Positions 1 to 64,000 of a stretch of DNA of 64,000 nucleotides are shown piece by piece. The stretch is from Abditibacterium sp. (GTDB lineage: Bacteria > Armatimonadota > Abditibacteriia > Abditibacteriales > Abditibacteriaceae), in contig CBDASK010000003.1 of NCBI GenBank assembly GCA_965199495.1, positions 4,032,001 to 4,096,000 of the forward strand. The letters run 5' to 3'. Position 1 is the first letter of the stretch. Each line of letters opens with the position of its first letter. The notes beneath the pieces were generated by a model. That model saw nothing but the letters and a program-made list of their open reading frames with translations. It was not told where the DNA came from and did not search any database. Position numbers and translations under genes: made by a program.

Positions 1-167
1 GGTGCAAAAAGCGTAAACCAAATTCTCCAATTCATCGGAGCCGCCTTGCGAGCGAGGTTGGAAGTGATCGAGAGTCAGCGCCGCTCCGACTGCGTCTTCT
101 CGCACGCCACAATAACCGCAACAAAAGTCGAAGCCCTCGCGCACACTTTCGCGCACATCGCGTCGCA

Positions 168-509
168 TCAGTGACTGGCACCGAGCAACGCCGCGTCTTC
201 CGAGGGCAAAAGTTGTTGCAATTCGTGGTCTATAGCGACTTGTTCGGCGCGAGCCGTTTCGAGCGCCTCCATCAAACGCGTCACTGATTGCCGGTGGCGT
301 TCACCCAGCGCGGTCAACTGCTGATTCTGCTTTCTCAGCGCCACAGTTTCTTCTTCTAAAGCCCGATTGCGTGGCTGCAAAACGGCGGCTTCGTGGGCAT
401 CCGCTTGAGCGAGTAACTTTTCCAACTCGGCGCTTTGAGCCGATGTCGGTTCCAAAATGGCGCGCAGCTCGCGGATGCGTTGCCATTGGGCGGATGAAAG
501 CGATGTCAT
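168..509 (-). CDS. hypothetical coiled-coil protein
   Basis: Ala/Glu/Leu/Gln-rich helical ORF downstream of topA; ATG at 509 chosen over TTG 527. Confidence 0.6.
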   Translation of the reverse strand: MTSLSSAQWQRIRELRAILEPTSAQSAELEKLLAQADAHEAAVLQPRNRALEEETVALRKQNQQLTALGERHRQSVTRLMEALETARAEQVAIDHELQQLLPSEDAALLGASH

Positions 510-560
510 GCTTGGAGTTTGCCCCAAACAAAGCGGATTGCCAACCAGATTGGAGCGCCA

Positions 561-590
561 AAAAGCGCGCCGACATCAGTCGGCGCGCTT
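561..590 (-). terminator. intrinsic terminator after topA
   Basis: AAGCGCGCCGAC-ATCA-GTCGGCGCGCTT hairpin with a short T-run on the minus strand. Confidence 0.7.
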
Positions 591-605
591 GCGATTTGAC
601 TATAA

Positions 606-3044
606 CTAATCCGCGTTTTCCGCTTCTACTTCTGCGACCTTGGCTTTGGACGTGGTTGCTCTTTTGGCCGGAACCTTTTTCGCCGCAGTTTTCGTCGTCG
701 CCTTTTTCGCCGGAGCTTTCTTGGCCGCCACTTTCGCTTTGGGCGCGGCTTTGGGCGCCGGATCGTTGGGATCGGGATATTTCGGGTTGCCCTCTTTATC
801 CATCTTCACGATGGTTTTGCATTCGGGATAACCGCTGCAACCCAGAAACGGCCCGAACCGACCGCTGCGTTTATTCAGCATTTTGCCGCAGTTGGGACAG
901 GGAAACTCGGTTGTTTCCGCCGCCGGTTTTTCCAAGCCGTCAATTTTGGCGCCTTCAATAGGAATCAAATTCTTACAACTCGGATAACCGGTGCAGCCCC
1001 AGAACGCCCCGCGCGCCGACGCGCGTACGACCATATCTTTGCCGCATTTGTCGCATTCTTTGGTCGAACCCGGCTCGATGCCTTCGACTTCAACGACCGG
1101 CTTCTCGACCTTAGCCACGGGCAAACCTTCAGGGCTGATATTCATCGTCGTGTTGCAATCGGGATAATTGGGACAACTCAAAAACTCGCCGAAACGCCCG
1201 CGTTTTTTGAGCAACATCGCGCCACAAGTCGGACAGGGAAACTCGGTTTCGGTCGGCTCGACTTTCACCATTTCGGTTTTGGCCTTGACCACATCTTCGT
1301 GAAACGGATCGTAAAACGAGCGCAGAACTTCCGTCCACACGCGCTTGCCGCCCTCAACGTCGTCCAACTGTTCCTCGACGCCCGCCGTAAATCCGACGTT
1401 AACGATGCCGCCGAAATGCTCGACCAATTTATCGTTGACCAGAAAACCCAATTCGGTCGGCGTGAAACGGCGCTGATCAATCGTGGTATATTCGCGGTCA
1501 ACGATGGTATGCAAAATCGAGGCATACGTCGAAGGCCGTCCGATGCCGTTTTCTTCCAGTGCTTTCACGAGGGTCGCTTCGGTATAGCGCGGCGGTGGCT
1601 GGGTGAAGTGCTGGCGCGGAATGATTTCGTCCAACTTCACCGGCTGACCGTTGGAAAGTTCGGGCAAACGACGGTCGGCGTTTTCGTCATCGGCCTCGAT
1701 TTCGTCGGATTTGTCTTCGTCTTTGGCTTCTTCGTAAGCGATGAGAAAGCCCTGAAACTTGATGATCGAACCCGAAGCGCGCAGACCAAACTCGTCGGAC
1801 GAAGTTTGCGATGCGGGCATTTGGTGCGGCGCATCGTTGGCCAGCGCCGCACTCGCGCGGATGTCCACGCTCGTCACGTCGAAAATCGCCGGTTTCATCT
1901 GCGACGCCATAAAGCGACGCCAGATCAGACGATACAACTTGAATTGGTCGGGCGACAAATATCCTTCGATGTCTTCGGGCACGATTTCGATATACGAAGG
2001 CCGCACCGCTTCATGCGCTTCCTGTGCGTTTTTACGATTTTTGTATTGCGGCGCGGATTCCGGCAGGAATTCGGCGCCGTATTTTTCGGTAATCAATTCG
2101 CGCGCGGCGACCTGAGCTTCTTTGGCGATGCTGGTCGAGTCGGTTCGCATATAAGTAATCAAACCGACGGGCGCGTCGCGGCCAATATCCAGACCTTCAT
2201 ACAAATCCTGCGCGCAACGCATGGTGCGTGAGGCGCTGAAACGCATCTGTTTTGAGGCTTCCTGCTGCAACGTAGACGTGATAAACGGCGCGGCGGGATT
2301 GCGCTTTTTCTCGCGGCGCTTCACGCTTTCGACGACGAACGGCAACGGTTGCAGCGCGTCAACCAGCGCGGTCGCTTCGTCTTCGTTGCCGATTTCGACT
2401 TTCTTGCCGTTGCGCGTCAGCAGCTTGGCCGGGAACGGAAATTTCTCTTCGAGCGGCGACAAAAGCGCCGTGACGCTCCAATATTCCTCAATTTTAAACG
2501 CCTGAATTTCGCGTTCGCGTTCGCAAACCAAACGTAGCGCGATGGATTGAACGCGTCCGGCGCTGGTTTTGGGCGCGACTTTGCGCGCTAACAAAGGCGA
2601 CAATTCGTAGCCGATGATGCGATCTAAAATGCGCCGCGCCTGTTGCGCGTTGACGCGATCCATGTTGATGTCGCGCGGCTTTTTGAGCGCGTTTTGCACC
2701 GCCGTTTTGGTGATCTCGTTGAATTCGATGCGCTTGACTTTTTTTAGATGCAGCGCCTCGCGGATATGCCACGCGATGGCTTCGCCCTCGCGGTCGGGGT
2801 CGGAGGCGAGATAAACGATGTCGGCCTGCGCGGCGGCGCGGCGCAGTTCGTCAATGATGCGAGAGCGCGTGGGCAGCAATTCGTAGGTCGGCTCAAAGTT
2901 GTTTTTGATGTCCACGTTGATGCCTTTGGCGGGCAGGTCGCGGACGTGGCCCTGCGAACCCATGACGGTGAAGTCCGGGCCGAGAAATCCTTTGAGAGTT
3001 TTAACTTTCGTCGGCGATTCGACGATAACGAGCGATTTTGACAT
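606..3044 (-). CDS. topA: DNA topoisomerase I
   Basis: LVIVESP, DPDREGE, SAGRVQS, GLITYMRTDS, GIGRPSTY motifs; three C4 zinc ribbons; Lys/Ala-rich tail; ATG at 3044. Confidence 0.98.
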   Translation of the reverse strand: MSKSLVIVESPTKVKTLKGFLGPDFTVMGSQGHVRDLPAKGINVDIKNNFEPTYELLPTRSRIIDELRRAAAQADIVYLASDPDREGEAIAWHIREALHLKKVKRIEFNEITKTAVQNALKKPRDINMDRVNAQQARRILDRIIGYELSPLLARKVAPKTSAGRVQSIALRLVCEREREIQAFKIEEYWSVTALLSPLEEKFPFPAKLLTRNGKKVEIGNEDEATALVDALQPLPFVVESVKRREKKRNPAAPFITSTLQQEASKQMRFSASRTMRCAQDLYEGLDIGRDAPVGLITYMRTDSTSIAKEAQVAARELITEKYGAEFLPESAPQYKNRKNAQEAHEAVRPSYIEIVPEDIEGYLSPDQFKLYRLIWRRFMASQMKPAIFDVTSVDIRASAALANDAPHQMPASQTSSDEFGLRASGSIIKFQGFLIAYEEAKDEDKSDEIEADDENADRRLPELSNGQPVKLDEIIPRQHFTQPPPRYTEATLVKALEENGIGRPSTYASILHTIVDREYTTIDQRRFTPTELGFLVNDKLVEHFGGIVNVGFTAGVEEQLDDVEGGKRVWTEVLRSFYDPFHEDVVKAKTEMVKVEPTETEFPCPTCGAMLLKKRGRFGEFLSCPNYPDCNTTMNISPEGLPVAKVEKPVVEVEGIEPGSTKECDKCGKDMVVRASARGAFWGCTGYPSCKNLIPIEGAKIDGLEKPAAETTEFPCPNCGKMLNKRSGRFGPFLGCSGYPECKTIVKMDKEGNPKYPDPNDPAPKAAPKAKVAAKKAPAKKATTKTAAKKVPAKRATTSKAKVAEVEAENAD

Positions 3045-3055
3045 GGGGGAGGGAA

Positions 3056-3158
3056 GGTGGCAAGTGACAGGTGGCAAGTGGCAAGTGAATGAATTTCGGC
3101 GAGCTTGTTACTGTCGCTCAACGCATCCCTTGTCACCTGCTACCTGTCACTTGCCACC
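3056..3158. repeat. inverted pair of heptamer tandem arrays (GTGRCAR type)
   Basis: GGTGGCAAGTGACAGGTGGCAAGTGGCAAGTGA facing TGTCACCTGCTACCTGTCACTTGCCACC between dprA and topA. Confidence 0.8.
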
Positions 3159-3161
3159 CAT

Positions 3162-4400
3162 TTAAACGACTTTCACAAACAAATTACCGGGCAGCTTTTT
3201 GACGGCGCCCTTGATTTCCAGCATCACGATGGCCGAGTTCGCCACCTTGATTTCCAGTCCGGCTTGCTCAGCCACGTCGTCCAAATGACGCGGCTCGACA
3301 TCAAGAGCGAGCCAGACTTTATTTTCGTCATCCGAGAAATCGGGGCGCGGGCCACTCAAAACAACAGAGCTTTGAATTTTCTTTGGCGTGCTGGATGTTG
3401 ATGTAGGGTGACGACGCGAAATCGTCGGCGCGGGTTCCGCTCCCTTTATAGATGCAAATTCCAAGTTCTCTTCGTCCATTTCTCCATCCGGCGCTAAAAT
3501 TTGGCCGGGTGCGCTAAACGAGTTGGCCAGATAATCCAATACATCGTCGGCACTTTGGGCCAGCATCGCGCCTTCCTGAATCAACTTGTGCGGCCCGTGG
3601 CTTTGTGGTTTATGCACATTGCCCGGAACCGCGAAAACTTCGCGGCCATGTTCGACGGCGAAGCGCGCGCTGATTAACGCGCCCGATTTTGCTTGCGCCT
3701 CGACAACCACAACCGCGCAACTCAAACCCGAAACCAGACGATTGCGCGCCGGAAAGTGCCAACTGGCGGGCGGCGTGCCCGGTGCCCATTCGCTCAGAAC
3801 CGCGCCATTGCGTTCGATTTCGAGCATCAAATCGCGGTTTTCCGGCGGATAAACCATATCCAAACCGCACGCTGTGACGGCAATCGTGCGTCCGCCGCCA
3901 TCCAAGGCGCCGCGATGGGCGGCGGTATCAATGCCGCGCGCCAAACCCGAAACCACCGTCCAACCAGCGCGCGCGAACTCCAATCCGAAACGATGCGCCA
4001 AACCGCGCCCATATTCCGTCACGTTGCGCGTGCCGACGATGGCGATGCAATGCGCATCGGCGGGCGTTAAGGCACCGCGCGCGAACAGCCACGCCGGAGT
4101 ATCGTCGTTGATTTGCGTTAAAAGTGGCGGAAATTCGGCCTCAGTCACAATGGAAATTGCGTGCGTTTCGAGGGCTTCGAGTTGAGGCGAAACATCGCGG
4201 CGGGCGGCATCGCGCAATTTTTCGATGGCGCGTTTGGAAAGTTTGTGTTGACTTTCCAACTGCTGCGGCGCCGACGTGGCTGCATCGAGCAGGGCTTGCG
4301 GCCCGTCAAATGCGGGCAATATTTCTCTGGCGCGAGCGGTCGGCAGAGCGGCGAGCGAAAGGCGAATCCAACTTTCGTGATCGCGGGCGGGCGTGGGCAT
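3162..4400 (-). CDS. dprA: DNA-processing protein DprA
   Basis: IAIVGTR, VVSGLARGIDTAAH, FPARNRLVSGLS, GREVFAVPG motifs; C-terminal wHTH; conserved position upstream of topA. Confidence 0.97.
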   Translation of the reverse strand: MPTPARDHESWIRLSLAALPTARAREILPAFDGPQALLDAATSAPQQLESQHKLSKRAIEKLRDAARRDVSPQLEALETHAISIVTEAEFPPLLTQINDDTPAWLFARGALTPADAHCIAIVGTRNVTEYGRGLAHRFGLEFARAGWTVVSGLARGIDTAAHRGALDGGGRTIAVTACGLDMVYPPENRDLMLEIERNGAVLSEWAPGTPPASWHFPARNRLVSGLSCAVVVVEAQAKSGALISARFAVEHGREVFAVPGNVHKPQSHGPHKLIQEGAMLAQSADDVLDYLANSFSAPGQILAPDGEMDEENLEFASIKGAEPAPTISRRHPTSTSSTPKKIQSSVVLSGPRPDFSDDENKVWLALDVEPRHLDDVAEQAGLEIKVANSAIVMLEIKGAVKKLPGNLFVKVV

Positions 4401-4526
4401 TGATAGAAAAGCACGCCCGTTGGGAACGACAAATAAGTGGACGCGCGCTGCGGGGGTTTACGTGAAATTGGTCGCAACTGTCAACTCTTCCAGATATTTG
4501 CGCGAGATGTTTCGCCCACCACACGC

Positions 4527-4560
4527 GAAAACGACCGGACGAAATCGCCCGGTCGTTTTC
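4527..4560. terminator. probable intrinsic terminator
   Basis: GAAAACGACCGG...CCGGTCGTTTTC inverted repeat just past the stop of the 4571 gene. Confidence 0.6.
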
Positions 4561-4570
4561 TGTTTATCGG

Positions 4571-6610
4571 TTATTCCCCAAAATTCCTGCCTCCATCAAA
4601 ACCACCGCCATCGAAACCGCCGCCGTTGGGATCGCCACCATCGAAACCACCGCCGTTGGGATCGCCGCCATCGAAGCCGCCACCGTTGGGATCGCCACCA
4701 TTGGGATCGCCGCCGCCAAAATTTCCTCCTCTGCCGCCATTACGGCCACCGTTACGGCCACCCCTTGAGCCGTTGCGATAGGTAGTAGGAGCCGCCGGAG
4801 CGGGCGTGGTATTATCCACCAGAAAACTCGTGCTAAAGCTCGTGACGTTGCCAGCGTAATCCTTTGCGCTAATCACCACTTTCTTCAAACCGTCGGTCAA
4901 TGCCGGATCGTTTTTGGCTGGGTCAACTAAAGTCGCCGTCAAGACGCCGCTCGCTTGGCCATAAAAAACGCGCGCCGCTTCAAGGGGTTTGTCGTTGATA
5001 GAAACCGTCACCGAACTGGGGTCAATACCACTGCCCACATCGTCAATTTGTGCGGCGAAGTAGAATGGGCCGATGCCGGGCACGATCTGTGGCGAATCGG
5101 GTTTGAGCAACAACGCCAGCAGATTGCGGTCGGTCGCGTTGACCGCAATGGAAGGCTCGATAATGCGAGGAGGGTCGGCATCGAAGGGCAACGATGTGAA
5201 ACCATAAAGCGCGGCATCGTCGCCCAGAACGAACACATGATTGTCAATGGCCGCAGGCGCCGACGAAACGCCGTAAGTGCGTTTTTCCGGTTCACTATTC
5301 CTTCCCGTTCCGCCAAAGCCACCGCCGCCTCTGCCACCAAAGCCGCCGCCACCTCTGCCACCCCTGCCGCCGCCAAAGCGCCCACCGCCGAAAGTCGAAT
5401 TTTCTCTTTCTCTGGCGCTCTTGAGATCGTAAACGCGTTCGGTTCCCAAACTATATTGCCAGAGAATGTCGCCACTGGTCGGATTGAACCCGACGAGCGC
5501 GCCCGTGCTGGTGCCCACCAAAACCACATTTTTCAAAACCAGAGGCGAACCCGTGATGCTGGGAGTATCCGTCAAAGTTTTCTCCCATTTAATGGTGCCT
5601 TTGGCGGCGTCCACAGCGCTAAATTTTCCGCCGCGCGTGCCGAAGAAAATCAGCGCGCCCTGTTTGCTGCCATCGGCGGGTTGCATCAGTGAAGGTGACG
5701 CGACGATGTCATCGTCTGCCGTCAAAGTCCAGTTCGCACCGCCATCGCCGATGCGTAGCGAGGAAAGTCGTTTGCCAGAAGCCGTATAAATCGCGTCGTT
5801 GGTGGCGATGGGCGTGATGCTGCTACGGGTGGCTTGAGGCAACGAAAACAGCACGCGCGCTTCGGGCACGTTGATGATGTAAAGGCGCGAGTCCGAACCC
5901 ATGATGAACATACGCGAGTTATCGGGCATAACGGCCATCGAAGAGGCCGCCGAAGTGCCGATGGCGCCGATTTGCAGTTGCCAATCTTTGTCAATAACCC
6001 CAGCGAAAGTAACGGCCACCAAGCGACCGGTATTGAGCGCGCAAATGATGCGCGGCCCTTTTTTCGTCTTCACAATTATCGGCCCCGCCTCGGTCGCCAA
6101 CGCGCCACAATCCACTTCCCACGCGCGGCCCCCGTCGGCGGTTTTGATCGCCGCCAGACGACCGCTCGATTGCAGCGCCAGAATCAAATCGCCATCGTCG
6201 GTCGAAAGCAAAGTCAAAGGCACGCTGATGCTGGACGCGAGTTCCGGCGATTTCCAGACCTGCGCGCCCGTATTGACATCGGTCGCGTAAACCACGTTGT
6301 CCGCCGCAAATACGACGATTTGATTGCCAGGTGCCCCGATAACCAAAGGCGAAGTGATGTAAGAATGCGCCGAGCCAATCGAAGAGAAACGCCACTGCAA
6401 AGAGAGCGGCAACTTGGTCGCCGCCGCACTGGAACCGGTGCGTTGTGGGTCGCCTTTAAAAGTCGTCCATGCCGTTGTCGAGGCCGCAGGCGTGGTTGGG
6501 TTAGGCGCCGCATCCTGTGCATGAGAGGCGGACGGTGCCAGCAAGAGGGCACCGCCCAGAACGCCAAGGGTCAGAAAAAACTTGGGTGAGACACGCGAGA
6601 AGTTAGACAT
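4571..6610 (-). CDS. secreted PQQ-like beta-propeller repeat protein (BamB-like) with Ig-like C-terminal domain and Gly-rich tails
   Basis: signal peptide ending ASHA-Q; WTTFKGDPQRTG; repeated A-D--TG---W units; SAKDYAGN motif. Confidence 0.8.
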   Translation of the reverse strand: MSNFSRVSPKFFLTLGVLGGALLLAPSASHAQDAAPNPTTPAASTTAWTTFKGDPQRTGSSAAATKLPLSLQWRFSSIGSAHSYITSPLVIGAPGNQIVVFAADNVVYATDVNTGAQVWKSPELASSISVPLTLLSTDDGDLILALQSSGRLAAIKTADGGRAWEVDCGALATEAGPIIVKTKKGPRIICALNTGRLVAVTFAGVIDKDWQLQIGAIGTSAASSMAVMPDNSRMFIMGSDSRLYIINVPEARVLFSLPQATRSSITPIATNDAIYTASGKRLSSLRIGDGGANWTLTADDDIVASPSLMQPADGSKQGALIFFGTRGGKFSAVDAAKGTIKWEKTLTDTPSITGSPLVLKNVVLVGTSTGALVGFNPTSGDILWQYSLGTERVYDLKSARERENSTFGGGRFGGGRGGRGGGGFGGRGGGGFGGTGRNSEPEKRTYGVSSAPAAIDNHVFVLGDDAALYGFTSLPFDADPPRIIEPSIAVNATDRNLLALLLKPDSPQIVPGIGPFYFAAQIDDVGSGIDPSSVTVSINDKPLEAARVFYGQASGVLTATLVDPAKNDPALTDGLKKVVISAKDYAGNVTSFSTSFLVDNTTPAPAAPTTYRNGSRGGRNGGRNGGRGGNFGGGDPNGGDPNGGGFDGGDPNGGGFDGGDPNGGGFDGGGFDGGRNFGE
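4590..4718 (-). repeat. coding tandem repeat encoding (GGDPNGGGFD)n
   Basis: about 30-bp repeats such as CCGCCGTTGGGATCGCCRCCATCGAAR. Confidence 0.9.
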
Positions 6611-6745
6611 GAATTGAAAGTTTACGGCCACAGACAAATTTGGAAAGTCACGTATAGTTTGACAACTCTCGTTCCAATTGCATACCTTGACAGCGCAGCT
6701 ATTTATGGGTGCAATTGAAATGGGCGCACAAACGGCTCCGCGAAA

Positions 6746-7486
6746 CTAAAACATCTCCAGTGGCGGAGCGCTTTTGGCGTCGCGGATTTTGTAACCTTGC
6801 GGCGCCTGAAACAGCGAGGTCGCCAAATCTTTGGGCCGCGCATAATTGCTCCACACGGCGGTCACTTTCAGGCCCGTGCCTTGGGCTTCCAACCGCAACG
6901 GAAGCCCATCGCTTTTGCGCAAATAGGCTTTAGCATTGCTCAGTTTATCGTTGGTTTTGCTGATTGTATAAACGTCAACAGCCGTGCCACCCAGCGTGCT
7001 GGAAGCGACCCGTTTGGCGCCGTTTTGCGTTAAAAGCGCGCGGATTTTGCCGGGATTGCGCACCAATTCTTGCGGGTCGAGGCCCAATCCGCCAAAGTTC
7101 TGTTGGCGCGAACCGTCAATTTTCCAGCGCACGCCCGCTTTGGAAGTGGGGAGCAAACGATAAATATAAGGCGGCGCCACCAGAGTCACCGATTTTTGTC
7201 CGGCGAAAGTCGTTTCGACGCGCGTGCGATTGCCGTGCAGCAAAACGCGCGCTTGCAAGGTTTGCCCTCCGATGCCCGCATTCGAGCCGGTGGCTGCTAC
7301 GCGCGCGTTGATATTGAAAGTTAAGTTGGAAACTGGCGCCGCCTGAACCGGGGTCGCAACAGCAGCCACGCCGCCAGCTAACGCGCCTAAAACGCAGAAA
7401 GTGGACGTTGTGGAGCGCACAAAGCGCGCGGGGGAAGTTGAATTTAATGGGGTGAAAAGAGTCAAAATAGTTCCTTGAAAGATCAT
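6746..7486 (-). CDS. secreted hypothetical protein, LolA/DUF4412-like fold suspected
   Basis: signal-like segment ending PVQA; DGLPLRLE and LFQAPQGYK motifs typical of LolA-like proteins; start uncertain. Confidence 0.55.
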   Translation of the reverse strand: MIFQGTILTLFTPLNSTSPARFVRSTTSTFCVLGALAGGVAAVATPVQAAPVSNLTFNINARVAATGSNAGIGGQTLQARVLLHGNRTRVETTFAGQKSVTLVAPPYIYRLLPTSKAGVRWKIDGSRQQNFGGLGLDPQELVRNPGKIRALLTQNGAKRVASSTLGGTAVDVYTISKTNDKLSNAKAYLRKSDGLPLRLEAQGTGLKVTAVWSNYARPKDLATSLFQAPQGYKIRDAKSAPPLEMF

Positions 7487-7689
7487 TGGAAAGTCGCTGG
7501 TGCAAAAAACGTGCTTTTGCCATCGAACGCGCAGTTGGCGAAATGCTCGCAACAAGCGGTGAAATTCTTATTTGGCAGTTGGCAAAAATCCGATGGTGAA
7601 ACAATTGGACACCTTTTGTCGCGCAGAGTTCGAGGTATCGGGCGCCAAAATGTCGAGAAACGGCGAAACTGATTTTTTATTTACTTCCA

Positions 7690-8346
7690 ATGAACTACGA
7701 TTTTCATATTCACGATGCGGTGCGCGTCGAGTATCGCGTGGCGACCGATGGTTCTTCATTTCCGCGCGGCTATTCGTGCATCGAGCGCGAAACGCGCAGT
7801 GCGGGCGGCAACGGCGCCGTGGCTGCTGTCACGCTGGCGCGTTGGGGCGCGCGCGTTTTGCTGACCGGCAACGCGATTGGCGACGACGATCACGGGCGCT
7901 TTTTGCTCAAACAACTCGCATCCATCGAAAATTTGACGTTTCAGGCCGATGTGCAACCAAACGTCGTCACACCTTATGCGATTTTGTTGCGCGCCGGGCA
8001 CTTCGACGTGGGCACGTTATTATCGCCCGAAGCGGCCAACATCAAGTTGCCTCGTTTGAGCCGCAACACGCACGATGCGCGCTTTTTCGGCGGCGCGTTC
8101 GAGGGCTGGGGCGAAACTGCGGGCACGGCCCAATTGGAGGCGGCGACGCAGGATTATAATTCGCTGGTCGGCGCATTAGCGGGCGTGGCGGCGATTTATG
8201 GTCAGTTGATGGAAAATCAGGTTTCGCACGCGCATCAGAACGCGCTGAGCGAGGCGGCCACCAGAATTTATGCCGAGCGTTTCGGCGGTTTGGATTCGAT
8301 TCCAACCTTGGAAGAACTGGAAGCCTATTTGCCCGTCGCGCGTTAA
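7690..8346 (+). CDS. short PfkB/ribokinase-like protein
   Basis: AGGNGAVAAVTLARWG and IGDDDHGRFL N-terminal PfkB motifs; no DTxGAGD motif. Confidence 0.65.
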   Translation: MNYDFHIHDAVRVEYRVATDGSSFPRGYSCIERETRSAGGNGAVAAVTLARWGARVLLTGNAIGDDDHGRFLLKQLASIENLTFQADVQPNVVTPYAILLRAGHFDVGTLLSPEAANIKLPRLSRNTHDARFFGGAFEGWGETAGTAQLEAATQDYNSLVGALAGVAAIYGQLMENQVSHAHQNALSEAATRIYAERFGGLDSIPTLEELEAYLPVAR

Positions 8347-8405
8347 TCTATGAGCAACGTCGGCGCGTTTGTTTGATGCTGATGCTGTCAAGGATAATTT
8401 AACCA

Positions 8406-8924
8406 ATGATTGAAATGACCGTTGAAGGCATCGGAATAGACCCGTCGAATAACCCGTTGGTGTTGCTGCGCGACGCTGAGCGCAAGATATTCGTGCCGAT
8501 CTGGATCGGCCCCGCCGAAGCGGTTTCGATTCAGATGGAATTGGACGAAAAGCAGCCGCAGCGCCCAATGACGCACGATTTGCTGACCACGGTTTTGCGC
8601 GAACTGGGCGCGACGCTGGTGCGCGTCACGGTCAACGATTTCGCCGATTCGGTCTATTACGCGTCGCTCCACGTTCAAGTCGGGCGCAACGCCGATAATT
8701 TGCAGGAAATTGATGCCCGCCCTTCCGACGCCATCGCTTTGGCTTTGCGCGCGCACGCGCAGATTTTGGTCGCCAACGATGTCGCCGAAAAAACCGGCAT
8801 TCAAGTCGAAGAAAACACGCCGCTCGCGATGGCCGAAGGCAACGCCGAGCCGCTTTCGCCCGCCGACGAAATCGAAATAGATCGGCTTTCGCGCCTGTTG
8901 GAAGATGTGGATTTGGACAAATAA
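8406..8924 (+). CDS. bifunctional nuclease family protein (DUF151)
   Basis: PIWIG-AEA, RPMTHDLL, IDARPSDAIALALR. Confidence 0.93.
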   Translation: MIEMTVEGIGIDPSNNPLVLLRDAERKIFVPIWIGPAEAVSIQMELDEKQPQRPMTHDLLTTVLRELGATLVRVTVNDFADSVYYASLHVQVGRNADNLQEIDARPSDAIALALRAHAQILVANDVAEKTGIQVEENTPLAMAEGNAEPLSPADEIEIDRLSRLLEDVDLDK

Positions 8925-9001
8925 ATTCTCAAAATCAGAAAACGAAAATTGAACTTTGCTCCCAAGCTCGCGTCGAAGTGTCATCCGATTAAGGAACTTC
9001 G

Positions 9002-9499
9002 ATGAAAATTTTCAATCCTTCCCGTTTGTTAGCCGTTGCGACTGCTGGCATTTTGTCCGCCTCCGTTCTGTTAGCTCCCGCTCCGGCGCGCGCCGACAAA
9101 GCCAAAAATTATAAATACGGCGCGATTGCGCTGGGCGTTTTGGGCGGCGTTCTGCTTTCCAAAGGCAAAACCGTCGAAGGCGCCGCCGCCTTGGGCGCTG
9201 GAGCCTACACCTACAAAAAGGGCGAAGACACGCGCAAAGCCGATAAATACGATAATTACGGCAATTATGGCGACCGGTATGGCTATAACAACAGCTACAA
9301 TAACGGCGACCGCTACGGCTACAACAACTCGTATAATTCCGGTTACGATAATCGCTACGATGTGCCCGACCGCAATCGTCTGGGCAACCGCGACAACAAT
9401 CGCAACTCGGAATATCGCGCTTACCGCAGCGATGATCGTTACGCTTCTCGCGACCGCGATTACCGCGAAAATAAGAATCCCAAAATTCGCGTGCGATAA
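9002..9499 (+). CDS. secreted low-complexity Tyr/Asn/Arg-rich protein
   Basis: signal peptide ending PARA-D; Gly-zipper-like segment; 36-bp tandem repeat at 9269-9340. Confidence 0.7.
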   Translation: MKIFNPSRLLAVATAGILSASVLLAPAPARADKAKNYKYGAIALGVLGGVLLSKGKTVEGAAALGAGAYTYKKGEDTRKADKYDNYGNYGDRYGYNNSYNNGDRYGYNNSYNSGYDNRYDVPDRNRLGNRDNNRNSEYRAYRSDDRYASRDRDYRENKNPKIRVR

Positions 9500-9511
9500 A
9501 AAACGGTTTGG

Positions 9512-9550
9512 AAATGCGGCATCAACCTCAGGTTGATGCCGCATTTTTGT
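9512..9550 (+). terminator. intrinsic terminator
   Basis: AAATGCGGCATCAACC-TCA-GGTTGATGCCGCATTT followed by T-run. Confidence 0.85.
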
Positions 9551-9602
9551 TATTGAAACTCGCAACTTTTGGGCGCGCTTAATCGTCGGAAAAGGGAGTC
9601 TT

Positions 9603-10127
9603 ATGAACCTTGATTTAACCGAAGTTTTGCGCGGCCCCGGTCATGCCGCCGAGCGCAAAATCGCTATTCCCGTGGGCACTTTGGACGAGTGGGAATTAAC
9701 CGAACCGGTGACGGGCGTTGTGCGCGCGGTCAATGCGCGCCGCAATATCATCATCTCCGGGCGAGCAGCCACCGCCGTCGAAATGGAGTGCAGTCGTTGC
9801 CTCGAAACTTATAGTCAGCCGCTCGAATTCGAGCTGGAAGTGACGGTTCCGTTATCGCATTTCAATCCGCTTTTGGGTGCCGCCGCTGTCGAGGAAGACG
9901 ACGAAGACGGGCAGGAACTCACCAAAGAAGACATCGAAGCCTTATTTCAGGGCCACGATTTGGATGTTGACGAATTGGTTCGTCAGGCGATTGTTTTGAG
10001 CGCGCCGATTCAACCGTTGTGCGCCGCCGATTGTGCTGGCTTGCCCGAAGCGGCTTCATTGCGCGAGGCGCCCGTTGATTCGCGCTGGGCGGCTTTGCAG
10101 AATGTGAGCGGCAAAAGCGCGTCGTAA
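9603..10127 (+). CDS. yceD: YceD/DUF177 family protein
   Basis: ECSRCL and P-QPLC--DCAGL motifs; directly upstream of rpmF. Confidence 0.92.
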   Translation: MNLDLTEVLRGPGHAAERKIAIPVGTLDEWELTEPVTGVVRAVNARRNIIISGRAATAVEMECSRCLETYSQPLEFELEVTVPLSHFNPLLGAAAVEEDDEDGQELTKEDIEALFQGHDLDVDELVRQAIVLSAPIQPLCAADCAGLPEAASLREAPVDSRWAALQNVSGKSAS

Positions 10128-10221
10128 ATTTCGTTGAAGTGAAGATGAATGAAGTTGCGATTGGACAGAATGGGCGTGACCCGTTAAAATTAAATGCTGA
10201 CCTTAAAAGAGGAATAAAATT

Positions 10222-10416
10222 ATGGCCCTTCCCAAACGTAGAAAATCACACGCGCGAGTTCGCACGCGCCGCGCCAACTGGCGCGCCACCGCTCCCACCT
10301 TGACCAAATGCCCGACTTGTAACGCCGTCGCCATGCCGCACCGCGCCTGCATGACCTGCGGTCATTACAACGGTCGCGCCGTGATGCCGCCGAAAAACAA
10401 AACCCAGAACAACTAA
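10222..10416 (+). CDS. rpmF: 50S ribosomal protein L32 (zinc-binding form)
   Basis: MALPKRRKS...CPTC...PHRACMTCGHYNGR; GAGGA Shine-Dalgarno. Confidence 0.98.
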   Translation: MALPKRRKSHARVRTRRANWRATAPTLTKCPTCNAVAMPHRACMTCGHYNGRAVMPPKNKTQNN

Positions 10417-10436
10417 TTTTAAAACGGTTGTGACCC

Positions 10437-10473
10437 AATGGAAGCTCTTAAAAATCAAGAGCTTCCATTTTTT
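10437..10473 (+). terminator. intrinsic terminator after rpmF
   Basis: AATGGAAGCTCTT-AAAAATC-AAGAGCTTCCATT then T-run. Confidence 0.7.
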
Positions 10474-10571
10474 GTTGCAGAAGAACGGCGCGGTTGCGTC
10501 GGCGTTTTCTTTGCCTTCGCGGTTTCTCTATTCCTTTTTCTTCTGTATTCTGTTTGCTGACTTCCCAACTT

Positions 10572-11627
10572 ATGCGAATTGCAATTGACGCGATGGGCGG
10601 CGATCACGCGCCCGCCGAAATCGTCGCGGGCGCGCTGATAGCTGCGCGCAACGACTCTCGAACTCATATCATTTTGGTCGGCGATGAAGCCGCCATTCGC
10701 GCGCATTTGCCCGCCGATGCGCCTGCAAATCTGGCGATTCACGCGACTTCGCAGGTCGTCGAAATGGATGAATCGCCCTCGCAGGCGTTGCGCGCGAAAA
10801 AAGATTCGAGTCTGGCCGTCGCGTTCCAATTGCAAAAAGACGGCGCCGCCGATGCGACGCTCAGCGCCGGAAATACCGGCGCGACGATGGCTTTTGCGCT
10901 GATGACGCTGGGCCGCATCAAAGGCATTGATCGTCCGGCTATCGCCACAGTTTTTCCAACCGCCAAGAACCCGCTGATTCTGCTCGATGGCGGCGCTAAC
11001 ATTGATTGCAAGCCGAATCATTTGGCCGATTTCGCGTTGATGGGTGCCGCTTATGTTCCGGTTATTCGCGGCATTATTCCCGACGAAAAAGACAAATTTC
11101 AGCGCGGCAAACTGCCGACTGTTGGCGTATTGTCCATCGGAGAAGAAGAGGGCAAAGGCAACGCGCTTTCCAAAGCCGCTTTTCCCCTTGTCAAGGCGGG
11201 CGCCGCGCGCGGGACTTACACGTTTTATGGCAACGTCGAGGGGCGCGACATCGGACAAGGCACGGTTGACGTGATCGTGTGCGATGGATTTGTCGGCAAT
11301 GTCGTGTTGAAGATGGCCGAAGGTTTCGCGCGCACTTTCATGGACACGCTCAAAGACGCGCTGATTTCGTCGCCGCGCTCCAAACTCGCCGCGATTCTGC
11401 TGGCGCCCGCGTTGCGGAAAATGAAAAAGCGTTTCGATCACACCGGTTACGGCGGAGCCAATTTGCTGGGCGTCAACGGCACCTGCATTATCTGCCACGG
11501 CTCGGCCAAAGCGAACTCGATTGCCTCGGCGATTCGCATCGCCAAAATCGGCGTTGAAATTGACGTGAGCGCCCGCATTCGCGAAGCGGTGGCGACGCAG
11601 GCGAACGCGCCCGAAACGAGCACGTAG
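10572..11627 (+). CDS. plsX: phosphate acyltransferase PlsX
   Basis: MRIAIDAMGGDHAP, SAGNTGA, GIDRPA, GNVEGRD, CDGFVGNVVLK, ICHG. Confidence 0.98.
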   Translation: MRIAIDAMGGDHAPAEIVAGALIAARNDSRTHIILVGDEAAIRAHLPADAPANLAIHATSQVVEMDESPSQALRAKKDSSLAVAFQLQKDGAADATLSAGNTGATMAFALMTLGRIKGIDRPAIATVFPTAKNPLILLDGGANIDCKPNHLADFALMGAAYVPVIRGIIPDEKDKFQRGKLPTVGVLSIGEEEGKGNALSKAAFPLVKAGAARGTYTFYGNVEGRDIGQGTVDVIVCDGFVGNVVLKMAEGFARTFMDTLKDALISSPRSKLAAILLAPALRKMKKRFDHTGYGGANLLGVNGTCIICHGSAKANSIASAIRIAKIGVEIDVSARIREAVATQANAPETST

Positions 11628-11630
11628 TTT

Positions 11631-12824
11631 TTAAGTGCGCGGCACCTCGGCAATTGTGGTGAACGAACCGGTGACTAAAATCGTGTCGTCCAATGCAGCC
11701 ACGGCGCGTGCGCGCGCGACGGCGGCTTCGACGTTTTCTGCGGTTTCGACGTTTGGGTTGAACTTTTTCGCTTCGTTGGCCAACTCAGCCGCGGGCAGAG
11801 CGCGCGGCGAATCGGAGTGCGTGCAGATGATTTGGCGCGCGAGCGGCGCCAGAATCTCGACCATTTCGCGCCAGTTTTTATCGGACAAAATTCCCAAAAT
11901 CAAAATTGTATTTTCCGGCGCCAAGTTCAACTCTTCGCCCACATAGCGCGCCAAACGCGCGGCGCCGTCGGGATTGTTGGCTCCATCAATGATGACGCGC
12001 GGATTCGTCGCGATGATTTCGGCGCGTCCCGGCACTTGCGCGCCCTCAACTTCTGTTGGAATTTGCCAGCCCAAATCTTCGGAAAATTTGCGTGCGATTT
12101 CCAGCGCCAGCGCGCGATTGGTTTGCTGGAAATCGTCGGCGTCGGGCACTTCGACCGGAACGAAATGAACGCCGTTGTCCAAACAATACGCGTCGAAAAT
12201 TTCCAAGACGTTCGGTTTGGTTTCCGCCGTGAAAAACGTCCGGCCCGCGCGCGCGATACAAACTTTATCCGCCGCGATCTCTTCCAGCGTGTCGCCCAAT
12301 CTGTCCATGTGATCGAGCGCGACGTGCGTGACCGCCGAAACTTGCGGCGAGGTGACGTTGGTCGCGTCCCATTTGCCGCCCAGCCCAACTTCCAAAACTG
12401 CCGCGTCCACGTTTTGTCGCGCGAAATGCCATAATCCCAGAAAGGTCATCACCTCGAACTCGGTTGGTTGGCCCAACGCGCGCGCCGTGGCTGTGATGTG
12501 GGGCAGGGCGTCGTCGAGCAATTCGTCTAATTCGGTGTCGGAAACCGCGCCCTCGAACAGACCAGCACCGGGCAAAATACGAATGCGTTCGTTCCAATCG
12601 TAAAGGTGAGGCGAGGTGTAAAGTCCGATGCGGCGGCTATTTTGGGCCAGCGTGCGCGCGGTGAATTCTGCCGTCGAGCCTTTGCCGTTGGTGCCGCCGA
12701 TGAGAATGTGCGGATATTTGAGTTGCGGATTGTCGGTGCGCGCGAGCAGGTCTTCGATGCGTTGCAGGCCGGGGGCGATGCCGAAGCGTTGCAGGTCGGA
12801 TAAATAGGAAGCGAGGCGAGACAT
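11631..12824 (-). CDS. folC: folylpolyglutamate synthase/dihydrofolate synthase
   Basis: GTNGKGST, YTSPHL, LEVGLGG-WDATNV, DH---LG, VTGSF. Confidence 0.95.
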   Translation of the reverse strand: MSRLASYLSDLQRFGIAPGLQRIEDLLARTDNPQLKYPHILIGGTNGKGSTAEFTARTLAQNSRRIGLYTSPHLYDWNERIRILPGAGLFEGAVSDTELDELLDDALPHITATARALGQPTEFEVMTFLGLWHFARQNVDAAVLEVGLGGKWDATNVTSPQVSAVTHVALDHMDRLGDTLEEIAADKVCIARAGRTFFTAETKPNVLEIFDAYCLDNGVHFVPVEVPDADDFQQTNRALALEIARKFSEDLGWQIPTEVEGAQVPGRAEIIATNPRVIIDGANNPDGAARLARYVGEELNLAPENTILILGILSDKNWREMVEILAPLARQIICTHSDSPRALPAAELANEAKKFNPNVETAENVEAAVARARAVAALDDTILVTGSFTTIAEVPRT

Positions 12825-13078
12825 AAAGCGGATTCGGAAATCCGAAAGATATTTTATCGCTCCGCGCCGGTTTTGGCGCGCGACTTCAAAGGGAAATCAA
12901 GGTCAAAAATTACGCCACATTAAGGGCACCTCAAAGCGTGATGTGTTATGATTGAATGACGCCCTTGCTATAACTGAATTTCGATTTGCCAGAGATGCGC
13001 TTTTTATTCGCGCTTTATTTTGGATTTCAAACCGGCGCTCAGGCGAAATAATTTGTTAGTCTCCGAGGTTCTTACTGA

Positions 13079-16000
13079 ATGCGATTGACCCGCTTCTCCG
13101 CTTCACTTTCTTCCTTTCTCTGGCTCTGTGCGTTGCTGAGTTGCGCGTGGCTTTCGAGCGCGCAAGCTCAAAATGCCAGTGGAGCGCCTGACGTTTCGGC
13201 GGTCGGTGCGCGTCTGCAAAAAGACATCAACGCGTTGACGGCGTTTCCATCGCGCGTGCCCGGCACCCTCGGTAACCGGCAGGCGGCGGCCTACGTGCAA
13301 AACCGTTTCGCCCAAATCGGTTTGAGCCAAGTGCGCGCCGACGATTATTTCGTTACCACGCCCGTCACCAAATCGGCCACTGTTTCGGTTGGCGGTCAAG
13401 ACCTCCCCGTTCTGCCGGTTTATCCGAACCAAGTCGTGGCCTCAACAACGCCGCTCGCTGGCATTAGCGGGCCTTTGGTTTATGTCGGCCAGGGCAAAGT
13501 CGCCGATTTTAACGGCAAAAAGATCGAAGGTTGCATCGCCGTTCTCGATTTTAATTCGGGCATGAACTGGATTACCGCCATTGATTTGGGGGCGCGCGCC
13601 ATTATTTTTCTCGAACCGCAGCAGTCCAATCGCGGCGAGGCCGAGCGCAAATTTACTTTCTTGCCCGTCGAAGTGCCGCGCTATTACGCGACAGCAGCCA
13701 CGGCGACGGCCCTTCGCGCGGCGGAAGGGCAAGATGCCAACCTCAAATCGTTGGTCGTGTGGGAAAAAATGCCAGTCAAGAACGTTTTGGGTTTCTTGCC
13801 GGGCAAAAACGCGCCCGCGAAAAAGGCCAATACCTTAATCGTCAACGCCTATTACGATTCGATGTCGGTCGTGCCCGACTTGGCGCCCGGCGCCGAAGCG
13901 GCGGGCAACTTGGCCTCGTTTCTCGAATTGGCGGCGCGACTCAAAGCCAATCCGCCTTCTTATAACGTGTTGTTCGTCGCCAATGGCTCGCACCATATGG
14001 CGTTAGCGGGCGCGCGCAACTTCATCGCCGATCACGTTATTGATAAAACCGGCGACGCTAATGACGCCAAAAAAGCCGAAATCGCGTCGTATCGTGGTTT
14101 CCTCAACCTTGATCTGACTTCGCGCACGCCCACGGTCGGTTTCTTCGCCAAATCGTGGTTTTACAATCAAATGGGCGTTGGCTCGGAAAATATTCTGCTC
14201 AACCAGTTCGGCGGCTTGGCCAAGAATCTGGGGCGCTACTCCGACGACATCGCCAAAAAAGAGAACCGTCCGACCGAAGAATTTTTCGTGGATGGCGTGA
14301 CCGGCAAAGACGGGCGCACTTGGCGTTCCTACCTGCCCTCGCTGGTGGCACTCGATTCCGAAGTCGCGACCGAAGCAGGTTTGCCGGGCGTTTCGTTTGC
14401 CACGGCTAACGATGCGCGTTTATATCAGGACACGCCGTTCGATACCGCCGACCGTTTGAATATGCCGAATTTGACGGCACAGGTCGGCACCGTCGAGAAT
14501 TTGATGCGCGAGTCGTTCAACGACATCGCGTATAGCGATGCCAAAAACCTCAACGTTTTTCCGCCGACCGATACGCTCTCCAAAAACTTCGGCTTTTTCA
14601 CCGGGCGTGGCATCTATCGTAACGTCGAGCAGGCGACCAGTTTTTTGCCCGACACGCCGATGCCCGATTCGCAAATCGGCGACGCTGATATGCAATCGGT
14701 TGGCGTTATCGGTTCGGATCGCGGCGGCAGTCCGCAAGAGCAGAAATCTTACGCGGGCGTGCGCGGCCTGATGATCGAGCGCGCCAGTTACTCTAAAGCG
14801 ACGGCAACCGATAAACAGGTCGCGCAGTTCACCTTTATTGGCCCGCGCGTGGGCGACCCCAAAGGTGGCGGCACGCCCAACCAAGAGTTCGAGGCGTTTA
14901 CCCTCGACCGCAATGGGCACATGATTTTCGCGCCCGACCGTGGCGCCGAACGCCAACGTTTTTCGCCTAACTTCAATAAAGCCACGGCGACGCTCTCTTA
15001 TAAAGACGTAAAACTCAACTCGATTAACCCCGATGCTTCGCTCATCGTGTTTAAGTCGCGCGCCACGACTTTGTTCGATACGCTCGATCAGCGTTATTTC
15101 ACCGTTTTGACCGAAATGACGGTTTTGGACGCCCGAACCGACGCCAACCCGGTGGAGTATGGTTATCTGCGCCCGGCGGCTGGCCCCGGCGTGGCTGCTA
15201 TGGAGCCGATTGCCATTGTCTTTGGCAAATCTAACAACGAGAGAAACTCCGATGGCACGCTAAAAGACCCCGAAAAGGGCGAGCGTTTCAAACTGATTAT
15301 GGCGGCGGGTCTACTGGGCAAGCGTTTAGTTTTGCTCAACACCGACCCGACGATCACCGCCAAAAACGATACGCGTGGCTTTGAGGGTCAGGGCTTCATG
15401 ATTCGCAATACCGACGAAACCAACCGCGTTACACGCGTTTCGTATCAGTCGGCCAAAGACCTGTGGGTCGTTGACCAGCAGCGTATTCGTCTGCTCAAGG
15501 GCTTTGGCATCAACAACGAACGCGTTGATGCGCTGCATGGCGCGGCGGGTTGTCCGCCGACGACCGATCCGAAATTCACTTCGGGTTTTCAATGCCCGCC
15601 CGAAAGCATCGCCGCGCCCAACGGCGGTTCGCTCGTCGCCGCGCAAAACGCGCTCGATACGCAGAAATTTGATGTGTTCTACCGCGAAGCGCGCCGCGCT
15701 TTCGGTCTGGAATCGCGCGCCTATCCCGACGTTGAAGCGACTTCGCAGGACGTTTTAAAGGGCATCATTTTCTATCTGGCGCTCTTGCTGCCGTTCGCCT
15801 ATTTCGTCGAGCGCATGCTGTTTGGTTTTCCCGACGTGCGCAAGCAAATTATGGGCACGTCGCTGGTCTTTTTGGCGGTCTTTGTCGCGATCCGCTTTGT
15901 TCATCCGGCCTTTGAGCTGGCGGCGACGCCGTTTATTATTCTGCTGGCGTTCGTGATTTTGGCGCTGACAGTTGTGGTGACGATATTCCTGCAATCGAAG

Positions 16001-18187
16001 TTTGAGCAGGAAATCAAGCGCATGAAGCAGGGCGTTCACTACGCCGATATGGGCCGTTTGTCGGCGCTGGGCGCCGCCGTCGGGTTGGGCATCGCCAATA
16101 TGCGCCGCCGTCCGACGCGCACGGCGCTGACCTGCGTCACGCTAATTTTGCTGACGTTCACGGTTTTGTCGTTTACGTCGGTGACGGCCAACATCGCCAA
16201 CTTCGCGCGGCCTTATGGCGAAAGTAAGCAGCCACCGGCCTATCAGGGATTTTTGTTGCGTCAGGCGGATTGGAGCGCGATGCAGGATGTCGCTGTCGGT
16301 TCGCTTTCCAACGAAATCACCGCGCGCAATTTGGGCCAACCCGCTTTGCGGGCGTGGTATCTGTCGCGCGATCAGGGCGAGCCGTTGCAATTGCGCGTCA
16401 ATAACGCTCTCGACGCCAACAAGTTTTATTACGCGCCCGCTCTGGTCGGCATGTCGCCCGAAGAGCAGACCATCGGTTCGCCGATTCCTAAAACTCTCAT
16501 CAAAGGGCGTTGGTTCGAGGCGGGCGACCGGGATGTCGCCATCGTGCCGCGCGACGTTTTGTTGTCGGATGCAGAGCGCGCCGCCGAAAACCCCAACGCG
16601 CAAACGGCGGCTCAGCCCGGCGCTCAAACCGGGCCGCCGCTGGGCCTGACGCTCGATAACGCCATCGGCTCGACGATTCAGGTCGCGGGCAAAGACCTCA
16701 AAATTATCGGCGTGTTCGATGACCGCAAATGGTATGGGCGCAACTCCCTGGATAACATCCGCGATTTGGATAACGAAGAGTTCTCACCGGTTGACTACGG
16801 TTCCGACCAAAACAAGAGCAACGCGACCTCGAACTCGCAGGCTTCGCAGCAGGGCGGCGAAACGCAGGTGCAACGTTACGAGCACATGCGTGCCAACGCT
16901 CTATTGATTTTGCCTTATCAGACTGCTCTGGACATGGGAGCCACGACTCGCTCGATGGCTGTCGGCATTGCCGATCCGGTCGTGGCGCAAGATGAGTTGA
17001 ATGATTTGATGAACCGCGCCGCGCTGGGCATTTTCGGCGCGACGCCCGAAAAGGACAAAAATGGCAAGCCGACGGGGCCGCTGGTTTCTAAACTCTATTC
17101 GTCGGTTGAGGCGACGAGTTACGAAGGTTTCGCCGCGCTGGCGGTGCCGGTTTTGATCGCGGCTTTGATTATCGCCAACACGATGTTGGGTTCGGTTTTC
17201 GAGCGCACCAAAGAGATCGGCATCTACTCTTCGATTGGTCTGGCGCCGGTTCACATCGGCGCGTTGTTCATCGCCGAAGCGATGGTTTACGCGGTCTTGG
17301 GTTCGATTTCGGGTTACCTAATCGCGCAAATCGTGGCCAAGATAATTACTGCGACGAACTTGCTACCAGGCATCACGCTCAACTATTCGTCGTCGTCGGC
17401 AGTTTTGGCGACTTTGATCGTCATGCTAACGGTGCTATTATCAACCGTGTATCCGGCGTTTATGGCTTCGCGCATTTCGTCGCCCGAAGGCAATAAAAAC
17501 GATCTGGGCGATCCAGTCGGCGACCTGTGGCGCTTGCAGTTCCCGTTCACCGTTTCGGGCGCGCAATCGCTGGGCATGGCGCAGTTCTTGGCTGATTACT
17601 TCGAGTCGCACACCGATACTTCAGTCGGCAAGTTTTTTACCGATAAGGTTTTCTTCAGTGGCTTGCCCTTGCGAGACGCCGTGGCTCTACTTAACGATGG
17701 CGTGCCAACGCCCGAAGAATTGGCGGCTTTGGTGGCCAGTGGCGAAAACGAAGTCAAGAAAACCAAAACGAAAAAATCGAAAAAGACGCCGGATGGTATG
17801 GTAATCGAACCGGTCAAAGCCAAAGCGACGGGCGGTTATCTGGCGTTAAACGAAATCAAAGCCGAGCCGGATACGCAGGTTTATCGTCTGGCGCTACGCA
17901 CCTGGCTGGCTCCGTTCGACATGGGCGTTTCGCAGGACACCGACATCATTCTGCTGCCCGCCAAAGAGCCGGGTTTGTATGAGTTGCAACTGCGTCTGGC
18001 GCGCCGTTCGGGCGAAATTTCGGCATGGAAACGCGTCAACCGCGAGTTCATGACCGAGCTTCGCAAACAGTTGCTGGTTTGGCGCACGGTCAAACCCGAA
18101 CAGCAGCAAGAATATATTTTGCGCGGTCGCGCGCATATCCGCGAACAGGCGGCTCCGGTCGAAGAAACCGAAGCCGTCGTGGTGTAA
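13079..18187 (+). CDS. 1702-aa membrane protein: PA/M28 peptidase-like ectodomain, TM block, MacB-like core and FtsX permease domain
   Basis: signal peptide; SRVPGT-GN, GPLVYVG, NAYYDS-SVVPDLAPGA; NMRRRPTRTALT; SVFERTKEIGIYSSIGL FtsX signature. Confidence 0.75.
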   Translation: MRLTRFSASLSSFLWLCALLSCAWLSSAQAQNASGAPDVSAVGARLQKDINALTAFPSRVPGTLGNRQAAAYVQNRFAQIGLSQVRADDYFVTTPVTKSATVSVGGQDLPVLPVYPNQVVASTTPLAGISGPLVYVGQGKVADFNGKKIEGCIAVLDFNSGMNWITAIDLGARAIIFLEPQQSNRGEAERKFTFLPVEVPRYYATAATATALRAAEGQDANLKSLVVWEKMPVKNVLGFLPGKNAPAKKANTLIVNAYYDSMSVVPDLAPGAEAAGNLASFLELAARLKANPPSYNVLFVANGSHHMALAGARNFIADHVIDKTGDANDAKKAEIASYRGFLNLDLTSRTPTVGFFAKSWFYNQMGVGSENILLNQFGGLAKNLGRYSDDIAKKENRPTEEFFVDGVTGKDGRTWRSYLPSLVALDSEVATEAGLPGVSFATANDARLYQDTPFDTADRLNMPNLTAQVGTVENLMRESFNDIAYSDAKNLNVFPPTDTLSKNFGFFTGRGIYRNVEQATSFLPDTPMPDSQIGDADMQSVGVIGSDRGGSPQEQKSYAGVRGLMIERASYSKATATDKQVAQFTFIGPRVGDPKGGGTPNQEFEAFTLDRNGHMIFAPDRGAERQRFSPNFNKATATLSYKDVKLNSINPDASLIVFKSRATTLFDTLDQRYFTVLTEMTVLDARTDANPVEYGYLRPAAGPGVAAMEPIAIVFGKSNNERNSDGTLKDPEKGERFKLIMAAGLLGKRLVLLNTDPTITAKNDTRGFEGQGFMIRNTDETNRVTRVSYQSAKDLWVVDQQRIRLLKGFGINNERVDALHGAAGCPPTTDPKFTSGFQCPPESIAAPNGGSLVAAQNALDTQKFDVFYREARRAFGLESRAYPDVEATSQDVLKGIIFYLALLLPFAYFVERMLFGFPDVRKQIMGTSLVFLAVFVAIRFVHPAFELAATPFIILLAFVILALTVVVTIFLQSKFEQEIKRMKQGVHYADMGRLSALGAAVGLGIANMRRRPTRTALTCVTLILLTFTVLSFTSVTANIANFARPYGESKQPPAYQGFLLRQADWSAMQDVAVGSLSNEITARNLGQPALRAWYLSRDQGEPLQLRVNNALDANKFYYAPALVGMSPEEQTIGSPIPKTLIKGRWFEAGDRDVAIVPRDVLLSDAERAAENPNAQTAAQPGAQTGPPLGLTLDNAIGSTIQVAGKDLKIIGVFDDRKWYGRNSLDNIRDLDNEEFSPVDYGSDQNKSNATSNSQASQQGGETQVQRYEHMRANALLILPYQTALDMGATTRSMAVGIADPVVAQDELNDLMNRAALGIFGATPEKDKNGKPTGPLVSKLYSSVEATSYEGFAALAVPVLIAALIIANTMLGSVFERTKEIGIYSSIGLAPVHIGALFIAEAMVYAVLGSISGYLIAQIVAKIITATNLLPGITLNYSSSSAVLATLIVMLTVLLSTVYPAFMASRISSPEGNKNDLGDPVGDLWRLQFPFTVSGAQSLGMAQFLADYFESHTDTSVGKFFTDKVFFSGLPLRDAVALLNDGVPTPEELAALVASGENEVKKTKTKKSKKTPDGMVIEPVKAKATGGYLALNEIKAEPDTQVYRLALRTWLAPFDMGVSQDTDIILLPAKEPGLYELQLRLARRSGEISAWKRVNREFMTELRKQLLVWRTVKPEQQQEYILRGRAHIREQAAPVEETEAVVV

Positions 18188-18192
18188 TTTTT

Positions 18193-18278
18193 CAGGAGAC
18201 GGAAGACAGGAGTCAGGAGACAAGAACTTGCGCTACGATTCAAGTTTCAATCTCCTGTCTCCCGTCTCCTGTCTCCTG
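18193..18278. repeat. inverted pair of heptamer tandem arrays (CAGGAGA type)
   Basis: CAGGAGACGGAAGACAGGAGTCAGGAGACAAGA facing TCTCCTGTCTCCCGTCTCCTGTCTCCTG. Confidence 0.8.
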
Positions 18279-18292
18279 TTTCCTTAAAAACA

Positions 18293-20341
18293 ATGGCTCT
18301 TCTTCCTGAATCACAATCCGAGAAACAAGAACGCCCGATGGGGCCGCTCAATGTTTCGCCCGCCGGAGATGTCGTTACGGCGGATGTCGTCGAGGGCGAC
18401 GCTGAAGAATATGTGGACGGTTTTTCATGGAAAACCGTCATCGGCGCGCTTTTTATCGGCTTCATCATGATGCCGGGTTCCATCTACCTCGGTCTTATCG
18501 CGGGCCAAGGCATGGGGCCAGCCGCCGAATGGGTCACCATCATTTTGTTCATGGAAGTGGCGCGGCGTTCCTACCAGACGCTGAAAAAGCAAGAAATTTA
18601 TTTGCTTTATTACATCGGCGCCGCGCTGACTACGCAGGTCGCGGGCATCGCCATCGCCGGTGGGCCGTTCGCTTCGCTGATCTGGAACTCTTACGTCGTC
18701 AATACGCCCATCGCGCAAAGTCTGGGCATTACGGCGGGCATCCAAAACGCGCCGTGGGCCGCGCTTATCAGCGATTCGCCCGGCATGCTTAACCGCACGT
18801 TTTTCAGCGCCGACTGGCTGCCCGCCATCGGTCTGTTGATGTTTTATCAGTTGTTCGGGCGCATGACTTCGTGGGGTTTGGGCTACGTTTTGTTCCGCAT
18901 CACGTCGGACGTGGAGCGGTTGCCGTTCCCGCTCGCTCCCATTGCGGCTGAAGGAGCCACGGCGCTGGCCGAGTCTTCGTCGCAGAAAGAGGGTTGGCGC
19001 TGGCGCATCTTCTCGATTGGCGCTATGATCGGCGTCGGTTGGGGATCGCTTTATATTTTGCTGCCGAGCGTGACCGGTTTGATTTTCGCGCAACCGATTA
19101 CCCTCGTTTCGGTGCCATTTATTGATTACACGCCCAACACCCAGAAAATTTTGCCCGCCGCCTTAACTGGTTTGGGCACCGATCTGGGGCAGGTTCTCAT
19201 CGGCTTTTTGTTGCCGCTGCCGGTTGTCGTTGGCACTTTCATCGCTTCGATTGGCGCATTTATCATCGCCAACCCGTTGCTTTATCACGCGGGCATTTTG
19301 CATGACTGGGTGCCGGGCACCGATATGCTGCAATCGCAGGTCGTCAACTCGTTCAACTTCTGGCTTTCGTTTGGTATCGGCACCTCGGTTGTCGTGGCCG
19401 TCGTCGGCATCATTTCGGTGATTATGGCGTTGCTCAAAGCCAAAAACCAAAAGCAGGAGGGCGTGGCTTCGCCGCAACTCACGCCGCCCAAAGGCCGTGG
19501 CGACATTCCCATTCCCGTTTCACTGGCGATATTCGCGATTGGCACGCTGGCCTATATCGCGATGTGCCATCATCTGGTGCCGAGGTTTCCGGTCTGGGTT
19601 TTGGTGTTTTTCGGTTTCATCTGGACGCCGATTTTTTCCTATATCAACGCGCGTATGGCCGGTCTGGCGGGCACCTCGGTGACCATTCCCTATGTGCGCG
19701 AGGCCAGTTTCATGATGTCGGGCTATCGCAACGTAGACATTTGGTTCGCGCCGATTCCGCTCAGTGATTTCGGTGGCATGGCCCAGCACTTCCGCACCGT
19801 CGAACTGACCAAAACCAAGTTCACCTCGATCATCAAAGTCGAATTTTTGATGCTGCCGATCATGCTGGGTTGTTCGCTGTTATTTTGGAGTTTCATTTGG
19901 AAACTGTCGCCGATTCCCGCCGCGACTTATCCGTTTGCCGCCAAGTTCTGGCCGGTTGCGGCGCAGCAGAGCGCGCTATGGATGACCGCCAACCGCGAGG
20001 GCACCAATAACGTTTTGTTGCAGTCCATTAACATTAACTATATTTTAGCTGGTGGTATCGCCGCGACAGTCGCTTACTTCGCGACGATTTTGGGCGGCGT
20101 TTCCACGCTGTTCTTCTACGGCCTCATCAATGGCACGCACGCGTTGCCAGCCTACGCGATTCCTCAATTCATCGGCGCGATGCTGGGTCGCTATTATTTC
20201 AGCAAGCGCTACGGCGAGGAAAACTGGAAAGCCTATACGCCGGTTCTGGTCGCGGGCTATTATTGCGGAATGGGCCTCATCGGCATGGCGGCGGTGGCTC
20301 TTGCGCTGCTCTCCAAAAGCGTCTCGCGTTTGCCGTATTAA
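18293..20341 (+). CDS. OPT/YSL-like peptide transporter
   Basis: many TM helices; ERLPFPLAP motif resembles the OPT LxFP motif; co-oriented with the FtsX-domain gene. Confidence 0.7.
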   Translation: MALLPESQSEKQERPMGPLNVSPAGDVVTADVVEGDAEEYVDGFSWKTVIGALFIGFIMMPGSIYLGLIAGQGMGPAAEWVTIILFMEVARRSYQTLKKQEIYLLYYIGAALTTQVAGIAIAGGPFASLIWNSYVVNTPIAQSLGITAGIQNAPWAALISDSPGMLNRTFFSADWLPAIGLLMFYQLFGRMTSWGLGYVLFRITSDVERLPFPLAPIAAEGATALAESSSQKEGWRWRIFSIGAMIGVGWGSLYILLPSVTGLIFAQPITLVSVPFIDYTPNTQKILPAALTGLGTDLGQVLIGFLLPLPVVVGTFIASIGAFIIANPLLYHAGILHDWVPGTDMLQSQVVNSFNFWLSFGIGTSVVVAVVGIISVIMALLKAKNQKQEGVASPQLTPPKGRGDIPIPVSLAIFAIGTLAYIAMCHHLVPRFPVWVLVFFGFIWTPIFSYINARMAGLAGTSVTIPYVREASFMMSGYRNVDIWFAPIPLSDFGGMAQHFRTVELTKTKFTSIIKVEFLMLPIMLGCSLLFWSFIWKLSPIPAATYPFAAKFWPVAAQQSALWMTANREGTNNVLLQSININYILAGGIAATVAYFATILGGVSTLFFYGLINGTHALPAYAIPQFIGAMLGRYYFSKRYGEENWKAYTPVLVAGYYCGMGLIGMAAVALALLSKSVSRLPY

Positions 20342-20349
20342 CGCAGAAC

Positions 20350-20395
20350 ACCACGAAAAACGCCCGACTCGAAAGAGTCGGGCGTTTTTCGTGGT
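20350..20395. terminator. bidirectional-type intrinsic terminator
   Basis: 21-bp perfect stem ACCACGAAAAACGCCCGACTC-GAAA-GAGTCGGGCGTTTTTCGTGGT. Confidence 0.9.
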
Positions 20396-20455
20396 ATTAA
20401 CAATGATTGAAGATCAATTGGCGCCGCTCTCCCGTTTTGTGTATCATTTGATACA

Positions 20456-20887
20456 GTGCGCATTTCACGGCGAGTCAGTTTGCATTTCGCGCCCAGAACA
20501 TTGTTTTGGGTCGCTTTGATGCTCGTCTTCGCTCAGGTCGCGCACGCTTTCGACGCGTGTTCCGCTTCCCTCGAAACGGCGCGACAATCAACGACATTGG
20601 TCAAGGCACCCTGTTCCGACAATCATGTTTGCGAGTTGTGCGCGATGACGCCTTCCGATCATATTTGTCATTGCACGCCCGAACCCGCCGTTCGCGTGAC
20701 TTCTGGCCTTCATTTGACTGAACCCCCGTTGATTTTCGTGGATGCGCCGTTTGCCGCATCCCTTGTTGTGCCGTCCGCCGAACCATCGAGCCGAATCCAC
20801 CCTCACGCCGATGCGGATGTGCCACCGCTACGCTCACAGTATTTGGCGCCCCAACTTTCCGGTCGCGCCCCTCCTTTTTCGGTTTAA
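20456..20887 (+). CDS. DUF2946-like regulatory leader peptide (signal peptide, CxxC, C-terminal RAPP)
   Basis: AQVAHA signal end; HVCELC and HICHC; ends LSGRAPPFSV; upstream of a metal efflux operon. Confidence 0.75.
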   Translation: MRISRRVSLHFAPRTLFWVALMLVFAQVAHAFDACSASLETARQSTTLVKAPCSDNHVCELCAMTPSDHICHCTPEPAVRVTSGLHLTEPPLIFVDAPFAASLVVPSAEPSSRIHPHADADVPPLRSQYLAPQLSGRAPPFSV

Positions 20888-20966
20888 TTTCGCGTTTGCC
20901 CCGCAAAACGCGCGTTTTCGCGCGTCTGCTGAGGGCAATTTTACTCGTTTCTAAAACCCAAAGGAG
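20871..20966 (+). promoter_or_regulatory. predicted SD-sequestering hairpin
   Basis: CTCCTTT(20871-77) and GGTTT(20881-85) are complementary to AAACC(20954-58) and AAAGGAG(20960-66); inner TTGCCC/GGGCAA pairing. Confidence 0.6.
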
Positions 20967-20972
20967 AACCCG

Positions 20973-22451
20973 TTGTCCCCTCGTTTTTCCGCACAAAGCG
21001 TGCTTTTTGTCGTGCTTTGTTGCGCCTTTCCCGCGTCGGCTCAGATAGCAGCCACTTCGCCCGCGACTTCGCCCGCTTCGCCGCAAAATCCCGTTGCGCT
21101 CGATGAATTAATCGCGCGCGCACTGCAAAATAATCCGCAACCGCAAATCGCCGCCGCCAACCTCGAAGCGGCGCGCGCCCGCGCCAGTTCTGCGCGCGCG
21201 CCTATAGGCCCGACACTGCAAATTGTGCCCGGCATCGGTGGCAAGGCACAATCGCGCGATGAAGAAATTTTGCTCTCGCAACCGATAGATTTATTCGGCC
21301 AGCGTCGCGCCGCGCGCCGCGTTTTTGACGCACAACTGAGCGGCGCACAGGCGCAACGCGACGGCGCTATGCGCGCATTAGTTATCGCGGTGAAAAACGC
21401 CGCCGCTGAACTGTTCGCGGCACAAGAGTCCGAGTCGTTGGGACGGGCGCAACTCGAAATCGCGCAACAATTTCGCGATGCCGCAGCGCGTCGCGCGCAA
21501 CTGGGCGAAGTGCCCGCCGTGCAAACGCAGCGCGCGCAACTCGAACTCGACCGCGCCTCCATCGAACTCGACGCCGCCATCGCACAACGCGCGATTCGCC
21601 GCGTTCGATTAAATCAACTCATCGGCGCCGCGCCGCAAGCGCCGCTTATTGTCGCGTTGCCCGAAATTTCGTTCGGCGACATCGGGCCACTTGCGGCCCC
21701 TTCCATTTCCGAAGCTCCGACGAACTCTTCGTCATCGGAAAGCGCGAATCTAAATCCCGAAATCGTGCCCGCTTCATCGCAGGTCGGCACTGATTTGGTC
21801 GCCACGCGCGCGGCTCTTTTGCCGGGCGCCCTGCAACGTCCCGATGTTTTATCGGCGCGATCGGCGGTTGAGGTGGCGCGCGCTCAGGCCAACGCGATTG
21901 CCGCACAAAGACGACCGCAACTCGAAATTCAGGCGCGACGCGGCGGAGTCTTCGATGGGGCTTCGACTTCGCTGCGCGCTGTTTTGACGGTTCCACTTTT
22001 CGGTTTGGGCGCCAACCGCAATCAGCAACGCGCCGCCGAATTTGAAGCGCAAGCCGGAGAAAAACAGCTCGAATTGTTGCGCTCGCAGGTCGCTACGCAA
22101 TTGGAAAGCGCGCTAATTTCGCTCCATCAAAGCCGCGTTGTGGTCGCGCGTTATCGCGATTCCATTTTGCCACAGACGCTCGATTTATTGCGCAAAACCC
22201 AGATCGGTTACGCGGCGGGCGCCTCGACTTATCTCGAAGTTTTGGAAGCGCAACGCGCGACTAAACAAGTTCAAACCGAATATTTGCAAGCGTTGGCGGG
22301 CGTAAGGTCGGGCGAAGCCAATCTGGAAAATGCGCTCGGCGCGGATTACGTTGTGCCGTCGGGCGCAGTCAATAACCCCGAAATTTTGGCCGTGCCCCCC
22401 GGCGTGGCTGCATTGGGGACAGTGCCAAATGATTTGGTGCCGGAAAACTAA
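20973..22451 (+). CDS. czcC: TolC/CzcC family outer membrane efflux protein
   Basis: signal peptide; ALQNNP, QRPDV--AR, Y-AG-STYLEVLEAQR; TTG start with AAGGAG. Confidence 0.85.
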   Translation: MSPRFSAQSVLFVVLCCAFPASAQIAATSPATSPASPQNPVALDELIARALQNNPQPQIAAANLEAARARASSARAPIGPTLQIVPGIGGKAQSRDEEILLSQPIDLFGQRRAARRVFDAQLSGAQAQRDGAMRALVIAVKNAAAELFAAQESESLGRAQLEIAQQFRDAAARRAQLGEVPAVQTQRAQLELDRASIELDAAIAQRAIRRVRLNQLIGAAPQAPLIVALPEISFGDIGPLAAPSISEAPTNSSSSESANLNPEIVPASSQVGTDLVATRAALLPGALQRPDVLSARSAVEVARAQANAIAAQRRPQLEIQARRGGVFDGASTSLRAVLTVPLFGLGANRNQQRAAEFEAQAGEKQLELLRSQVATQLESALISLHQSRVVVARYRDSILPQTLDLLRKTQIGYAAGASTYLEVLEAQRATKQVQTEYLQALAGVRSGEANLENALGADYVVPSGAVNNPEILAVPPGVAALGTVPNDLVPEN

Positions 22452-22515
22452 GTGTGATAATGCAAGCGAATAAATTCGCGGCTACCAATTAATTTCTAAC
22501 TCCTATCAAATAATC

Positions 22516-24567
22516 ATGTTTAAATCATTTCTGCGCGCCACCCTTGTCGGCGCCAGCCTAATTTTCGTCATCGGCGGTTGCCAACCTAAACCGCCCGTCG
22601 AAACAGCGCACGCCGAAGGCGATGAACACGCGGAAGACGAACACTCCGAAGAAAGCCACAAAGAAGGCGAAGATCACGCGACCGAGGCGATTCATTTCGA
22701 GGGCGATGGCGCCCAGAAAGCGGGTATTTCCATCCAAACCATCACGGCGACGCCGCTCGTCACGGGCATTCCGGTGAGTGGCTCGATTGAAGCCAGCCCC
22801 AACCGCGTGGCCAATGTGTCTTCGATTGTGTCGGGGCGTATTGTCCAGCTCAACGTCGTCGCTGGCGAATCCGTGGACAAAGGCGATGTTTTGGCGATCA
22901 TCGAAAGTCGCGGCGTCGGCGAGGCGCAAGCCGCATTTGCAAGTGCGACGGCACGCTTGCAAAACGCGCGTTCCAATTTGCGCATTATTGAGTCGCAAGC
23001 GCGCGTGGGCGTCTATTCGCGCGCACCGCTCGAAAGTGCGCGCGCCCGCCTCAACGATTCCAGCGCCGATGTCAACACTGCGCGCACTGCGCTCAATACG
23101 GCGAGCGCAACTCAGCGTAATGTGAGTCAACAGGTGAGCGCGGGCAGTTTTGCTTCGCCCGCCATCGAAAATGCGCGGCGCGAAAAAGCTGCCGCTGATG
23201 CCGCGCTCAAAAGCGCGCGGGCCGAACTTTCGAGCGCGCAATCGAGCGTGAAATCTGCCGAATCCGAACTGGCGCGCCGCCGCGCTGTTGCGAGCGGCGG
23301 CGGTTATGGCGCGCGCGCCGCGCAAGTCGCCGCGCGCGATTTGGCGGCGGCACAAGCCGCGCGCGATGCCGCGCAAAGCGAAGTCGAAACCGCGCGTTCC
23401 AACCTCACGCGCGCGACGAAATTGGAAGCCGAAGGTCTGGTTTCGACGCGCGATTTGGAGTTGGCGCGCACGGCTTTAGAAAACGCGCAAGCGAAATTAG
23501 CCAGCGCGCGCGCCGAAATCGAGAGTGCGCAAGCCGAAGCCACGCGCCAAACGAAATTGTCGCAATCGAACGCGACTGGCAACGCTGAAATCGCCGCCGC
23601 CCAGACCGCTTTGACGAGCGCCCAATCCGCCGTGGCTGCTCGCCGCGCCGAGATCGAACGCGCGGGGCGCAATCTCAATTTGGCAGAAATCGCTTTGAAG
23701 CGCGAGGACGTAATTTTGCGCGCGGGCGTGGCCAACCGCCGCGAAACCGTCGGCGCGCGAAGCGCCGTTTCGTCCGCACAAACCGCGCTCAAACGCGCGC
23801 AGACGGCACAGCAAATCGCGCAAACGGTTTACAATCGCGAAGAGAAAATTTATCGTCAGAATCTGAACAATCAATCGCAGATCCAAACGGCGCGCGCGCA
23901 ACTCGTCAGCGCGCAAAGCGACGCCGATGGCGCGCGCACCGCGCTCCAATTGCTGCGCAGCGCGCCCGGTGGGAATGCGCGCGTGCCGATTCGCGCGCCG
24001 ATTGCTGGCGTAATCACCGAGCGCAACGCGGCGCTTGGCGAAGTTTTGAATGACGATACGCATCTGCTGACGATCTCGGATTTGTCGGTCGTTCACGCGG
24101 ATATGTTCGTGCCCGAACGCGAAATCGCTCGTGTGCAAATCGGTTCGCCCGTCGAAATTCGCGCCGACGCTGTGCCCAACCGCGTTTATCAGACTCGCAT
24201 CGAACTGATTCACAAAACGCTCGACCCCAAAACGCGCACAGTCGAAGTTCACGGCGAAATTGATAACGCCGACGGCCAATTGCGTTTGGGCATGGCGCTC
24301 AATGCGACGATTCAAAGCGGCGCGCAATCGCAATTGGGACTGCGCGTTCCGACCGAAGCGATTCAAGAATTCGAGGGCGAAAAAGTCGTCTTCATGCCTG
24401 CCGATGAGCCGAATACGTTCGTGAAACGCCCCGTCGAGATAGGAGCCACGGCGGGCGGCATGACTTTAATTAAAAGTGGTTTGTCGAGCGGCGATAAGGT
24501 CGTGGTGAAGGGCGCGTTCATGGTCAAGGCGCAGACGATGAAAGCGGAATTGGGGCACGAGGATTAG
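22516..24567 (+). CDS. czcB: RND periplasmic adaptor (CzcB-like) with very long coiled coil
   Basis: lipobox IGGC; His/Glu-rich N-terminus; GESVDKGDVL, IRAPIAGVI, LDPKTRTV, GL--GDKVVVKGAF. Confidence 0.85.
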   Translation: MFKSFLRATLVGASLIFVIGGCQPKPPVETAHAEGDEHAEDEHSEESHKEGEDHATEAIHFEGDGAQKAGISIQTITATPLVTGIPVSGSIEASPNRVANVSSIVSGRIVQLNVVAGESVDKGDVLAIIESRGVGEAQAAFASATARLQNARSNLRIIESQARVGVYSRAPLESARARLNDSSADVNTARTALNTASATQRNVSQQVSAGSFASPAIENARREKAAADAALKSARAELSSAQSSVKSAESELARRRAVASGGGYGARAAQVAARDLAAAQAARDAAQSEVETARSNLTRATKLEAEGLVSTRDLELARTALENAQAKLASARAEIESAQAEATRQTKLSQSNATGNAEIAAAQTALTSAQSAVAARRAEIERAGRNLNLAEIALKREDVILRAGVANRRETVGARSAVSSAQTALKRAQTAQQIAQTVYNREEKIYRQNLNNQSQIQTARAQLVSAQSDADGARTALQLLRSAPGGNARVPIRAPIAGVITERNAALGEVLNDDTHLLTISDLSVVHADMFVPEREIARVQIGSPVEIRADAVPNRVYQTRIELIHKTLDPKTRTVEVHGEIDNADGQLRLGMALNATIQSGAQSQLGLRVPTEAIQEFEGEKVVFMPADEPNTFVKRPVEIGATAGGMTLIKSGLSSGDKVVVKGAFMVKAQTMKAELGHED

Positions 24568-24581
24568 TTTCTGTTTCCGTG

Positions 24582-24838
24582 CGGCAACATGGAAGTTTGA
24601 GGCGGCTATGACTCACACCCCCTCTGCCTTCGCACTGCCCTGGTTCCACCGGGCGCCCACCCCCTCCGAGAGGCGGAGAGCGCCGAAGTAACTTTCGCCG
24701 CGTTGTATTAGTAAGAAAGCTCCGAAACGTCCGAGGCATTCTTCCCCTCTCGGAGGGGGGTGGGCGCCCGGTGGAACCAGGGCAGTGCGAAGGCAGAGGG
24801 GGTGTGGGTAAAAGCCGCTTCAAAATGCCATTTTGCCG
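24582..24838. repeat. long palindromic element (CCCCCTC/GAGGGGG family), copy 1
   Basis: arms ACTCACACCCCCTCTGCCTTCGCACTGCCC...GGGCAGTGCGAAGGCAGAGGGGGTGTGGGT (core 24611-24809); second copy at 56658. Confidence 0.9.
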
Positions 24839-24877
24839 AATGGTTCGCTCACTTCATCCTTAAAGGCCAAAAAATAA

Positions 24878-27800
24878 ATGATTAACACTCTCATCCGGTT
24901 CTCCATCCGAAACCGATTTTTCGTCGTGCTACTCGCGCTCGCACTTTTGGCGGGCGGCATTTACAGCGCCTTCAAACTGCCGATTGATGCCATTCCCGAT
25001 GTCACCAACAAGCAGGTGCAAATCAACACCGTCGTCGCGGGACTCGCGCCGCCCGAAGTTGAACAACAGGTCACGTTTCCGCTCGAAGTCGCGCTCGCCG
25101 GAATGCCAAAGCTCGTCGAAACACGCTCGATTTCGCAATTCGGTTTGTCCCAAGTCACGGTGATTTTCGAGGACAACGTCGATATTTACTTCGCGCGCCA
25201 ACTCGTTTTCGAGCGATTGCAAAGCGCCCGTGACGATTTGCCCGCCGGAGCGCAGCCCGAAATGGGGCCGGTCTCGACGGGTTTAGGCGAAATTTATTAC
25301 TTGTTCCTCGAAGGCCCGCAAACCTTGGAAGAGCGCCGCACTTTGATGGATTTCACCGTGAAGCCGCAACTGCGCACCGTGCCCGGTTTGAGCGAAGTCA
25401 ATACGTGGGGCGGGCAGGCCAAACAGTATCAAATCGTCGCCGACCCGCAGAAATTGGCGGCGCGCGGCCTGACGATTCGCGATTTGACCGAGGCGGTTGA
25501 GCGCAACAATCAAAACGCGGGCGGCGGCGTTTTGCACACGGGCGATGAGCAAGAATTCGTGCGCGGCGTCGGCAGAATCCAATCTATCGGCGACATCGAG
25601 AATATCGTCGTCAAAGCGCAGGGTGGCGTGGGGGTGTTCGTGCGCGATGTGGCGACGGTGAAAACCGGCGGCCAACCGCGTCAAGGCGCCGTCACGCGCA
25701 ATGGCAAAGGCGAAGCGGTGACGGGAATCACCATGCTTTTGCTGGGCGAAAACGGGCGCGTTGTCGTGGATGCGGTGAAAGATCGCGTCGAGAAAATTCA
25801 GAAAACGCTGCCCAAAGGCACTAAATTAGTGGGCGAACTCGACCGCAGCGATTTGATTAAACGCACCCTGGCAACCGCGATTCGCAATCTCGCCGAGGGT
25901 GGATTGTTAGTCATCGGCGTGCTGTTTCTGTTTTTGCTGCAACTGCGCGCAGGCCTCATCGTTTCGAGCGCGATTCCGCTCGCCATGCTTTTCGCCATTA
26001 TCGGCATGAACTACTTTGGCGTGAGCGCCAATTTGATGAGTCTGGGCGCGGTTGATTTCGGTTTGATCGTGGACGGCGCCGTCATTATCGTCGAAAATAT
26101 CGTGCGAAGATTAGCCGAATCGCGCCACCATCTGGGGCGGGACTTGACCGAAACCGAACGATTGGACGAGATATTCGAGGGCGCCGTCGAAGTGCGCCAA
26201 TCCTCACAATTCGGCGAAATGATCATCATCGCGGCGTATTTGCCGATTCTATCGCTGGTCGGCATCGAAGGCAAAATGTTCAAACCGATGGGCTTGGTCG
26301 TCATCATGGCGCTCGTTGGCGCATTGATATTATCAATGACGGTGATTCCGGCGTTGTGCGCGTATTTTCTCAAAGCGGCGCCCGAACGCGAATCGCCGGT
26401 TGTCAAAGTCGCTTCCAAATTTTACGCGCCCAGTTTAAATTGGGTTTTGGGACATCGCTGGCCCGTTGTTGGTGGCGCGGTCGTATTTATCGCGTTGTGC
26501 GCGTCGCTGTTCCCGCGCTTGGGGTCGGAATTCATCCCGCAATTGGACGAAGGCTCGATGGCGATTCAGATCGCTTATCCGCCTTCGATGTCCATCGAAT
26601 ATGCAGCCACGCGCGCGACGGCGTTCGAGAAAAAATTGCTGGCTGAGTTTCCCAACGAGATCAACACGGTCTTCACGCGCATTGGGCGCGCCGAAGTCGC
26701 CACCGATCCGATGTTGCCGTCGCAGCAAGATATGATTATCACGCTCAAGCCGCAGAGCGGGTGGAGCAGGGCGAAATCGAAAGACGAGTTGGTGGGCGAA
26801 ATGGCCGAAGTCGCCGAGAAAATGCCGGGCATGGGCGCTTCGATGGCGCAACCGATTCAGATGCGCATGAACGAACTCATCGAAGGCGTCGGTATCCGCA
26901 GCGAATTGGGCATCGAGCTTTACGGCGACGACTTAACTATTCTGGCGCAAAAAGGCGCCGAAATCGGCAAAGTGTTGCGCACCGTTCCCGGCAACGCCGA
27001 CGTGGCTGTCGAGACGACCGAAGGTTTGCCGGTTCTCAACATTGACATCCGCCGCGACGCCGTCGCGCGCTATGGCATCAACGTCGCCGATGTGCAACAC
27101 ACGATTCAAGCCGCCATTGGCGGCGAAGAAGTCGGCGAAGTCATCAAGGGCAACGCGCGTTTCCCGATTGCCGTGCGCCTGGAAGAACGCTTTCGCCGCG
27201 ATCCCGAAGCCATCGCGCGCATCGAAATTCCCGCGCCCGATGGCTCGACTGTCGCGCTGGGCCAACTCGCTTCGATCCAATCCACGCAAGGCCCAGTGCA
27301 GATTTCGCGCGAAAATGGCAGTCGTCGCGTCGTGATTCAGGCCAACATGCGCGGGCGCGATTTGGGTTCGTTTGTCGAGGAAGCGCGTGCCAAAATCGAG
27401 CGCGAAGTTTCGCTTGCTCCCGGTTATCGCGTCGAATACGGCGGCACTTACGAGAAGTTGCAGAGCGGGCGCGCGCGTTTGGCGCTCATCGTTCCGGCGA
27501 CGTTCGGGATTATCTTCATCCTGCTATTCACTACTTTTGGCAGCGTGAAACAGGCGATTTTGGTCTTCACCGGCATTCCGTTCGCCATCACCGGCGGCAT
27601 TCTGGCGCTGATGATGCGCGGCATTCCGTTCTCGATGAGCGCGGCTGTGGGATTCATTGCCCTCTTCGGCGTGGCCGTGTTGAACGGATTGGTTCTGGTC
27701 AGCTTCATCAACCAACTGCGCGCGCGTGGTGAAAGCGTGCGCGATGCGGTCGAAAAAGGTTGCGCACTGCGTTTGCGCCCGGTTCTGATGACGGCGGCAG

Positions 27801-27979
27801 TCGCTTCGATTGGCTTTTTACCGATGGCGCTGGGCCACGGCGCGGGCGCCGAAGTGCAACGGCCATTAGCAACCGTGGTCATCGGCGGATTATTGACTTC
27901 AACACTTTTGACGTTATATGTTTTGCCGGTTTTGTATTTGTGGTTCGAGCGCGATGGTAAATCGGAAAATTTGACTTAA
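24878..27979 (+). CDS. czcA: CusA/CzcA heavy-metal efflux RND transporter
   Basis: LPIDAIPDVT, ANLMSLGAVDFGLIVDGAVIIVEN, GIEGKMFKPM, RLRPVLMTA, GAEVQRPLATVVIGG. Confidence 0.96.
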   Translation: MINTLIRFSIRNRFFVVLLALALLAGGIYSAFKLPIDAIPDVTNKQVQINTVVAGLAPPEVEQQVTFPLEVALAGMPKLVETRSISQFGLSQVTVIFEDNVDIYFARQLVFERLQSARDDLPAGAQPEMGPVSTGLGEIYYLFLEGPQTLEERRTLMDFTVKPQLRTVPGLSEVNTWGGQAKQYQIVADPQKLAARGLTIRDLTEAVERNNQNAGGGVLHTGDEQEFVRGVGRIQSIGDIENIVVKAQGGVGVFVRDVATVKTGGQPRQGAVTRNGKGEAVTGITMLLLGENGRVVVDAVKDRVEKIQKTLPKGTKLVGELDRSDLIKRTLATAIRNLAEGGLLVIGVLFLFLLQLRAGLIVSSAIPLAMLFAIIGMNYFGVSANLMSLGAVDFGLIVDGAVIIVENIVRRLAESRHHLGRDLTETERLDEIFEGAVEVRQSSQFGEMIIIAAYLPILSLVGIEGKMFKPMGLVVIMALVGALILSMTVIPALCAYFLKAAPERESPVVKVASKFYAPSLNWVLGHRWPVVGGAVVFIALCASLFPRLGSEFIPQLDEGSMAIQIAYPPSMSIEYAATRATAFEKKLLAEFPNEINTVFTRIGRAEVATDPMLPSQQDMIITLKPQSGWSRAKSKDELVGEMAEVAEKMPGMGASMAQPIQMRMNELIEGVGIRSELGIELYGDDLTILAQKGAEIGKVLRTVPGNADVAVETTEGLPVLNIDIRRDAVARYGINVADVQHTIQAAIGGEEVGEVIKGNARFPIAVRLEERFRRDPEAIARIEIPAPDGSTVALGQLASIQSTQGPVQISRENGSRRVVIQANMRGRDLGSFVEEARAKIEREVSLAPGYRVEYGGTYEKLQSGRARLALIVPATFGIIFILLFTTFGSVKQAILVFTGIPFAITGGILALMMRGIPFSMSAAVGFIALFGVAVLNGLVLVSFINQLRARGESVRDAVEKGCALRLRPVLMTAAVASIGFLPMALGHGAGAEVQRPLATVVIGGLLTSTLLTLYVLPVLYLWFERDGKSENLT

Positions 27980-27991
27980 ACTACGATTCCA

Positions 27992-29278
27992 ATGAATACC
28001 AAACCCACGCTATGGAACCGTTTCTGCGCCAGCGCGACCGGCGAAGTTTCCGCCGATACGCTCGAAGCCTATCGCCGCGCCAGCCTCGCGGTTTACGATG
28101 CGCTCGAACATTCCGAAACGCACCGCGCGGGCGCCAAAGCAGATGGCAAAAACGCCTGGACTTTGCCCAAATCCACGCAGGCCGAAATGCTCTGCACCTG
28201 GAACGCGTTCGTTTTGCAAACGCTGGGCGACCGCTTTCTGGACGCCGATTACGAAGGCGATCCGCACACCGTCGGGTTCGTGCCAGCGATTACGTCCGAT
28301 CAGATTTTGAGTTTTTATACCCAAGTCGAAGGCTGGCTCAACCGCGCGCAACAGGCGCACTTCAATCCCGACTATAAACTCGACGTATCTGTGCCCGCCG
28401 CCTTGCCCGCGTGGAGCGAAGTCGAGCCGTGTCCCAACGCGCATTTAGTCGGAATGCTCGAAGCGATGCGCGCCGTGCGCGATCACACCGAAGCGGCGAT
28501 TTTGTTCCTCCAAGATTCGCCCGCACAGACCGACGAACAAACCAAAAACGCCAACCAGATTCGCCAAGTTCACGCGTCGGCCCAAACCAAAGCGCGCTAT
28601 GCCGAAGATATGATGAACGGCAGCAATCCGACGCGCGATGTGCATGAACGCGTCGAGGAACACGTCAAAGAAGCGGTCGAAAGTTATTATTTGCTGGGCC
28701 AATTATTGGCGATGCCCGAACTGGCGAACAATGTTTTGAATCCGCCGAAACCACTGCCGCTACCAGCCACGCCGCCTTTGTCGCCGCCTTCGCCGTTTTA
28801 CGCGCCGTCGCCCAATCAATTCGCGCCACAAAACGCGCAATTGGCGTTGCCCAACTCGCCCGATTTCGATATGTGGTGCCTGACGGCGCCCGAAGCGCAA
28901 AGCAAATTTGCGCAAGACCGCGAAGCGGTGCGCGCGATTAAAACGTTGTGGCAACTCGATCCCGATCCGCGCCGCACCGTTGAAATTCAAAGCGAAATTA
29001 ATGCGGCCTTGGCGCGCGGCGAAATCGGTTATGCGAGCGACCAATGGGGCAAAAAGTTGGGCCATTTTTTCTGCGCGCCGTGGGGCAGCGTTTACCTTGC
29101 CAAACGCCCAGTGACAATCGGCGGCACACGCATGATGACGATGCAACAATTCATCTTCAACGTAACGTGCGAAGGCGTTAATCTGGGCGCGCCCTTCGAG
29201 CGCGAAATTATGACGGGCAATTTCACGCCGACCTCAAAATTTGAATACGGCGACCCCAACGAAGCGCCCGATCATTGA
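27992..29278 (+). CDS. hypothetical protein
   Basis: 428-aa ORF with host-like codon usage, 12 bp after czcA; Pro-rich linker. Confidence 0.8.
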   Translation: MNTKPTLWNRFCASATGEVSADTLEAYRRASLAVYDALEHSETHRAGAKADGKNAWTLPKSTQAEMLCTWNAFVLQTLGDRFLDADYEGDPHTVGFVPAITSDQILSFYTQVEGWLNRAQQAHFNPDYKLDVSVPAALPAWSEVEPCPNAHLVGMLEAMRAVRDHTEAAILFLQDSPAQTDEQTKNANQIRQVHASAQTKARYAEDMMNGSNPTRDVHERVEEHVKEAVESYYLLGQLLAMPELANNVLNPPKPLPLPATPPLSPPSPFYAPSPNQFAPQNAQLALPNSPDFDMWCLTAPEAQSKFAQDREAVRAIKTLWQLDPDPRRTVEIQSEINAALARGEIGYASDQWGKKLGHFFCAPWGSVYLAKRPVTIGGTRMMTMQQFIFNVTCEGVNLGAPFEREIMTGNFTPTSKFEYGDPNEAPDH

Positions 29279-29302
29279 TAAATTTGCGGTAAGATATGGT
29301 GT

Positions 29303-29377
29303 GAAGTTCGGTCGTCCAACGGAAAGACACCCGCCTCTCACGCGGGGGATGCAGGTTCAAATCCCGCCCGAACTTCG
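29303..29377 (+). tRNA. tRNA-Glu(CTC)-like, atypical
   Basis: acceptor (GA)AGTTCGG/CCGAACT(TC); D-arm GTC..GAC; CCCGC-CTCTCAC-GCGGG; T-arm GCAGG-TTCAAAT-CCCGC with one mismatch. Confidence 0.8.
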
Positions 29378-29382
29378 CATTT

Positions 29383-29458
29383 GGAAGTCGTCGTCTAACG
29401 GAAAGACTCCGGTCTCCAGAACCGAAGAATGAAGGTTCAAATCCTTCCGACTTCCACC
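29383..29458 (+). tRNA. tRNA-Trp(CCA)-like, atypical
   Basis: acceptor GGAAGTCG/CGACTTCC then ACC; CCGGT-CTCCAGA-ACCGA; GAAGG-TTCAAAT-CCTTC. Confidence 0.8.
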
Positions 29459-29463
29459 GTTAT

Positions 29464-29540
29464 GAAAAGCCGTAGCTCAATGGAAGAGCGCCTGAATTGC
29501 ATTCAGGAAATGTGGGTTCAAGTCCCGTCGGCTTTTCACC
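29464..29540 (+). tRNA. tRNA-Ala(TGC)-like, atypical
   Basis: acceptor GAAAAGCCG/CGGCTTTTC then ACC; TAGCTCAATGGAAGAGC; CCTGA-ATTGCAT-TCAGG; GTGGG-TTCAAGT-CCCGT; lacks G3:U70. Confidence 0.78.
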
Positions 29541-29544
29541 TCTC

Positions 29545-30876
29545 ATGACCGATTTGGAAATCACGCTCGCCACATTGCAACAATGGGCCGATGATCCGTC
29601 TTTGATTGACGACAACGCGCGCGCCAAATCTCTCGTCGCCAAAATCCATCGCGAAGGCGCGCGTAATACCAACAAAGCCGCGCGCGATGCGCGACGCAAG
29701 CGAGACCGCGCGAAAATCGAGGCGACGGGCCGCGTGCAAATCGCCACCGATACGACGCGCGCCTTGCCCGCGATTGCGTCATCAAATAATCAACTCGAAC
29801 GCGCGCGCTTTTGTCCGATTTGTCGCGCGCAATTTTCGCAGTTGCATCATTTTTATCACGCTTATTGCCCGCCTTGCGCCGCGTTTAACTGGGGAAAACG
29901 CGAGCAAACCGCCGATTTGTCGGGGCGCATCGCATTAATTACGGGCGGGCGCATCAAAATTGGTTTCGAGTGCGCTTTGAAGTTGTTGCGTGCTGGCAGC
30001 CACGTCGTCGCCACAACGCGCTTCGCCCGCGATGCCGCGCGGCGTTATTCTCTGCAACCCGACTTTGAAGAATGGCGCGACCGCCTCGAAATCGTCGCGC
30101 TCGACTTGCGGTTTTTGCCAGAAGTCGAGCATTTTTGTGCGCATCTCAATCGAACGTTTTCGCATCTCGATATTACAATCAATAACGCCGCGCAAACCAT
30201 CGCGCGCCCACCGCAGTTTTACGCGCACTTGCGCCAAGCGGCGGGGCTTGCGCCCTCTTCCAATCGTGAATCTGCCTTCGCATCAGGATTGGAAGAGGAC
30301 GCAAGCCCCGATCCCGTAAAACTCGCGCTGGCTTCCTTTTTTCCGCCCGACCAATTCGATGCCGACGGCCAGCAACTCGATTTGCGCCCGCGCAATTCGT
30401 GGACGGCGCGTTTGGACGAAATTGAAACGCTCGAAGCCGCCGAAAATTACGTCGTCGGCGCGCTCGCTCCGTTCGTTTTGACGGGCCAATTGCGCGCGCT
30501 TCTTAAACGCAGTCCGCACGCACGCAAATTTGTGATTCAGGCGTCAGCGATGGAAGGCAATTTCTCGCGCCAGAGCAAAACTTCGCGTCATCCGCAGACC
30601 AACATGACCAAGGCCGCGCTCAATATGTTGGTGCGCACCTCAGCGCCCGATTTAGCGCGCGACGGAATTTATTGTAATGCCGTAGATACCGGCTGGATCT
30701 CCGATGAAAATCCGCATCCGACAGCGCAAGATTTGCGCGCCGATGGTTTCGTGCCGCCGCTCGATTGCGTGGATGGCGCCGCGCGTTTACTCGTTCCTAT
30801 TTTTAGTGGGTTGGACGAATTGCGCGAACCGATTTTTGGTTGTTTTCTGAAAGATTATCGCGCGCATTCTTGGTGA
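29545..30876 (+). CDS. SDR family oxidoreductase with N-terminal Cys4 motif
   Basis: CPIC...CPPC; ALITGGRIKIG; INNAAQT; HPQTNMTKAALNM; VDTGW; PPLD; ATG at 29545. Confidence 0.88.
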   Translation: MTDLEITLATLQQWADDPSLIDDNARAKSLVAKIHREGARNTNKAARDARRKRDRAKIEATGRVQIATDTTRALPAIASSNNQLERARFCPICRAQFSQLHHFYHAYCPPCAAFNWGKREQTADLSGRIALITGGRIKIGFECALKLLRAGSHVVATTRFARDAARRYSLQPDFEEWRDRLEIVALDLRFLPEVEHFCAHLNRTFSHLDITINNAAQTIARPPQFYAHLRQAAGLAPSSNRESAFASGLEEDASPDPVKLALASFFPPDQFDADGQQLDLRPRNSWTARLDEIETLEAAENYVVGALAPFVLTGQLRALLKRSPHARKFVIQASAMEGNFSRQSKTSRHPQTNMTKAALNMLVRTSAPDLARDGIYCNAVDTGWISDENPHPTAQDLRADGFVPPLDCVDGAARLLVPIFSGLDELREPIFGCFLKDYRAHSW

Positions 30877-30879
30877 AAA

Positions 30880-31001
30880 TTTAGTCACAAAGGACTACAA
30901 AGAAGCTGGAGGAAATTTGGAATACGAAGAAAATGCTTTCTTGCTCACTTGAAAATTTCCTCCAGCTTCTTTGTAGTCCTTTGTGCCCCTTTGTGGCTAA
31001 A
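30880..31001. repeat. palindromic CACAAAG/CACAGAG-type repeat
   Basis: CACAAAGGACTACAAAGAAGCTGGAGGAAATTT ... AAATTTCCTCCAGCTTCTTTGTAGTCCTTTGTG. Confidence 0.85.
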
Positions 31002-31008
31002 ATAAATT

Positions 31009-32154
31009 ATGTTTCAACCGCCCATTTCCTGTCCCGTCGTGCGCGTGCCTGCCGTCGTGCCGTGCGACGCACGCGAACTCGATGGACTGATCGGGTTTTT
31101 AGAATCTGATGCGCCCATCGAAGAAATTCAAGCGTTCGCGCGTGGCACTTTGCTACCCGATGGCCGACTCGATTTATGCAAACAGAGCGTCGGCGCCGTC
31201 GGTTGTGCGCGCATTGTCGAAGCGCTCCAAAATAATTCGCGCGTCAAAAGCGTTTTGCTCGGCACCGACGCTATCGGCGACCAAGGCGTGTTTGCGGTCG
31301 CGCAATTGGTTGAATCGAACCCGAATCTGGAAGTGATTTATCTCGGTTGCAACAACATTTCATCCGTCGGCGCCGCAGAAATCGCGCGCGTTATGGCGAA
31401 TAATTCGAGCGTCAAAGGTTTGTGGCTCAAGCGCAATCCCATCGGCGGCGACGGCGTGGCTGCCCTCGCGGCGATGCTCCAAACCAACGCGCATTTGCAA
31501 ATTCTCGACATCGTGAATTGCGGTTTTAGCGTCGCATCGTTCGCGCGATTGTGTGAAACGTTGCGCACTGATAATCGCACTCTGACCCGGCTTTACACGG
31601 GCGGCAACGGTTTGGGCGCCGTCAGCGCGGCGCATTTGGGCGAAGTTTTGAACGAGAATAATGCGCTGCAAGGTCTCTTTTTAAACGTTGGCGATCTGGG
31701 CGACGAAGGCACGCAATTTCTCGTCGAAACCTTGAAACCAAGCGCGAGTTTGCGCGATTTGGGTTTGGGTTCTAACGCTATCGGCATCGCCGGTTTGCGC
31801 GCCTTGTCCGAAAATTGCGCCGCGCTCGAATCGCTCGATTTGGGACGTGCCGCTTCGCAAACGGCGCTGGGCGCGAGCGGCAACGATTTCGCGGGCGGCG
31901 GCCAGTTATGCGCCGATTTGATGGATTCAGCGCGCGTTTTACGGCGTTTGAATTTGCGAGGAACGCGATTGAAAACCGACGATTTCGCACCGATATTTGA
32001 CGCGGCAAAGACGCATCCGAATTTATGCGAATTGCAATTGGACGTGCCACTGCGCGCCGATGTCAAAGCGAATCTGGCGGGTAATCGCGCGGCAAATCCC
32101 ATCGCGCGCGAAGCGGGCGTCGAGTTGATTAAAAGCGTTTACCGCACGGCATAA
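31009..32154 (+). CDS. ribonuclease-inhibitor-like leucine-rich repeat protein
   Basis: about 28-aa LxxLxLxxNxI---G repeats (LEVIYLGCNNIS, VKGLWLKRNPIG, LRDLGLGSNAIG). Confidence 0.88.
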   Translation: MFQPPISCPVVRVPAVVPCDARELDGLIGFLESDAPIEEIQAFARGTLLPDGRLDLCKQSVGAVGCARIVEALQNNSRVKSVLLGTDAIGDQGVFAVAQLVESNPNLEVIYLGCNNISSVGAAEIARVMANNSSVKGLWLKRNPIGGDGVAALAAMLQTNAHLQILDIVNCGFSVASFARLCETLRTDNRTLTRLYTGGNGLGAVSAAHLGEVLNENNALQGLFLNVGDLGDEGTQFLVETLKPSASLRDLGLGSNAIGIAGLRALSENCAALESLDLGRAASQTALGASGNDFAGGGQLCADLMDSARVLRRLNLRGTRLKTDDFAPIFDAAKTHPNLCELQLDVPLRADVKANLAGNRAANPIAREAGVELIKSVYRTA

Positions 32155-32165
32155 TTTTCTTTTTT

Positions 32166-32259
32166 GTAGAGACACCGAATTATCGTGTCTAAAACGTATC
32201 GCCTTTCCGAACCTTATGGCGACTCTAATATTTTGGACACGATAAATCGGTGTCTCTAC
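32166..32259. repeat. GTAG-type REP doublet (REPIN-like), copy 1
   Basis: GTAGAGACACCGAATTATCGTGTCT ... GGACACGATAAATCGGTGTCTCTAC. Confidence 0.9.
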
Positions 32260-32333
32260 GGAAGAACTCGCATCACGAAAGAGAGTCGAGAACTTTTTGT
32301 GCCCGTCGCCCCATCCAACTTTAAGAATTGCCC

Positions 32334-32930
32334 ATGAACCTTACAAGTTGGCCCCTAATCCTAAACGCGATGTTGCGGCGTGGCGAATCTGCCGAAACCG
32401 CGCTTTTGCGCCGCGCCCGCGACGGCGAACGTGAAGCGATTTCGATTCTCGTCAATCGTCACCGCACGCGCCTGACGAACTTGGCGTTTCAAATCCTGCG
32501 CGACCGCGAAAGCGCCGAAGATGCCGCGCAGGAAATTTTGTTGCGCACGCTCGACAAATTGCCGACTTTTCGCGGCGAATCCGAGTTTTCCAGTTGGCTC
32601 TACCGCCTGACGCTCAATTTTTGTCTGGAAAAGCGCCGCTTGGATCAACGTCGCGCCGAGATTTTGGCCGAACATTTGGGCGAACCACTCATGGAAATCG
32701 CGTCGCACGAGCGGCAACTCGAAACGCGCGAACTCGTCGAACGCGCGCTCGATGCGTTGTCCGAAGCCCAACGCGTCGCCTTGCTTTTGCGCGAATGGCA
32801 GGGCTTTTCTTACGAAGAAATCGCCGAAATTCTGCAACTGCCGATTGGAACCGTGCGCTCGCGCTTGAGTAAAGCGCGGCGGCAATTCCAAATCGCTTAC
32901 CAAGCGCAGCAAAGCGAGGTGACGATATGA
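32334..32930 (+). CDS. ECF RNA polymerase sigma factor
   Basis: AEDAAQE, FSSWLYR, GFSYEEIAEILQLPIGTVRSRLSKAR. Confidence 0.95.
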   Translation: MNLTSWPLILNAMLRRGESAETALLRRARDGEREAISILVNRHRTRLTNLAFQILRDRESAEDAAQEILLRTLDKLPTFRGESEFSSWLYRLTLNFCLEKRRLDQRRAEILAEHLGEPLMEIASHERQLETRELVERALDALSEAQRVALLLREWQGFSYEEIAEILQLPIGTVRSRLSKARRQFQIAYQAQQSEVTI

Positions 32931-33388
32931 TTTGGCTGTTTCAATTGCAAACCGAGGCTGAAAACGAGTGGCCCGACGAATTGCGCGCCGCCGTGGCTGC
33001 TTATCCGCGCGTGCCCAATTCGCCGCAATTCGAGGCGAATTTCTGGCATCGTCTCGACGCGCGCCGCAGCCACGCCGCCACGTTTCGTGGGAAATGCGAA
33101 CATTTCGCGCAAGTGCAAATCGGCGGATTATGCGTGTGGCGCTTATTGGGTTCCACGATGGCGGGCGCGGCGCTGCCCGCGTTGGGTTTATGTCTGGGAT
33201 TGATATTGTCTGCGCCGACTTCGCGCGCGCCGATTGCATTCGATGTTCCGGCATTTAGTGCGCTGGCGTGGCGCCAGTTAGAGCAACAACAAAGTTGGAA
33301 AACGCCGTGGAAACAGCAAACATTGGCGCTGTGGCTCGATGGCGGAAATGGATTTTCTGGAGGTGCGAAATGCCCAAACGTGGTTTAA
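32927..33388 (+). CDS. probable membrane anti-sigma factor
   Basis: ATGA overlap with sigma gene; single hydrophobic segment. Confidence 0.6.
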   Translation: MIWLFQLQTEAENEWPDELRAAVAAYPRVPNSPQFEANFWHRLDARRSHAATFRGKCEHFAQVQIGGLCVWRLLGSTMAGAALPALGLCLGLILSAPTSRAPIAFDVPAFSALAWRQLEQQQSWKTPWKQQTLALWLDGGNGFSGGAKCPNVV

Positions 33389-35457
33389 TCATTTTAGTAT
33401 TAGTGTGGAGCGTGCTGTTGCTTTTTCCCGCCTTCCAAATTCAGACGCGACGGATGTTGAGGACAACCACCGGAAGTAGCGAACCTTATTACTCCGTCAA
33501 GACGGATTGGGCGGAAATCGCGAAGTCGCATCCCGAAAGCGGGCTATTAGCTTTGGCGCAATTGCAATCCAAAATCAGTCCGCAGCAGAAGGGTTACGAG
33601 AGCGAACTCGATGCTTTAATGGCGCGCTTTCCCAATGACTTGGCATTGCGTCGCGCGTTCCTGATTGACTCCGTGCGGCCCGGCACTCTGGTGCGCGTCA
33701 TTCATTCGGTGCCCGATCTCAAAGCCAATCAAACGGCGAGCAAATCACAGAAACCCGCGCCGCAAATTAACGATGCGCGGCGAAGTTTCATTGCGCGCGC
33801 GGCGCGTCTGGGCGATAGACAGGCGCCAAATGATGCGTTTTTCCCGTGGATGGAAGCGATGGCGCTGTGGAATCGCGACGACGAATTGGGCTTGCGCGCG
33901 CTGGAACGCGCGGCTAAAAAAGCCAATTGGAATGATGGCACTCTGGAAAATCAGCGTGCGCTTTTGCAATTCGCAAACGCGCAAACTCCGCTCGATTGGG
34001 AAGAAAAAATCGCGTTTTCTTACAGCACAATATTCCCACATTACGCGCTGATACGCCAACTCGCGCGCGAAGTGACGTGGAGCGGTTTAGAACATTATAG
34101 GCGCGGTGATAAAGCCGGAGCTTACCGGCGTTGGGACGCGATTTTGAAGGCGAGTAGCGCGTTGCGGCGCGGTCAAAATCGTGGGCCCAATGCGAATTTG
34201 ATCGGTTTGTTGGTGGCCGAGGCGACGGAAAAGCTGGTCTGGGGGACTGTGGCGAGAGAACTCAATCCGCCCCCGAAAACGAGCGGTTCCTTTGATAATG
34301 TCGCTGCTAACACCGCGCGATTGAGCGCTTTTCAAACTCTCGCCAAACGCGACGGTTATGGCGACGTGGCTGCTCTGGTCGCGCGCGAAAACGCGACCTT
34401 TGAGGGGCGCGAATTGAGCCGCCAATTTTCCGACAAATACGATTTTCTGGGCATATATTCGCCCGCACAAATCACGGGCGCCCAGTTATTCTGGGTCGGA
34501 GGTCGCGCTTTTTATCTGGGCGTCGTCGGCGCTTTGGGATTGTTAGTCTGTTTAATTTGGCGCGTGCGCATGGGCGGCGCGCGTTGGTTTAGAGCATCGA
34601 GTTCGCAAATCGCGTTTTTCGGCGCGCTATGGTTGGGCGCTTTGGCGCTCGCCATGTGGGGCCGCGTCCAATCACAATTGCAACTGACCAACGGGCTGAC
34701 CGACAGCGCGACAGTTGTATCCGCACCGTCGTTGCTCCATGATTTTTTCGATAACTCATGGGGGCCGTGGCTCGCTATTTTTGCGACATTCGTGTTGTCA
34801 ATCGCTTTTTTTTACTGGCAAGCGTGGCGCGAGACGAGCCGACTGCAAAAGCAAGTTCTGCCGCCCGACCGAGCAGCCACGGCGGGCGCGTGGTTGCCAA
34901 AATTGAACGCCATCGCATGGATTTCAGTCGCGCTAAACACGCTGGTTATGCTCCTCGCTTCGGGGAGTGAAGCCAGCCGAACTCTCGCTCTAATGCTTTG
35001 GACGGTATGCGCAGTTGCGGCGTTGGGCCTGAATCTCTGGCGCATCGAGCGCGGCGAAAATCCCGCTAAACCGCGCGCGCGATTGGCGCTGATTGGCGTG
35101 GCGTGCGGTTTATTAAGTTTGGGTTTGACCGCGCAATTGGGCGCGCGCAACACTGAAAATATGGGTTACGCCGCAATGGCCAGTTTTTCAGTTACATTCG
35201 CGATTCTGATTTATTGGGCGGCGAATTGGCGCGGCTGGCGCCCGATGTTACCGCGCTCAATCGCCGTCGCACTCCAAACCTTGGGCGGCGTGGCTGTTGT
35301 TTGCTCAGTGATATTTTTAATCGTCTCATTGGCCGCATTACCAATTCGCGCGCGACAAAATCGCATCGTGGACGATTACATCGCGCGCGGCGAAATTGAC
35401 TGGATGCGCAATCAATCCAAATTTCGGAAGGCGAGCGCGGCGGTTGATGAACGATAA
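33370..35457 (+). CDS. multi-pass membrane protein with helical soluble domain
   Basis: GGAGG SD and ATG at 33370; N-terminal TM, about 350-aa soluble region, several C-terminal TMs. Confidence 0.75.
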   Translation: MPKRGLIILVLVWSVLLLFPAFQIQTRRMLRTTTGSSEPYYSVKTDWAEIAKSHPESGLLALAQLQSKISPQQKGYESELDALMARFPNDLALRRAFLIDSVRPGTLVRVIHSVPDLKANQTASKSQKPAPQINDARRSFIARAARLGDRQAPNDAFFPWMEAMALWNRDDELGLRALERAAKKANWNDGTLENQRALLQFANAQTPLDWEEKIAFSYSTIFPHYALIRQLAREVTWSGLEHYRRGDKAGAYRRWDAILKASSALRRGQNRGPNANLIGLLVAEATEKLVWGTVARELNPPPKTSGSFDNVAANTARLSAFQTLAKRDGYGDVAALVARENATFEGRELSRQFSDKYDFLGIYSPAQITGAQLFWVGGRAFYLGVVGALGLLVCLIWRVRMGGARWFRASSSQIAFFGALWLGALALAMWGRVQSQLQLTNGLTDSATVVSAPSLLHDFFDNSWGPWLAIFATFVLSIAFFYWQAWRETSRLQKQVLPPDRAATAGAWLPKLNAIAWISVALNTLVMLLASGSEASRTLALMLWTVCAVAALGLNLWRIERGENPAKPRARLALIGVACGLLSLGLTAQLGARNTENMGYAAMASFSVTFAILIYWAANWRGWRPMLPRSIAVALQTLGGVAVVCSVIFLIVSLAALPIRARQNRIVDDYIARGEIDWMRNQSKFRKASAAVDER

Positions 35458-35461
35458 ATTT

Positions 35462-38023
35462 TTATTGGCTTGCCATCGCCAACGTTTTGGCAATCGCTTG
35501 ACCTCCGTCGTTTCCGACCCATTTGATAAGACCGTCGCGCCCGACGAGGACGTAACGCGCGCCGCGATACAATTGGTGCGATTGGCCCGTAATCCAATCG
35601 GGCCCGTTTTGTTTGGGCAACGGCGCGTCAATGGCGACGGGATAAATTGTGCCCATGTCTCGTGCGCGGTCAACCAAATACTGCTCGCGATTGGCGATCT
35701 CGTTCGCGTCCCAGAACAGGCGCAGCTGTTCAACGCTCACGACTTGCACGCCACGCCCGCTCATCGAGCGCGCAAAATCGTTCAGCGCGCTCGAATGTCC
35801 GTTTAGCCACACGAAATAAAGCAGCGTGACTTTGCCCTGAAACGTTGGCGCTTTGCCGACGAGCCAACGCTGTGCGCGCAGTAGCGGCGCGAGCGTCCCG
35901 ACGAGAGCCGATTGGCTTTTGAGTAAAGTCTTCCCCTGCGCCATGTTACGCCGGTTTTTCGCGGCGTTCGAGCGGTGAAGGCGCGCATCCGTCAATTGAA
36001 ACCGCACGTTGCTGCGTCCGGCGCGCGTCCAAAAGCCATCCCAATATTTGCCTTTTTCGGGCGGGATGACCGAGATTTGCAGTTTCTCGTCGGGCACGTT
36101 GGGCAAATAAAAGCTTCCGTCCGCGCGCGTTTTAGTTTCTTGGCTATCGTCGCCCGGATTAATTGTGCCCGCCAAGAGCATAAACCCGGCGCCTACCGCT
36201 TGGCCATTGGCGCGCGTGATGCGGCCACGCAAAGTTTGATTGAGTGGTTTTAGCGAAACGGGCGCGCGTTTGGTTTCGCCCTGTTGTAGCACGAAAGTGC
36301 GCACGCTTTCCCGTCCGTAACCGTTTTTGCTGACGGTGAAATAGTGCGGCTGAAACGGGCGCAACTTGTCGAAGTGAAAGCGACCTTGTACATCCGTCAT
36401 CATCGTTTTGACCTGACGAGGATAATCTATCTGACCCGTGGCGCTATACCAAACTTTGGCGCCCGCAATTGGCTGGCCCGTCGCGCGATCCGTAATTTGA
36501 CCTTCGACCTGCGCATAAACTTTGGGTTCTATTTTGAGCGTGACATCGTCGCCCTCAAACGCATAAGTGCCGCGCGCCGTCGTCAACTCGCCTTTGCGGG
36601 CGAACAGATTTGCGCTATGTTCGTAGAGATGAAAGCGCCCATTGGCATCGGTGACGAGCGGCCCATTCCAGCCCTTTTCGCCAAACTCCAACGCTTGTGC
36701 GCCGACCTCGGCGCCAGCGACCGGTTTGCCGTCCGGCCCAATAACAATTCCGTTAATTGCTTTCGTCGCCACCGGTTCGGCTTTAGCGACGGCTTTGGTT
36801 TTGGGCAACTCGAACTGAATTTCGCGTTTGTCTCCGTCTTTGAGATTGAATTTATATTCCGATTTTGCGGGCAATCGGAAACCGGGCAATTTCAAATTCG
36901 AGCCAACGCTATGAAGCCGAATGGCGATTGGCCCCGGCGCCACGCGAAATTGAAATTTTCCGCGCGCATCGGTTTTGACGAGGCGCCCATAGCTATCTTG
37001 GTCGGCGGTCAAAACTTCGACGTTTGGAATCGGCTTTTTGCTGGTTTTTGAAACCACGATTCCGTTAATCGTAGCGCCGCGCATCAATTGGAAATCGTAA
37101 CTATTGGTGCCTGCACCAATAGTTACGCGTGATGTCGGTGGCGCGGCCCAATCTTTGGCGAGCTTGTCATCGAGACTCACCGCGATTTTGTATTGGCCCG
37201 GTTTTAAACCTTCAATCGAGTAACTTTTGTTGGCGTCCGTCGAACTGTTGACCGAGTGGGCGAAATTGAGCGAAGTTGCGGGCGAAACAAAGACCGTAGG
37301 GGTTGCTCTTTGGCCATTGGGAAACGAAACTTTGCCCGTCAATCGCCCCTTTTTCCCAATGCTCGCGGGTTTTATTGAAGTCTCAATTTCGATCTCGCGC
37401 TTCGCATTGATTTTAACCGGCAGAAAAACGAGGTTAGCCGCATCGATTTTCACATCTTTGTCCGAATCGCGATAATTTGGCGGAGTAACCGTTAGTTTCG
37501 CGGCTGTGGCTGTGCTGTTCCAATGAAAGCCCAGTTCCGCACTTTCGCTATAGTTTTTGATTTCCGTATTGACGAACGAAAACTTACTTTTGAAAAGATC
37601 GGGCGGCGCGATTTTGTTATCCCGTTGAAGCCACAACATCGCCTGACCCGCGTTCGCTCGCAAAAGAAATTTGCCCTGCGCATTCGTTTTGGTCTGGGTG
37701 AACTTGCCCTTACTATCGCGCAGTTGAACGATCTGTCCAGCGAGCGGAACCGTTGAGCCTCGGTAAAACACGACGCCGTGAATCAAGCCGACGGTTGATT
37801 TTACGGTTTCCGCTTCATTTTGCGCCCGCGCCGTCAGCCGCAACGGCACGACCGCCGCGAACGAAACGAGCAACGCCGCGCCCAGCAGCCACGCCGCCCG
37901 GCGCCGTGGCTGCATCGGGGCGCGGCCCAAGCGTTTGAGTCGCGTTGATAACGTGAAATAATCATCCGAAACGCCCAGCGTGAGCGGGTAGGAATCGTTG
38001 AAGTTAAATTTGGGGAATTTCAT
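35462..38023 (-). CDS. membrane-anchored carboxypeptidase-regulatory-like repeat protein with Cys-less thioredoxin-like C-terminus; truncated paralog of the upstream M56 gene
   Basis: G-V---G-P--GA-V and TD--GRF repeats; N-terminus matches the tail of the upstream M56 domain. Confidence 0.8.
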   Translation of the reverse strand: MKFPKFNFNDSYPLTLGVSDDYFTLSTRLKRLGRAPMQPRRRAAWLLGAALLVSFAAVVPLRLTARAQNEAETVKSTVGLIHGVVFYRGSTVPLAGQIVQLRDSKGKFTQTKTNAQGKFLLRANAGQAMLWLQRDNKIAPPDLFKSKFSFVNTEIKNYSESAELGFHWNSTATAAKLTVTPPNYRDSDKDVKIDAANLVFLPVKINAKREIEIETSIKPASIGKKGRLTGKVSFPNGQRATPTVFVSPATSLNFAHSVNSSTDANKSYSIEGLKPGQYKIAVSLDDKLAKDWAAPPTSRVTIGAGTNSYDFQLMRGATINGIVVSKTSKKPIPNVEVLTADQDSYGRLVKTDARGKFQFRVAPGPIAIRLHSVGSNLKLPGFRLPAKSEYKFNLKDGDKREIQFELPKTKAVAKAEPVATKAINGIVIGPDGKPVAGAEVGAQALEFGEKGWNGPLVTDANGRFHLYEHSANLFARKGELTTARGTYAFEGDDVTLKIEPKVYAQVEGQITDRATGQPIAGAKVWYSATGQIDYPRQVKTMMTDVQGRFHFDKLRPFQPHYFTVSKNGYGRESVRTFVLQQGETKRAPVSLKPLNQTLRGRITRANGQAVGAGFMLLAGTINPGDDSQETKTRADGSFYLPNVPDEKLQISVIPPEKGKYWDGFWTRAGRSNVRFQLTDARLHRSNAAKNRRNMAQGKTLLKSQSALVGTLAPLLRAQRWLVGKAPTFQGKVTLLYFVWLNGHSSALNDFARSMSGRGVQVVSVEQLRLFWDANEIANREQYLVDRARDMGTIYPVAIDAPLPKQNGPDWITGQSHQLYRGARYVLVGRDGLIKWVGNDGGQAIAKTLAMASQ

Positions 38024-38042
38024 AGTCAATTTGGGTTTGACC

Positions 38043-38137
38043 GTAGAGACGCCGATTTATCGCGTCTAAAACGTCTCGCTTGCCGTAATATCGAAGCGAA
38101 TCATTACGTTTTAGATGCGATAAATCGGTGTCTCTAC
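38043..38137. repeat. GTAG-type REP doublet, copy 2
   Basis: GTAGAGACGCCGATTTATCGCGTCT ... AGATGCGATAAATCGGTGTCTCTAC. Confidence 0.9.
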
Positions 38138-38144
38138 GGCATGT

Positions 38145-41100
38145 TTAATTGGACGAAGCCGTCGCCAGTTCAATCGCGCGGTTTAACTTGTCGCCCGCGT
38201 AAAGCACGCGCCCATCGCGCCCGATAACGGCGTATTCGGATTGACCGTAGCTTTGGAATGTCTGCCAGCCCAACGCGTTTTTGTCTGGCACAACCGCATC
38301 GACGGCGACGGGAAACCCCAGTCTGCGCGCGGCTTCGTCGGCGCTGATGTCGAATATCGGAGAAGTGACGCCCTTCACTTGAATTTGCACGCCGACGAAA
38401 TGAAATCGCTCGCCAAACGAGCGCGCCACATCGCGGATTTCGTTGTCGTTGCCGCCAAACGCGCCGAACATCAAAAATACCGGTTTATCGCGCAATTGGT
38501 TCAGCGATAACGCGCGACCATTCGACCACTGCACCGCGTGTAGCGGTGGTGCTGTTTTGCCGACGAGCGTTTCGGGTTTGACCGAACTTCTCAGCATCCG
38601 ATCGATGCGCGGGTAACTCGGATTGCGCGGCACTTTGGCCAGCCGAATCACCACGTTTTGATCGCCGCCCATCGCTTTCACCGGCTGCCATTGGTTGAGG
38701 CCCGGCTGTTGCGGGCCATAAACCGCGACCGAAATTGGCCCCGCCAAAACCTGCGGAATCGCAAATCGCCCATTTTTATCGGTGCCCACCGCGTTATCAC
38801 TGCCCGAAGCCGCGACCGAATAACCGCGCGCCGGTTGGTCGTCGGTGCCGTAAATCACGCCTTTCAAGGTTTTGGGCGCGCGTCGCAACGTCAATTCCAA
38901 ACGCCGCGTTTGGCCGGGTTGAAGCGGCGCCATATCAGTCACCCTGTCCGGTGAGTAACCGCTTTTCTTGGCTTCGACCCAGACGCTGGTGCCGGCCCGC
39001 AAGCGCGCGTAGCGAAACGCGCCGTTTTTATCGGTTTTGGTTCGGTCGCCGCTCAAGCCTGTTCTGCCGTAGAAGTGCGTCATGTTCACCGATATTCCGG
39101 CGAGCGGACGCTTGTTTTCGTCAAGCACGCGGCCTTCGACAATGGCCCACGCGTTGGGCGCCAACTGCAACTTGATCGAAGTGCCGGGCGCCGCAAAAGT
39201 CGAGTAGGGCGTCGTCATTTCGGCTTTGTCGGCGAAAAGTTGCACCAGTTTGTCGGAAACCTCGGCGGGCAAAGCGAAGCGTCCCTGCGCATTAGGTTGC
39301 ACTATTCTGTCAGAAACTTCAGCGGGCAAAGCGAAGCGTCCCTGCGCATCAGTTGGCACCGATTTGTTCAAATGAGAACCCATCTCGGCGGTATTTCGAT
39401 AAACGACTTGGGCGCCCGCGACGGCTTTACCGTCCAGCCCCACAACAACCCCACGAATCGGCGCGACCTGCGGTTTGGTGGGCACCGCGATTACAAACTC
39501 GCGTTTCTCGCCGACCTTTAAATTGAAGTCGAACTGATATTTGGCCGAGTCTATATCTTCGAGGGGCGCGCTCATGCCCTGCGCCGGAACCCACAAATGT
39601 TGTGCGCCCGCCAGACTGCGAAAACGAAAGTAGCCGCGCGCATCAGTCGTAGCATAATCGTAACTGCCCTGACTGTTGCGCAGACCAAGCGCCTTACCTC
39701 GAATCGGCTGGCCGGTCTGCTGCGATGTAACGACGCCCTGAATTAAGCCACCACGCGGCATAACCGCGTCCACGCGTTCGAGCGGCGACTGGAGCGTTTG
39801 CTTTTTATAAAACTCGATGCCGTTCGAGTTTTTCGGGCTGGGCGTGAACCAGACTTGATAATTGCTGGGCCGCAGATTCTCGATTTTGTAGTTGCCTTTG
39901 GCATCCACTTCGACGGGTTTGCCGTAACTTTCCCATGCGCTACCCAGTGCGTCTTTCACGCCTTGCGCCTCGGCGGCGCTGACGCGGCGCGTCATTACCG
40001 AAGTGCCGACTGCACTGGTGCCATCGGGCGAAGTGACGTGTCCCACCAAAACAACCGTTCTACGAATTGTAAAGGTGCGTTTGGTCTGTGGCGCCTCTAA
40101 ACTCACCAGCTCGTCAATGCCGATTTGTGACAATTGGCGCGCCTTGATTTGCGGCGCATCGAGTTGAAACTGCGCGACAAAGTTGGCTGGCAATGCCCGA
40201 AAGCTCACTTCGCCGTTCAAATTGGTTGTGCCGCGCATCGCGTTCAAGATTGGTCTGGGAATGTCGGCCCATAAGTTCTGTGATGGCCCTGCGCGGCGCA
40301 GCGAAACTTTCAAACCGTTAATTGGCTTGCCCGCGCCGTCAACAAAGCGCAACTGCGTGCGTGCGGCGGGCGCAACACGAACATTTAGAGGCGAATCCGG
40401 TTCGCGATAAACGTCGTAATGCACCATACCACGCGCGCCCGCATACACCAGGATTTCGGGCCGATTTTTGAGACCTCTCAACGAAAACTGGCCGTTGGCA
40501 TCGGTCGTCGCCGTTTGCAAAGGTGTGGCACCATTTTGCATCGGCTCCATCGCGTAAACCGTCGCACCAATTATTGGTGTGCCAACATAATCGCGCACCG
40601 TTCCGCTCAATACGCGCGTTTGTGTTGCCGATTGCGTTTCATTCTGCGCCCGCGCCGTCAACCGCAACGGCACAACCGCCGCGAACGAAACCAACAGCGC
40701 GCCCGCCAAAATCCAACCGACGCGGCGACGTGGCTGCATCGGCGCGCGGCCCAAGCGTTTGAGGCGCGTTTGGAGCGCGAAGAAACCATCGTTGACGCCC
40801 GCCGTTAAGGGCGAGGGTTGCGAACTTTCGGCGCCAATCAGCAACGCGCCATACAATTTGGGCGCGATTTGCGTCAGTTGCAACGTTAATTCGTCGCACG
40901 CGCTTTCGACTTCGAGCGCGTGATAACGCCGCGAAAACCAACTCAACGGATGAAACCATAACGCGGTTTGCATCGCCCACAGCAACGCATTCCACGTTAA
41001 ATCGCGGCGGCGCAAATGCGCCAATTCGTGCGCGAAAACCGCTTCGAGATGCGATTCGTCCAATGTGTGCGGCACGACAATTGTTGGGCGCGCGATGCCA

Positions 41101-41699
41101 ACCAAAAACGGCGAACCGCTCGCGCTTTGCAGCAATCGCGGCGCGCGGCGAATTTTTAAGCGCGCGGCGATGGGACGCAAAACTGCGTTGTCGAGCGGCC
41201 CACACGCGCGCAGAGCGCGGCGCACGCGCACGATATTGCGCGCCAAAAGCGCGAGTTGAAGCGCGATGCCCAAGAGATAAATGCAGACCGCCACATCGTC
41301 CCACGAATTGATGTCGATCAAATAATGCGGCTTCGCAACCGGCGCGCGTTGAATTGTGGGCGCTTGAATAATCGCAGACGGCGCCATTTCGACGGGCGCA
41401 TTTTCCGTATCGGGCGATGCAGCCACGGCGGGCGCGTTGGCGATTATTGGCGCTTGAATCGCGGGCGCCTCAATGGTTTTCGGCGCGACAATCGGCGCTT
41501 TCGCGGGCAAAATCGCGACGGCGATTGGCGCGAACGGAATCAGCGCCAAAGCCGTTTGAATTAAGGCGACCCGCCAAACCCAAACGCGCCAGCGCGCCGG
41601 AACGCGGTTCGATAAAATCCACTGCAAAAGTAGCGCGATGCCCAGAGCAGCCACGCCGAACAGACTGGCGCGTTGGAGAATTAAAAAGAACTCGTTCAT
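38145..41699 (-). CDS. BlaR1/MecR1-like M56 metallopeptidase with large beta-sandwich repeat ectodomain
   Basis: SPFLVGI-RP, HELAHLRRRD, WFHPL-W, ESACD; ATGA overlap with the blaI-like gene. Confidence 0.92.
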   Translation of the reverse strand: MNEFFLILQRASLFGVAALGIALLLQWILSNRVPARWRVWVWRVALIQTALALIPFAPIAVAILPAKAPIVAPKTIEAPAIQAPIIANAPAVAASPDTENAPVEMAPSAIIQAPTIQRAPVAKPHYLIDINSWDDVAVCIYLLGIALQLALLARNIVRVRRALRACGPLDNAVLRPIAARLKIRRAPRLLQSASGSPFLVGIARPTIVVPHTLDESHLEAVFAHELAHLRRRDLTWNALLWAMQTALWFHPLSWFSRRYHALEVESACDELTLQLTQIAPKLYGALLIGAESSQPSPLTAGVNDGFFALQTRLKRLGRAPMQPRRRVGWILAGALLVSFAAVVPLRLTARAQNETQSATQTRVLSGTVRDYVGTPIIGATVYAMEPMQNGATPLQTATTDANGQFSLRGLKNRPEILVYAGARGMVHYDVYREPDSPLNVRVAPAARTQLRFVDGAGKPINGLKVSLRRAGPSQNLWADIPRPILNAMRGTTNLNGEVSFRALPANFVAQFQLDAPQIKARQLSQIGIDELVSLEAPQTKRTFTIRRTVVLVGHVTSPDGTSAVGTSVMTRRVSAAEAQGVKDALGSAWESYGKPVEVDAKGNYKIENLRPSNYQVWFTPSPKNSNGIEFYKKQTLQSPLERVDAVMPRGGLIQGVVTSQQTGQPIRGKALGLRNSQGSYDYATTDARGYFRFRSLAGAQHLWVPAQGMSAPLEDIDSAKYQFDFNLKVGEKREFVIAVPTKPQVAPIRGVVVGLDGKAVAGAQVVYRNTAEMGSHLNKSVPTDAQGRFALPAEVSDRIVQPNAQGRFALPAEVSDKLVQLFADKAEMTTPYSTFAAPGTSIKLQLAPNAWAIVEGRVLDENKRPLAGISVNMTHFYGRTGLSGDRTKTDKNGAFRYARLRAGTSVWVEAKKSGYSPDRVTDMAPLQPGQTRRLELTLRRAPKTLKGVIYGTDDQPARGYSVAASGSDNAVGTDKNGRFAIPQVLAGPISVAVYGPQQPGLNQWQPVKAMGGDQNVVIRLAKVPRNPSYPRIDRMLRSSVKPETLVGKTAPPLHAVQWSNGRALSLNQLRDKPVFLMFGAFGGNDNEIRDVARSFGERFHFVGVQIQVKGVTSPIFDISADEAARRLGFPVAVDAVVPDKNALGWQTFQSYGQSEYAVIGRDGRVLYAGDKLNRAIELATASSN

Positions 41700-42079
41700 T
41701 GGGCCTCCTTTTCGTCGTCCAAATGTTCGACTAATTCGCGCAACTGCGCTTTTTGTGCGGCGCTCAAATCGGCCTCGCCCAAATACGCCACGAACGGATC
41801 GAGCGAGCCGCCCAGCGTCTTTTCGACGAAGCGCCCGACGACGCCGCGCAACTGCGTTTCGTGCTGTTGCTGCGGCGCATACGCATAAGCGCCGCCGAGT
41901 TTGGCGCGCGACAAATAACCTTTGGCGCGCAATCGTTCGAGCATCGTAGTCACCGTGGTGCGTGCCAAATGATTGTCGGCGCCCCAACCCGCCACGATTT
42001 GCGCGACGCCCGCCGGAGCGTTGGCCGCCACCCAAGCCAACAACGCGCTTTCCTGTTCGCCCAATTTAGAATTGTTCAT
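41696..42079 (-). CDS. BlaI/MecI/CopY family repressor
   Basis: LGEQE--LL-WV, LARTTVTTMLERLRAKGYL-R, GGS. Confidence 0.93.
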   Translation of the reverse strand: MNNSKLGEQESALLAWVAANAPAGVAQIVAGWGADNHLARTTVTTMLERLRAKGYLSRAKLGGAYAYAPQQQHETQLRGVVGRFVEKTLGGSLDPFVAYLGEADLSAAQKAQLRELVEHLDDEKEAQ

Positions 42080-42080
42080 A

Positions 42081-42104
42081 ATTTAACGACAATTGTCGTT
42101 AAAT
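42081..42104. promoter_or_regulatory. perfect 24-bp palindromic operator (putative BlaI site)
   Basis: ATTTAACGACAATTGTCGTTAAAT immediately upstream of the blaI-like ATG. Confidence 0.8.
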
Positions 42105-42107
42105 CAG

Positions 42108-42137
42108 ATTTTACGCTATAACTATAAGTGTCGTCAA
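42108..42137 (-). promoter_or_regulatory. sigma70-type promoter of the blaI-like operon
   Basis: TTGACG-N18-TAAAAT on the minus strand. Confidence 0.6.
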
Positions 42138-42220
42138 GTGAGATTAGCAGAAATTATTTCTGTGGTAAAATTTCAGGTGTAGACAGGTTTGTTGTGCGAC
42201 TGTTTTTCACTATTATCTCC

Positions 42221-43561
42221 ATGAAACGAATTTCTCTTCTCTGCGTCGCGATATTTGGTTTGTGCGCCATTGGGCGCGCGCAACCAGCCACGGCGCCCGA
42301 TGTGGTGGCATCCGCAGCGACTCCACAGATTGATGTTCAGGCGCAAACGTTTATCGAGCAGATGGTAGCGCGTTACTCGGCGCTGAAATCGTATTCCGAT
42401 GTGACGCAAATGCGCATGGAAGACACGACGAAAGCCCCGACAAAAGCGGACGGCATGAAACCGATGGATTTTCAGGCGACGCTACAATGGGAGCGGCCCG
42501 CCGACATTCGCTTCGAGGGGCGCGATAGCAGCGGCGCGTTTCTGGCGCTGGGCACGCCCGATATTCTCCGCATTGTTTCGGCGCATCATCCCAATAATTA
42601 CGTCGCGCGCCAACGCAGCAAAATCCAAACGGTGACAGATTCCACTGGCAAGCAAGTGGAAGTTCCGGCCCCACCGATTCGGCTGGCCGAACCGACGTAT
42701 GGCGATCCGATACCGGGCGGCCCGGCGATGGGCTTTATTTTTCAACCAGATTCTTGGTCGCGCATGCAAAAAGATGTGCGCTCGCTGCAATTCGACCCCG
42801 ATGCACAAACCGATGGTGAGGATTGCCGCGTCGTGCGCGCGGATTCTTTGAGCGACGATGGCCACCGTTCCTCCACGCGCCTATTCGTCGCCAAAAGCGA
42901 CGGTTTGCTGCGTCGTGCGGAACTGTGGTTCGATCAATTGCCCGCCAATAATATCATCGTCGAAACGCATTCCGATGTGAAGGTCAATCCCGATTTGCCC
43001 GCTTCGACGTGGGAGTTTGAAGCGCCCGCTAACGAGCAACCGATCGATTATTTCTCGCGTTTGGACGAGCATAAATTCGATGCCGGTTTGAAAATTGGCG
43101 CGCTGTTGCCGACCTTTTCCGCCGAGGCTGTGGACGGTAGTCCGCTCGAACTGAACCCGAAAAGCGGTAAAGTCACCGTCGTCTATTTTTTCAGAATGAG
43201 CATGGGCACGCATGATGTCCAAGTCCTCAACAAAATCTCGCGTCTGGTCGGCCCCGACAAACTGCAAGTCGTCGGCGTTTCGGGCGATGGTTTGCGCCCG
43301 CGCATCGAAGAATTCGCCAAGCACTACAAATTGAATTTTCCGATTTACTTCAATGAAAGCGCTATGGCAAACCAATTAGTGCTAAAGTTCGGCGTCCAGA
43401 AATGGTCGAGCAGCTTTATTTTTGACAAAGACGGCACGCTAAAATTCGTGGATAGCAGCCCTTCATACTCTGATTTTCAGGATCATCTGCGCACGCTCAT
43501 TCCCACTCTGAAAAGCGCCGATTTTATTCCGCAAGGCGACGAAATCATCCAAGCCCAATGA
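42221..43561 (+). CDS. secreted LolA/DUF2092-like plus TlpA-like (no CxxC) fusion protein
   Basis: signal peptide; Y-ALKSYSD, DGLLRR, NPDLPASTWEFEAP; P-FS----G, GKVTVVYF, VVGVS-D, FIFDKDG. Confidence 0.7.
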   Translation: MKRISLLCVAIFGLCAIGRAQPATAPDVVASAATPQIDVQAQTFIEQMVARYSALKSYSDVTQMRMEDTTKAPTKADGMKPMDFQATLQWERPADIRFEGRDSSGAFLALGTPDILRIVSAHHPNNYVARQRSKIQTVTDSTGKQVEVPAPPIRLAEPTYGDPIPGGPAMGFIFQPDSWSRMQKDVRSLQFDPDAQTDGEDCRVVRADSLSDDGHRSSTRLFVAKSDGLLRRAELWFDQLPANNIIVETHSDVKVNPDLPASTWEFEAPANEQPIDYFSRLDEHKFDAGLKIGALLPTFSAEAVDGSPLELNPKSGKVTVVYFFRMSMGTHDVQVLNKISRLVGPDKLQVVGVSGDGLRPRIEEFAKHYKLNFPIYFNESAMANQLVLKFGVQKWSSSFIFDKDGTLKFVDSSPSYSDFQDHLRTLIPTLKSADFIPQGDEIIQAQ

Positions 43562-43854
43562 CCATATCATCGCGAATCATTTACGTGGACGTAGACGACA
43601 CCTTCGTTCGGAGCGTTGGCACCAAGCGCATTCCAATGCCCGCGACAATTCGGCATATTCGCGCATTGAAAGAGCAGGGCGCGCAAATGTATTGTTGGAG
43701 TTCGGGCGGCGCCGAATACGCTCAATCGAGCGCGCGTGAGTTTGGGATTGAAGATTGTTTTACCGCGTTTTTGCCCAAGCCGCAAATTTTGATTGATGAT
43801 CAAAATATCGGCGATTGGCGCGATTTGCAGTGGATTCACCCAGCGAGTTGTTGA
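43558..43854 (+). CDS. small HAD-like (DUF705-like) protein
   Basis: IYVDVDDT, WSSGG-EYA, PKP--LIDD. Confidence 0.75.
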   Translation: MTISSRIIYVDVDDTFVRSVGTKRIPMPATIRHIRALKEQGAQMYCWSSGGAEYAQSSAREFGIEDCFTAFLPKPQILIDDQNIGDWRDLQWIHPASC

Positions 43855-43976
43855 GCCGCCGCGATTGAGTTTTGCATGGTAAATTCTCAAATTCGATGGC
43901 TGGACTCTCGATAAAAAAGGCATTCAAATTGCTGAGACCCAGCGCGAAACCTTTTCAAAGGAGAACCAAAACCATC

Positions 43977-44192
43977 ATGGAAGATATTTTAGAAACAATC
44001 GAGAATTTGCCGACCAGCGTTTACTACGGTAGCGTGGCTGGCTCCATCGCGCTTTCGCTGGCCCTGTTTTTCACCGGCAAACGTCAAGAGGCCATCTTCG
44101 TCGGCCTATGGGCGCCCACGATTTTGAATCTGGGCCTTTACAACAAACTGTTGCGTCCCTCCAAAGAGGGCAAAGACACCGATATTCCGTGA
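43977..44192 (+). CDS. small membrane protein
   Basis: AAGGAG SD; SIALSL-LF, AIFVGLWAPTIL-LGLYNKL. Confidence 0.8.
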   Translation: MEDILETIENLPTSVYYGSVAGSIALSLALFFTGKRQEAIFVGLWAPTILNLGLYNKLLRPSKEGKDTDIP

Positions 44193-44201
44193 GAGCGGTC
44201 G

Positions 44202-44380
44202 GAAGAAAAATAGCCACAGAGAACACAGAGAACGCACAAAGGGCACAGAGAGAACAAAGAAAATTTCATTTAGAAGAACAAAATAAAAATGTTGCTCTTT
44301 TATATTTAATTTTCTTTGTTCTCTCTGTGCCCTTTGTGCGTTCTCTGCGTTCTCTGCGTTCTCTGTGGCTATTTTTCTTC
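44202..44380. repeat. palindromic CACAGAG-type nonamer array
   Basis: TAGCCACAGAGAACACAGAGAACGCACAAAGGGCACAGAGAG ... CTCTCTGTGCCCTTTGTGCGTTCTCTGCGTTCTCTGCGTTCTCTGTGGCTA. Confidence 0.9.
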
Positions 44381-45454
44381 TTCTTCAAAGTCAGCGCGCA
44401 AAACCACGCGGCGCCGCCCGTCTTTTTCGTAGACCGAGGGCATCGCGTCCTGCTCCTTCCACAAGCGTTCATACGATTCGTAGCGCGAGGCGGCGATTGT
44501 GCCCGCCGCCGTGGCTGCTTTGATGGCGCAGCCCGGTTCGATGATATGCGTGCAATCGTTGAACTTGCAATCGTTAATTAATGGCACGAATTCGGGGAAA
44601 CACCGGTCTAACGCGACATCTTCGGTTTCCAAGAGCGTCACGGTTTTGACGCCCGGCGTATCGGCGATGTAGCCACCGCGCGGGAGCGGATGGAGCGAAA
44701 CGTCGGTCGTGGTGTGGCGGCCTTTGCCGATGTCCATAACTTCGCCGATCCACAGTTGCAAGCCGGGCTGAACCATCATCACCAGACTCGATTTGCCCAC
44801 GCCCGAACTGCCGATAAACGCCGAAATGTGATCTTTCAAGGCCGCGCGCAACTCTTTGGTGCCGGTGTCCTTGCCCTTTTCCGCGCTCGTCAAAATGACT
44901 TGATAACCCAATTTTTCGTAGAGTTGTTGGTACGGCTCCAACTCTTTTTTCTGTTCGCGCGGCTTCATCAAATCAATTTTGTTGAAGCAAATCACCGCTT
45001 CCAGTTCGTTGGCTTCGGCTAAAACCAAGAATCTGTCCAGACGATGAGGATTAATATCGGGATCGCGCGCCGCCATCACGACGATGACCTGATCCAAATT
45101 CGCCACGGTAATTTGCGCGGTTTTGTTATAGCGCGAGCGGCCCAGCGCTGATGTGCGCGGCAAAACTTCCTCGATGAAACCTTCGCGCAGCAAGCGGCCC
45201 CGCGCGTCGGCGCCCGAAGTTTCGAGGACGCGCACGCTCACGCGGTCGCCGACCGAAACCGGTTGCGAAAAGCGGCGGCGCTCTTTTTTTGGGTTTTTCA
45301 ATCGTCCGCCCAGAGCGCACAAAATCGGCGCGCGGTCGTCGCCTTCGGATGGCACGTCCACTTCGTAAGTGCCGCCGCCCGCGCCCATCACGATGCCTTC
45401 GATCATTTCTGGCGCGTTTTCGATTTCGGTTTGATTATTTTCGGTTGAATCCAT
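44369..45454 (-). CDS. rsgA: ribosome small subunit-dependent GTPase A
   Basis: NKIDL, GSSGVGKSSL, GKGRHTTT, DTPG, CKFNDCTH--EPGC. Confidence 0.97.
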   Translation of the reverse strand: MDSTENNQTEIENAPEMIEGIVMGAGGGTYEVDVPSEGDDRAPILCALGGRLKNPKKERRRFSQPVSVGDRVSVRVLETSGADARGRLLREGFIEEVLPRTSALGRSRYNKTAQITVANLDQVIVVMAARDPDINPHRLDRFLVLAEANELEAVICFNKIDLMKPREQKKELEPYQQLYEKLGYQVILTSAEKGKDTGTKELRAALKDHISAFIGSSGVGKSSLVMMVQPGLQLWIGEVMDIGKGRHTTTDVSLHPLPRGGYIADTPGVKTVTLLETEDVALDRCFPEFVPLINDCKFNDCTHIIEPGCAIKAATAAGTIAASRYESYERLWKEQDAMPSVYEKDGRRRVVLRADFEEEEK

Positions 45455-45482
45455 ATTTAAAGTTTGGTTTTATCTGCCAACG

Positions 45483-45562
45483 GAACCCGGAGCGGAAGCG
45501 ACGCGGCTCAAGTATCAATTCTTAGACTAAAACTTGAGCCGCGTCGCTTCCGCTCCGGGTTC
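45483..45562. repeat. 31-bp perfect inverted repeat (REP-like doublet)
   Basis: GAACCCGGAGCGGAAGCGACGCGGCTCAAGT-N18-ACTTGAGCCGCGTCGCTTCCGCTCCGGGTTC. Confidence 0.85.
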
Positions 45563-45684
45563 TGTCCGTGCATTGGAATTTAAAGAACAGTTTGCGCGTT
45601 TTCGTGGGCATTGACCAACGGAGGCACGCGCGCGATTTGATAAAATTTGAGCGGCGCGCGCGTTTTGTCGTCCGCGCTGTTCTC

Positions 45685-47409
45685 ATGCGTTTTCTCCGCC
45701 GTCCGTCTCGTCGTCCCCTCATTCTTTCGTCCGTGGCTCTGTGCGTTGTCGCGGGCGGCGTTTGGTTCCAAATCGCGCGCCGCGCCGATGCCCAACTCGG
45801 AGGCCCAATTATGGGTTCACTGGGCGGCCCGGTTTTCACGCCTTCGCAAACCGCCCAAAACGCAGTGACACCAACAGCCACGCCGCGTTCGTCGCCGCCC
45901 GCCATCGTGCCGCAACCCACCGTTGCTCCCACCATAAACGTCGTCGCGCGTCAGACTCCGCGCGCGCCATCGTTGCCCGCGCCACCGCCGATTCCAGCCG
46001 CGCAACTGGTGCGCGTCGGCCTGTCAACCGAGCGCGGGACGTTATCAATTTGGAGCGCCAACGGTTTGATTTTGCGCGATTTGCGTCAGCCCGCGCGCGC
46101 GTTGCGCAGCGCGCCCGGCGAAATCGTCAAGTTCGAGCAGGGGGCGCCAGTCAACGCTAAAAGCGGCGTAATGGTATTTCGCGGCACAATTTCCCTCGAC
46201 ATTAACGGGCGCAAATCTACGGCGTGGCAATACGTTTCAGTTGCCGTGCCGGGTGACGAACCCGCGCGCGTGACGAGCAACGGCAACAGCGCGCGTTATG
46301 GTCGGCCCTATCGCGGTGGCTTCGAGGTTTTTCCTCAGCAGTTGGCCGAGCCAGATCACCGCAAAAACGCGCTTTCTCTGGTGAATACGGTGAATATGGA
46401 GGATTATCTCAAGGGCGTCGTGCCGTGGGAAATGGACGGGACTTCGCCGCTCGAAGCTCTGAAGGCGCAGGCGATGTGCGCGCGCAGCGAGACGATGAAT
46501 TTTAAGACGACGAAAAGGTTCGCGGCGGGCAAATTCGACATCTGCGATTACGACGCCTGTCAGGGCTATCCCGGAACCGAAAACGAAAAACCGATGACTT
46601 CGCGCGCCGTCGAGGAAACGAGCGGATTGGCTTTATATAGCGGCGGGCGCATCGCCGATGCGGTCTATTCGACTAATTCGGGTGGTATTTCGGCCAACGC
46701 CAACGATGTCTGGAAAAACTCCGACGATACCTCCTATCTTCAAAGCGTGCGCGATTTCGCGCCCAATTCGCCGCTCGCCAAAATCGTCAAACCCAACATG
46801 AGCGAAAACGATTGGCGCGCTTATTGTTCGCAATCTTGGCCGTCGTTCGCGCGCCCTTCGGACGAAGATCGCGCCAATCTGGCACGCCGCCGCGCCAGCA
46901 ACGCGCGCGTGGCTGCTCTTTACGGCCCCGACGACGAACCGGAATTTTATCGTTGGAAACGCTTTATTTCGACCGACGACGCGCTATTGTCGTTCGGCGT
47001 CAAAGGCTTCGCGCAAGTCACCGGATTTGAAGTCGCGCAGCGCGCCGGGTCGGGTCACATCCGCCAGTTGCGCATCGTCGGCTACGCCAAGCCAACGCCG
47101 GGCGCGACGGTTGTGCCGGGCAAAGAAAGCGCGCCGATGTCGGCGACTTTGGTCGGCGACAGCGCCATCCGCGCGATGTTTTCGGGCCGCATGGGTTCGA
47201 CGACGGCGTTGCCCAGTTCGACGTTTGTCGTTGACCCCAAAGTGGACGAAAGCGGCAAATTGTTGGGCTGGCAATTTACCGGCGCCGGTTGGGGACACGG
47301 CGTGGGAATGTGCCAACGCGGCGCACAAAACCACGCATTGGCCGGTTGGAACGCGCGCCAAATTATCAATTGGTATTATCAGGGCGTGCAGATTCGTAAG
47401 TTGTATTAA
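45685..47409 (+). CDS. SpoIID/LytB domain protein
   Basis: VN-EDYLKGVVPWEM, EALKAQA--AR, CQGY-G, GWGHGVGMCQ-GA. Confidence 0.93.
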   Translation: MRFLRRPSRRPLILSSVALCVVAGGVWFQIARRADAQLGGPIMGSLGGPVFTPSQTAQNAVTPTATPRSSPPAIVPQPTVAPTINVVARQTPRAPSLPAPPPIPAAQLVRVGLSTERGTLSIWSANGLILRDLRQPARALRSAPGEIVKFEQGAPVNAKSGVMVFRGTISLDINGRKSTAWQYVSVAVPGDEPARVTSNGNSARYGRPYRGGFEVFPQQLAEPDHRKNALSLVNTVNMEDYLKGVVPWEMDGTSPLEALKAQAMCARSETMNFKTTKRFAAGKFDICDYDACQGYPGTENEKPMTSRAVEETSGLALYSGGRIADAVYSTNSGGISANANDVWKNSDDTSYLQSVRDFAPNSPLAKIVKPNMSENDWRAYCSQSWPSFARPSDEDRANLARRRASNARVAALYGPDDEPEFYRWKRFISTDDALLSFGVKGFAQVTGFEVAQRAGSGHIRQLRIVGYAKPTPGATVVPGKESAPMSATLVGDSAIRAMFSGRMGSTTALPSSTFVVDPKVDESGKLLGWQFTGAGWGHGVGMCQRGAQNHALAGWNARQIINWYYQGVQIRKLY

Positions 47410-47413
47410 ACAT

Positions 47414-47842
47414 ATGAAACAAACTTTTGAATACGACGAAAATCTGTGGTTCACAATCGGCGATTGCTGCGAAGGCAAGCATTATTTGATTTATAATCCG
47501 CACACTTTTCCCGGTCGTATGGGCGCTTGGTGTCCGCTTAAAAAAACCAATTTTTGCGTTTCCAAAGCGGAAATCAAAGAGATGTCGCCCGAAGCAAATT
47601 ACTGGATCAAAGGCTTTTTAGTGGGCAACGAACCAGACGCGCCAATGGACAAAAATCACGACGATTATTTGCCCAAAGATCATCCGAAGCATCAACATTG
47701 GCGCGCTGAAATCGAGCGATTCCCAGAAACCGGATATTGGAATTTTTTCAAATACTTCTGCGAAAAATGTGGCGCCGAGGCATCGCTCACTCAAGACGGA
47801 ATCAAGTGTTTTAAATGTGGCGAACTGCACGACGAAGAATGA
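47414..47842 (+). CDS. hypothetical Cys-rich protein with C-terminal zinc ribbon
   Basis: ATG at 47414; CEKC...CFKC; more AT-rich than flanks. Confidence 0.7.
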   Translation: MKQTFEYDENLWFTIGDCCEGKHYLIYNPHTFPGRMGAWCPLKKTNFCVSKAEIKEMSPEANYWIKGFLVGNEPDAPMDKNHDDYLPKDHPKHQHWRAEIERFPETGYWNFFKYFCEKCGAEASLTQDGIKCFKCGELHDEE

Positions 47843-47846
47843 ATCC

Positions 47847-49019
47847 ATGTCCCTTCAAGGCCAACTCCAAACCGAATTCGGCGATGCGCTCGAATTTCTC
47901 GCGTCCGATAACGCCTACATTGACAACGTAGAACCACAAACATTCGTCGCGCCGCGCGATGAAGACGCGGCGCGCGCGTTGATGCAATTTTGCGGGCGCG
48001 AAAAGTTGGCGTTAATCGCCATCGGCAACGCCACCAAAACCGAAATCGGCGCGCCGCCGACGCGTTTCGATGTGGCGATTTCGACGCGATATCTGAACCA
48101 AATCTTCGATCACGACGCGGGCAATGCCACCATCGAAGCGGGCGCGGGCGTTTCGCTGGGCGCGTTAAATTCCGCTGTTGGGAGCGCCAGACAATTCGTG
48201 CCGCTCGACGATGACGGCGGCACTTTGGGCGGTGTTGTCGCGTGCAACGCGTTTGGCCCGTCGAAATTGAAATGGGGCGCGCCACGCGATTTGGTTGTCG
48301 GCCTGCACGCGATGCTCAGCGATGGTCGGCACGTCAAAGGCGGCGCGAAAGTCGTGAAAAATGTGGCTGGATATGATTTGCCGAAATTGTTCGTCGGCTC
48401 GTTTGGCAGTCTCGGTTTGATCTCGCGCGTCACGATTCGCTTGCGCGCCCGCGATGCAGCCACGGCGACTTGGTGCGAACATTTTGCTTCGTTGGAAGAT
48501 TTGGAAAAGCGCGCCGATGAAATTCTTAACGGCGCGTTCGAGCCGACGATTTTGCGCGCGACCTGGAACGGCGAAAGTTGGCAGTTGCACGCCAAATTCG
48601 ATGGCGGGCAGGGCGCCGTGGCTGCTCAGTTGGAGCGTTTGCCCGCAACCGCCGATTTCGATGATTCAGCCGCGATTCAATCGAACTGGCAACTGCGCGC
48701 GCAACTGCCGATAACGCGCACCACAAATTGGCTTTGCGCCGCGCGCAATGATGGCGCGACGGCGTTCGATTGGGACGCCGGATTGGGCATCGCGCGCGCG
48801 AGTTTCGGCGATTGTTCGCCGCAAATCATCGCGCGCTTGCGCAGTTTGTGCGGCGAAAGTGGCGGATGGCTACGCGTAGAAAAGGCGCCGCTCGCACAAA
48901 AAACGCCCGATTTAATCTGGGGCGCGCCACGCGCCGACGCGCCGTTGATGCGCGGTTTGAAAGCGGCTTACGATGCGGCGAATGTGTGCGCGCCGGGGCG
49001 ATTCGTTGGCGGAATGTAA
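47847..49019 (+). CDS. FAD-binding oxidoreductase, GlcE-like
   Basis: TLGGVVA, GAKVVKNVAGYDL-KL--GS-GSLG, LK-AYD----APGRF. Confidence 0.9.
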   Translation: MSLQGQLQTEFGDALEFLASDNAYIDNVEPQTFVAPRDEDAARALMQFCGREKLALIAIGNATKTEIGAPPTRFDVAISTRYLNQIFDHDAGNATIEAGAGVSLGALNSAVGSARQFVPLDDDGGTLGGVVACNAFGPSKLKWGAPRDLVVGLHAMLSDGRHVKGGAKVVKNVAGYDLPKLFVGSFGSLGLISRVTIRLRARDAATATWCEHFASLEDLEKRADEILNGAFEPTILRATWNGESWQLHAKFDGGQGAVAAQLERLPATADFDDSAAIQSNWQLRAQLPITRTTNWLCAARNDGATAFDWDAGLGIARASFGDCSPQIIARLRSLCGESGGWLRVEKAPLAQKTPDLIWGAPRADAPLMRGLKAAYDAANVCAPGRFVGGM

Positions 49020-49038
49020 ATGTTCCAAGACTCAATGT

Positions 49039-49150
49039 CACGCAGAGAACGCAGGGCCGCAGTGAAGAAAAGAGACCGTGAAAAATGGGAAATTTGAACA
49101 CCAATTCTTTCATCTCTTCTTCCTCTTTGCGTCACCGCGTTCTCTGCGCG
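49039..49150. repeat. degenerate CGCAGAG-type palindromic repeat
   Basis: CACGCAGAGAACGCAG ... CGCGTTCTCTGCGCG. Confidence 0.65.
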
Positions 49151-49248
49151 CCAATTGAATCAGCAACACATGCGCAGTTTTAGCTGTTTGCTCCGTTTCC
49201 CAATTCCCCGCAAGCGTGCCGCGAACACAATCGTAAACTCAAATTTCC

Positions 49249-49866
49249 ATGATCCATTCTCGTCCTTCGTTGGGACAAATTGTCGGCGGCATCGCGCTGT
49301 GCGAAACCGTCGGTTTAGTCGCCGGAGTTATTACCGCGTCATCGGTCAACAGTTGGTATAAGACGCTCATCCTGCCGCCGATTGCGCCGCCGAACTGGAT
49401 TTTTGCGCCCGTCTGGACGATTCTCTATGCGATGATGGGCGTGGCGCTGGCCTATTTGTGGGCCGCGCCGCCCCATGCCGTCGGGCGCGTTTGGGCGCTG
49501 CGTTGGTTTTGGATTCAACTGGCGCTCAACTTCGCGTGGAGCGCAGTCTTTTTCGGTCTGCGCGCGCCCGCCGCCGGTTACGCCGTCATTTTCTGTTTGT
49601 GGTTTGCCATCGCCGCGCTAATGTGGACGGGAGCGCGCGCCGCCAAACCACTTGGCTGGCTGTTATTGCCCTATTTATTGTGGGTTACGTTCGCGTCGTC
49701 GCTCAATTTTGGTATTTTGTCGCTCAATGTGCTCAAAGAAAAAGTCGAAGTCATGGACGCCGACCCGGCTAACGCCAATTCGCCGTTGTCGGATCAGGGC
49801 ATTCGCGAAAAAAATCAGCGAAAGCAAGACGAAGCTAAACGTCTACAACGCGAAATGAAACAATAA
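49249..49866 (+). CDS. tspO: TspO/MBR family protein
   Basis: WY--L--P---PPNWIFAPVWTILYAMMG, QL-LNFAWS-VFF, LLPYLLWVTFA--LN. Confidence 0.95.
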   Translation: MIHSRPSLGQIVGGIALCETVGLVAGVITASSVNSWYKTLILPPIAPPNWIFAPVWTILYAMMGVALAYLWAAPPHAVGRVWALRWFWIQLALNFAWSAVFFGLRAPAAGYAVIFCLWFAIAALMWTGARAAKPLGWLLLPYLLWVTFASSLNFGILSLNVLKEKVEVMDADPANANSPLSDQGIREKNQRKQDEAKRLQREMKQ

Positions 49867-49935
49867 AGTGAAATGTAAAGATTTTGGCGGTAAATTTCGC
49901 ATTTTAGCGATCAAACCAAATAAAATTTAATATAG

Positions 49936-50526
49936 ATGATTCCCAAATATATTTTTATCGCCTTGGTTTCTGCTCTTGCTGGCATGCCGATAGGTTGTGT
50001 TTCTTCAAAAAATCCAACGGATTCAACAACAAGTGGAAATGCAATGGCGAAAAATGCGCCATGGAAGAAATTTTCGCATCAAGGGGGCAAATTCTCTTTA
50101 TTGATGCCGGGCATTCCGACTGAAACTATATCTACCACCGACACAGTTTTGGGGCCGTTGGAAAGTCATGATTTTCTGCTTAAAGCAGTTCAAGGAAATT
50201 ATAAAGCAGGTTACTTAATCTCCTATTCTGACTATAACAAAGAAAAAAGAGGCATTCTTTCTGATATGGAAATCTTAGAGCACATAATGCAATCTATAAA
50301 AGAGAATAATAAAAACAGATGGCTTTACGATAAGAAAATAAATTTGGGAAAATATAAAGGAATAGAAATCCAACATATTGGCAAGGTGCAGAAAGAGTAT
50401 ATTATTACAGAACGTCATTATCTGATAGATAATCGTCTGTTAACGACAACTGCTGTTATGCCAAAAAAGCAATATGATAGAGGAGACGCGATGAAATATT
50501 TGAATTCGCTGAAATTAACCCGTTAG
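49936..50526 (+). CDS. AT-rich putative lipoprotein
   Basis: PIGC lipobox-like; FSLLMPG-P; markedly low GC. Confidence 0.75.
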   Translation: MIPKYIFIALVSALAGMPIGCVSSKNPTDSTTSGNAMAKNAPWKKFSHQGGKFSLLMPGIPTETISTTDTVLGPLESHDFLLKAVQGNYKAGYLISYSDYNKEKRGILSDMEILEHIMQSIKENNKNRWLYDKKINLGKYKGIEIQHIGKVQKEYIITERHYLIDNRLLTTTAVMPKKQYDRGDAMKYLNSLKLTR

Positions 50527-52203
50527 CTTTCTCACCGCGTCCAGCGTGTCAATTTCTTCGACCGGTTTATCGTCACGCTGCCGTAAAATGCGCGGGAATC
50601 GCAAAGCATAACCGCTTTTATGGCGCGGCGACGGCTGCACTTTGTCGAAGGTAATTTCTAAAACGATTTTCGGCTCGACCGTGCGCACGCGTCCGTGCGC
50701 GAAAGTTTGAATCGTATGCGCGACAAACCATTCGGATAATTCGGTGATTTCGGCGTCGGTCAAACCTGAATAGGCTTTGCCGACGTTTAAAAGCGTCGGG
50801 TCGTCGGCTGATGCGCGCACGGCGAAGGTGTAATCCGAATAGAATTTCGAGCGTCGCCCGCTGCCGGATTCAACCGATGTGACGACGACATCGAGCGTGT
50901 CAGTCGCCTTTTTGACCTTGAGCCACTGGCGCCCGCGCTTGCCCGGTTTGTAATCGGAAGTCGGGTCTTTGATCATCAAACCTTCGTTGCCACGCGCGCG
51001 CGCCGCATCGAATTCGGCGTCTATATTCCCGATATTATCGAACAATTGCGAAGCCGCCAAACGCGTTACGGCGCCATCGAAATTCAACTTTTCCAAAATC
51101 GCGCGACGCTGTTCCAACGGCAATTCGAGTTCGTTTTGTCCCGCGAACAAAACATCGTAAGCCACGAACGCGAGCGGCGTGGCTGCTATCACGTCGGCGC
51201 TCGGCTTCTTGCGATTCAAACGCGTTTGCAGCGATTGAAACGGTGCGATTTCTCCGCTTTCGCCCAAAGGCACGATTTCACCATCCAAAACCAAACCCGC
51301 TTCGTTATTCAAAATCGCCGCGAGGGGCGCGCCTAAATCGGGAAAAGCGCCGGTAATTTCGTTGAGCGCGCGCGAAAACAGCGCGACGCGCGCGGCACCA
51401 TAGTTTTCGCCGTGTAATGCTTCGTCGTGCGCGCGGTGCGGCGCGATATGAACTTGCGCGCGGATTCCATCGAATTTATCTTCGACGCGAAACGGCGTCG
51501 GCATCGTTTTCTCGATGTCTTCGTTATCTTTGGCGGGTGTCGCCAACATAAACTTGAGCGGGTGAAACAGCTCGAAAACTGCTTCGTCCAAACGATTATG
51601 CCGCGCCAAAACCGCGACTTCGCCCAAATCGCCCGACAACATATTGGCGCGCTGCACACGCGCCAATTCGACTTGAAACAAACGCGCTAAAGCGTCTTCG
51701 ACCGCGCTTTCTTTGAGGCCGATGCGCAAATCGCCGCTCAACATTTTGGCGAAATACTTCGCTTCCAACGCCGTCGCGCGCTTCAAGGTTTGCGCGACCA
51801 ATTCCGCTTTGGCCTTGCTACCGCGCGTCGCTGCCAATTGCGCCAACGCGCTTTCGATTTCCGATAAATTCAACGTGGTTTGTGTCGGCGCGTCGGGCCA
51901 AACTTCCCACGTCTCGAACGCGGTCTCGCCCGGATCGCCGGTTTTCACTAATCGCTGCGCGAGCCAATTGGCGTCGGCGCCACTGACTTGTTGCGTTACG
52001 CTGGACAAAGCCGCGCCGCCGATATTGACAACGCGATTCTCGCGCAGCGGAAACGGCGTGCCACCAAAATAAAGCGCGGCGCGGCGCAAATCGTCGTCGG
52101 GCAATTGGGCGAAGTATTCGCCGAGTATTTTGGCTTTTTCGAGGCGCGATTGGGTGGCGCCGATAGCTTCGGCGGTCTGACAAAACGAAATAAACGCGGA
52201 CAT
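50515..52203 (-). CDS. ATP-dependent DNA ligase
   Basis: EDKFDGIRAQ motif I, LDGE, EGLMIK, Y-PG-R---WLKVK, LRFPR; N-terminal DNA-binding domain. Confidence 0.96.
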   Translation of the reverse strand: MSAFISFCQTAEAIGATQSRLEKAKILGEYFAQLPDDDLRRAALYFGGTPFPLRENRVVNIGGAALSSVTQQVSGADANWLAQRLVKTGDPGETAFETWEVWPDAPTQTTLNLSEIESALAQLAATRGSKAKAELVAQTLKRATALEAKYFAKMLSGDLRIGLKESAVEDALARLFQVELARVQRANMLSGDLGEVAVLARHNRLDEAVFELFHPLKFMLATPAKDNEDIEKTMPTPFRVEDKFDGIRAQVHIAPHRAHDEALHGENYGAARVALFSRALNEITGAFPDLGAPLAAILNNEAGLVLDGEIVPLGESGEIAPFQSLQTRLNRKKPSADVIAATPLAFVAYDVLFAGQNELELPLEQRRAILEKLNFDGAVTRLAASQLFDNIGNIDAEFDAARARGNEGLMIKDPTSDYKPGKRGRQWLKVKKATDTLDVVVTSVESGSGRRSKFYSDYTFAVRASADDPTLLNVGKAYSGLTDAEITELSEWFVAHTIQTFAHGRVRTVEPKIVLEITFDKVQPSPRHKSGYALRFPRILRQRDDKPVEEIDTLDAVRKLTG

Positions 52204-52244
52204 TTGAGAGCGCGGATATGCGTTTTAAATGCCGCTTTTAAATA

Positions 52245-53162
52245 TTATCCATCCAGAAAGTAATCGGAATCTATGCTCTTTAGCTCATACAATCTTGTCG
52301 GCGAAACGCCGACGTTGTAATCAATCATCAATTTAGCCAAAGTTTCGCCATTGATAAGAACAACTTTGCTTTCAATCCTGTTGGCAAATTCTATGGCCGA
52401 ATCGGAAAACTCGGAAGTTGTAATGAACACTCCTTTTTTCGCGTGGTGACCTTGCAACGCTCCGGCAAACTTCTGGATTTCTGGGCGACTCACGTTTGAT
52501 TCCCACCTTTTGGCTTGAATATAAATCACATCAAGTCCAAGACGGTCTTCTTTAATAATCCCATCAATTCCGCCATCGCCACTTTTGCCTACGGCTTGCC
52601 CGGCGTCTTTACGCGAACCACCATAACCCATTTTCACCAACAAATCGACAACTAACTGCTCGAAAAAAGCAGGTGAACATGCCATTATTTGTTTGAGTAA
52701 CTCGCTCGCCAAATTATCGCGGATCATTTGGTAAGAGGTTTCAATGGCTTCTTCGGGCGTTTGCTCAATTTCGGGAATCGGTAGCTGGGCAACAGCCAGC
52801 TTATTCGTCGCTTTTCCTTTACTTTGGAACGCAACAAACTCCGGATACTGCTTCAAAAACTTCACGTTAATAAAGTCAGGATTTTGCTCAAGAACCTTCG
52901 CTCCTCGCTCGGTAATTCTAAAGTGTGAGCGGCGAGTCGCTTCGAGTAGGCCCGCCTTTTTGGTATAGGTGACGGCCCAACCAACACGACTTACAAAAGT
53001 CGCTTGTTGTCCACTGGGAAGTAACTCGGTTCTTTCCTGCTGCGTCAATTTAAAATAATCGGCTAAATTCTCGATAGTTTCTCGGAGTGAATGCTCATTT
53101 TTATCGCTGGCGAAACGCAGCAGAGGAAGCATGACAGATTGATAATCAGGAATGGCCATCAA
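52245..53162 (-). CDS. mrr: Mrr type IV restriction endonuclease
   Basis: IPDYQ--MLPLL, RVGWA-TY, FE-LV-DLL-KMGYGG, DGGIDG, IQAKR, GVFITTS-F; lower GC. Confidence 0.96.
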   Translation of the reverse strand: MMAIPDYQSVMLPLLRFASDKNEHSLRETIENLADYFKLTQQERTELLPSGQQATFVSRVGWAVTYTKKAGLLEATRRSHFRITERGAKVLEQNPDFINVKFLKQYPEFVAFQSKGKATNKLAVAQLPIPEIEQTPEEAIETSYQMIRDNLASELLKQIMACSPAFFEQLVVDLLVKMGYGGSRKDAGQAVGKSGDGGIDGIIKEDRLGLDVIYIQAKRWESNVSRPEIQKFAGALQGHHAKKGVFITTSEFSDSAIEFANRIESKVVLINGETLAKLMIDYNVGVSPTRLYELKSIDSDYFLDG

Positions 53163-53198
53163 TCAAATTATGCTCGAATTCACGGGATTCTGCATTCG

Positions 53199-54116
53199 CT
53201 ACCCGCGCGCCAGTCGCAGCACTTGGTCAGCCACGCCGACCGACACTTCGACGCCCGCGTTCCATTCGATGAAGTCTTCGCACACGCCGTCGCCAAATAT
53301 CACGCCGCCTTGCGGCATTTGCGAAACCAAATCGAGCGTTTCGCCCTGCGCGATTTCGCCCGCGATAATATCGGCGCCCGAAGCCAAACTCTCGAATGGT
53401 TCGCGCACGCAAAACTCCAATTTGCGTGCGTCGGGCGCGAAACGATAATTGGCCTCGTTGGTGTCTTCGCCACACAACTTCGCCGCACCGCACACAATCG
53501 AGCGGCGCCAGCCAGTCGAACCGGCACCCGTCGAAACGATAACGCCGCTCGAAATCTGCGCTTCGCTCTGTCCCCGATACGAAATTTGATAGCGCGCCGC
53601 GACGTGGCTGCTGGCGCCGATAAACAAATCGTTGACCGCCAATATTTGCTGTCCGTCGGCAGTGCGCGCGCGTGCCATCGTCACATTTTGTATCGGCAGA
53701 TTATTATTTGCCAAGCGCTTCCAAACGAGGGGCGCATCGTTCAGGCGAAACGGCAGCAACACGCCATCAATATGACGCGGGTCGGGATTGAATGCGACGA
53801 CGGTTTGGCCGCGCAGATACTTCGCTAAATTCACGACCAAACCATCCGGCCCCAACGCGACGACGGTATCTCCGTCGCCGAATTGAAACATCGGCAAATT
53901 CTCGCGCTCAATCCATTGCGTGCGGGTGCCGCGCGGCAATTCGGCTTTGAGTTGCTCGCACGCGTTTTTGTAGGTTTCGTGCTGCGATTCGTAGCGCCCA
54001 AAATTTTGGCCGAGATGTTCGATATAAAAGCGCGCTTGCTCGCGCGTATTGTATCGTTCGATTAATGCTTCGAGCGGTGTCTTTTTGGTGACGACAACTA
54101 TTTTTTCGAGTGCCAT
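53199..54116 (-). CDS. NAD kinase-like protein
   Basis: LGPDG (GGDG variant), AVNDLF, SSGVIVSTGAGSTGW; AAGGAG SD with ATG at 54116. Confidence 0.85.
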   Translation of the reverse strand: MALEKIVVVTKKTPLEALIERYNTREQARFYIEHLGQNFGRYESQHETYKNACEQLKAELPRGTRTQWIERENLPMFQFGDGDTVVALGPDGLVVNLAKYLRGQTVVAFNPDPRHIDGVLLPFRLNDAPLVWKRLANNNLPIQNVTMARARTADGQQILAVNDLFIGASSHVAARYQISYRGQSEAQISSGVIVSTGAGSTGWRRSIVCGAAKLCGEDTNEANYRFAPDARKLEFCVREPFESLASGADIIAGEIAQGETLDLVSQMPQGGVIFGDGVCEDFIEWNAGVEVSVGVADQVLRLARG

Positions 54117-54132
54117 AATGAAACTCCTTTTA

Positions 54133-54263
54133 TTAGTCGCTTTCTTCTCGTAGAGACACCGACTTGTCGTGTCTTTAAGACTGTTGAATTCACGATAAAT
54201 CGAAGCAATTATTGCGTTCTTAGACACGACAAGTCGGTGTCTCTACGAGAAGAAAGCGACTAA
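54133..54263. repeat. GTAG-type REP doublet, copy 3, with extended inverted flanks
   Basis: core 54150-54246; TTAGTCGCTTTCTTCTC/GAGAAGAAAGCGACTAA extension. Confidence 0.9.
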
Positions 54264-55078
54264 CCTTGATCTTCGTTGAACTGTTTCTCGAACGGCTCGA
54301 AGTTTCCCTGCCGCAATCCGACATCTAAAACCGCAAACAAGAGCAACTCGAATTGTCCATCGTATTTTTCGGCGACTTCGCCAAACGCGTGCGCAACCAT
54401 CGTCGGATCGTTTTTAAAGGCGCCGCAACCCCAAGCGCCCAAAACCAACGCTTTGTGTCCATTTGACACAGCGATATCGAAAACTCTCGCGATGCGCGCG
54501 CGCCACAATTCGCGCAACTCGGCGAGCGGCATCGCTAAACCGTTATTCAGGTTGGGCGCCGCCGCCGTAATAATCGAACAGGGCCACGGCGCGCACAAAT
54601 TATCGAACTCGTCGCGAATTACAGCCACGTCGGGCGAGTAGAGCATCATATCGGAATAGCGTGGCGCGCGATGCGTTTGGTGATAGTTGTAAAACTCGCG
54701 TTGCGCGCCAATGCACTGCGCCAAAACCGAGTTGCGGCACAGATATTCTTCCTGCGCGCGCGCACCGTTGAGCCAGCCGCCGCCAACATTGGTCGCCGAA
54801 GCGAAATTGAGCGATGCCGCGTTTTTGCCCGCGTCGAACAGACGGCGCGCCGCGCTAAACGTCGTTTCGTTGGTGACTTCGATGCGCGTCGTAAATTTCG
54901 CTTCGCCCAAAGTTTCGGGTTTCCAATCGGGCGCATAAATCCGCGTTTGGTTGGTGGCATTCTCGATATCGGCTTCGATGTCGTGCGCGTGGCTGCTTGC
55001 ATCGGTATAGAATCCGTCGCGTGTAATTTGTGCGGTTTCGCGCGCGATTTCGGCGGCGCGTGAGCGTGAAATATTCAT
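54260..55078 (-). CDS. TIGR02452 family microbial-type poly(ADP-ribose) glycohydrolase
   Basis: LNFASA--GGGWLNGARAQEEYLCR, YSP-V, LVLGAWGCGAFKNDP. Confidence 0.93.
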   Translation of the reverse strand: MNISRSRAAEIARETAQITRDGFYTDASSHAHDIEADIENATNQTRIYAPDWKPETLGEAKFTTRIEVTNETTFSAARRLFDAGKNAASLNFASATNVGGGWLNGARAQEEYLCRNSVLAQCIGAQREFYNYHQTHRAPRYSDMMLYSPDVAVIRDEFDNLCAPWPCSIITAAAPNLNNGLAMPLAELRELWRARIARVFDIAVSNGHKALVLGAWGCGAFKNDPTMVAHAFGEVAEKYDGQFELLLFAVLDVGLRQGNFEPFEKQFNEDQG

Positions 55079-55095
55079 TTTGTCTTTATTTTTTC

Positions 55096-55191
55096 GTAGA
55101 GACACCGACTTGTCGTGTCTAAAATGTTCGAGTTTCCGCGAAGCTTTGCGGGTTCATTCACGTTTTAGACACGACAAGTCTGTGTCTCTAC
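55096..55191. repeat. GTAG-type REP doublet, copy 4
   Basis: GTAGAGACACCGACTTGTCGTGTCT ... AGACACGACAAGTCTGTGTCTCTAC. Confidence 0.9.
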
Positions 55192-55205
55192 AAATCCGGT
55201 ATCCG

Positions 55206-56108
55206 TTAATTTTTCCCGTCCAGTAAAGCCGCTAAAATCTCCGAAGTCACCGTCAAATTGCCGATGCGTCCGGCGTTTTTGCCCAGTTCCTGCATCGCCA
55301 AAGCGGTCATCATGCGCGGGTCTAAACCATTGTAAGCGGCCAATTGCAACTGCACGGCACGCGCCGTTCCTTGCGCTTCGCGCTCGGCGGCTTCGCCGCG
55401 ATTGGTCGCTTCGGCCAGCTGATTCTCGCTTTCCAGCTCGATCAAATTGCGCCGCCGCTCTTCGAGTGCGATGTCGGTCGCCAATTCATTTTCCTTGATG
55501 ACGCGCTCTTCTTCGATGGCCGCCGCGCGCCGCGCATAAGTCGCTTCATCAGCCTGACGCAACAGAGTTTCGCGATAAGTCGCCTCCAGCGCGCGCGCGA
55601 CTTCGGGCGTTGGCTTGGCCGAAATCACGAAAACGCTCAGCAATTCGACGCCCAATTCGACTAATCGCACGTCGTCGCGCAAGCGATTCATCACGGCGGC
55701 GCCGATGGCTCCGCTCGAAATCAGCGTCTGTTCGAGCGTGCGATTCGAGATTTCAACGCGCGTCGCCGCCTGAATGATGTTGGTCACACGCTGTGGCAAA
55801 CGCTCCGGGTCTTGCGACAAATAGGCGCGCGTGCGCGGATTCACCGCGAAGTTGAGTAAGGCGCTGGCTTGCCGTGGCTCCAATATGCGATAGGTGCATT
55901 GGCCCTGCAACGTCACCGACTGAAAATTATTGGTGACCTCGTTGAAAACCCACGGCACATCGCGGCTCGAAAGCGGCACCAGAACGATTTCCGTATTGTG
56001 CTGGAGATAAGTGAAGCTCAAGCCCGTGCCCTCGCGGCGCATTTTGCCGCCCGCGTAATGGCGCACCCATTCGGTCGGTTGCGCCTTGAAAAATCCGATG
56101 TCAAACAT
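55206..56108 (-). CDS. SPFH/Band 7 domain protein
   Basis: REGTGLSF, T--FQ-VTLQG---YRI, ADEATYARRAAA-EEER-IKENEL; AGGAG SD with ATG at 56108. Confidence 0.88.
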   Translation of the reverse strand: MFDIGFFKAQPTEWVRHYAGGKMRREGTGLSFTYLQHNTEIVLVPLSSRDVPWVFNEVTNNFQSVTLQGQCTYRILEPRQASALLNFAVNPRTRAYLSQDPERLPQRVTNIIQAATRVEISNRTLEQTLISSGAIGAAVMNRLRDDVRLVELGVELLSVFVISAKPTPEVARALEATYRETLLRQADEATYARRAAAIEEERVIKENELATDIALEERRRNLIELESENQLAEATNRGEAAEREAQGTARAVQLQLAAYNGLDPRMMTALAMQELGKNAGRIGNLTVTSEILAALLDGKN

Positions 56109-56125
56109 AATTAGTTTTATCTCCT

Positions 56126-56143
56126 GTGTAAATACCACACTAA
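56126..56143. promoter_or_regulatory. NrtR-type operator 3
   Basis: GTGT-AAATACC-ACAC-TAA abutting the SPFH gene SD. Confidence 0.75.
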
Positions 56144-56610
56144 CTCGATTCGCCAAAGCGAACGATGATGATTTGCAATTCTGTGTCTGCGCTTTGTATT
56201 TCTTCGCTCATCCAGCGCAGCGATTTATCTGGCCCGATTCCGCCAGTCCCCGCTCCGATGAGCGGAAAAGCCAGCGAATTCAATTTCATTTCGCGCGCCA
56301 GTCGCAGCGCGTTCGAGGTAGATCGGCGAATCGAAAGTTCGCTCGCCGTCCACGTCCATTGCAATCCTGCGACGTGAATAATGGTTTGGAACGGCAACTT
56401 CCCGGCGCCCGTGGCTACGGCTTGGCCGAGTTGTAACGTGCCGAATTTTCTTAATTCGCGGAACGGCTCCCAGCCCGCGCGCTTTTTGATGGCGCCCGAA
56501 ACTCCATGCGGCCAGAGCAGCCACGGCGGAATAAAGTTGCGATTCCACGGGTTGACGATGGCTTCGACGCTTTGGTCGAGCAGGTCGCCGGTTAAGATTT
56601 GAAGTGGCAT
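56140..56610 (-). CDS. macro domain protein (ADP-ribose binding/hydrolase)
   Basis: GDL---V-AIVN--N, GVSGAI, G-AV-TGAG-LP---IIHVAG, SLAFPLIGAGTGG. Confidence 0.93.
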   Translation of the reverse strand: MPLQILTGDLLDQSVEAIVNPWNRNFIPPWLLWPHGVSGAIKKRAGWEPFRELRKFGTLQLGQAVATGAGKLPFQTIIHVAGLQWTWTASELSIRRSTSNALRLAREMKLNSLAFPLIGAGTGGIGPDKSLRWMSEEIQSADTELQIIIVRFGESS

Positions 56611-56657
56611 TTTGTTGGTTAATCGAGGGGAAAATCGAGCTTATGTTTTAAGGATGT

Positions 56658-56888
56658 AGTTTGAGAATGAGGCGATTATAACTCACACCCCCTCTGCCTT
56701 CGCACTGCCCAAAGGGCGCCCACCCCCTCCGAGAGGGGAAGAATACCTCATAAAGTAAAAGAGCTATCTTGATGGGTACGAAGCGGCGAAGTTACTGAGG
56801 TATTCTTCCCCTCTCGGAGGGGGTGGGCGCCCTTTGGGCAGTGCGAAGGCAGAGGGGGTGTGGGTTATAATCGCCTCATTCTCAAACT
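56658..56888. repeat. long palindromic element (CCCCCTC/GAGGGGG family), copy 2
   Basis: near-perfect arms of about 90 bp sharing ACTCACACCCCCTCTGCCTTCGCACTGCCC with the 24611 copy. Confidence 0.92.
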
Positions 56889-56897
56889 GTTCTGATT

Positions 56898-57365
56898 TCA
56901 AATTTCCACCTCGGCGCGCAATTCTTCGCGCACTTCCATCAGAATAATGCCCAGCATATTCTTGCCGTCGCCGCGCGAACCGATGCCCCAGTAATAATCG
57001 CCGGGCGCGTTTTCGATGATTTCGGCATCGCCCGTTCCCAACAAAATCTCGCGAATATCTTCGTGTTGCTCGAACTTCGCCTTGACCGCGCGGCGCATCA
57101 CGTCGTCCTTGACGGATTCCCAATCGTCGCGCAGTGGCCGCTTGCGCTCGCGTCCCATATTCGCGGCGTTTTTAGGCGAATTCGCACGGCGAATGGCGTC
57201 TTCATGCGGCGTGCCGACGAACTTTTGCGCCTGTAAGTAATGCTCGGTCGTCGGCCACGACTGGCCATCCAAATTGATCCAGTGCGCCGAAAAATTGGAA
57301 AAGCAACCGTAAAAATCTTTGGTGCCGTAAAACAGAATCGGATTGGTTTGGTTCATTTGATTCAT
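56898..57365 (-). CDS. NADAR/YbiA family protein
   Basis: FSNF, WPTTEHYLQAQKF, R-DWE-VK--VM, AKF-QH, D-YWG, GKNMLG-ILMEVR. Confidence 0.95.
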   Translation of the reverse strand: MNQMNQTNPILFYGTKDFYGCFSNFSAHWINLDGQSWPTTEHYLQAQKFVGTPHEDAIRRANSPKNAANMGRERKRPLRDDWESVKDDVMRRAVKAKFEQHEDIREILLGTGDAEIIENAPGDYYWGIGSRGDGKNMLGIILMEVREELRAEVEI

Positions 57366-57369
57366 CTCC

Positions 57370-57387
57370 GTGTGAATTTCACACTAT
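57370..57387. promoter_or_regulatory. NrtR-type operator 2
   Basis: GTGT-GAATTTC-ACAC-TAT abutting the NADAR SD. Confidence 0.75.
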
Positions 57388-57409
57388 CTCTCGCGATTAA
57401 AAATCGCGT

Positions 57410-58102
57410 TCAAAACGTTTTCGCCCGCCGTTTCTTCCAGCGAAACAGTTGCGCTGGCCGGTGCGCACCTCCCGAATATTTGTCTGTCGCTTCGACTAAG
57501 CCGAGCGCTAAAACGCGTTTGCGGAAATTACGTTTATCCAAAGCGCGTCCCAGAATAATTTCGTAGACGCGTTGCAACTCGCTCAATCGAAATCGCGCGG
57601 GCAATAAGCCGTAAGCGACGTTGGAATATTCGATTTTCGCTTTCAATCGTTCGATGCCGATTTCGACGATTTCGTTGTGATCGAAAGCCAACGCGGGCAA
57701 TTCGTCAACCGCAAACCACGAGGCATCGGACGCATCGGTGTCGGCGCGCAAAGTCAGATGTTCGCCGGGCACGAGCGCGAAATAAACGATGGTAATGACG
57801 CGCGTTCGCGGATCGCGATTGGGCTGCCCGAACGTGTAAAGCTGCTCCAAAAACACATCGCGCACGCCGGTTTCCTCCTCGATTTCGCGGCGCGCGGCCT
57901 CTTCCAATTCTTCGTCCATGCGCACAAAGCCACCGGGAATCGCCCAGCGATTTTTGAACGGTTCGATGCCACGCTTGATTAAAGCCAATTGCAACTTCCC
58001 TTCGCGAATCGTGAACAGCAAGGCATCCACCGTCACGGCGGGCCGCGCGTAACCTTCGATGCTGTCGGCATTTGGCGTGGCGCTTGGTTGACTTTGTGTC
58101 AT
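57410..58102 (-). CDS. nrtR: NrtR family regulator (NUDIX plus winged helix)
   Basis: WAIPGGFV---E-LEEAARREIEEETG Nudix box, EQLYTFG---RDPR, LAFDH, LDKRNFRK, HRPAQL. Confidence 0.93.
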   Translation of the reverse strand: MTQSQPSATPNADSIEGYARPAVTVDALLFTIREGKLQLALIKRGIEPFKNRWAIPGGFVRMDEELEEAARREIEEETGVRDVFLEQLYTFGQPNRDPRTRVITIVYFALVPGEHLTLRADTDASDASWFAVDELPALAFDHNEIVEIGIERLKAKIEYSNVAYGLLPARFRLSELQRVYEIILGRALDKRNFRKRVLALGLVEATDKYSGGAHRPAQLFRWKKRRAKTF

Positions 58103-58113
58103 ATCTACACTAA
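58096..58113. promoter_or_regulatory. NrtR-type operator 1
   Basis: GTGT-CATATCT-ACAC-TAA covering the nrtR start codon. Confidence 0.78.
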
Positions 58114-58142
58114 ATCTTAATGGATTGATTCGACTTGTGCAA
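58114..58142 (-). promoter_or_regulatory. sigma70-type promoter of the nrtR operon
   Basis: TTGCAC-N17-TAAGAT on the minus strand. Confidence 0.7.
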
Positions 58143-58356
58143 GAGGGGAGGCGATAAATTTCGCCTCAACGCGAGTTTTCGGGTGTCGAACGGCTGTTTT
58201 CTTCGGCAAATGCCAAATACCGGTAAAATATATTTGTCAGAAATCAGAAAGAAACGGCATCGGAAAATCGCGGTTCTTGCTTGTCTTGCTTGAGGCATTT
58301 CATCGAAACCGGAAATTGGCTCTGTTTATGCCTTTCCCGTTTGTCGAACAAATCAC

Positions 58357-60318
58357 ATGAATAATTTGAGTTACGCCGCTTTGTGCGGTCTTTTGGTAGC
58401 GGGCTTCGCGATTCGGGCGCCGCAGGCGCGCGCGTTAAATGGCGAGAGTGCGCCCGCAGGTGCGCCCACAACCGCGACAGGTTCGACGGCAAAGTTTTCC
58501 GTGCCGGTTGATTTCTTCGAGGATGGCGTGGGGGCATGGACGCGCAACGATAAAACCAAGTCGGGTTTATCGGATATTGTGACGACGGCTCCGGGCGCGA
58601 CGGCGACTTCCAAAACGGCGGCGCGCCTGAGTTTTAAAAGCGCGACCGCTTCGTGGGCGAGCATTTCTCGTCCCGTGGATGGCACGAGTTGGGCGCGCAT
58701 CGGCGCGCGCGAGTTGGTGTTTTCGCTCAACGGCAGCGGCGATACCAAAGGCGTGGATTTGCAGTTGCGCGCCAAAATCGGCGATAGCGATACGGTTTAT
58801 TCGTTGCCGTTGCCAGTCAAAATCAACAACACCAAATGGCGCACCGTTGTTGTGCCACTCGCCGAATTCAAAAATGCCAAAGGCGAGCCGGTGACCGAGC
58901 AACTGGACAACGTTTATCTGTTGCAATTCGCGCAGAGCGGCGATTGGAGTTCGCGTTTTTTCGATATAGACGATATGCTGGTGCGCGGCAACGGCGTGCC
59001 GATTGCGCCCAAGGCGGCGCCCATCGCCGGGACAACGGCTCCTGACACTTCGACGGCACCAAGTGCGCCCGCTTTGCCGACGGGCGCCGTTGCGGTCAAC
59101 GTGGATTTCAAACGCGTCGCGGGCACGATTCGCGCTTCGGCCAACGTTGCGGTGATGGCACCTTACGAGGCGACCAACACGCAATCGCTGGAATTGTCGC
59201 AGGCCTATCGCGAGGCGCTGGCGACGCTCAGCCCCAAGTTCGTGCGACTCGACGTGGCTGCTCTGGCCGACCTGACCGATTCATCGCGTCCGGCCTTCAA
59301 CTTTACGCGTTTGGTGAGCGCGGTCAAGCGCGCCCGCGCCGTGGGCGCCGAGCCGCTCATCGCGATCACCAATCCCAACGAGTGGGGTTTGGACGCCAAA
59401 GGTTACGGCGTGTTGGCGGCTTCGGCGGCCCGCGCGCTCAATCCGCAGGGTGGTGCTCTGGCGCGCTATTTCGAGATGGCGATTTGGAGCAACGATGTCA
59501 AAGCCAGCGACGCCGTGGCGTTTTACAATGCGGGTTATAGCGGCGTGAAAGGCGTCAGCGCTCGGCTCATCGTGGGCGGCTACGGCGCTCCGGCGGGTGA
59601 CGTGGCCAGCCAAAAGGCGATTTTGGGCGGCGCCAAAGGTTTGGATTTTCTGTCGAGCCGTTACTATTCCGCCAATAGCGGCACGCCCAGCGACAGCGCG
59701 TTACTGGCCGATGCGCGCACCGTGACCGATTTGAAGACCGCCGCCGGCCTGCTCGACAGAAGCCGCTTCAAGCGCGCGCCGCTTTATGTGACGAGCGCCA
59801 ATCTGTCCAACGCGCGCAATGCGGGCGATTTCGTGCCCTCGGACAATCGTCTGATCGGCCCGTTGGCGGGCGCGTGGTGGGCGCAGTTCATGGGTTCGGG
59901 TTCAAGATTGGCCGATCAGATTTTTCATAACGACGCGACCAATCCCGAATGGGGACTTTTGCTGGTAGACAGCAAAGCTCAGGCATTTCCCGCCTATTAC
60001 TCGATGTATCTGTGGAATACCTACATGGGCGGCGGCACGCAACGCGTGGTGGCCGATAGCGCCAACGACGCGGTTTACGCGGCGGCGACCAATACCAAAA
60101 CCGCGCACAACTTGCTTTTGGTCAATACGACAGCTCTGCCGCAGGTCGCGCAGGTCGGCATTCGCGGATTCCCGACGCTTCGTCAGGTGCGCATGCACAC
60201 CAACGACGATCCCAAAGCGGGCATCCGCACGGTGAAACTGCCCAATAGCCCGTTTCAGACGTTGCGATTGTTGCCGTATAGCGTCAACGTTGTGCAGTTC
60301 ATCGAACCACCGAAATAA
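58357..60318 (+). CDS. secreted protein with carbohydrate-binding-like N-terminal domain and glycoside hydrolase-like barrel
   Basis: signal peptide ending QARA; WRTVVVPLAEF and FDIDD (CBM11/CIA30-like); LLLVN and LLPYSV C-terminal GH-associated motifs. Confidence 0.6.
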   Translation: MNNLSYAALCGLLVAGFAIRAPQARALNGESAPAGAPTTATGSTAKFSVPVDFFEDGVGAWTRNDKTKSGLSDIVTTAPGATATSKTAARLSFKSATASWASISRPVDGTSWARIGARELVFSLNGSGDTKGVDLQLRAKIGDSDTVYSLPLPVKINNTKWRTVVVPLAEFKNAKGEPVTEQLDNVYLLQFAQSGDWSSRFFDIDDMLVRGNGVPIAPKAAPIAGTTAPDTSTAPSAPALPTGAVAVNVDFKRVAGTIRASANVAVMAPYEATNTQSLELSQAYREALATLSPKFVRLDVAALADLTDSSRPAFNFTRLVSAVKRARAVGAEPLIAITNPNEWGLDAKGYGVLAASAARALNPQGGALARYFEMAIWSNDVKASDAVAFYNAGYSGVKGVSARLIVGGYGAPAGDVASQKAILGGAKGLDFLSSRYYSANSGTPSDSALLADARTVTDLKTAAGLLDRSRFKRAPLYVTSANLSNARNAGDFVPSDNRLIGPLAGAWWAQFMGSGSRLADQIFHNDATNPEWGLLLVDSKAQAFPAYYSMYLWNTYMGGGTQRVVADSANDAVYAAATNTKTAHNLLLVNTTALPQVAQVGIRGFPTLRQVRMHTNDDPKAGIRTVKLPNSPFQTLRLLPYSVNVVQFIEPPK

Positions 60319-60341
60319 AAACGTTGGAAGTTGAAACAGAA

Positions 60342-60377
60342 AAAGGCGCGGACATTAATTTTGATGTCCGCGCCTTT
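60342..60377 (+). terminator. intrinsic terminator
   Basis: AAAGGCGCGGACAT-N8-ATGTCCGCGCCTTT. Confidence 0.8.
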
Positions 60378-60447
60378 CCATTTCTGACGCCCAAAATTTG
60401 ACTGCTAATGTCTAAATTCCAACTTCTACTTCTCCCCGCAATTCCCC

Positions 60448-60476
60448 TTGTATTATAAGGAGGGATATGGTATAAT
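60448..60476 (+). promoter_or_regulatory. sigma70 promoter of gyrB
   Basis: TTGTAT-N17-TATAAT with extended TGn -10. Confidence 0.75.
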
Positions 60477-60591
60477 TTATTTCAGTGAAAGCGCGCCGAA
60501 GTTGGGATTTAATGGTTCCCGCGACGCGCTTTTTTGCTGTGCGCTTGAAGACTGAAAAAATCTTGGAAGGGCACTCAAAGGATCACTTTAT

Positions 60592-63500
60592 ATGGCAGAA
60601 ACTCAAACTCCCCCTGTGGATGAAAAAGTCGGCGGCAATTATACCGCCGAGAATATCACCTGGCTCGAAGGTCTCGAAGCCGTGCGTCACCGCCCCGGAA
60701 TGTATATCGGTTCGACCGATCAAAAAGGCATTTTCGTCCTATGCCGCGAAGTCCTCGATAACTCGACCGACGAAGCGATGGGTGGCCACGCCGATACCGT
60801 CACCGTGCGCCTGATGCCCGATAACGTGGTTTCGGTCGAAGACAATGGACGTGGCATTCCGGTTGACATCCACCCTAAAACCGGGCGCAGTGCGCTCGAA
60901 TTGGTGATGACCGAATTGCACGCGGGCGGAAAATTCGACGCCGACAATTATAAAGTTGCGGCGGGTCTGCACGGCGTGGGCGTTTCGGTCGTCAATGCGC
61001 TCTCGGATTTTACCGAAGTTTTGGTTGACCGTTCGGGCAAAAAGTGGAAGCAACGCTACGAAAAGGGCGTGCCGATTGGCGAAGTCGAAGCGATTGGCAA
61101 CGCCGACGGAACTGGCACGACGGTGACTTACAAGGCCGACGCCTCGATTTTCCCGTCGATTGATTTGGATGTCGAAACCGTCGTCAAGCGTTTGCGCGAA
61201 TTGTCGTATTTGGTGCCGACCTGCCAGTTCATTTTGGAGAACTATCGCGTCGAGCCGCCAAAAATCGAAGTGTTTCAGAATAAAGGCGGTTTGGCTTCGT
61301 TTTGCGAGCATTTGAACCGCAACAAAACCGTCGTCAACACCAAGGCGATTCGTTTCGAGGGCAAGCGCGAAGACGAGACCGGCAAAAAGTCCATCGAAGT
61401 CGAAGTCGCCATTCAATACAACGAGGGTTATCACGACACGATTATCGCGTTTGGCAATTCGATTCATAACATTCACGGCGGTTTGCACGAGTCGGGCTTC
61501 AAAACTGGCCTGACGCGCGCGATCAACTCTTACGCGCGCAAGAAGAACATTCTCAAAGAAAAAGACGAGCGTCTCGAAGGCGAAGATGTGCGCGAAGGTT
61601 TGGCGGCGGTCGTTTCGATCAAAGTTTCCGACCCGATTTTCAACGGTCAGGCCAAAGAGCGTCTCAACGGGCCGAGTTTCATTGATGGAGCGGTCAACTC
61701 GCTGGTCGGCGAAGGTTTGGCCGAGTATTTCGAGGAAAACCCGCGCATCGCCGAAAAGATCGTCGCCAAGTGCATCACCGCCAAACAGGCGCGCGACGCG
61801 GCTAAGAAAGCGTCGGAATTGGTCAAGCGCAAAAGCGCTTTGGAAAGCGATAGTTTGCCGGGCAAACTGGCCGACTGCAGCGAAAAAGACCCGCGCAAAT
61901 GCGAAATATTTCTGGTCGAGGGCGATTCGGCCGGGGGCTGTTTTTCGGGCGATACCCAAGTGGCTCTGGCCGATGGGCGCAATTTGTCGTTCCGCGATTT
62001 GGTCGCCGAACAAGCGCGTGGCATTGAGCATTTTTGCTATACGATTCGGCGCGACGGCAAAATCGGTTTGGAGCGCGCGCTTCATGCGCGCGTAACCAAA
62101 CGCGACGCGGCGGTTGTCACGGTGACTTTGGATAACGGCGAGCGTATCGTTTGCACGCCCAATCATAAGTTCATGTTGCGCGACGGCTCGTATTGCGAAG
62201 CCGCGCAGTTGAAAGCGGATGATTCGTTGATGCCGCTTTATCGTAAGTTGTCGGATGTGAGCGAAAAGAGCATCACAATTGGTGGTTACGAGATGGCGAT
62301 GGATCCGAAGTCGGGCACATGGTTATTTACGCACGTTTTGGCCGATTGGTGGAATCGCTGGCAGGGCGTTTACAGTCGCGAAAGCGGTGAGCATTGTCAT
62401 CACGTTGACTTCAATAAGCGCAACAACAATCCGACGAATATCGAGCGATTGTCCGCCGATGAGCATTTGGCGTTACATCGCGCGCACGTTGGGCGCACTT
62501 TGCATCGGCCCGATGTTATCGAGAAATGTCGTCAGATTCGCCAAAGCGACGAGTTTCGGCGCGCGATGAGCGCGCGAATGCAAGAGCCGGAGACGCGCGA
62601 ACTTCTGTCGAAGCAGGCGAAGGAGCAATGGAAAGACGAAGATTACCGCGCGTTTATGCTGGCTAAATGGCGCGAGTTTTACGATAACAACGTCGAATAC
62701 CGCGCGCTCAATGCCGATCAGTTGGATGCGGCTCAACGCGAATTTTGGAGTAGCGAAGAGAATCGTGCCGCGCAATCTGAGCGGACGCGCGAGTTCTTTG
62801 CCGCGCATCCCGAAGCGCGCGAAGTTCTGCGCGTTGCGGCGAACGAGCAGTGGGACGACGCCGAGTTGCGTTCTTGGCGCGCCGAAAAGACGAAATCGCA
62901 GTGGACGCCAGAGTTTCGCGCGAGCCGCACGGCGGCTTTGAAAGCGACTTATCTGCGCAAATCGTTGCGCGCGTTGCGCGATTGCGCGGGCGACATCGAA
63001 ACTTACGAAGCGAATCGTCGCGCCAATCGCGACAAATCGGTTTTGCGTTTCGATTCGTTGTGTGAGCGTTATTTCGGCGGCCAAAAAGAGGGCGCTCTTG
63101 AAGCGGCGGCTTCTTTTAATCATCGCGTCGTTTGCGTCGAAACGCTCGAAGAAACTTTGGACGTTTATGACATCGAAGTTCCCGGCACGCACAACTTCGC
63201 GTTGGCTTCGGGTGTGTTCGTTCACAACAGTGCCAAGCAGGGACGCGACCGTTCGTTTCAGGCGATTCTGCCCCTGCGCGGTAAAATTATCAACGTCGAG
63301 AAGAATCGGTTGGACAAAATTCTGGGCAACGAAGAAGTGCGCGCGATGATTACGGCCTTTGGCACCGGCATCGCCGACCGCATTGATTACGACGACATCG
63401 CCGATCAACTCGAAGACGGCCAGCTCGAATTCGATGAAGACGGCAACGCGCTGGAACCGATTGACGGCGACGATGAGAATTCGGACGGCGATAGCAGCCA

Positions 63501-64000
63501 CGCCGTCAGCGAGTTGGAATTGGAACTCGATGGCGCTGCCGATTTAAACACCGATGGCTCCAACGCGGCCAACGCCAAAAACAACGTGGACGCGACCCAG
63601 GTCAAGATGCGCCGCGCGCGTGGTGGCCGCGTGGACTCGGCGTTCGATATGTCGCGATTGCGCTACGACCGCATTATCATCATGTGTGACGCGGACGTTG
63701 ACGGTTCGCACATCCGCACGCTTTTGCTGACCTTCCTGTTTCGCTACATGCGACCTTTGGTCGAAACCGGTCATATCTATATCGCCAAGCCGCCGTTGTA
63801 TTCGATTCGGCGCGGCAAGAAGTTGGAATACGCCTACACCGACGCCGAGCGCGACCGCATGGTCAAGGGCACGCGCGCCGATGTCGGGCGCTACAAAGGT
63901 TTGGGCGAGATGAACCCCGAAGAGTTGTGGGAAACCACGATGTTGCCGTCGAATCGCTTGCTGATTCAAGTGACGATGGATGACGCCGCCGCCGCCGATC
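60592..64000 (+). CDS. gyrB: DNA gyrase subunit B (intein-containing; runs off the window end)
   Basis: absent from the ORF track; manual translation gives LEGLEAVRHRPGMYIG, DNGRGIP, LHAGGKF, GLHGVGVSVVNALS, EGDSAGG, PLRGK, DADVDGSHI, YKGLGEM. Confidence 0.97.
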   Translation, partial: MAETQTPPVDEKVGGNYTAENITWLEGLEAVRHRPGMYIGSTDQKGIFVLCREVLDNSTDEAMGGHADTVTVRLMPDNVVSVEDNGRGIPVDIHPKTGRSALELVMTELHAGGKFDADNYKVAAGLHGVGVSVVNALSDFTEVLVDRSGKKWKQRYEKGVPIGEVEAIGNADGTGTTVTYKADASIFPSIDLDVETVVKRLRELSYLVPTCQFILENYRVEPPKIEVFQNKGGLASFCEHLNRNKTVVNTKAIRFEGKREDETGKKSIEVEVAIQYNEGYHDTIIAFGNSIHNIHGGLHESGFKTGLTRAINSYARKKNILKEKDERLEGEDVREGLAAVVSIKVSDPIFNGQAKERLNGPSFIDGAVNSLVGEGLAEYFEENPRIAEKIVAKCITAKQARDAAKKASELVKRKSALESDSLPGKLADCSEKDPRKCEIFLVEGDSAGGCFSGDTQVALADGRNLSFRDLVAEQARGIEHFCYTIRRDGKIGLERALHARVTKRDAAVVTVTLDNGERIVCTPNHKFMLRDGSYCEAAQLKADDSLMPLYRKLSDVSEKSITIGGYEMAMDPKSGTWLFTHVLADWWNRWQGVYSRESGEHCHHVDFNKRNNNPTNIERLSADEHLALHRAHVGRTLHRPDVIEKCRQIRQSDEFRRAMSARMQEPETRELLSKQAKEQWKDEDYRAFMLAKWREFYDNNVEYRALNADQLDAAQREFWSSEENRAAQSERTREFFAAHPEAREVLRVAANEQWDDAELRSWRAEKTKSQWTPEFRASRTAALKATYLRKSLRALRDCAGDIETYEANRRANRDKSVLRFDSLCERYFGGQKEGALEAAASFNHRVVCVETLEETLDVYDIEVPGTHNFALASGVFVHNSAKQGRDRSFQAILPLRGKIINVEKNRLDKILGNEEVRAMITAFGTGIADRIDYDDIADQLEDGQLEFDEDGNALEPIDGDDENSDGDSSHAVSELELELDGAADLNTDGSNAANAKNNVDATQVKMRRARGGRVDSAFDMSRLRYDRIIIMCDADVDGSHIRTLLLTFLFRYMRPLVETGHIYIAKPPLYSIRRGKKLEYAYTDAERDRMVKGTRADVGRYKGLGEMNPEELWETTMLPSNRLLIQVTMDDAAAAD
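61939..63228 (+). mobile_element. intein with HNH homing endonuclease (430 aa)
   Basis: EGDSAGG/CFSGDT... to ...VYDIEVPGTHNFALASGVFVHN/SAKQ; block B CTPNHKF; HNH motif HCHHVDFNKRNNNPTNI. Confidence 0.97.

Follow-up and report, generated by a model that had tools for sequence, protein, structure and literature searches.

A non-palindromic word iterated in three sister Abditibacterium species, with orientation-specific spacing: a candidate self-DNA tag

The window, a stretch of 64,000 nucleotides from the chromosome of a species of Abditibacterium, a little-known soil genus, carries dprA, mrr and further open reading frames among which a single short word recurs. The exact 9-mer CGTGGCTGC is present 31 times, with 18 copies on the plus strand and 13 on the minus strand, for an expectation of 0.90 in dinucleotide shuffles (n=100; largest count, 4). 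The original prediction had listed 30 copies for about one expected: every coordinate is right, the expectation agrees with the shuffles, and a single copy (56517, minus strand) had been missed. The flanking bases that it reported, CG(A/C/G) before 26 of 30 copies and A/T after 27 of 30, follow the same trend in our recount, with slightly different figures (27/31 and 28/31). The 8-mer core CGTGGCTG occurs 42 times in the window and the longer form CGNCGTGGCTG 37 times. Seven near-variants named earlier do exist, five of them being the core with T for the last C and two corresponding to CGCCGTGGCTC; likewise, the core is indeed missing from the AT-rich ORF at 49936-50526 (GC 0.36) and from mrr (52245-53162, GC 0.45). 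The copies in the window are:

370..378, plus: word copy CGTGGCTGC, exact match
3268..3276, minus: core copy CGTGGCTG, followed by a base other than C
4085..4093, minus: core copy CGTGGCTG, followed by T; conserved in L007, and in L001 with one mismatch
4275..4283, plus: word copy CGTGGCTGC within dprA; core kept in L001 and L007, L001 flank differs
7362..7370, minus: word copy; kept in L007
7818..7826, plus: word copy; kept in L007, missing at the same place in L002
11695..11703, minus: word copy
12486..12494, plus: core copy, next base T
13694..13702, minus: word copy
15190..15198, plus: word copy
22403..22411, plus: word copy
23631..23639, plus: word copy
26603..26611, minus: word copy
27001..27009, plus: core copy, next base T
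28763..28771, minus: core copy, next base G
29996..30004, minus: word copy
31455..31463, plus: word copy
32992..33000, plus: word copy
33066..33074, minus: word copy
34365..34373, plus: word copy
34873..34881, minus: word copy
35289..35297, plus: core copy, next base T
37885..37913, no strand: inverted word pair (37885 minus, 37905 plus), starts 20 nt apart, within ORF 35462-38029
40729..40737, plus: word copy
41419..41427, minus: word copy
41647..41655, minus: word copy
42284..42292, minus: core copy, next base G
44033..44041, plus: core copy, next base G, without CG prefix
44510..44518, plus: word copy
45874..45882, minus: core copy, next base T
46908..46916, plus: word copy
48456..48464, minus: word copy
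48617..48625, plus: word copy
51178..51186, plus: word copy
53227..53235, minus: core copy, next base A
53603..53611, plus: word copy
54621..54629, minus: core copy, next base T
54988..54996, plus: word copy
56517..56525, minus: word copy, overlooked in the original prediction
59253..59261, plus: word copy
63494..63502, minus: word copy

The full form of the word is CG-N-CGTGGCTG-(C)-(T/A); the core is not identical to its own reverse complement and is therefore no palindrome. Enrichment extends beyond the window to the whole 4.72-Mb chromosome (contig C3 of this genome, G000), which contains 1780 copies of CGTGGCTGC (863 plus, 917 minus) for 77 expected under an order-3 Markov model, 2179 copies of the 11-mer CGNCGTGGCTG for 35 expected under the same model, and 3083 copies of the core. 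The excess is thus 23-fold for the 9-mer and 62-fold for the 11-mer, and one-off variants are scarce at core positions. Such an enrichment is of the order of published uptake sequences and far above that of Chi: the figures excerpted from Bakkali 2007 (PMC1939737) are 438 observed for 3 expected for the A. pleuropneumoniae uptake sequence, and 1008 for 151 for E. coli Chi. Our literature search found no published description of the word, in keeping with its first presentation as a signal not recognised as a described one.

Coding sequence contains 1069 sense and 934 antisense copies, for 36 and 24 expected after permutation of synonymous codons, and 94 and 51 under a protein-conditioned codon-pair model. 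The excess hence persists when codons and codon pairs are preserved, as had been proposed as a check, and reaches about 30-fold over shuffles that preserve both proteins and codon usage. The word is a DNA-level signal, neither a coding effect nor a protein motif. The latter point had first been argued from copies in five of six frames; the conclusion stands through the codon-preserving shuffles, but the frame count does not, as all six are used genome-wide. Single intragenic sites, in all six frames, make up 92% of the G000 copies, and density is 0.25 per kb in intergenic DNA versus 0.50 in coding DNA, which we counted against an uptake tag. Plus and minus counts are equal in every 100-kb bin, and strand-by-position heterogeneity is absent (chi-square p = 0.94, 47 bins). 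The suggested replichore test therefore reveals no polarity, and the co-orientation with replication typical of Chi or KOPS is seen nowhere on the chromosome. Gaps over the whole core chromosome are rather even (CV 0.93), with 77 longer than 5 kb for 117 expected.

Copies in the same orientation keep apart over distances of as much as about 800 nt (311 pairs 41-800 nt apart, versus 526 +/- 15 in label shuffles), whereas copies in opposite orientation are found at expectation. This orientation-specific spacing, which is repeated in a sample of the sister species G011, is a newly found property of the word and suggests that its reader is specific to strand or direction. The classical uptake model predicts otherwise: passages of Bakkali 2007 (PMC1939737) report uptake in H. 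influenzae as independent of USS orientation, from which avoidance in both orientations would follow, while the two orientations of the word behave as separate series. At short range, inverted pairs within 8-40 nt are in excess (85 for 32 expected); DUS and USS are also known to occur as inverted pairs, as stated in parts of Treangen 2008 (PMC2397512). The pairs of G000 are mostly intragenic and do not lie in terminators. In a second sister species, G004, 88 of the 277 core copies sampled are paired in intergenic hairpins, each built of two copies as 22-nt arms, extragenic hairpins being seen in this species only. Divergence around oriented sites displays no asymmetry.

The depletion in islands that had been suggested as a test was found, and it extends to mobile DNA. 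A 24.7-kb plasmid-like contig has one copy for about 9 at chromosomal density, and a 64.6-kb tailed-phage contig, which encodes a Mu Gam-like end-protection protein, has two for about 24; over these 89 kb, 3 copies stand for about 33 expected. On the chromosome, the longest word-free gaps correspond to a CRISPR array and to a low-GC, integrase-rich defence island nearly devoid of the word, where three serine recombinases are accompanied by R-M and TIR genes. DUS and USS are similarly depleted in recently acquired DNA.

The presumed lineage specificity was borne out as well: among 41 relatives, 27 family genomes and 401 phylum genomes, the word is abundant in the three sister Abditibacterium species G000, G011 and G004 only (3/401). 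The word of G011 is that of G000. In G004 core density is unchanged and the flanks differ, producing the form GGACGTGGCTGGTGTC, and at orthologous sites the flanks follow each species' own form; dialects around a common core are likewise a trait of DUS and USS. In one 218-kb alignment, G011 retains 114 of the 156 G000 sites and G000 retains 114 of the 141 G011 sites, for 0.38-0.42 of control 8-mers. Conservation is about double that of controls, and the sites are thus actively maintained. In G004, however, only 46 of 171 G000 sites are conserved, no better than control 8-mers (0.27-0.285), a second point that we counted against an uptake tag. Lineage-specific sites differ from their orthologue by substitutions, a gap being involved in 5 of 49 G000-only and 1 of 28 G011-only sites, and some have diverged from the orthologue by more than single point changes could explain.

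We tentatively favour, with somewhat less than even confidence, a self tag of the DUS/USS kind, which a bias in uptake or recombination would maintain and which a putative reader would recognise on a single strand. Base substitutions, for the most part silent or at codon positions that tolerate change, have written the word some 2200 times (11-mer) to 3100 times (core) into the core chromosome, where it is maintained against neutral decay. The most likely cause would be a sequence-specific bias in the uptake and/or recombination of conspecific DNA: if word-bearing fragments or strands are incorporated more often, the word spreads via biased gene conversion. This drive would be the molecular drive proposed for the USS of Pasteurellaceae and for the DUS of Neisseriaceae, whose dialects we take to be unrelated to the Abditibacterium word. 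The reader seems to work strand-specifically or directionally, given that the copies of each orientation make up a separate over-dispersed series, spaced without regard to the other.

DUS in Neisseriaceae are characterized by the hyper-abundance of a 10-12-mer, present on either strand of the core genome at some one copy per kb, and the likeness goes further. DUS are likewise non-palindromes of 10-12 bases found every 1-2 kb or so, in equal numbers on the two strands and mostly intragenic; they are poor in acquired DNA and, in related species, form dialects round a common core (compare Frye et al. 2013, PMC3630211). They also occur in close inverted pairs, and some lineage-specific sites are too diverged for single point changes (Treangen et al. 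2008, PMC2397512). The word differs from DUS in belonging to another phylum and in the location of its G000 pairs within genes rather than terminators. USS resemble it in their comparable over-representation and position-graded one-off variants (Bakkali 2007, PMC1939737, in excerpt) and in preferred frames that encode common peptides (passages of Bakkali 2007, PMC1939737; van Passel 2008, PMC2346458). The word differs in its lack of AT-rich flanks.

Machinery for uptake is present in G000: ComEC, ComEA (SLBB+HHH_3), DprA and secretins were detected, along with a PilB/PilT/PilC/PilD type IV pilus cluster with four pilin genes and 47 N_methyl pilin-like matches. The original prediction had considered dprA compatible with competence; com and pil genes do accompany it, but its presence in the window is no evidence, as the same machinery occurs in word-free congeners (ComEC in 13/13, ComEA and two minor pilins in 5/5) and so does not discriminate between readings. 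No clade-specific uptake receptor was found among the competence and pilus genes compared with congeners, and the ComP_DUS profile (PF16732) has no match in G000, nor any in a control genome.

To our knowledge, sequence-specific genome self-marking for uptake is accepted in only two families, both Proteobacteria. If a self tag is indeed involved, the word would be a third case, found in the little-explored lineage Abditibacteriota and accompanied by a dialect in a sister species, suggesting a more general phenomenon; and a young system, limited to three species and two dialects, would let the reader be sought by comparison. The orientation-specific spacing places a new, concrete constraint on any mechanism, namely strand-specific or directional reading. 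In practice, the word marks out foreign DNA in genomes of the clade, and is worth including in transforming DNA.

Reading in one direction is also the essence of Chi, likewise a non-palindrome that is specific to its species, belongs to the core genome and is missing from many phages. A Chi-like signal, which we hold to be unlikely, would be read on one strand by a translocating helicase-nuclease entering at DNA ends and would switch it from degradation to recombination; self DNA would then be protected and foreign DNA not, each direction of travel requiring its own series of sites. The spacing in G000 and in the G011 sample fits this scheme, as does the absence of the word from phage and plasmid DNA, the phage carrying Mu Gam-like end protection. 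A candidate exists in a 1421-aa Dna2-like PD-(D/E)XK and SF1B helicase-nuclease confined, among 13 congeners, to G000, G004 and G011, when 4/4 systematically chosen window genes are present in 10-13 of the 13; furthermore, G017, from another genus, combines a 42%-identical homologue with a hyper-abundant word of its own. However, the G011 gene is a truncated, frameshifted remnant and the word is still maintained there, four other genomes with homologues have no iterated word in small samples (20-80 kb), three word-bearing Abditibacteriaceae genomes lack the gene, and no asymmetry of divergence is seen around oriented sites. The readers of known Chi sites are wanting too: neither RecC (PF04257) nor an AddAB-like pair was found in G000 (completeness 95%), whose only PDDEXK_1 proteins are a 299-aa ORF and the Dna2-like SF1B protein. 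Finally, the word is longer and much more enriched than known Chi sites (PMC1939737, in excerpt) and is not co-oriented with replication. Equally doubtful is a directional self-DNA signal of an undescribed kind, in which a strand-tracking machine would read per-strand lattices spaced by about 1 kb or more, the other words of the family being fast-evolving specificities of one self-recognition system. Such a machine might be a translocating nuclease, for instance the clade-restricted Dna2-like helicase-nuclease, or the apparatus for single-strand import and recombination, and would separate own from foreign DNA in a phylum without RecBCD and AddAB.

Other explanations dispense with a directional reader. 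A repair drive is rather improbable: a methyltransferase or a mismatch-nicking enzyme of the very-short-patch type would, through repair, turn near-cognate sites into the word, uptake playing no part, as may occur for HIP1 (GCGATCGC) of cyanobacteria, which is also hyper-abundant, written into genes by substitution and kept at orthologous sites. The iterated words of other Abditibacteriaceae bear little likeness to this one and include two true palindromes of restriction-site type (GAGTACTC and GCAAGTACTTGC, in sister genera) written into genes such as topA. These family words seem closer to the HIP1 type than to a set of dialects of a single uptake signal, a further point that we counted against an uptake tag, and they fit specificities that change as fast as those of R-M systems. 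The scarcity of one-off variants at core positions, a Vsr / GIY-YIG / C5-methylase cassette in G004 and two C5-methylase genes in G000 lend themselves to the same view. Against it, the word is non-palindromic, its 8-11 specified bases exceed usual methylase sites, and avoidance over hundreds of bases in the same orientation is left unexplained. Nor was a cognate methylase or Vsr common to the three species found: Vsr reaches the cut-off only in G004, falls below it in G000, where it is flanked by genes for an integrase and a DUF58 protein, and in G011 was not found at all, and one of the G000 C5-methylase genes lies inside a word-free island. A clade-specific protein that binds the word to organise the nucleoid or chromosome, its sites being under selection for chromosome function, would account for the chromosome-wide, rather even spread, the above-background conservation and the absence from mobile DNA. 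We consider this quite improbable, as about 3000 precise sites of 8-11 bp, mostly intragenic, far exceed known organising sites, a duplex binder should not space same-orientation copies while ignoring inverted ones, and no candidate protein was found. As for remnants of REP/RAYT-type or other mobile palindromes, or a by-product of codon or peptide bias, the intergenic hairpins of G004 and the presence of Y1 transposase genes are suggestive, but we regard this origin as very improbable. Y1_Tnp genes occur in 12/13 congeners irrespective of the word, which does not consistently flank them. This reading is largely refuted for G000 by its mostly single, intragenic copies in six frames, by their excess over protein- and codon-preserving shuffles, and by their origin through substitution rather than insertion.

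The 9-mer CGTGGCTGC occurs 31 times in the window, with 18 copies on the plus strand and 13 on the minus strand, against 0.90 expected and a maximum of 4 in 100 dinucleotide-preserving shuffles of the same DNA. All 30 positions listed in the original prediction are correct by exact count, one minus-strand copy (56517) having been overlooked. With that copy included, the tendencies described for the neighboring bases persist: 27 of 31 copies (previously 26 of 30) are preceded by CG[A/C/G], and 28 of 31 (previously 27 of 30) are followed by A or T. The near-variants named at the time are present in the window, and two AT-rich genes reported as lacking copies, 49936-50526 (GC 0.36) and mrr at 52245-53162 (GC 0.45), are both empty.

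The genome under study (G000) comprises two small contigs and C3, a chromosome of 4.72 Mb on which the window spans 4032001-4096000. On C3 the 9-mer is found 863 times on the plus strand and 917 times on the minus strand, or 0.38 per kb. Its invariant part is the 8-mer CGTGGCTG (1525 plus and 1558 minus copies), upstream of which C stands at -3 in 75% of cases and G at -2 in 82%, T occupying -1 in just 4%; downstream, 58% of copies have C at +1 and 70% have T or A at +2. Because of these flank frequencies, we write the full word as CG-N-CGTGGCTG-(C)-(T/A). An order-3 Markov model predicts 77 copies of the 9-mer and 35 of the 11-mer CGNCGTGGCTG, versus 1780 and 2179 observed; an order-5 model, which already holds most of the word, predicts 499 and 285. 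We used these lower orders since maximal-order z-scores barely flag the word, its own sub-words dominating the expectation. The perfect 12-mer pattern, with 1350 copies, is far commoner than any single-mismatch variant at the core positions, where such variants sum to 6-92 per position over the three other bases.

Gene calls made for this analysis (3694 genes, covering 86% of C3) place 2004 of the 2179 CGNCGTGGCTG copies in genes, 170 in intergenic DNA and 5 at gene boundaries. The original prediction had seen five of six reading frames used and proposed a DNA-level signal; genome-wide all six are used, and the DNA-level reading stands.

Reading frames of CGNCGTGGCTG copies within genes of C3
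Sense, frame 2: 895 copies, typical peptide x-V-A-A
Antisense, frame 1: 651 copies, typical peptide A-A-T-x
Antisense, frame 2: 248 copies
Sense, frame 1: 149 copies
Antisense, frame 0: 35 copies
Sense, frame 0: 26 copies

When synonymous codons were permuted within each gene, preserving proteins and per-gene codon usage, 36 sense and 24 antisense copies were obtained (maxima 42 and 34 in 10 replicates), far below the actual counts of 1069 and 934. Even when trained on the word-laden genes themselves, a codon-pair model conditioned on the proteins yielded only 94 and 51 (5 replicates). The enrichment, which the original prediction had left to be judged by such shuffling, survives codon- and dicodon-level controls and extends beyond the window.

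GC skew of C3 is very weak, with no clear origin or terminus readable. Plus and minus counts are about equal in every 100-kb bin (strand-by-bin heterogeneity: chi-square 32.1, 46 degrees of freedom, p = 0.94). Polarity of the Chi or KOPS kind is therefore absent whatever the position of the origin, which answers the question of replichore bias raised with the original prediction. Taken together, the copies are spaced a little more evenly than at random (CV 0.93), with 77 gaps above 5 kb for 117 expected and 8.6% of gaps below 200 nt for 12.3% expected.

A further pattern appears when all pairs of core copies in G000 are counted by distance and relative orientation, the expectation for opposite orientation being the same as that for same orientation in each distance bin.

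Pairs of core copies by distance and relative orientation
8-40 nt: same orientation 4 observed, 32 expected; opposite 85 observed (excess, hairpin-like pairs)
40-100 nt: same 8 observed, 60 expected; opposite 53 observed
100-200 nt: same 29 observed, 101 expected; opposite 89 observed
200-400 nt: same 59 observed, 201 expected; opposite 183 observed
400-800 nt: same 215 observed, 403 expected; opposite 418 observed
800-1600 nt: same 693 observed, 806 expected; opposite 883 observed

With positions fixed and orientation labels shuffled 300 times, 526 +/- 15 same-orientation core pairs (minimum 470) are expected at 41-800 nt, versus 311 observed; for the 11-mer, label shuffles give 254 +/- 11 versus 114. 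The deficit is present both within and between genes, and neighboring copies are oppositely oriented in 63% of cases. Taken strand by strand, spacing has a CV of 0.85, and 4.5% of gaps are shorter than 500 nt versus 15% expected. A sample of the sister Abditibacterium species G011 repeats the deficit (1, 1, 2, 2 and 12 same-orientation pairs versus 2, 4, 6, 12 and 24 expected), and eight other frequent 8-mers display none. Inverted pairs beyond 40 nt show no preference for convergent or divergent arrangement, and sequence divergence around oriented sites shows no clear asymmetry (0.856 versus 0.849 for G000-G011, 0.806 versus 0.803 for G000-G004, the second sister species). The two orientations form separate series, a new property of the word. 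Among the papers listed we found no report of orientation-specific spacing of uptake sequences, and the available part of PMC2397512 does not mention 'orientation'.

TopA-based relatives place G000 in Abditibacterium (Abditibacteriaceae). The 12-base pattern counts 1350 copies in G000, 1047 in G011 and 431 in G004, and at most 36 in the other 38 relatives, ten further congeners included, which is about the level of the reversed-pattern control; among 401 genomes sampled in the phylum, no other exceeds 49. Core counts are 3091, 2676 and 3503 in the same three species and 131-529, like the control, in the other 24 family genomes. Protein identity to G000 is 84-96% for G011, 67-91% for G004 and at most 61% for other congeners, so that on this measure the three species form a tight clade. 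The G011 consensus is that of G000. In a 400-kb sample of G004 (L086-L105, G004:C8:100001-500000), the core has the density seen in G000 (0.69 per kb) but other flanks, its dialect consensus being (gccgta)GGACGTGGCTGGTGTC. The core is often common to G000 and G004 at orthologous positions, each genome having its own flanks, and the sequence of word-less relatives there is unrelated; nothing comparable is present in 400-kb samples of the word-less congeners G012 and G009. Within the G004 sample, 160 of 277 copies are intragenic, at a density like that of G000 (0.48 per kb), and 88 make up 44 intergenic hairpins, in which two inverted 22-nt arms containing the dialect enclose an A/T-rich loop of about 7-11 nt. 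These hairpins are found in every kind of intergenic region, even between divergent genes, and are therefore not simply terminators; G000 has no such family.

Alignment of G000 with G011 (218 kb, 85.0% identity) reveals 114 shared sites, 42 specific to G000 and 27 to G011, i.e. a conservation of 73% and 81%, versus 38% for other 8-mers and 42% for 8-mers of the same composition. With G004 (252 kb, 79.9% identity), 46 of 82 G004 sites are shared, and the same 46 represent 46 of 171 G000 sites, which is the control level (27-28.5%). This asymmetry means that, after the split, most G000/G011 sites were gained, or G004 sites disappeared or acquired other flanks. Compared with the G011 orthologue, 18, 8, 7, 7 and 4 G000-only sites carry 1 to 5 mismatches respectively, and gaps are rare (5 of 49 G000-only and 1 of 28 G011-only sites); lineage-specific sites thus differ from their orthologues through substitutions and seldom through gaps. 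Sites with 4-5 mismatches are commoner than expected from our own binomial estimate at 15% divergence, an excess that recalls a remark on recent DUS in the abstract of Treangen et al. (PMC2397512).

Depletion in islands, another check proposed with the original prediction, is borne out by the scarcity of the word in a chromosomal island, a phage contig and contig C1. The 24.7-kb C1, with genes for an ArdC-like anti-restriction protein and an invertase, has one copy of the 9-mer. Two are present on the 64.6-kb C2, a tailed phage that encodes terminase, head protease, major head protein, a 2400-aa tape measure, tail protein, RecT, a Mu Gam-like protein and a ParB-like protein. The longest stretches without the word are grouped at 1.12-1.225 Mb of C3, in a low-GC island (G000:C3:1119000-1225000) harboring three large serine recombinases, a type I R-M system, a TIR protein and an Eco57I-like methylase adjoining a 1981-aa DEAD/MZB/PLD-like helicase. 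A second DNA polymerase III alpha-like gene also lies there. Another word-free gap is a CRISPR-like array of 131 repeats (G000:C3:2766480-2775003), with a period of 63-68 nt and all repeats on one strand. Unrelated to the word studied here, a MITE-like element, some 95-120 nt long and bounded by long inverted repeats, is also present on C3 (e.g. 83229-83323 and 102792-102913), the 13-mer of its arms occurring 153 times on both strands.

Other Abditibacteriaceae have words of their own. Locus L006 contains GAGTACTC(G) at 19 sites in 22 kb and L012 the form ATCGAGTACTCGAT at 6 sites in 3 kb, with one topA site common to both; L010 contains CTGCAAGTACTTGCAG, 14 times in 22 kb and often at the center of longer hairpins; and genome G017 (G017:C14:400001-600000, L199-L208) has a hairpin AGTACGGTCGA-at-TCGACCGTACT followed by T's, at 0.97 cores per kb. 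Two of these words are palindromic and have been written into conserved genes, topA among them. Hyper-abundance of a word is thus a frequent feature of the family, with wholly different sequences between lineages. This turnover fits any fast-evolving specificity, be it that of a receptor, a nuclease or a methylase, and cautions against taking every iterated word as an uptake signal. A frequent word of L015, from another Abditibacteriaceae genome, was discarded as a dispersed word, being a tandem heptamer array (about 19 copies of GGTCAGT at L015:18579-18705).

Components of uptake are encoded in G000: an 862-aa ComEC (found in 13 of 13 congeners), a ComEA with SLBB and HHH_3 domains, DprA inside the window (3162-4400), and 8 secretin, 8 T2SSE and 47 N_methyl matches, with a pilus cluster PilB-PilT-PilC-PilD followed by four pilin-like genes. 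ComEA and two type IV pilus minor pilins were rejected as clade-specific receptors, being present in all five genomes tested, three of them word-less. In the type IV pilus cluster, one pilin-like protein of 618 aa (G000:C3:868592-870448, L182:12592-14448) has 57% identity in G011 and 47% in G004, versus 96% and 91% for TopA; its fast evolution says nothing about specificity. A search of G000 for the ComP_DUS family, run without a positive control, gave no match. PDDEXK_1 is confined to a 299-aa ORF and the following protein, in which a PD-(D/E)XK nuclease is N-terminal and an SF1B helicase C-terminal:

G000:C3:4111365-4115630, minus strand: 1421-aa Dna2-like protein, about 15 kb past the window end, adjoining a bacterial topoisomerase IB gene

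Of 13 congeners, exactly the three that bear the word have this protein, whereas four systematically chosen window genes are found in 10-13. The match is weakened by three observations: the G011 copy is a remnant (residues ~680-1421 only, with a frameshift and a stop) in a genome where the word is still maintained; the genomes behind L006, L010 and L012 have iterated words and no homologue; and homologues of 40-45% identity, patchily distributed in 22 of 401 phylum genomes, include four from genomes whose small samples show no visible word. Of five homologue-bearing genomes sampled, G017 (200 kb) has its own hyper-abundant word, and small samples of G049, G039, G038 and G103 (80, 60, 33 and 20 kb) have none, while G000 samples of 80 and 20 kb do reveal its word. 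The Dna2-like protein is therefore kept as a low-probability candidate only.

The word is a genuine DNA-level feature, clade-specific, actively maintained and excluded from foreign DNA. One copy appears to make a second redundant only when both point the same way, which suggests that the word is read on one strand or by something moving one way; an orientation-blind duplex-binding reader would give avoidance whatever the orientation. The genomic signature agrees in most respects with those of DUS and USS, a sister species has a dialect, and the degree of enrichment resembles that of uptake sequences and not of Chi (PMC1939737). We therefore rank first, tentatively, a candidate DUS/USS-like self tag, which may be kept by biased uptake or recombination and read strand-specifically. 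No paper containing the word was found, nor, among the papers listed, any linking Abditibacterium with competence or uptake sequences.

A Chi-like directional signal would agree with one-way reading; with balanced strands in every bin and no RecC found in G000, we consider it rather unlikely. A drive of the HIP1 type, in which repair generates the copies, seems improbable. Vsr was rejected as its agent, not being common to the three word-bearing species: among 13 congeners it passes the cut-off only in G004, and the G000 match is sub-threshold and lies among unrelated genes. A nucleoid-protein site is yet more doubtful, given the tolerance of close copies in opposite orientation. An artefact of coding or of a mobile element is nearly excluded for G000: most copies do lie in genes, at numbers far above both codon-level controls, and a RAYT/REP origin is unsupported, Y1 transposase genes being spread over 12 of 13 congeners regardless of the word, which does not flank them consistently.

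The end of a small G004 contig (G004:C5:1-1865, L148) carries a Vsr / GIY-YIG / C5 cytosine methylase cassette, which among 13 congeners was encountered in G004 alone. In the window, 50515-58102 encodes an ATP-dependent DNA ligase, Mrr, a microbial PARG, an SPFH protein, a Macro domain protein, a NADAR protein and an NrtR-like Nudix regulator, an ADP-ribose/NAD-related set beside which lies the AT-rich ORF 49936-50526, with no family match.

Follow-up and report, generated by a model that had tools for sequence, protein, structure and literature searches.

The window, a stretch of 64,000 nucleotides from an Abditibacterium sp. genome (contig CBDASK010000003.1, positions 4,032,001 to 4,096,000 of the forward strand), contains three tandem tRNA-like genes followed by the genes of an SDR-fold oxidoreductase and a leucine-rich-repeat (LRR) protein (Table 1). 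Three tRNAs were called on the + strand at 29305-29537 by ARAGORN and by Rfam (RF00005, 52-63 bits), in agreement with the CTC, CCA and TGC cloverleaves that a sequence-only reading of this DNA had drawn; Rfam placed them in the generic tRNA family alone and in no specific family. All three have the D/T elbow of the cloverleaf, a 7-nt anticodon loop, U33 and a purine at position 37, and they are separated by 3 and 5 nt, counted past the 3-nt tails.

Table 1. The tRNA-like array and the two genes behind it (window coordinates)
Feature	Positions	Strand	Description
-10-like hexamer TAAGAT	29290..29295	+	7 nt before the first paired base of RNA 1
tRNA-like RNA 1	29303..29379	+	anticodon CTC (29337-29339), Glu-type loop; 9-bp acceptor stem (29303-29311 with 29368-29376), extra pairs A-1:U73 and G-2:C74; tail GCA
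tRNA-like RNA 2	29383..29458	+	anticodon CCA (29416-29418), Trp-type loop; Glu-style D-stem; 8-bp acceptor stem (29383-29390 with 29448-29455), G-1:C73; tail ACC
tRNA-like RNA 3	29464..29540	+	anticodon TGC (29498-29500), Ala-type loop with A32-U38; 9-bp acceptor stem (29464-29472 with 29529-29537), A-1:U73; tail ACC
SDR-fold oxidoreductase, 443 aa	29545..30876	+	Pfam adh_short, alignment, structure model
Long inverted repeat	30890..30983		intergenic, SDR to LRR
LRR_6 leucine-rich-repeat protein, 381 aa	31009..32154	+	ribonuclease-inhibitor/NLRP-class fold

The over-long acceptor stems that had been claimed (9 bp/GCA, 8 bp/ACC and 9 bp/ACC) could be read directly from the sequence. The claimed 5-bp T-stems are present in each RNA, though the CTC RNA has one A.C mismatch and the TGC RNA two G.U pairs. 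Position 73 pairs with -1 in all three genes, none of which has a 7-bp stem with an unpaired N73; G-1:C73 is found in RNA 2 only, the pair being A-1:U73 in RNAs 1 and 3. On the gene, RNA 2 is of the 8/5 type and RNAs 1 and 3 are of the 9/5 type, with variable loops of 4-5 nt. In the precursor of each RNA further U-A or U.G pairs are possible beyond the stem.

Ordinary Glu-CTC, Ala-TGC and three Trp-CCA genes are present elsewhere in the genome. The window RNAs are therefore surplus and not the sole copies of their isoacceptors; BLAST of the genome found no second copy of them. Alanine tRNAs are identified by G3:U70 and tryptophan tRNAs by G73, rules that the housekeeping tRNAs of this genome fit. 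The window RNAs lack these cognate elements, as the sequence-only reading had noticed: the Ala-anticodon RNA has A3:U70, against G3:U70 in the three ordinary housekeeping Ala tRNAs, and C73 of the Trp-anticodon RNA is paired to G-1, against G73 in 3/3 other Trp tRNAs. A second surplus tRNA set lies outside the window at C3:1551680-1552003 (Gln-TTG, Asn-GTT and two Leu, TAA and CAA); both Leu genes are without the long variable arm, as is typical of tRNA arrays. Further odd tRNA genes were seen at C3:4263025 (Trp), 4284143 (TTA anticodon call), 4309188 (Tyr, Ser) and 4621966 (Ile-TAT), and at C2:14987.

The ATG of the SDR gene lies 4 nt past the ACC tail of RNA 3, with no purine-rich ribosome-binding site. 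The protein begins with a basic helix followed by a CxxC...CxxC zinc ribbon. Its structure model (pLDDT 86.9) has the classical SDR fold, at 14-21% identity to solved SDRs; the Rossmann fold is there and the catalytic Ser...YxxxK set is not complete, Thr352 replacing the catalytic Tyr of classical SDRs (HPxTNMxK). Alignment revealed Thr for Tyr throughout this SDR family, in both of its clades. The basic helix was considered as a sign of tRNA binding and rejected: its mean charge is +5.5 in proteins with RNAs (68 proteins) and +8.2 in those without (83), and helix and HPHTNM motif are equally strong in the clade without RNAs. Among the matches of the LRR model (pLDDT 90.5) are ciliary LRR proteins as well as the LRRs of NLRPs and ribonuclease inhibitors, and the fold is thus no proof of RNase binding. 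Streptomyces homologs, which carry the name 'gala protein', align with it end to end. Neither protein matched any family of the PADLOC 2.0 defence library; in NCBIfam there was no model for the LRR protein, and the SDR hit only generic SDR models, below their cut-offs.

A 428-aa gene just upstream of the promoter (window 27992-29278), which belongs to a 10-member 90% cluster in metagenomes, matched nothing in Pfam, NCBIfam or PADLOC and had no homolog among loci L002-L030; it was for these reasons left out of the system. Palindromic intergenic repeats, REP- or MITE-like, lie at 32157-32266 and 24570-24877 (181 and 30 genome BLAST hits, including self). An ordinary RND efflux cluster occupies 20973-27979: a HlyD/CusB adaptor, an ACR_tran pump and the ORF of a putative outer-membrane factor.

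Acceptor helices are selected to be 8-12 bp

We compared 125 distinct members of the family with housekeeping controls of this genome, 54 of its 66 ARAGORN calls (His included; the 12 left out comprise the three window RNAs, among others). The Watson-Crick stem measured 7 bp in 23 members, 8 bp in 47, 9 bp in 31 and at least 10 bp in 24; the respective control numbers were 46, 6, 2 and 0. A Watson-Crick pair -1:73 is present in 102/125 members (shuffle mean 54, maximum 69; related genomes are not independent, and kinship inflates this and all other shuffle comparisons, so that these figures are overstated) and in 8/54 housekeeping tRNAs. The pair is G:C in 70 members, C:G in 21, U:A in 6 and A:U in 5. 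Because it varies in this way, it is the pairing that is kept and not a His determinant.

Covariation of the extra pairs in relatives, which the sequence-only reading had proposed as a check, was seen. In 22 Abditibacteriaceae RNAs -1:73 is paired in 22, -2:74 in 13 and -3:75 in 6, with compensatory changes. The actinobacterial set comprised 111 elements after removal of 44 with bulges or mismatches; -1:73 is paired in 106 of them, -2:74 in 93 and -3:75 in 80, all above every shuffle, and just 20/111 have CCA at 74-76. An ACC remnant stands at 74 in 22/101 non-actinobacterial members (at 73 in 2) and at 76 in 10/24 actinobacterial ones. Since stems of at least 8 bp occur in just 8/54 housekeeping tRNAs and -1:73 forms in 22/22 family-level relatives, the long stems of the window RNAs are not chance.

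The promoter follows the stem. A sigma-70 scan of the window promoter gave no full promoter and no -35 partner for TAAGAT; in relatives TAAAAT keeps the same spacing. From the -10 hexamer to the canonical +1 the distance is 8 nt as the mode (15/101) in non-actinobacterial members and 9-10 nt (19/24; mode 10) in actinobacterial ones, whereas the hexamer lies 7 nt before the first paired base in both the 8-bp and the 10-bp types. Promoter spacing thus moves with stem length across phyla, and the earlier suggestion that the TAAGAT box sets a start near the first stem gained weight: across phyla the -10 position predicts a start at the first paired base. As the hexamer and the ACC remnant both shift with stem length, we infer that the transcripts are leaderless and begin within the stem, the predicted start of RNA 1 being 29303.

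Member anticodons are mostly those of Ala, Gly, Trp, Glu, Asp, Arg and Ser(GCU). In 202 loops C is found at 35 or 36 in 193, a purine at 37 in 187 and C33 in 107, and base 34 is evenly distributed; the C35/C36 bias could reflect descent from few ancestors. The 7-nt loop is intact in 93/125 members, and 36/152 actinobacterial arms are not 17 nt long. Of the 83 non-actinobacterial members with intact loops, 47 share bases 32, 37 and 38 with a housekeeping tRNA that has the same 35-36 (shuffle mean 22, maximum 34). The other end of the molecule behaves differently: N73, 1:72 and 3:70 tell no more about the anticodon than shuffled data do (fractions 0.07-0.11), in contrast to 53 housekeeping tRNAs (at most 0.0003), and G3:U70 is present in 1/27 Ala-anticodon members. 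The anticodon loops are therefore copies of housekeeping loops, set on an acceptor end that bears no relation to the anticodon.

Operon linkage and spread

The sequence-only reading had treated the trio by itself and overlooked that the RNAs open a conserved operon whose downstream genes encode the SDR and the LRR protein. A DNA search found similar arrays in six relatives, each directly upstream of the same SDR and with many other anticodons; ATC is among those of close relatives. SDR, LRR and RNA arrays co-occur in the same 7/27 genomes of the family Abditibacteriaceae. For R1, an RNA model derived from the Abditibacteriaceae sequences, the top hits are its own training set, and ordinary tRNAs are hit as well; the five next-best hits that were fetched were ordinary 7-bp tRNAs (four from genomes without SDR/LRR, one elsewhere in a carrier).

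Starting from the LRR protein, 80 loci were kept from 574 matches; 6 were too short, and 68 of the 74 evaluable ones have a tRNA-like element on the same strand, no more than 1.2 kb upstream, while 357 kb of downstream sequence contained 0. The 80 loci belong to Armatimonadota, Pseudomonadota, Actinomycetota, Planctomycetota, Bacteroidota, Cyanobacteriota, Acidobacteriota, Chloroflexota and Myxococcota. Starting from 108 distinct SDR proteins, we found RNAs plus LRR in 20 loci, RNAs only in 8 (2 of these, L074 and L080, are false positives due to housekeeping Leu tRNAs), neither in 73, and 7 that could not be evaluated. LRR without RNAs did not occur, RNAs being present in 20/20 loci with LRR; the true RNAs-only loci include SAR324 and Parabeggiatoa. 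In the SDR tree RNAs plus LRR mark one large clade, with some losses.

The actinobacterial D-arm pattern yielded 126 loci, 80 with flanks (six locus pairs overlap): SDR or LRR is nearby in 42/80 and, counting the ankyrin-repeat gene, in 56/80, and the elements are alone in 24/80. Actinobacterial loci often continue with a MoxR ATPase gene and a DUF2201 vWA gene, and the elements are repeated before individual genes. The element scanner missed some degenerate elements, two of which (L273, L294) were seen by eye. Taken together, these surveys show a conserved operon of a promoter, 1-9 tRNA-like genes, SDR and LRR, to which actinobacteria add an ankyrin protein, the MoxR ATPase and the DUF2201 vWA protein; the arrangement recurs in about ten phyla.

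Two sequence marks were tried as probes for the family and rejected. The GGAA D-loop (87/125 members, 0/54 controls) is common in phage and array tRNAs; the T-arm could be scored in 58 of 80 full metagenome loci with this loop, and SDR/LRR followed in 4, all of them among the 20 with stems of 8 or more bp (4/20) and none among the 38 with 7 bp (0/38). Beside viral GGAA tRNAs SDR/LRR was found in 0/54 scorable loci (of 66). The non-actinobacterial D-arm pattern proved unspecific; the actinobacterial one had no occurrence in viral contigs.

Several loci deviate from the usual arrangement. A metagenome array at L392:2355-2626 consists of Trp-CCA, Ala-GGC and Glu-CTC long-stem RNAs and is nearly the window trio; a convergent gene lies downstream, and there is no SDR/LRR within 2.4 kb. 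In L030 (2292-3362) and L031 (1593-2537 and 2845-3807) RNA arrays are split by genes which, by language-model features, resemble rolling-circle replication initiators; as a lead, this suggests a small element integrated within the array. In L141, L155, L161, L162 and about 20 more Streptomyces loci the element stands alone, with no conserved neighbours; this variant is strongly conserved, its acceptor helix is bulged and about 12 bp long, and its loop is of the Ala type. Ahead of a cyanobacterial SDR-LRR pair in L294 (about 2480-2900), the place of the usual elements is taken by two differing tRNA-like repeats whose variable arm is long and whose T-loop is altered. In another genome of the family, a complete array of ordinary tRNA genes (11 within 2.7 kb) lies at L533:540-3210, and L534 has a similar one.

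In cyanobacteria the leaders carry a regulatory box. The exact TrcR 8-mer TGTAGTAT was present in 8 of 15 leader windows of 60 nt (9 within one mismatch; 16 loci, close kin), against a background of 0.0023 per leader window, and 5/6 windows without the box are filled by a preceding element that the scanner missed. TrcR represses translation-stress genes: rtcB, rsgA, rimK and the trn operon (PMC10272220). The box points to a link with translational stress for the cyanobacterial copies, and for those only; the Streptomyces copy is reported to be constitutive. TrcR is described as cyanobacterial, and no TGTAGTAT box was seen in the window's own promoter region.

Possible functions of the RNAs

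We give an even chance to the reading that the window RNAs are non-translating mimics of anticodon loops, decoys or sensors which work with the SDR and LRR proteins and come from the front of a translation-stress operon. Transcription would start at the first paired base of the RNA 1 stem, and RNase P would cut out the inner copies, with G-1:C73 redirecting the cut and leaving 8 bp; a shifted cut at G-1:C73 is on record (PMC5499578). The mature RNAs would keep a displaced 3′ end and be poorly handled by cognate synthetases and by EF-Tu, whose binding is lowered by the 8-bp stem of tRNA-Sec (PMC7609411). In the form that we favour, a guess and by itself unlikely, the loops would bait anticodon-reading enzymes that attack tRNA in translational stress (ribotoxins or modifying toxins), the LRR protein would do the binding and the SDR would supply an NAD(P)-dependent output. 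It is possible, if rather doubtful, that the whole family is an undescribed cross-phylum RNA-protein stress or conflict system, in which arrays of leaderless, long-stemmed decoys present a range of housekeeping anticodon loops to detect or sequester toxins that target tRNA, the ribonuclease-inhibitor-like LRR protein being the receptor and the atypical SDR the effector, and that Streptomyces tRNA-Asp-AUC is a misread member acting via stress signalling.

That tRNA provides the strongest counter-evidence to the mimic reading. It was reported to improve 6xGAT eGFP fluorescence (microscopy), to raise antibiotic production and to reduce aerial hyphae, an effect lessened by A34G and obtained in a host without the partner genes, which a pure decoy does not explain (PMC9262613). 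The sequence-only reading, mimics or mischarged tRNAs, had named the right pair of options, both of them candidates, given also this reported gain in GAU translation. A stringent-type response is also expected to cause precocious antibiotic production, but it would not account for the reporter gain. Other observations weigh on the same side. A 7-bp reading of the actinobacterial elements gives G73-C-C, a plausible Asp end (C-1:G73 in 75/111), and loops with 35-36 constrained, 34 free and a purine at 37 (187/202) follow a decoding pattern too. The stems with A-1:U73 and G-2:C74 in the window may be trimmed to 7 bp, because E. coli RNase P cuts several precursors canonically despite two possible extra pairs (PMC5499578). 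Neither SDR nor LRR matched the defence library, the basic helix and HPHTNM of the SDR are no weaker where RNAs are lacking, and partner genes are not nearby in 24/80 actinobacterial loci and in L392. Members may differ in function, the actinobacterial G73-CC type perhaps lying nearer to decoding.

The main rival, which we consider doubtful, holds that the RNAs are stress-induced decoders: RNase P and 3′ trimming would produce 7- or 8-bp tRNAs, charged by host synthetases, partly with a non-cognate amino acid (e.g. His via G-1:C73), which would read G-containing codons under stress, the extra pairs only gating maturation. The reporter and A34G data speak for it, as does the accumulation of tRNA-Asp-AUC as a small RNA (48,557 reads, reported constitutive) at the level of tRNA-Asp-GUC; the available text of that paper, however, describes no charging assay or end mapping and contains 0 occurrences of 'aminoacyl' and 'acceptor stem' (PMC9262613). 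Irregular tRNAs with G-1 are charged by E. coli HisRS, yet inserted no His in E. coli (PMC5389517). An operon of real stress tRNAs is also under TrcR (PMC10272220). The loops fit decoding, with 7 nt intact in 93/125, a 32/37/38 context matched to the isotype, C at 35 or 36 in 193/202 with a free wobble base, and U33 and purine 37 in all three window RNAs, but the majority of loops have C33 and anticodon stems are broken in actinobacteria. Against decoding stand also the identity positions uncoupled from the anticodon, the variation of -1:73 among G:C, C:G, A:U and U:A, where pairing rather than a His determinant is kept, and the ACC remnant placed after the long stem.

We judge it improbable that the tRNA fold is a cis-acting leader, a processing or stability element of the SDR-LRR mRNA, whose cleavage would free the start codon or alter mRNA decay and so tie the operon to tRNA-processing capacity or tRNA damage. 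In its favour, almost every element has a gene downstream of it, single actinobacterial genes are each preceded by a copy, and the SDR ATG follows the ACC tail by 4 nt without a purine-rich site. On the other side, arrays have up to 8-9 copies with different and constrained anticodons, conserved standalone copies occur in 24/80 loci, the intact orphan trio faces a convergent gene, one copy lies downstream of an LRR gene (L121), and the Streptomyces member works in trans (PMC9262613). Functionless drift of relics or integration-site tRNAs of a mobile cassette seems more improbable still. It would agree with the patchy distribution (7/27 family genomes), with the GGAA D-loop common in phage and array tRNAs, with the Rep-like gene that splits two arrays (a lead only) and with the ancestral integrative element proposed for tRNA-Asp-AUC (PMC9262613). 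It is opposed by compensatory changes throughout the stems, extra pairs included, by promoter spacing that tracks stem length, by linkage kept across about ten phyla and by the absence of SDR/LRR beside all 54 viral-contig tRNAs examined.

In many bacteria tRNA scanners label such genes as ordinary tRNAs for Ala, Trp, Glu or Asp. Should they prove to be mimics, they would belong, together with two orphan proteins, to a widespread tRNA-based module of stress response or defence, and the mechanism of a published antibiotic-yield tool would need re-examination. If they are decoders, a natural tRNA family with the anticodon uncoupled from the acceptor end would mean stress-induced mistranslation across phyla, and would offer candidate orthogonal tRNA bodies.

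Comparison with known systems

A literature search, with most subscription journals outside its reach, turned up one member of the family, published under a narrower reading. It turned up no account of the family as such, of its long stems, of the link to the SDR or of the SDR-LRR operon in about ten phyla. The known member, Streptomyces tRNA-Asp-AUC (Chen et al. 2022), was described as a GAU decoder confined to 32 genomes, with no homologs elsewhere (PMC9262613). Its primer core matches 9 of our loci, and the Table S1 sequences are the element before the LRR gene in L183/L314; the downstream genes are the same, gala LRR, 'PE-PGRS' (the ankyrin gene here), MoxR and hypothetical genes (PMC9262613). 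It was published as a normal 7-bp tRNA, and the 10-bp stem, the other anticodons, the SDR and the wide spread are unmentioned in the available text (PMC9262613). The window shares with it the element directly upstream of a gala-type LRR operon, the paired -1:73 and the longer helix; it has CTC, CCA and TGC in intact loops on 8-9-bp stems, and no AUC decoding GAU. With R1 the L314 element reaches 35.8 bits, a score that ordinary tRNAs attain as well, so the kinship between window and Streptomyces rests on context and structure more than on sequence.

In the TrcR-repressed trn operon of Anabaena surplus tRNA genes likewise stand behind a TGTAGTAT-box promoter, a likeness limited to the cyanobacterial members (PMC10272220). 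These genes are described as tRNAs for cognate amino acids, and no SDR or LRR gene is among the 23 of Table 1 of that paper (PMC10272220).

Mukai et al. described 8/4 and 9/3 allo-tRNAs and polycistronic irregular tRNAs with G-1 (PMC5389517). They resemble our family in being surplus genes with diverse anticodons on a shared body and longer acceptor stems, some of them polycistronic, and differ in the 12-bp 8/4 or 9/3 fold, the long variable arm or GGU anticodons, and the neighbourhood of toxin-antitoxin genes (PMC5389517). Our family, compared with the text of that work, is 8/5 to 12/5, has short variable loops and no GGU among the tallied anticodons, and is tied to SDR-LRR. The window RNAs differ accordingly from allo-tRNAs, with 5-bp T-stems, 13-14 bp in all and variable loops of 4-5 nt.

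With tRNA-His and tRNA-Sec the family shares the eighth pair, and G-1:C73, present in 70/125 members, is expected to redirect RNase P (PMC5499578). The window RNAs have neither the UCA anticodon nor the long variable arm of tRNA-Sec. Members of the family differ from both tRNAs in lacking a GUG anticodon, a long arm and a SelB link, in stems that are often longer than 8 bp and in the ACC remnant that follows the stem.
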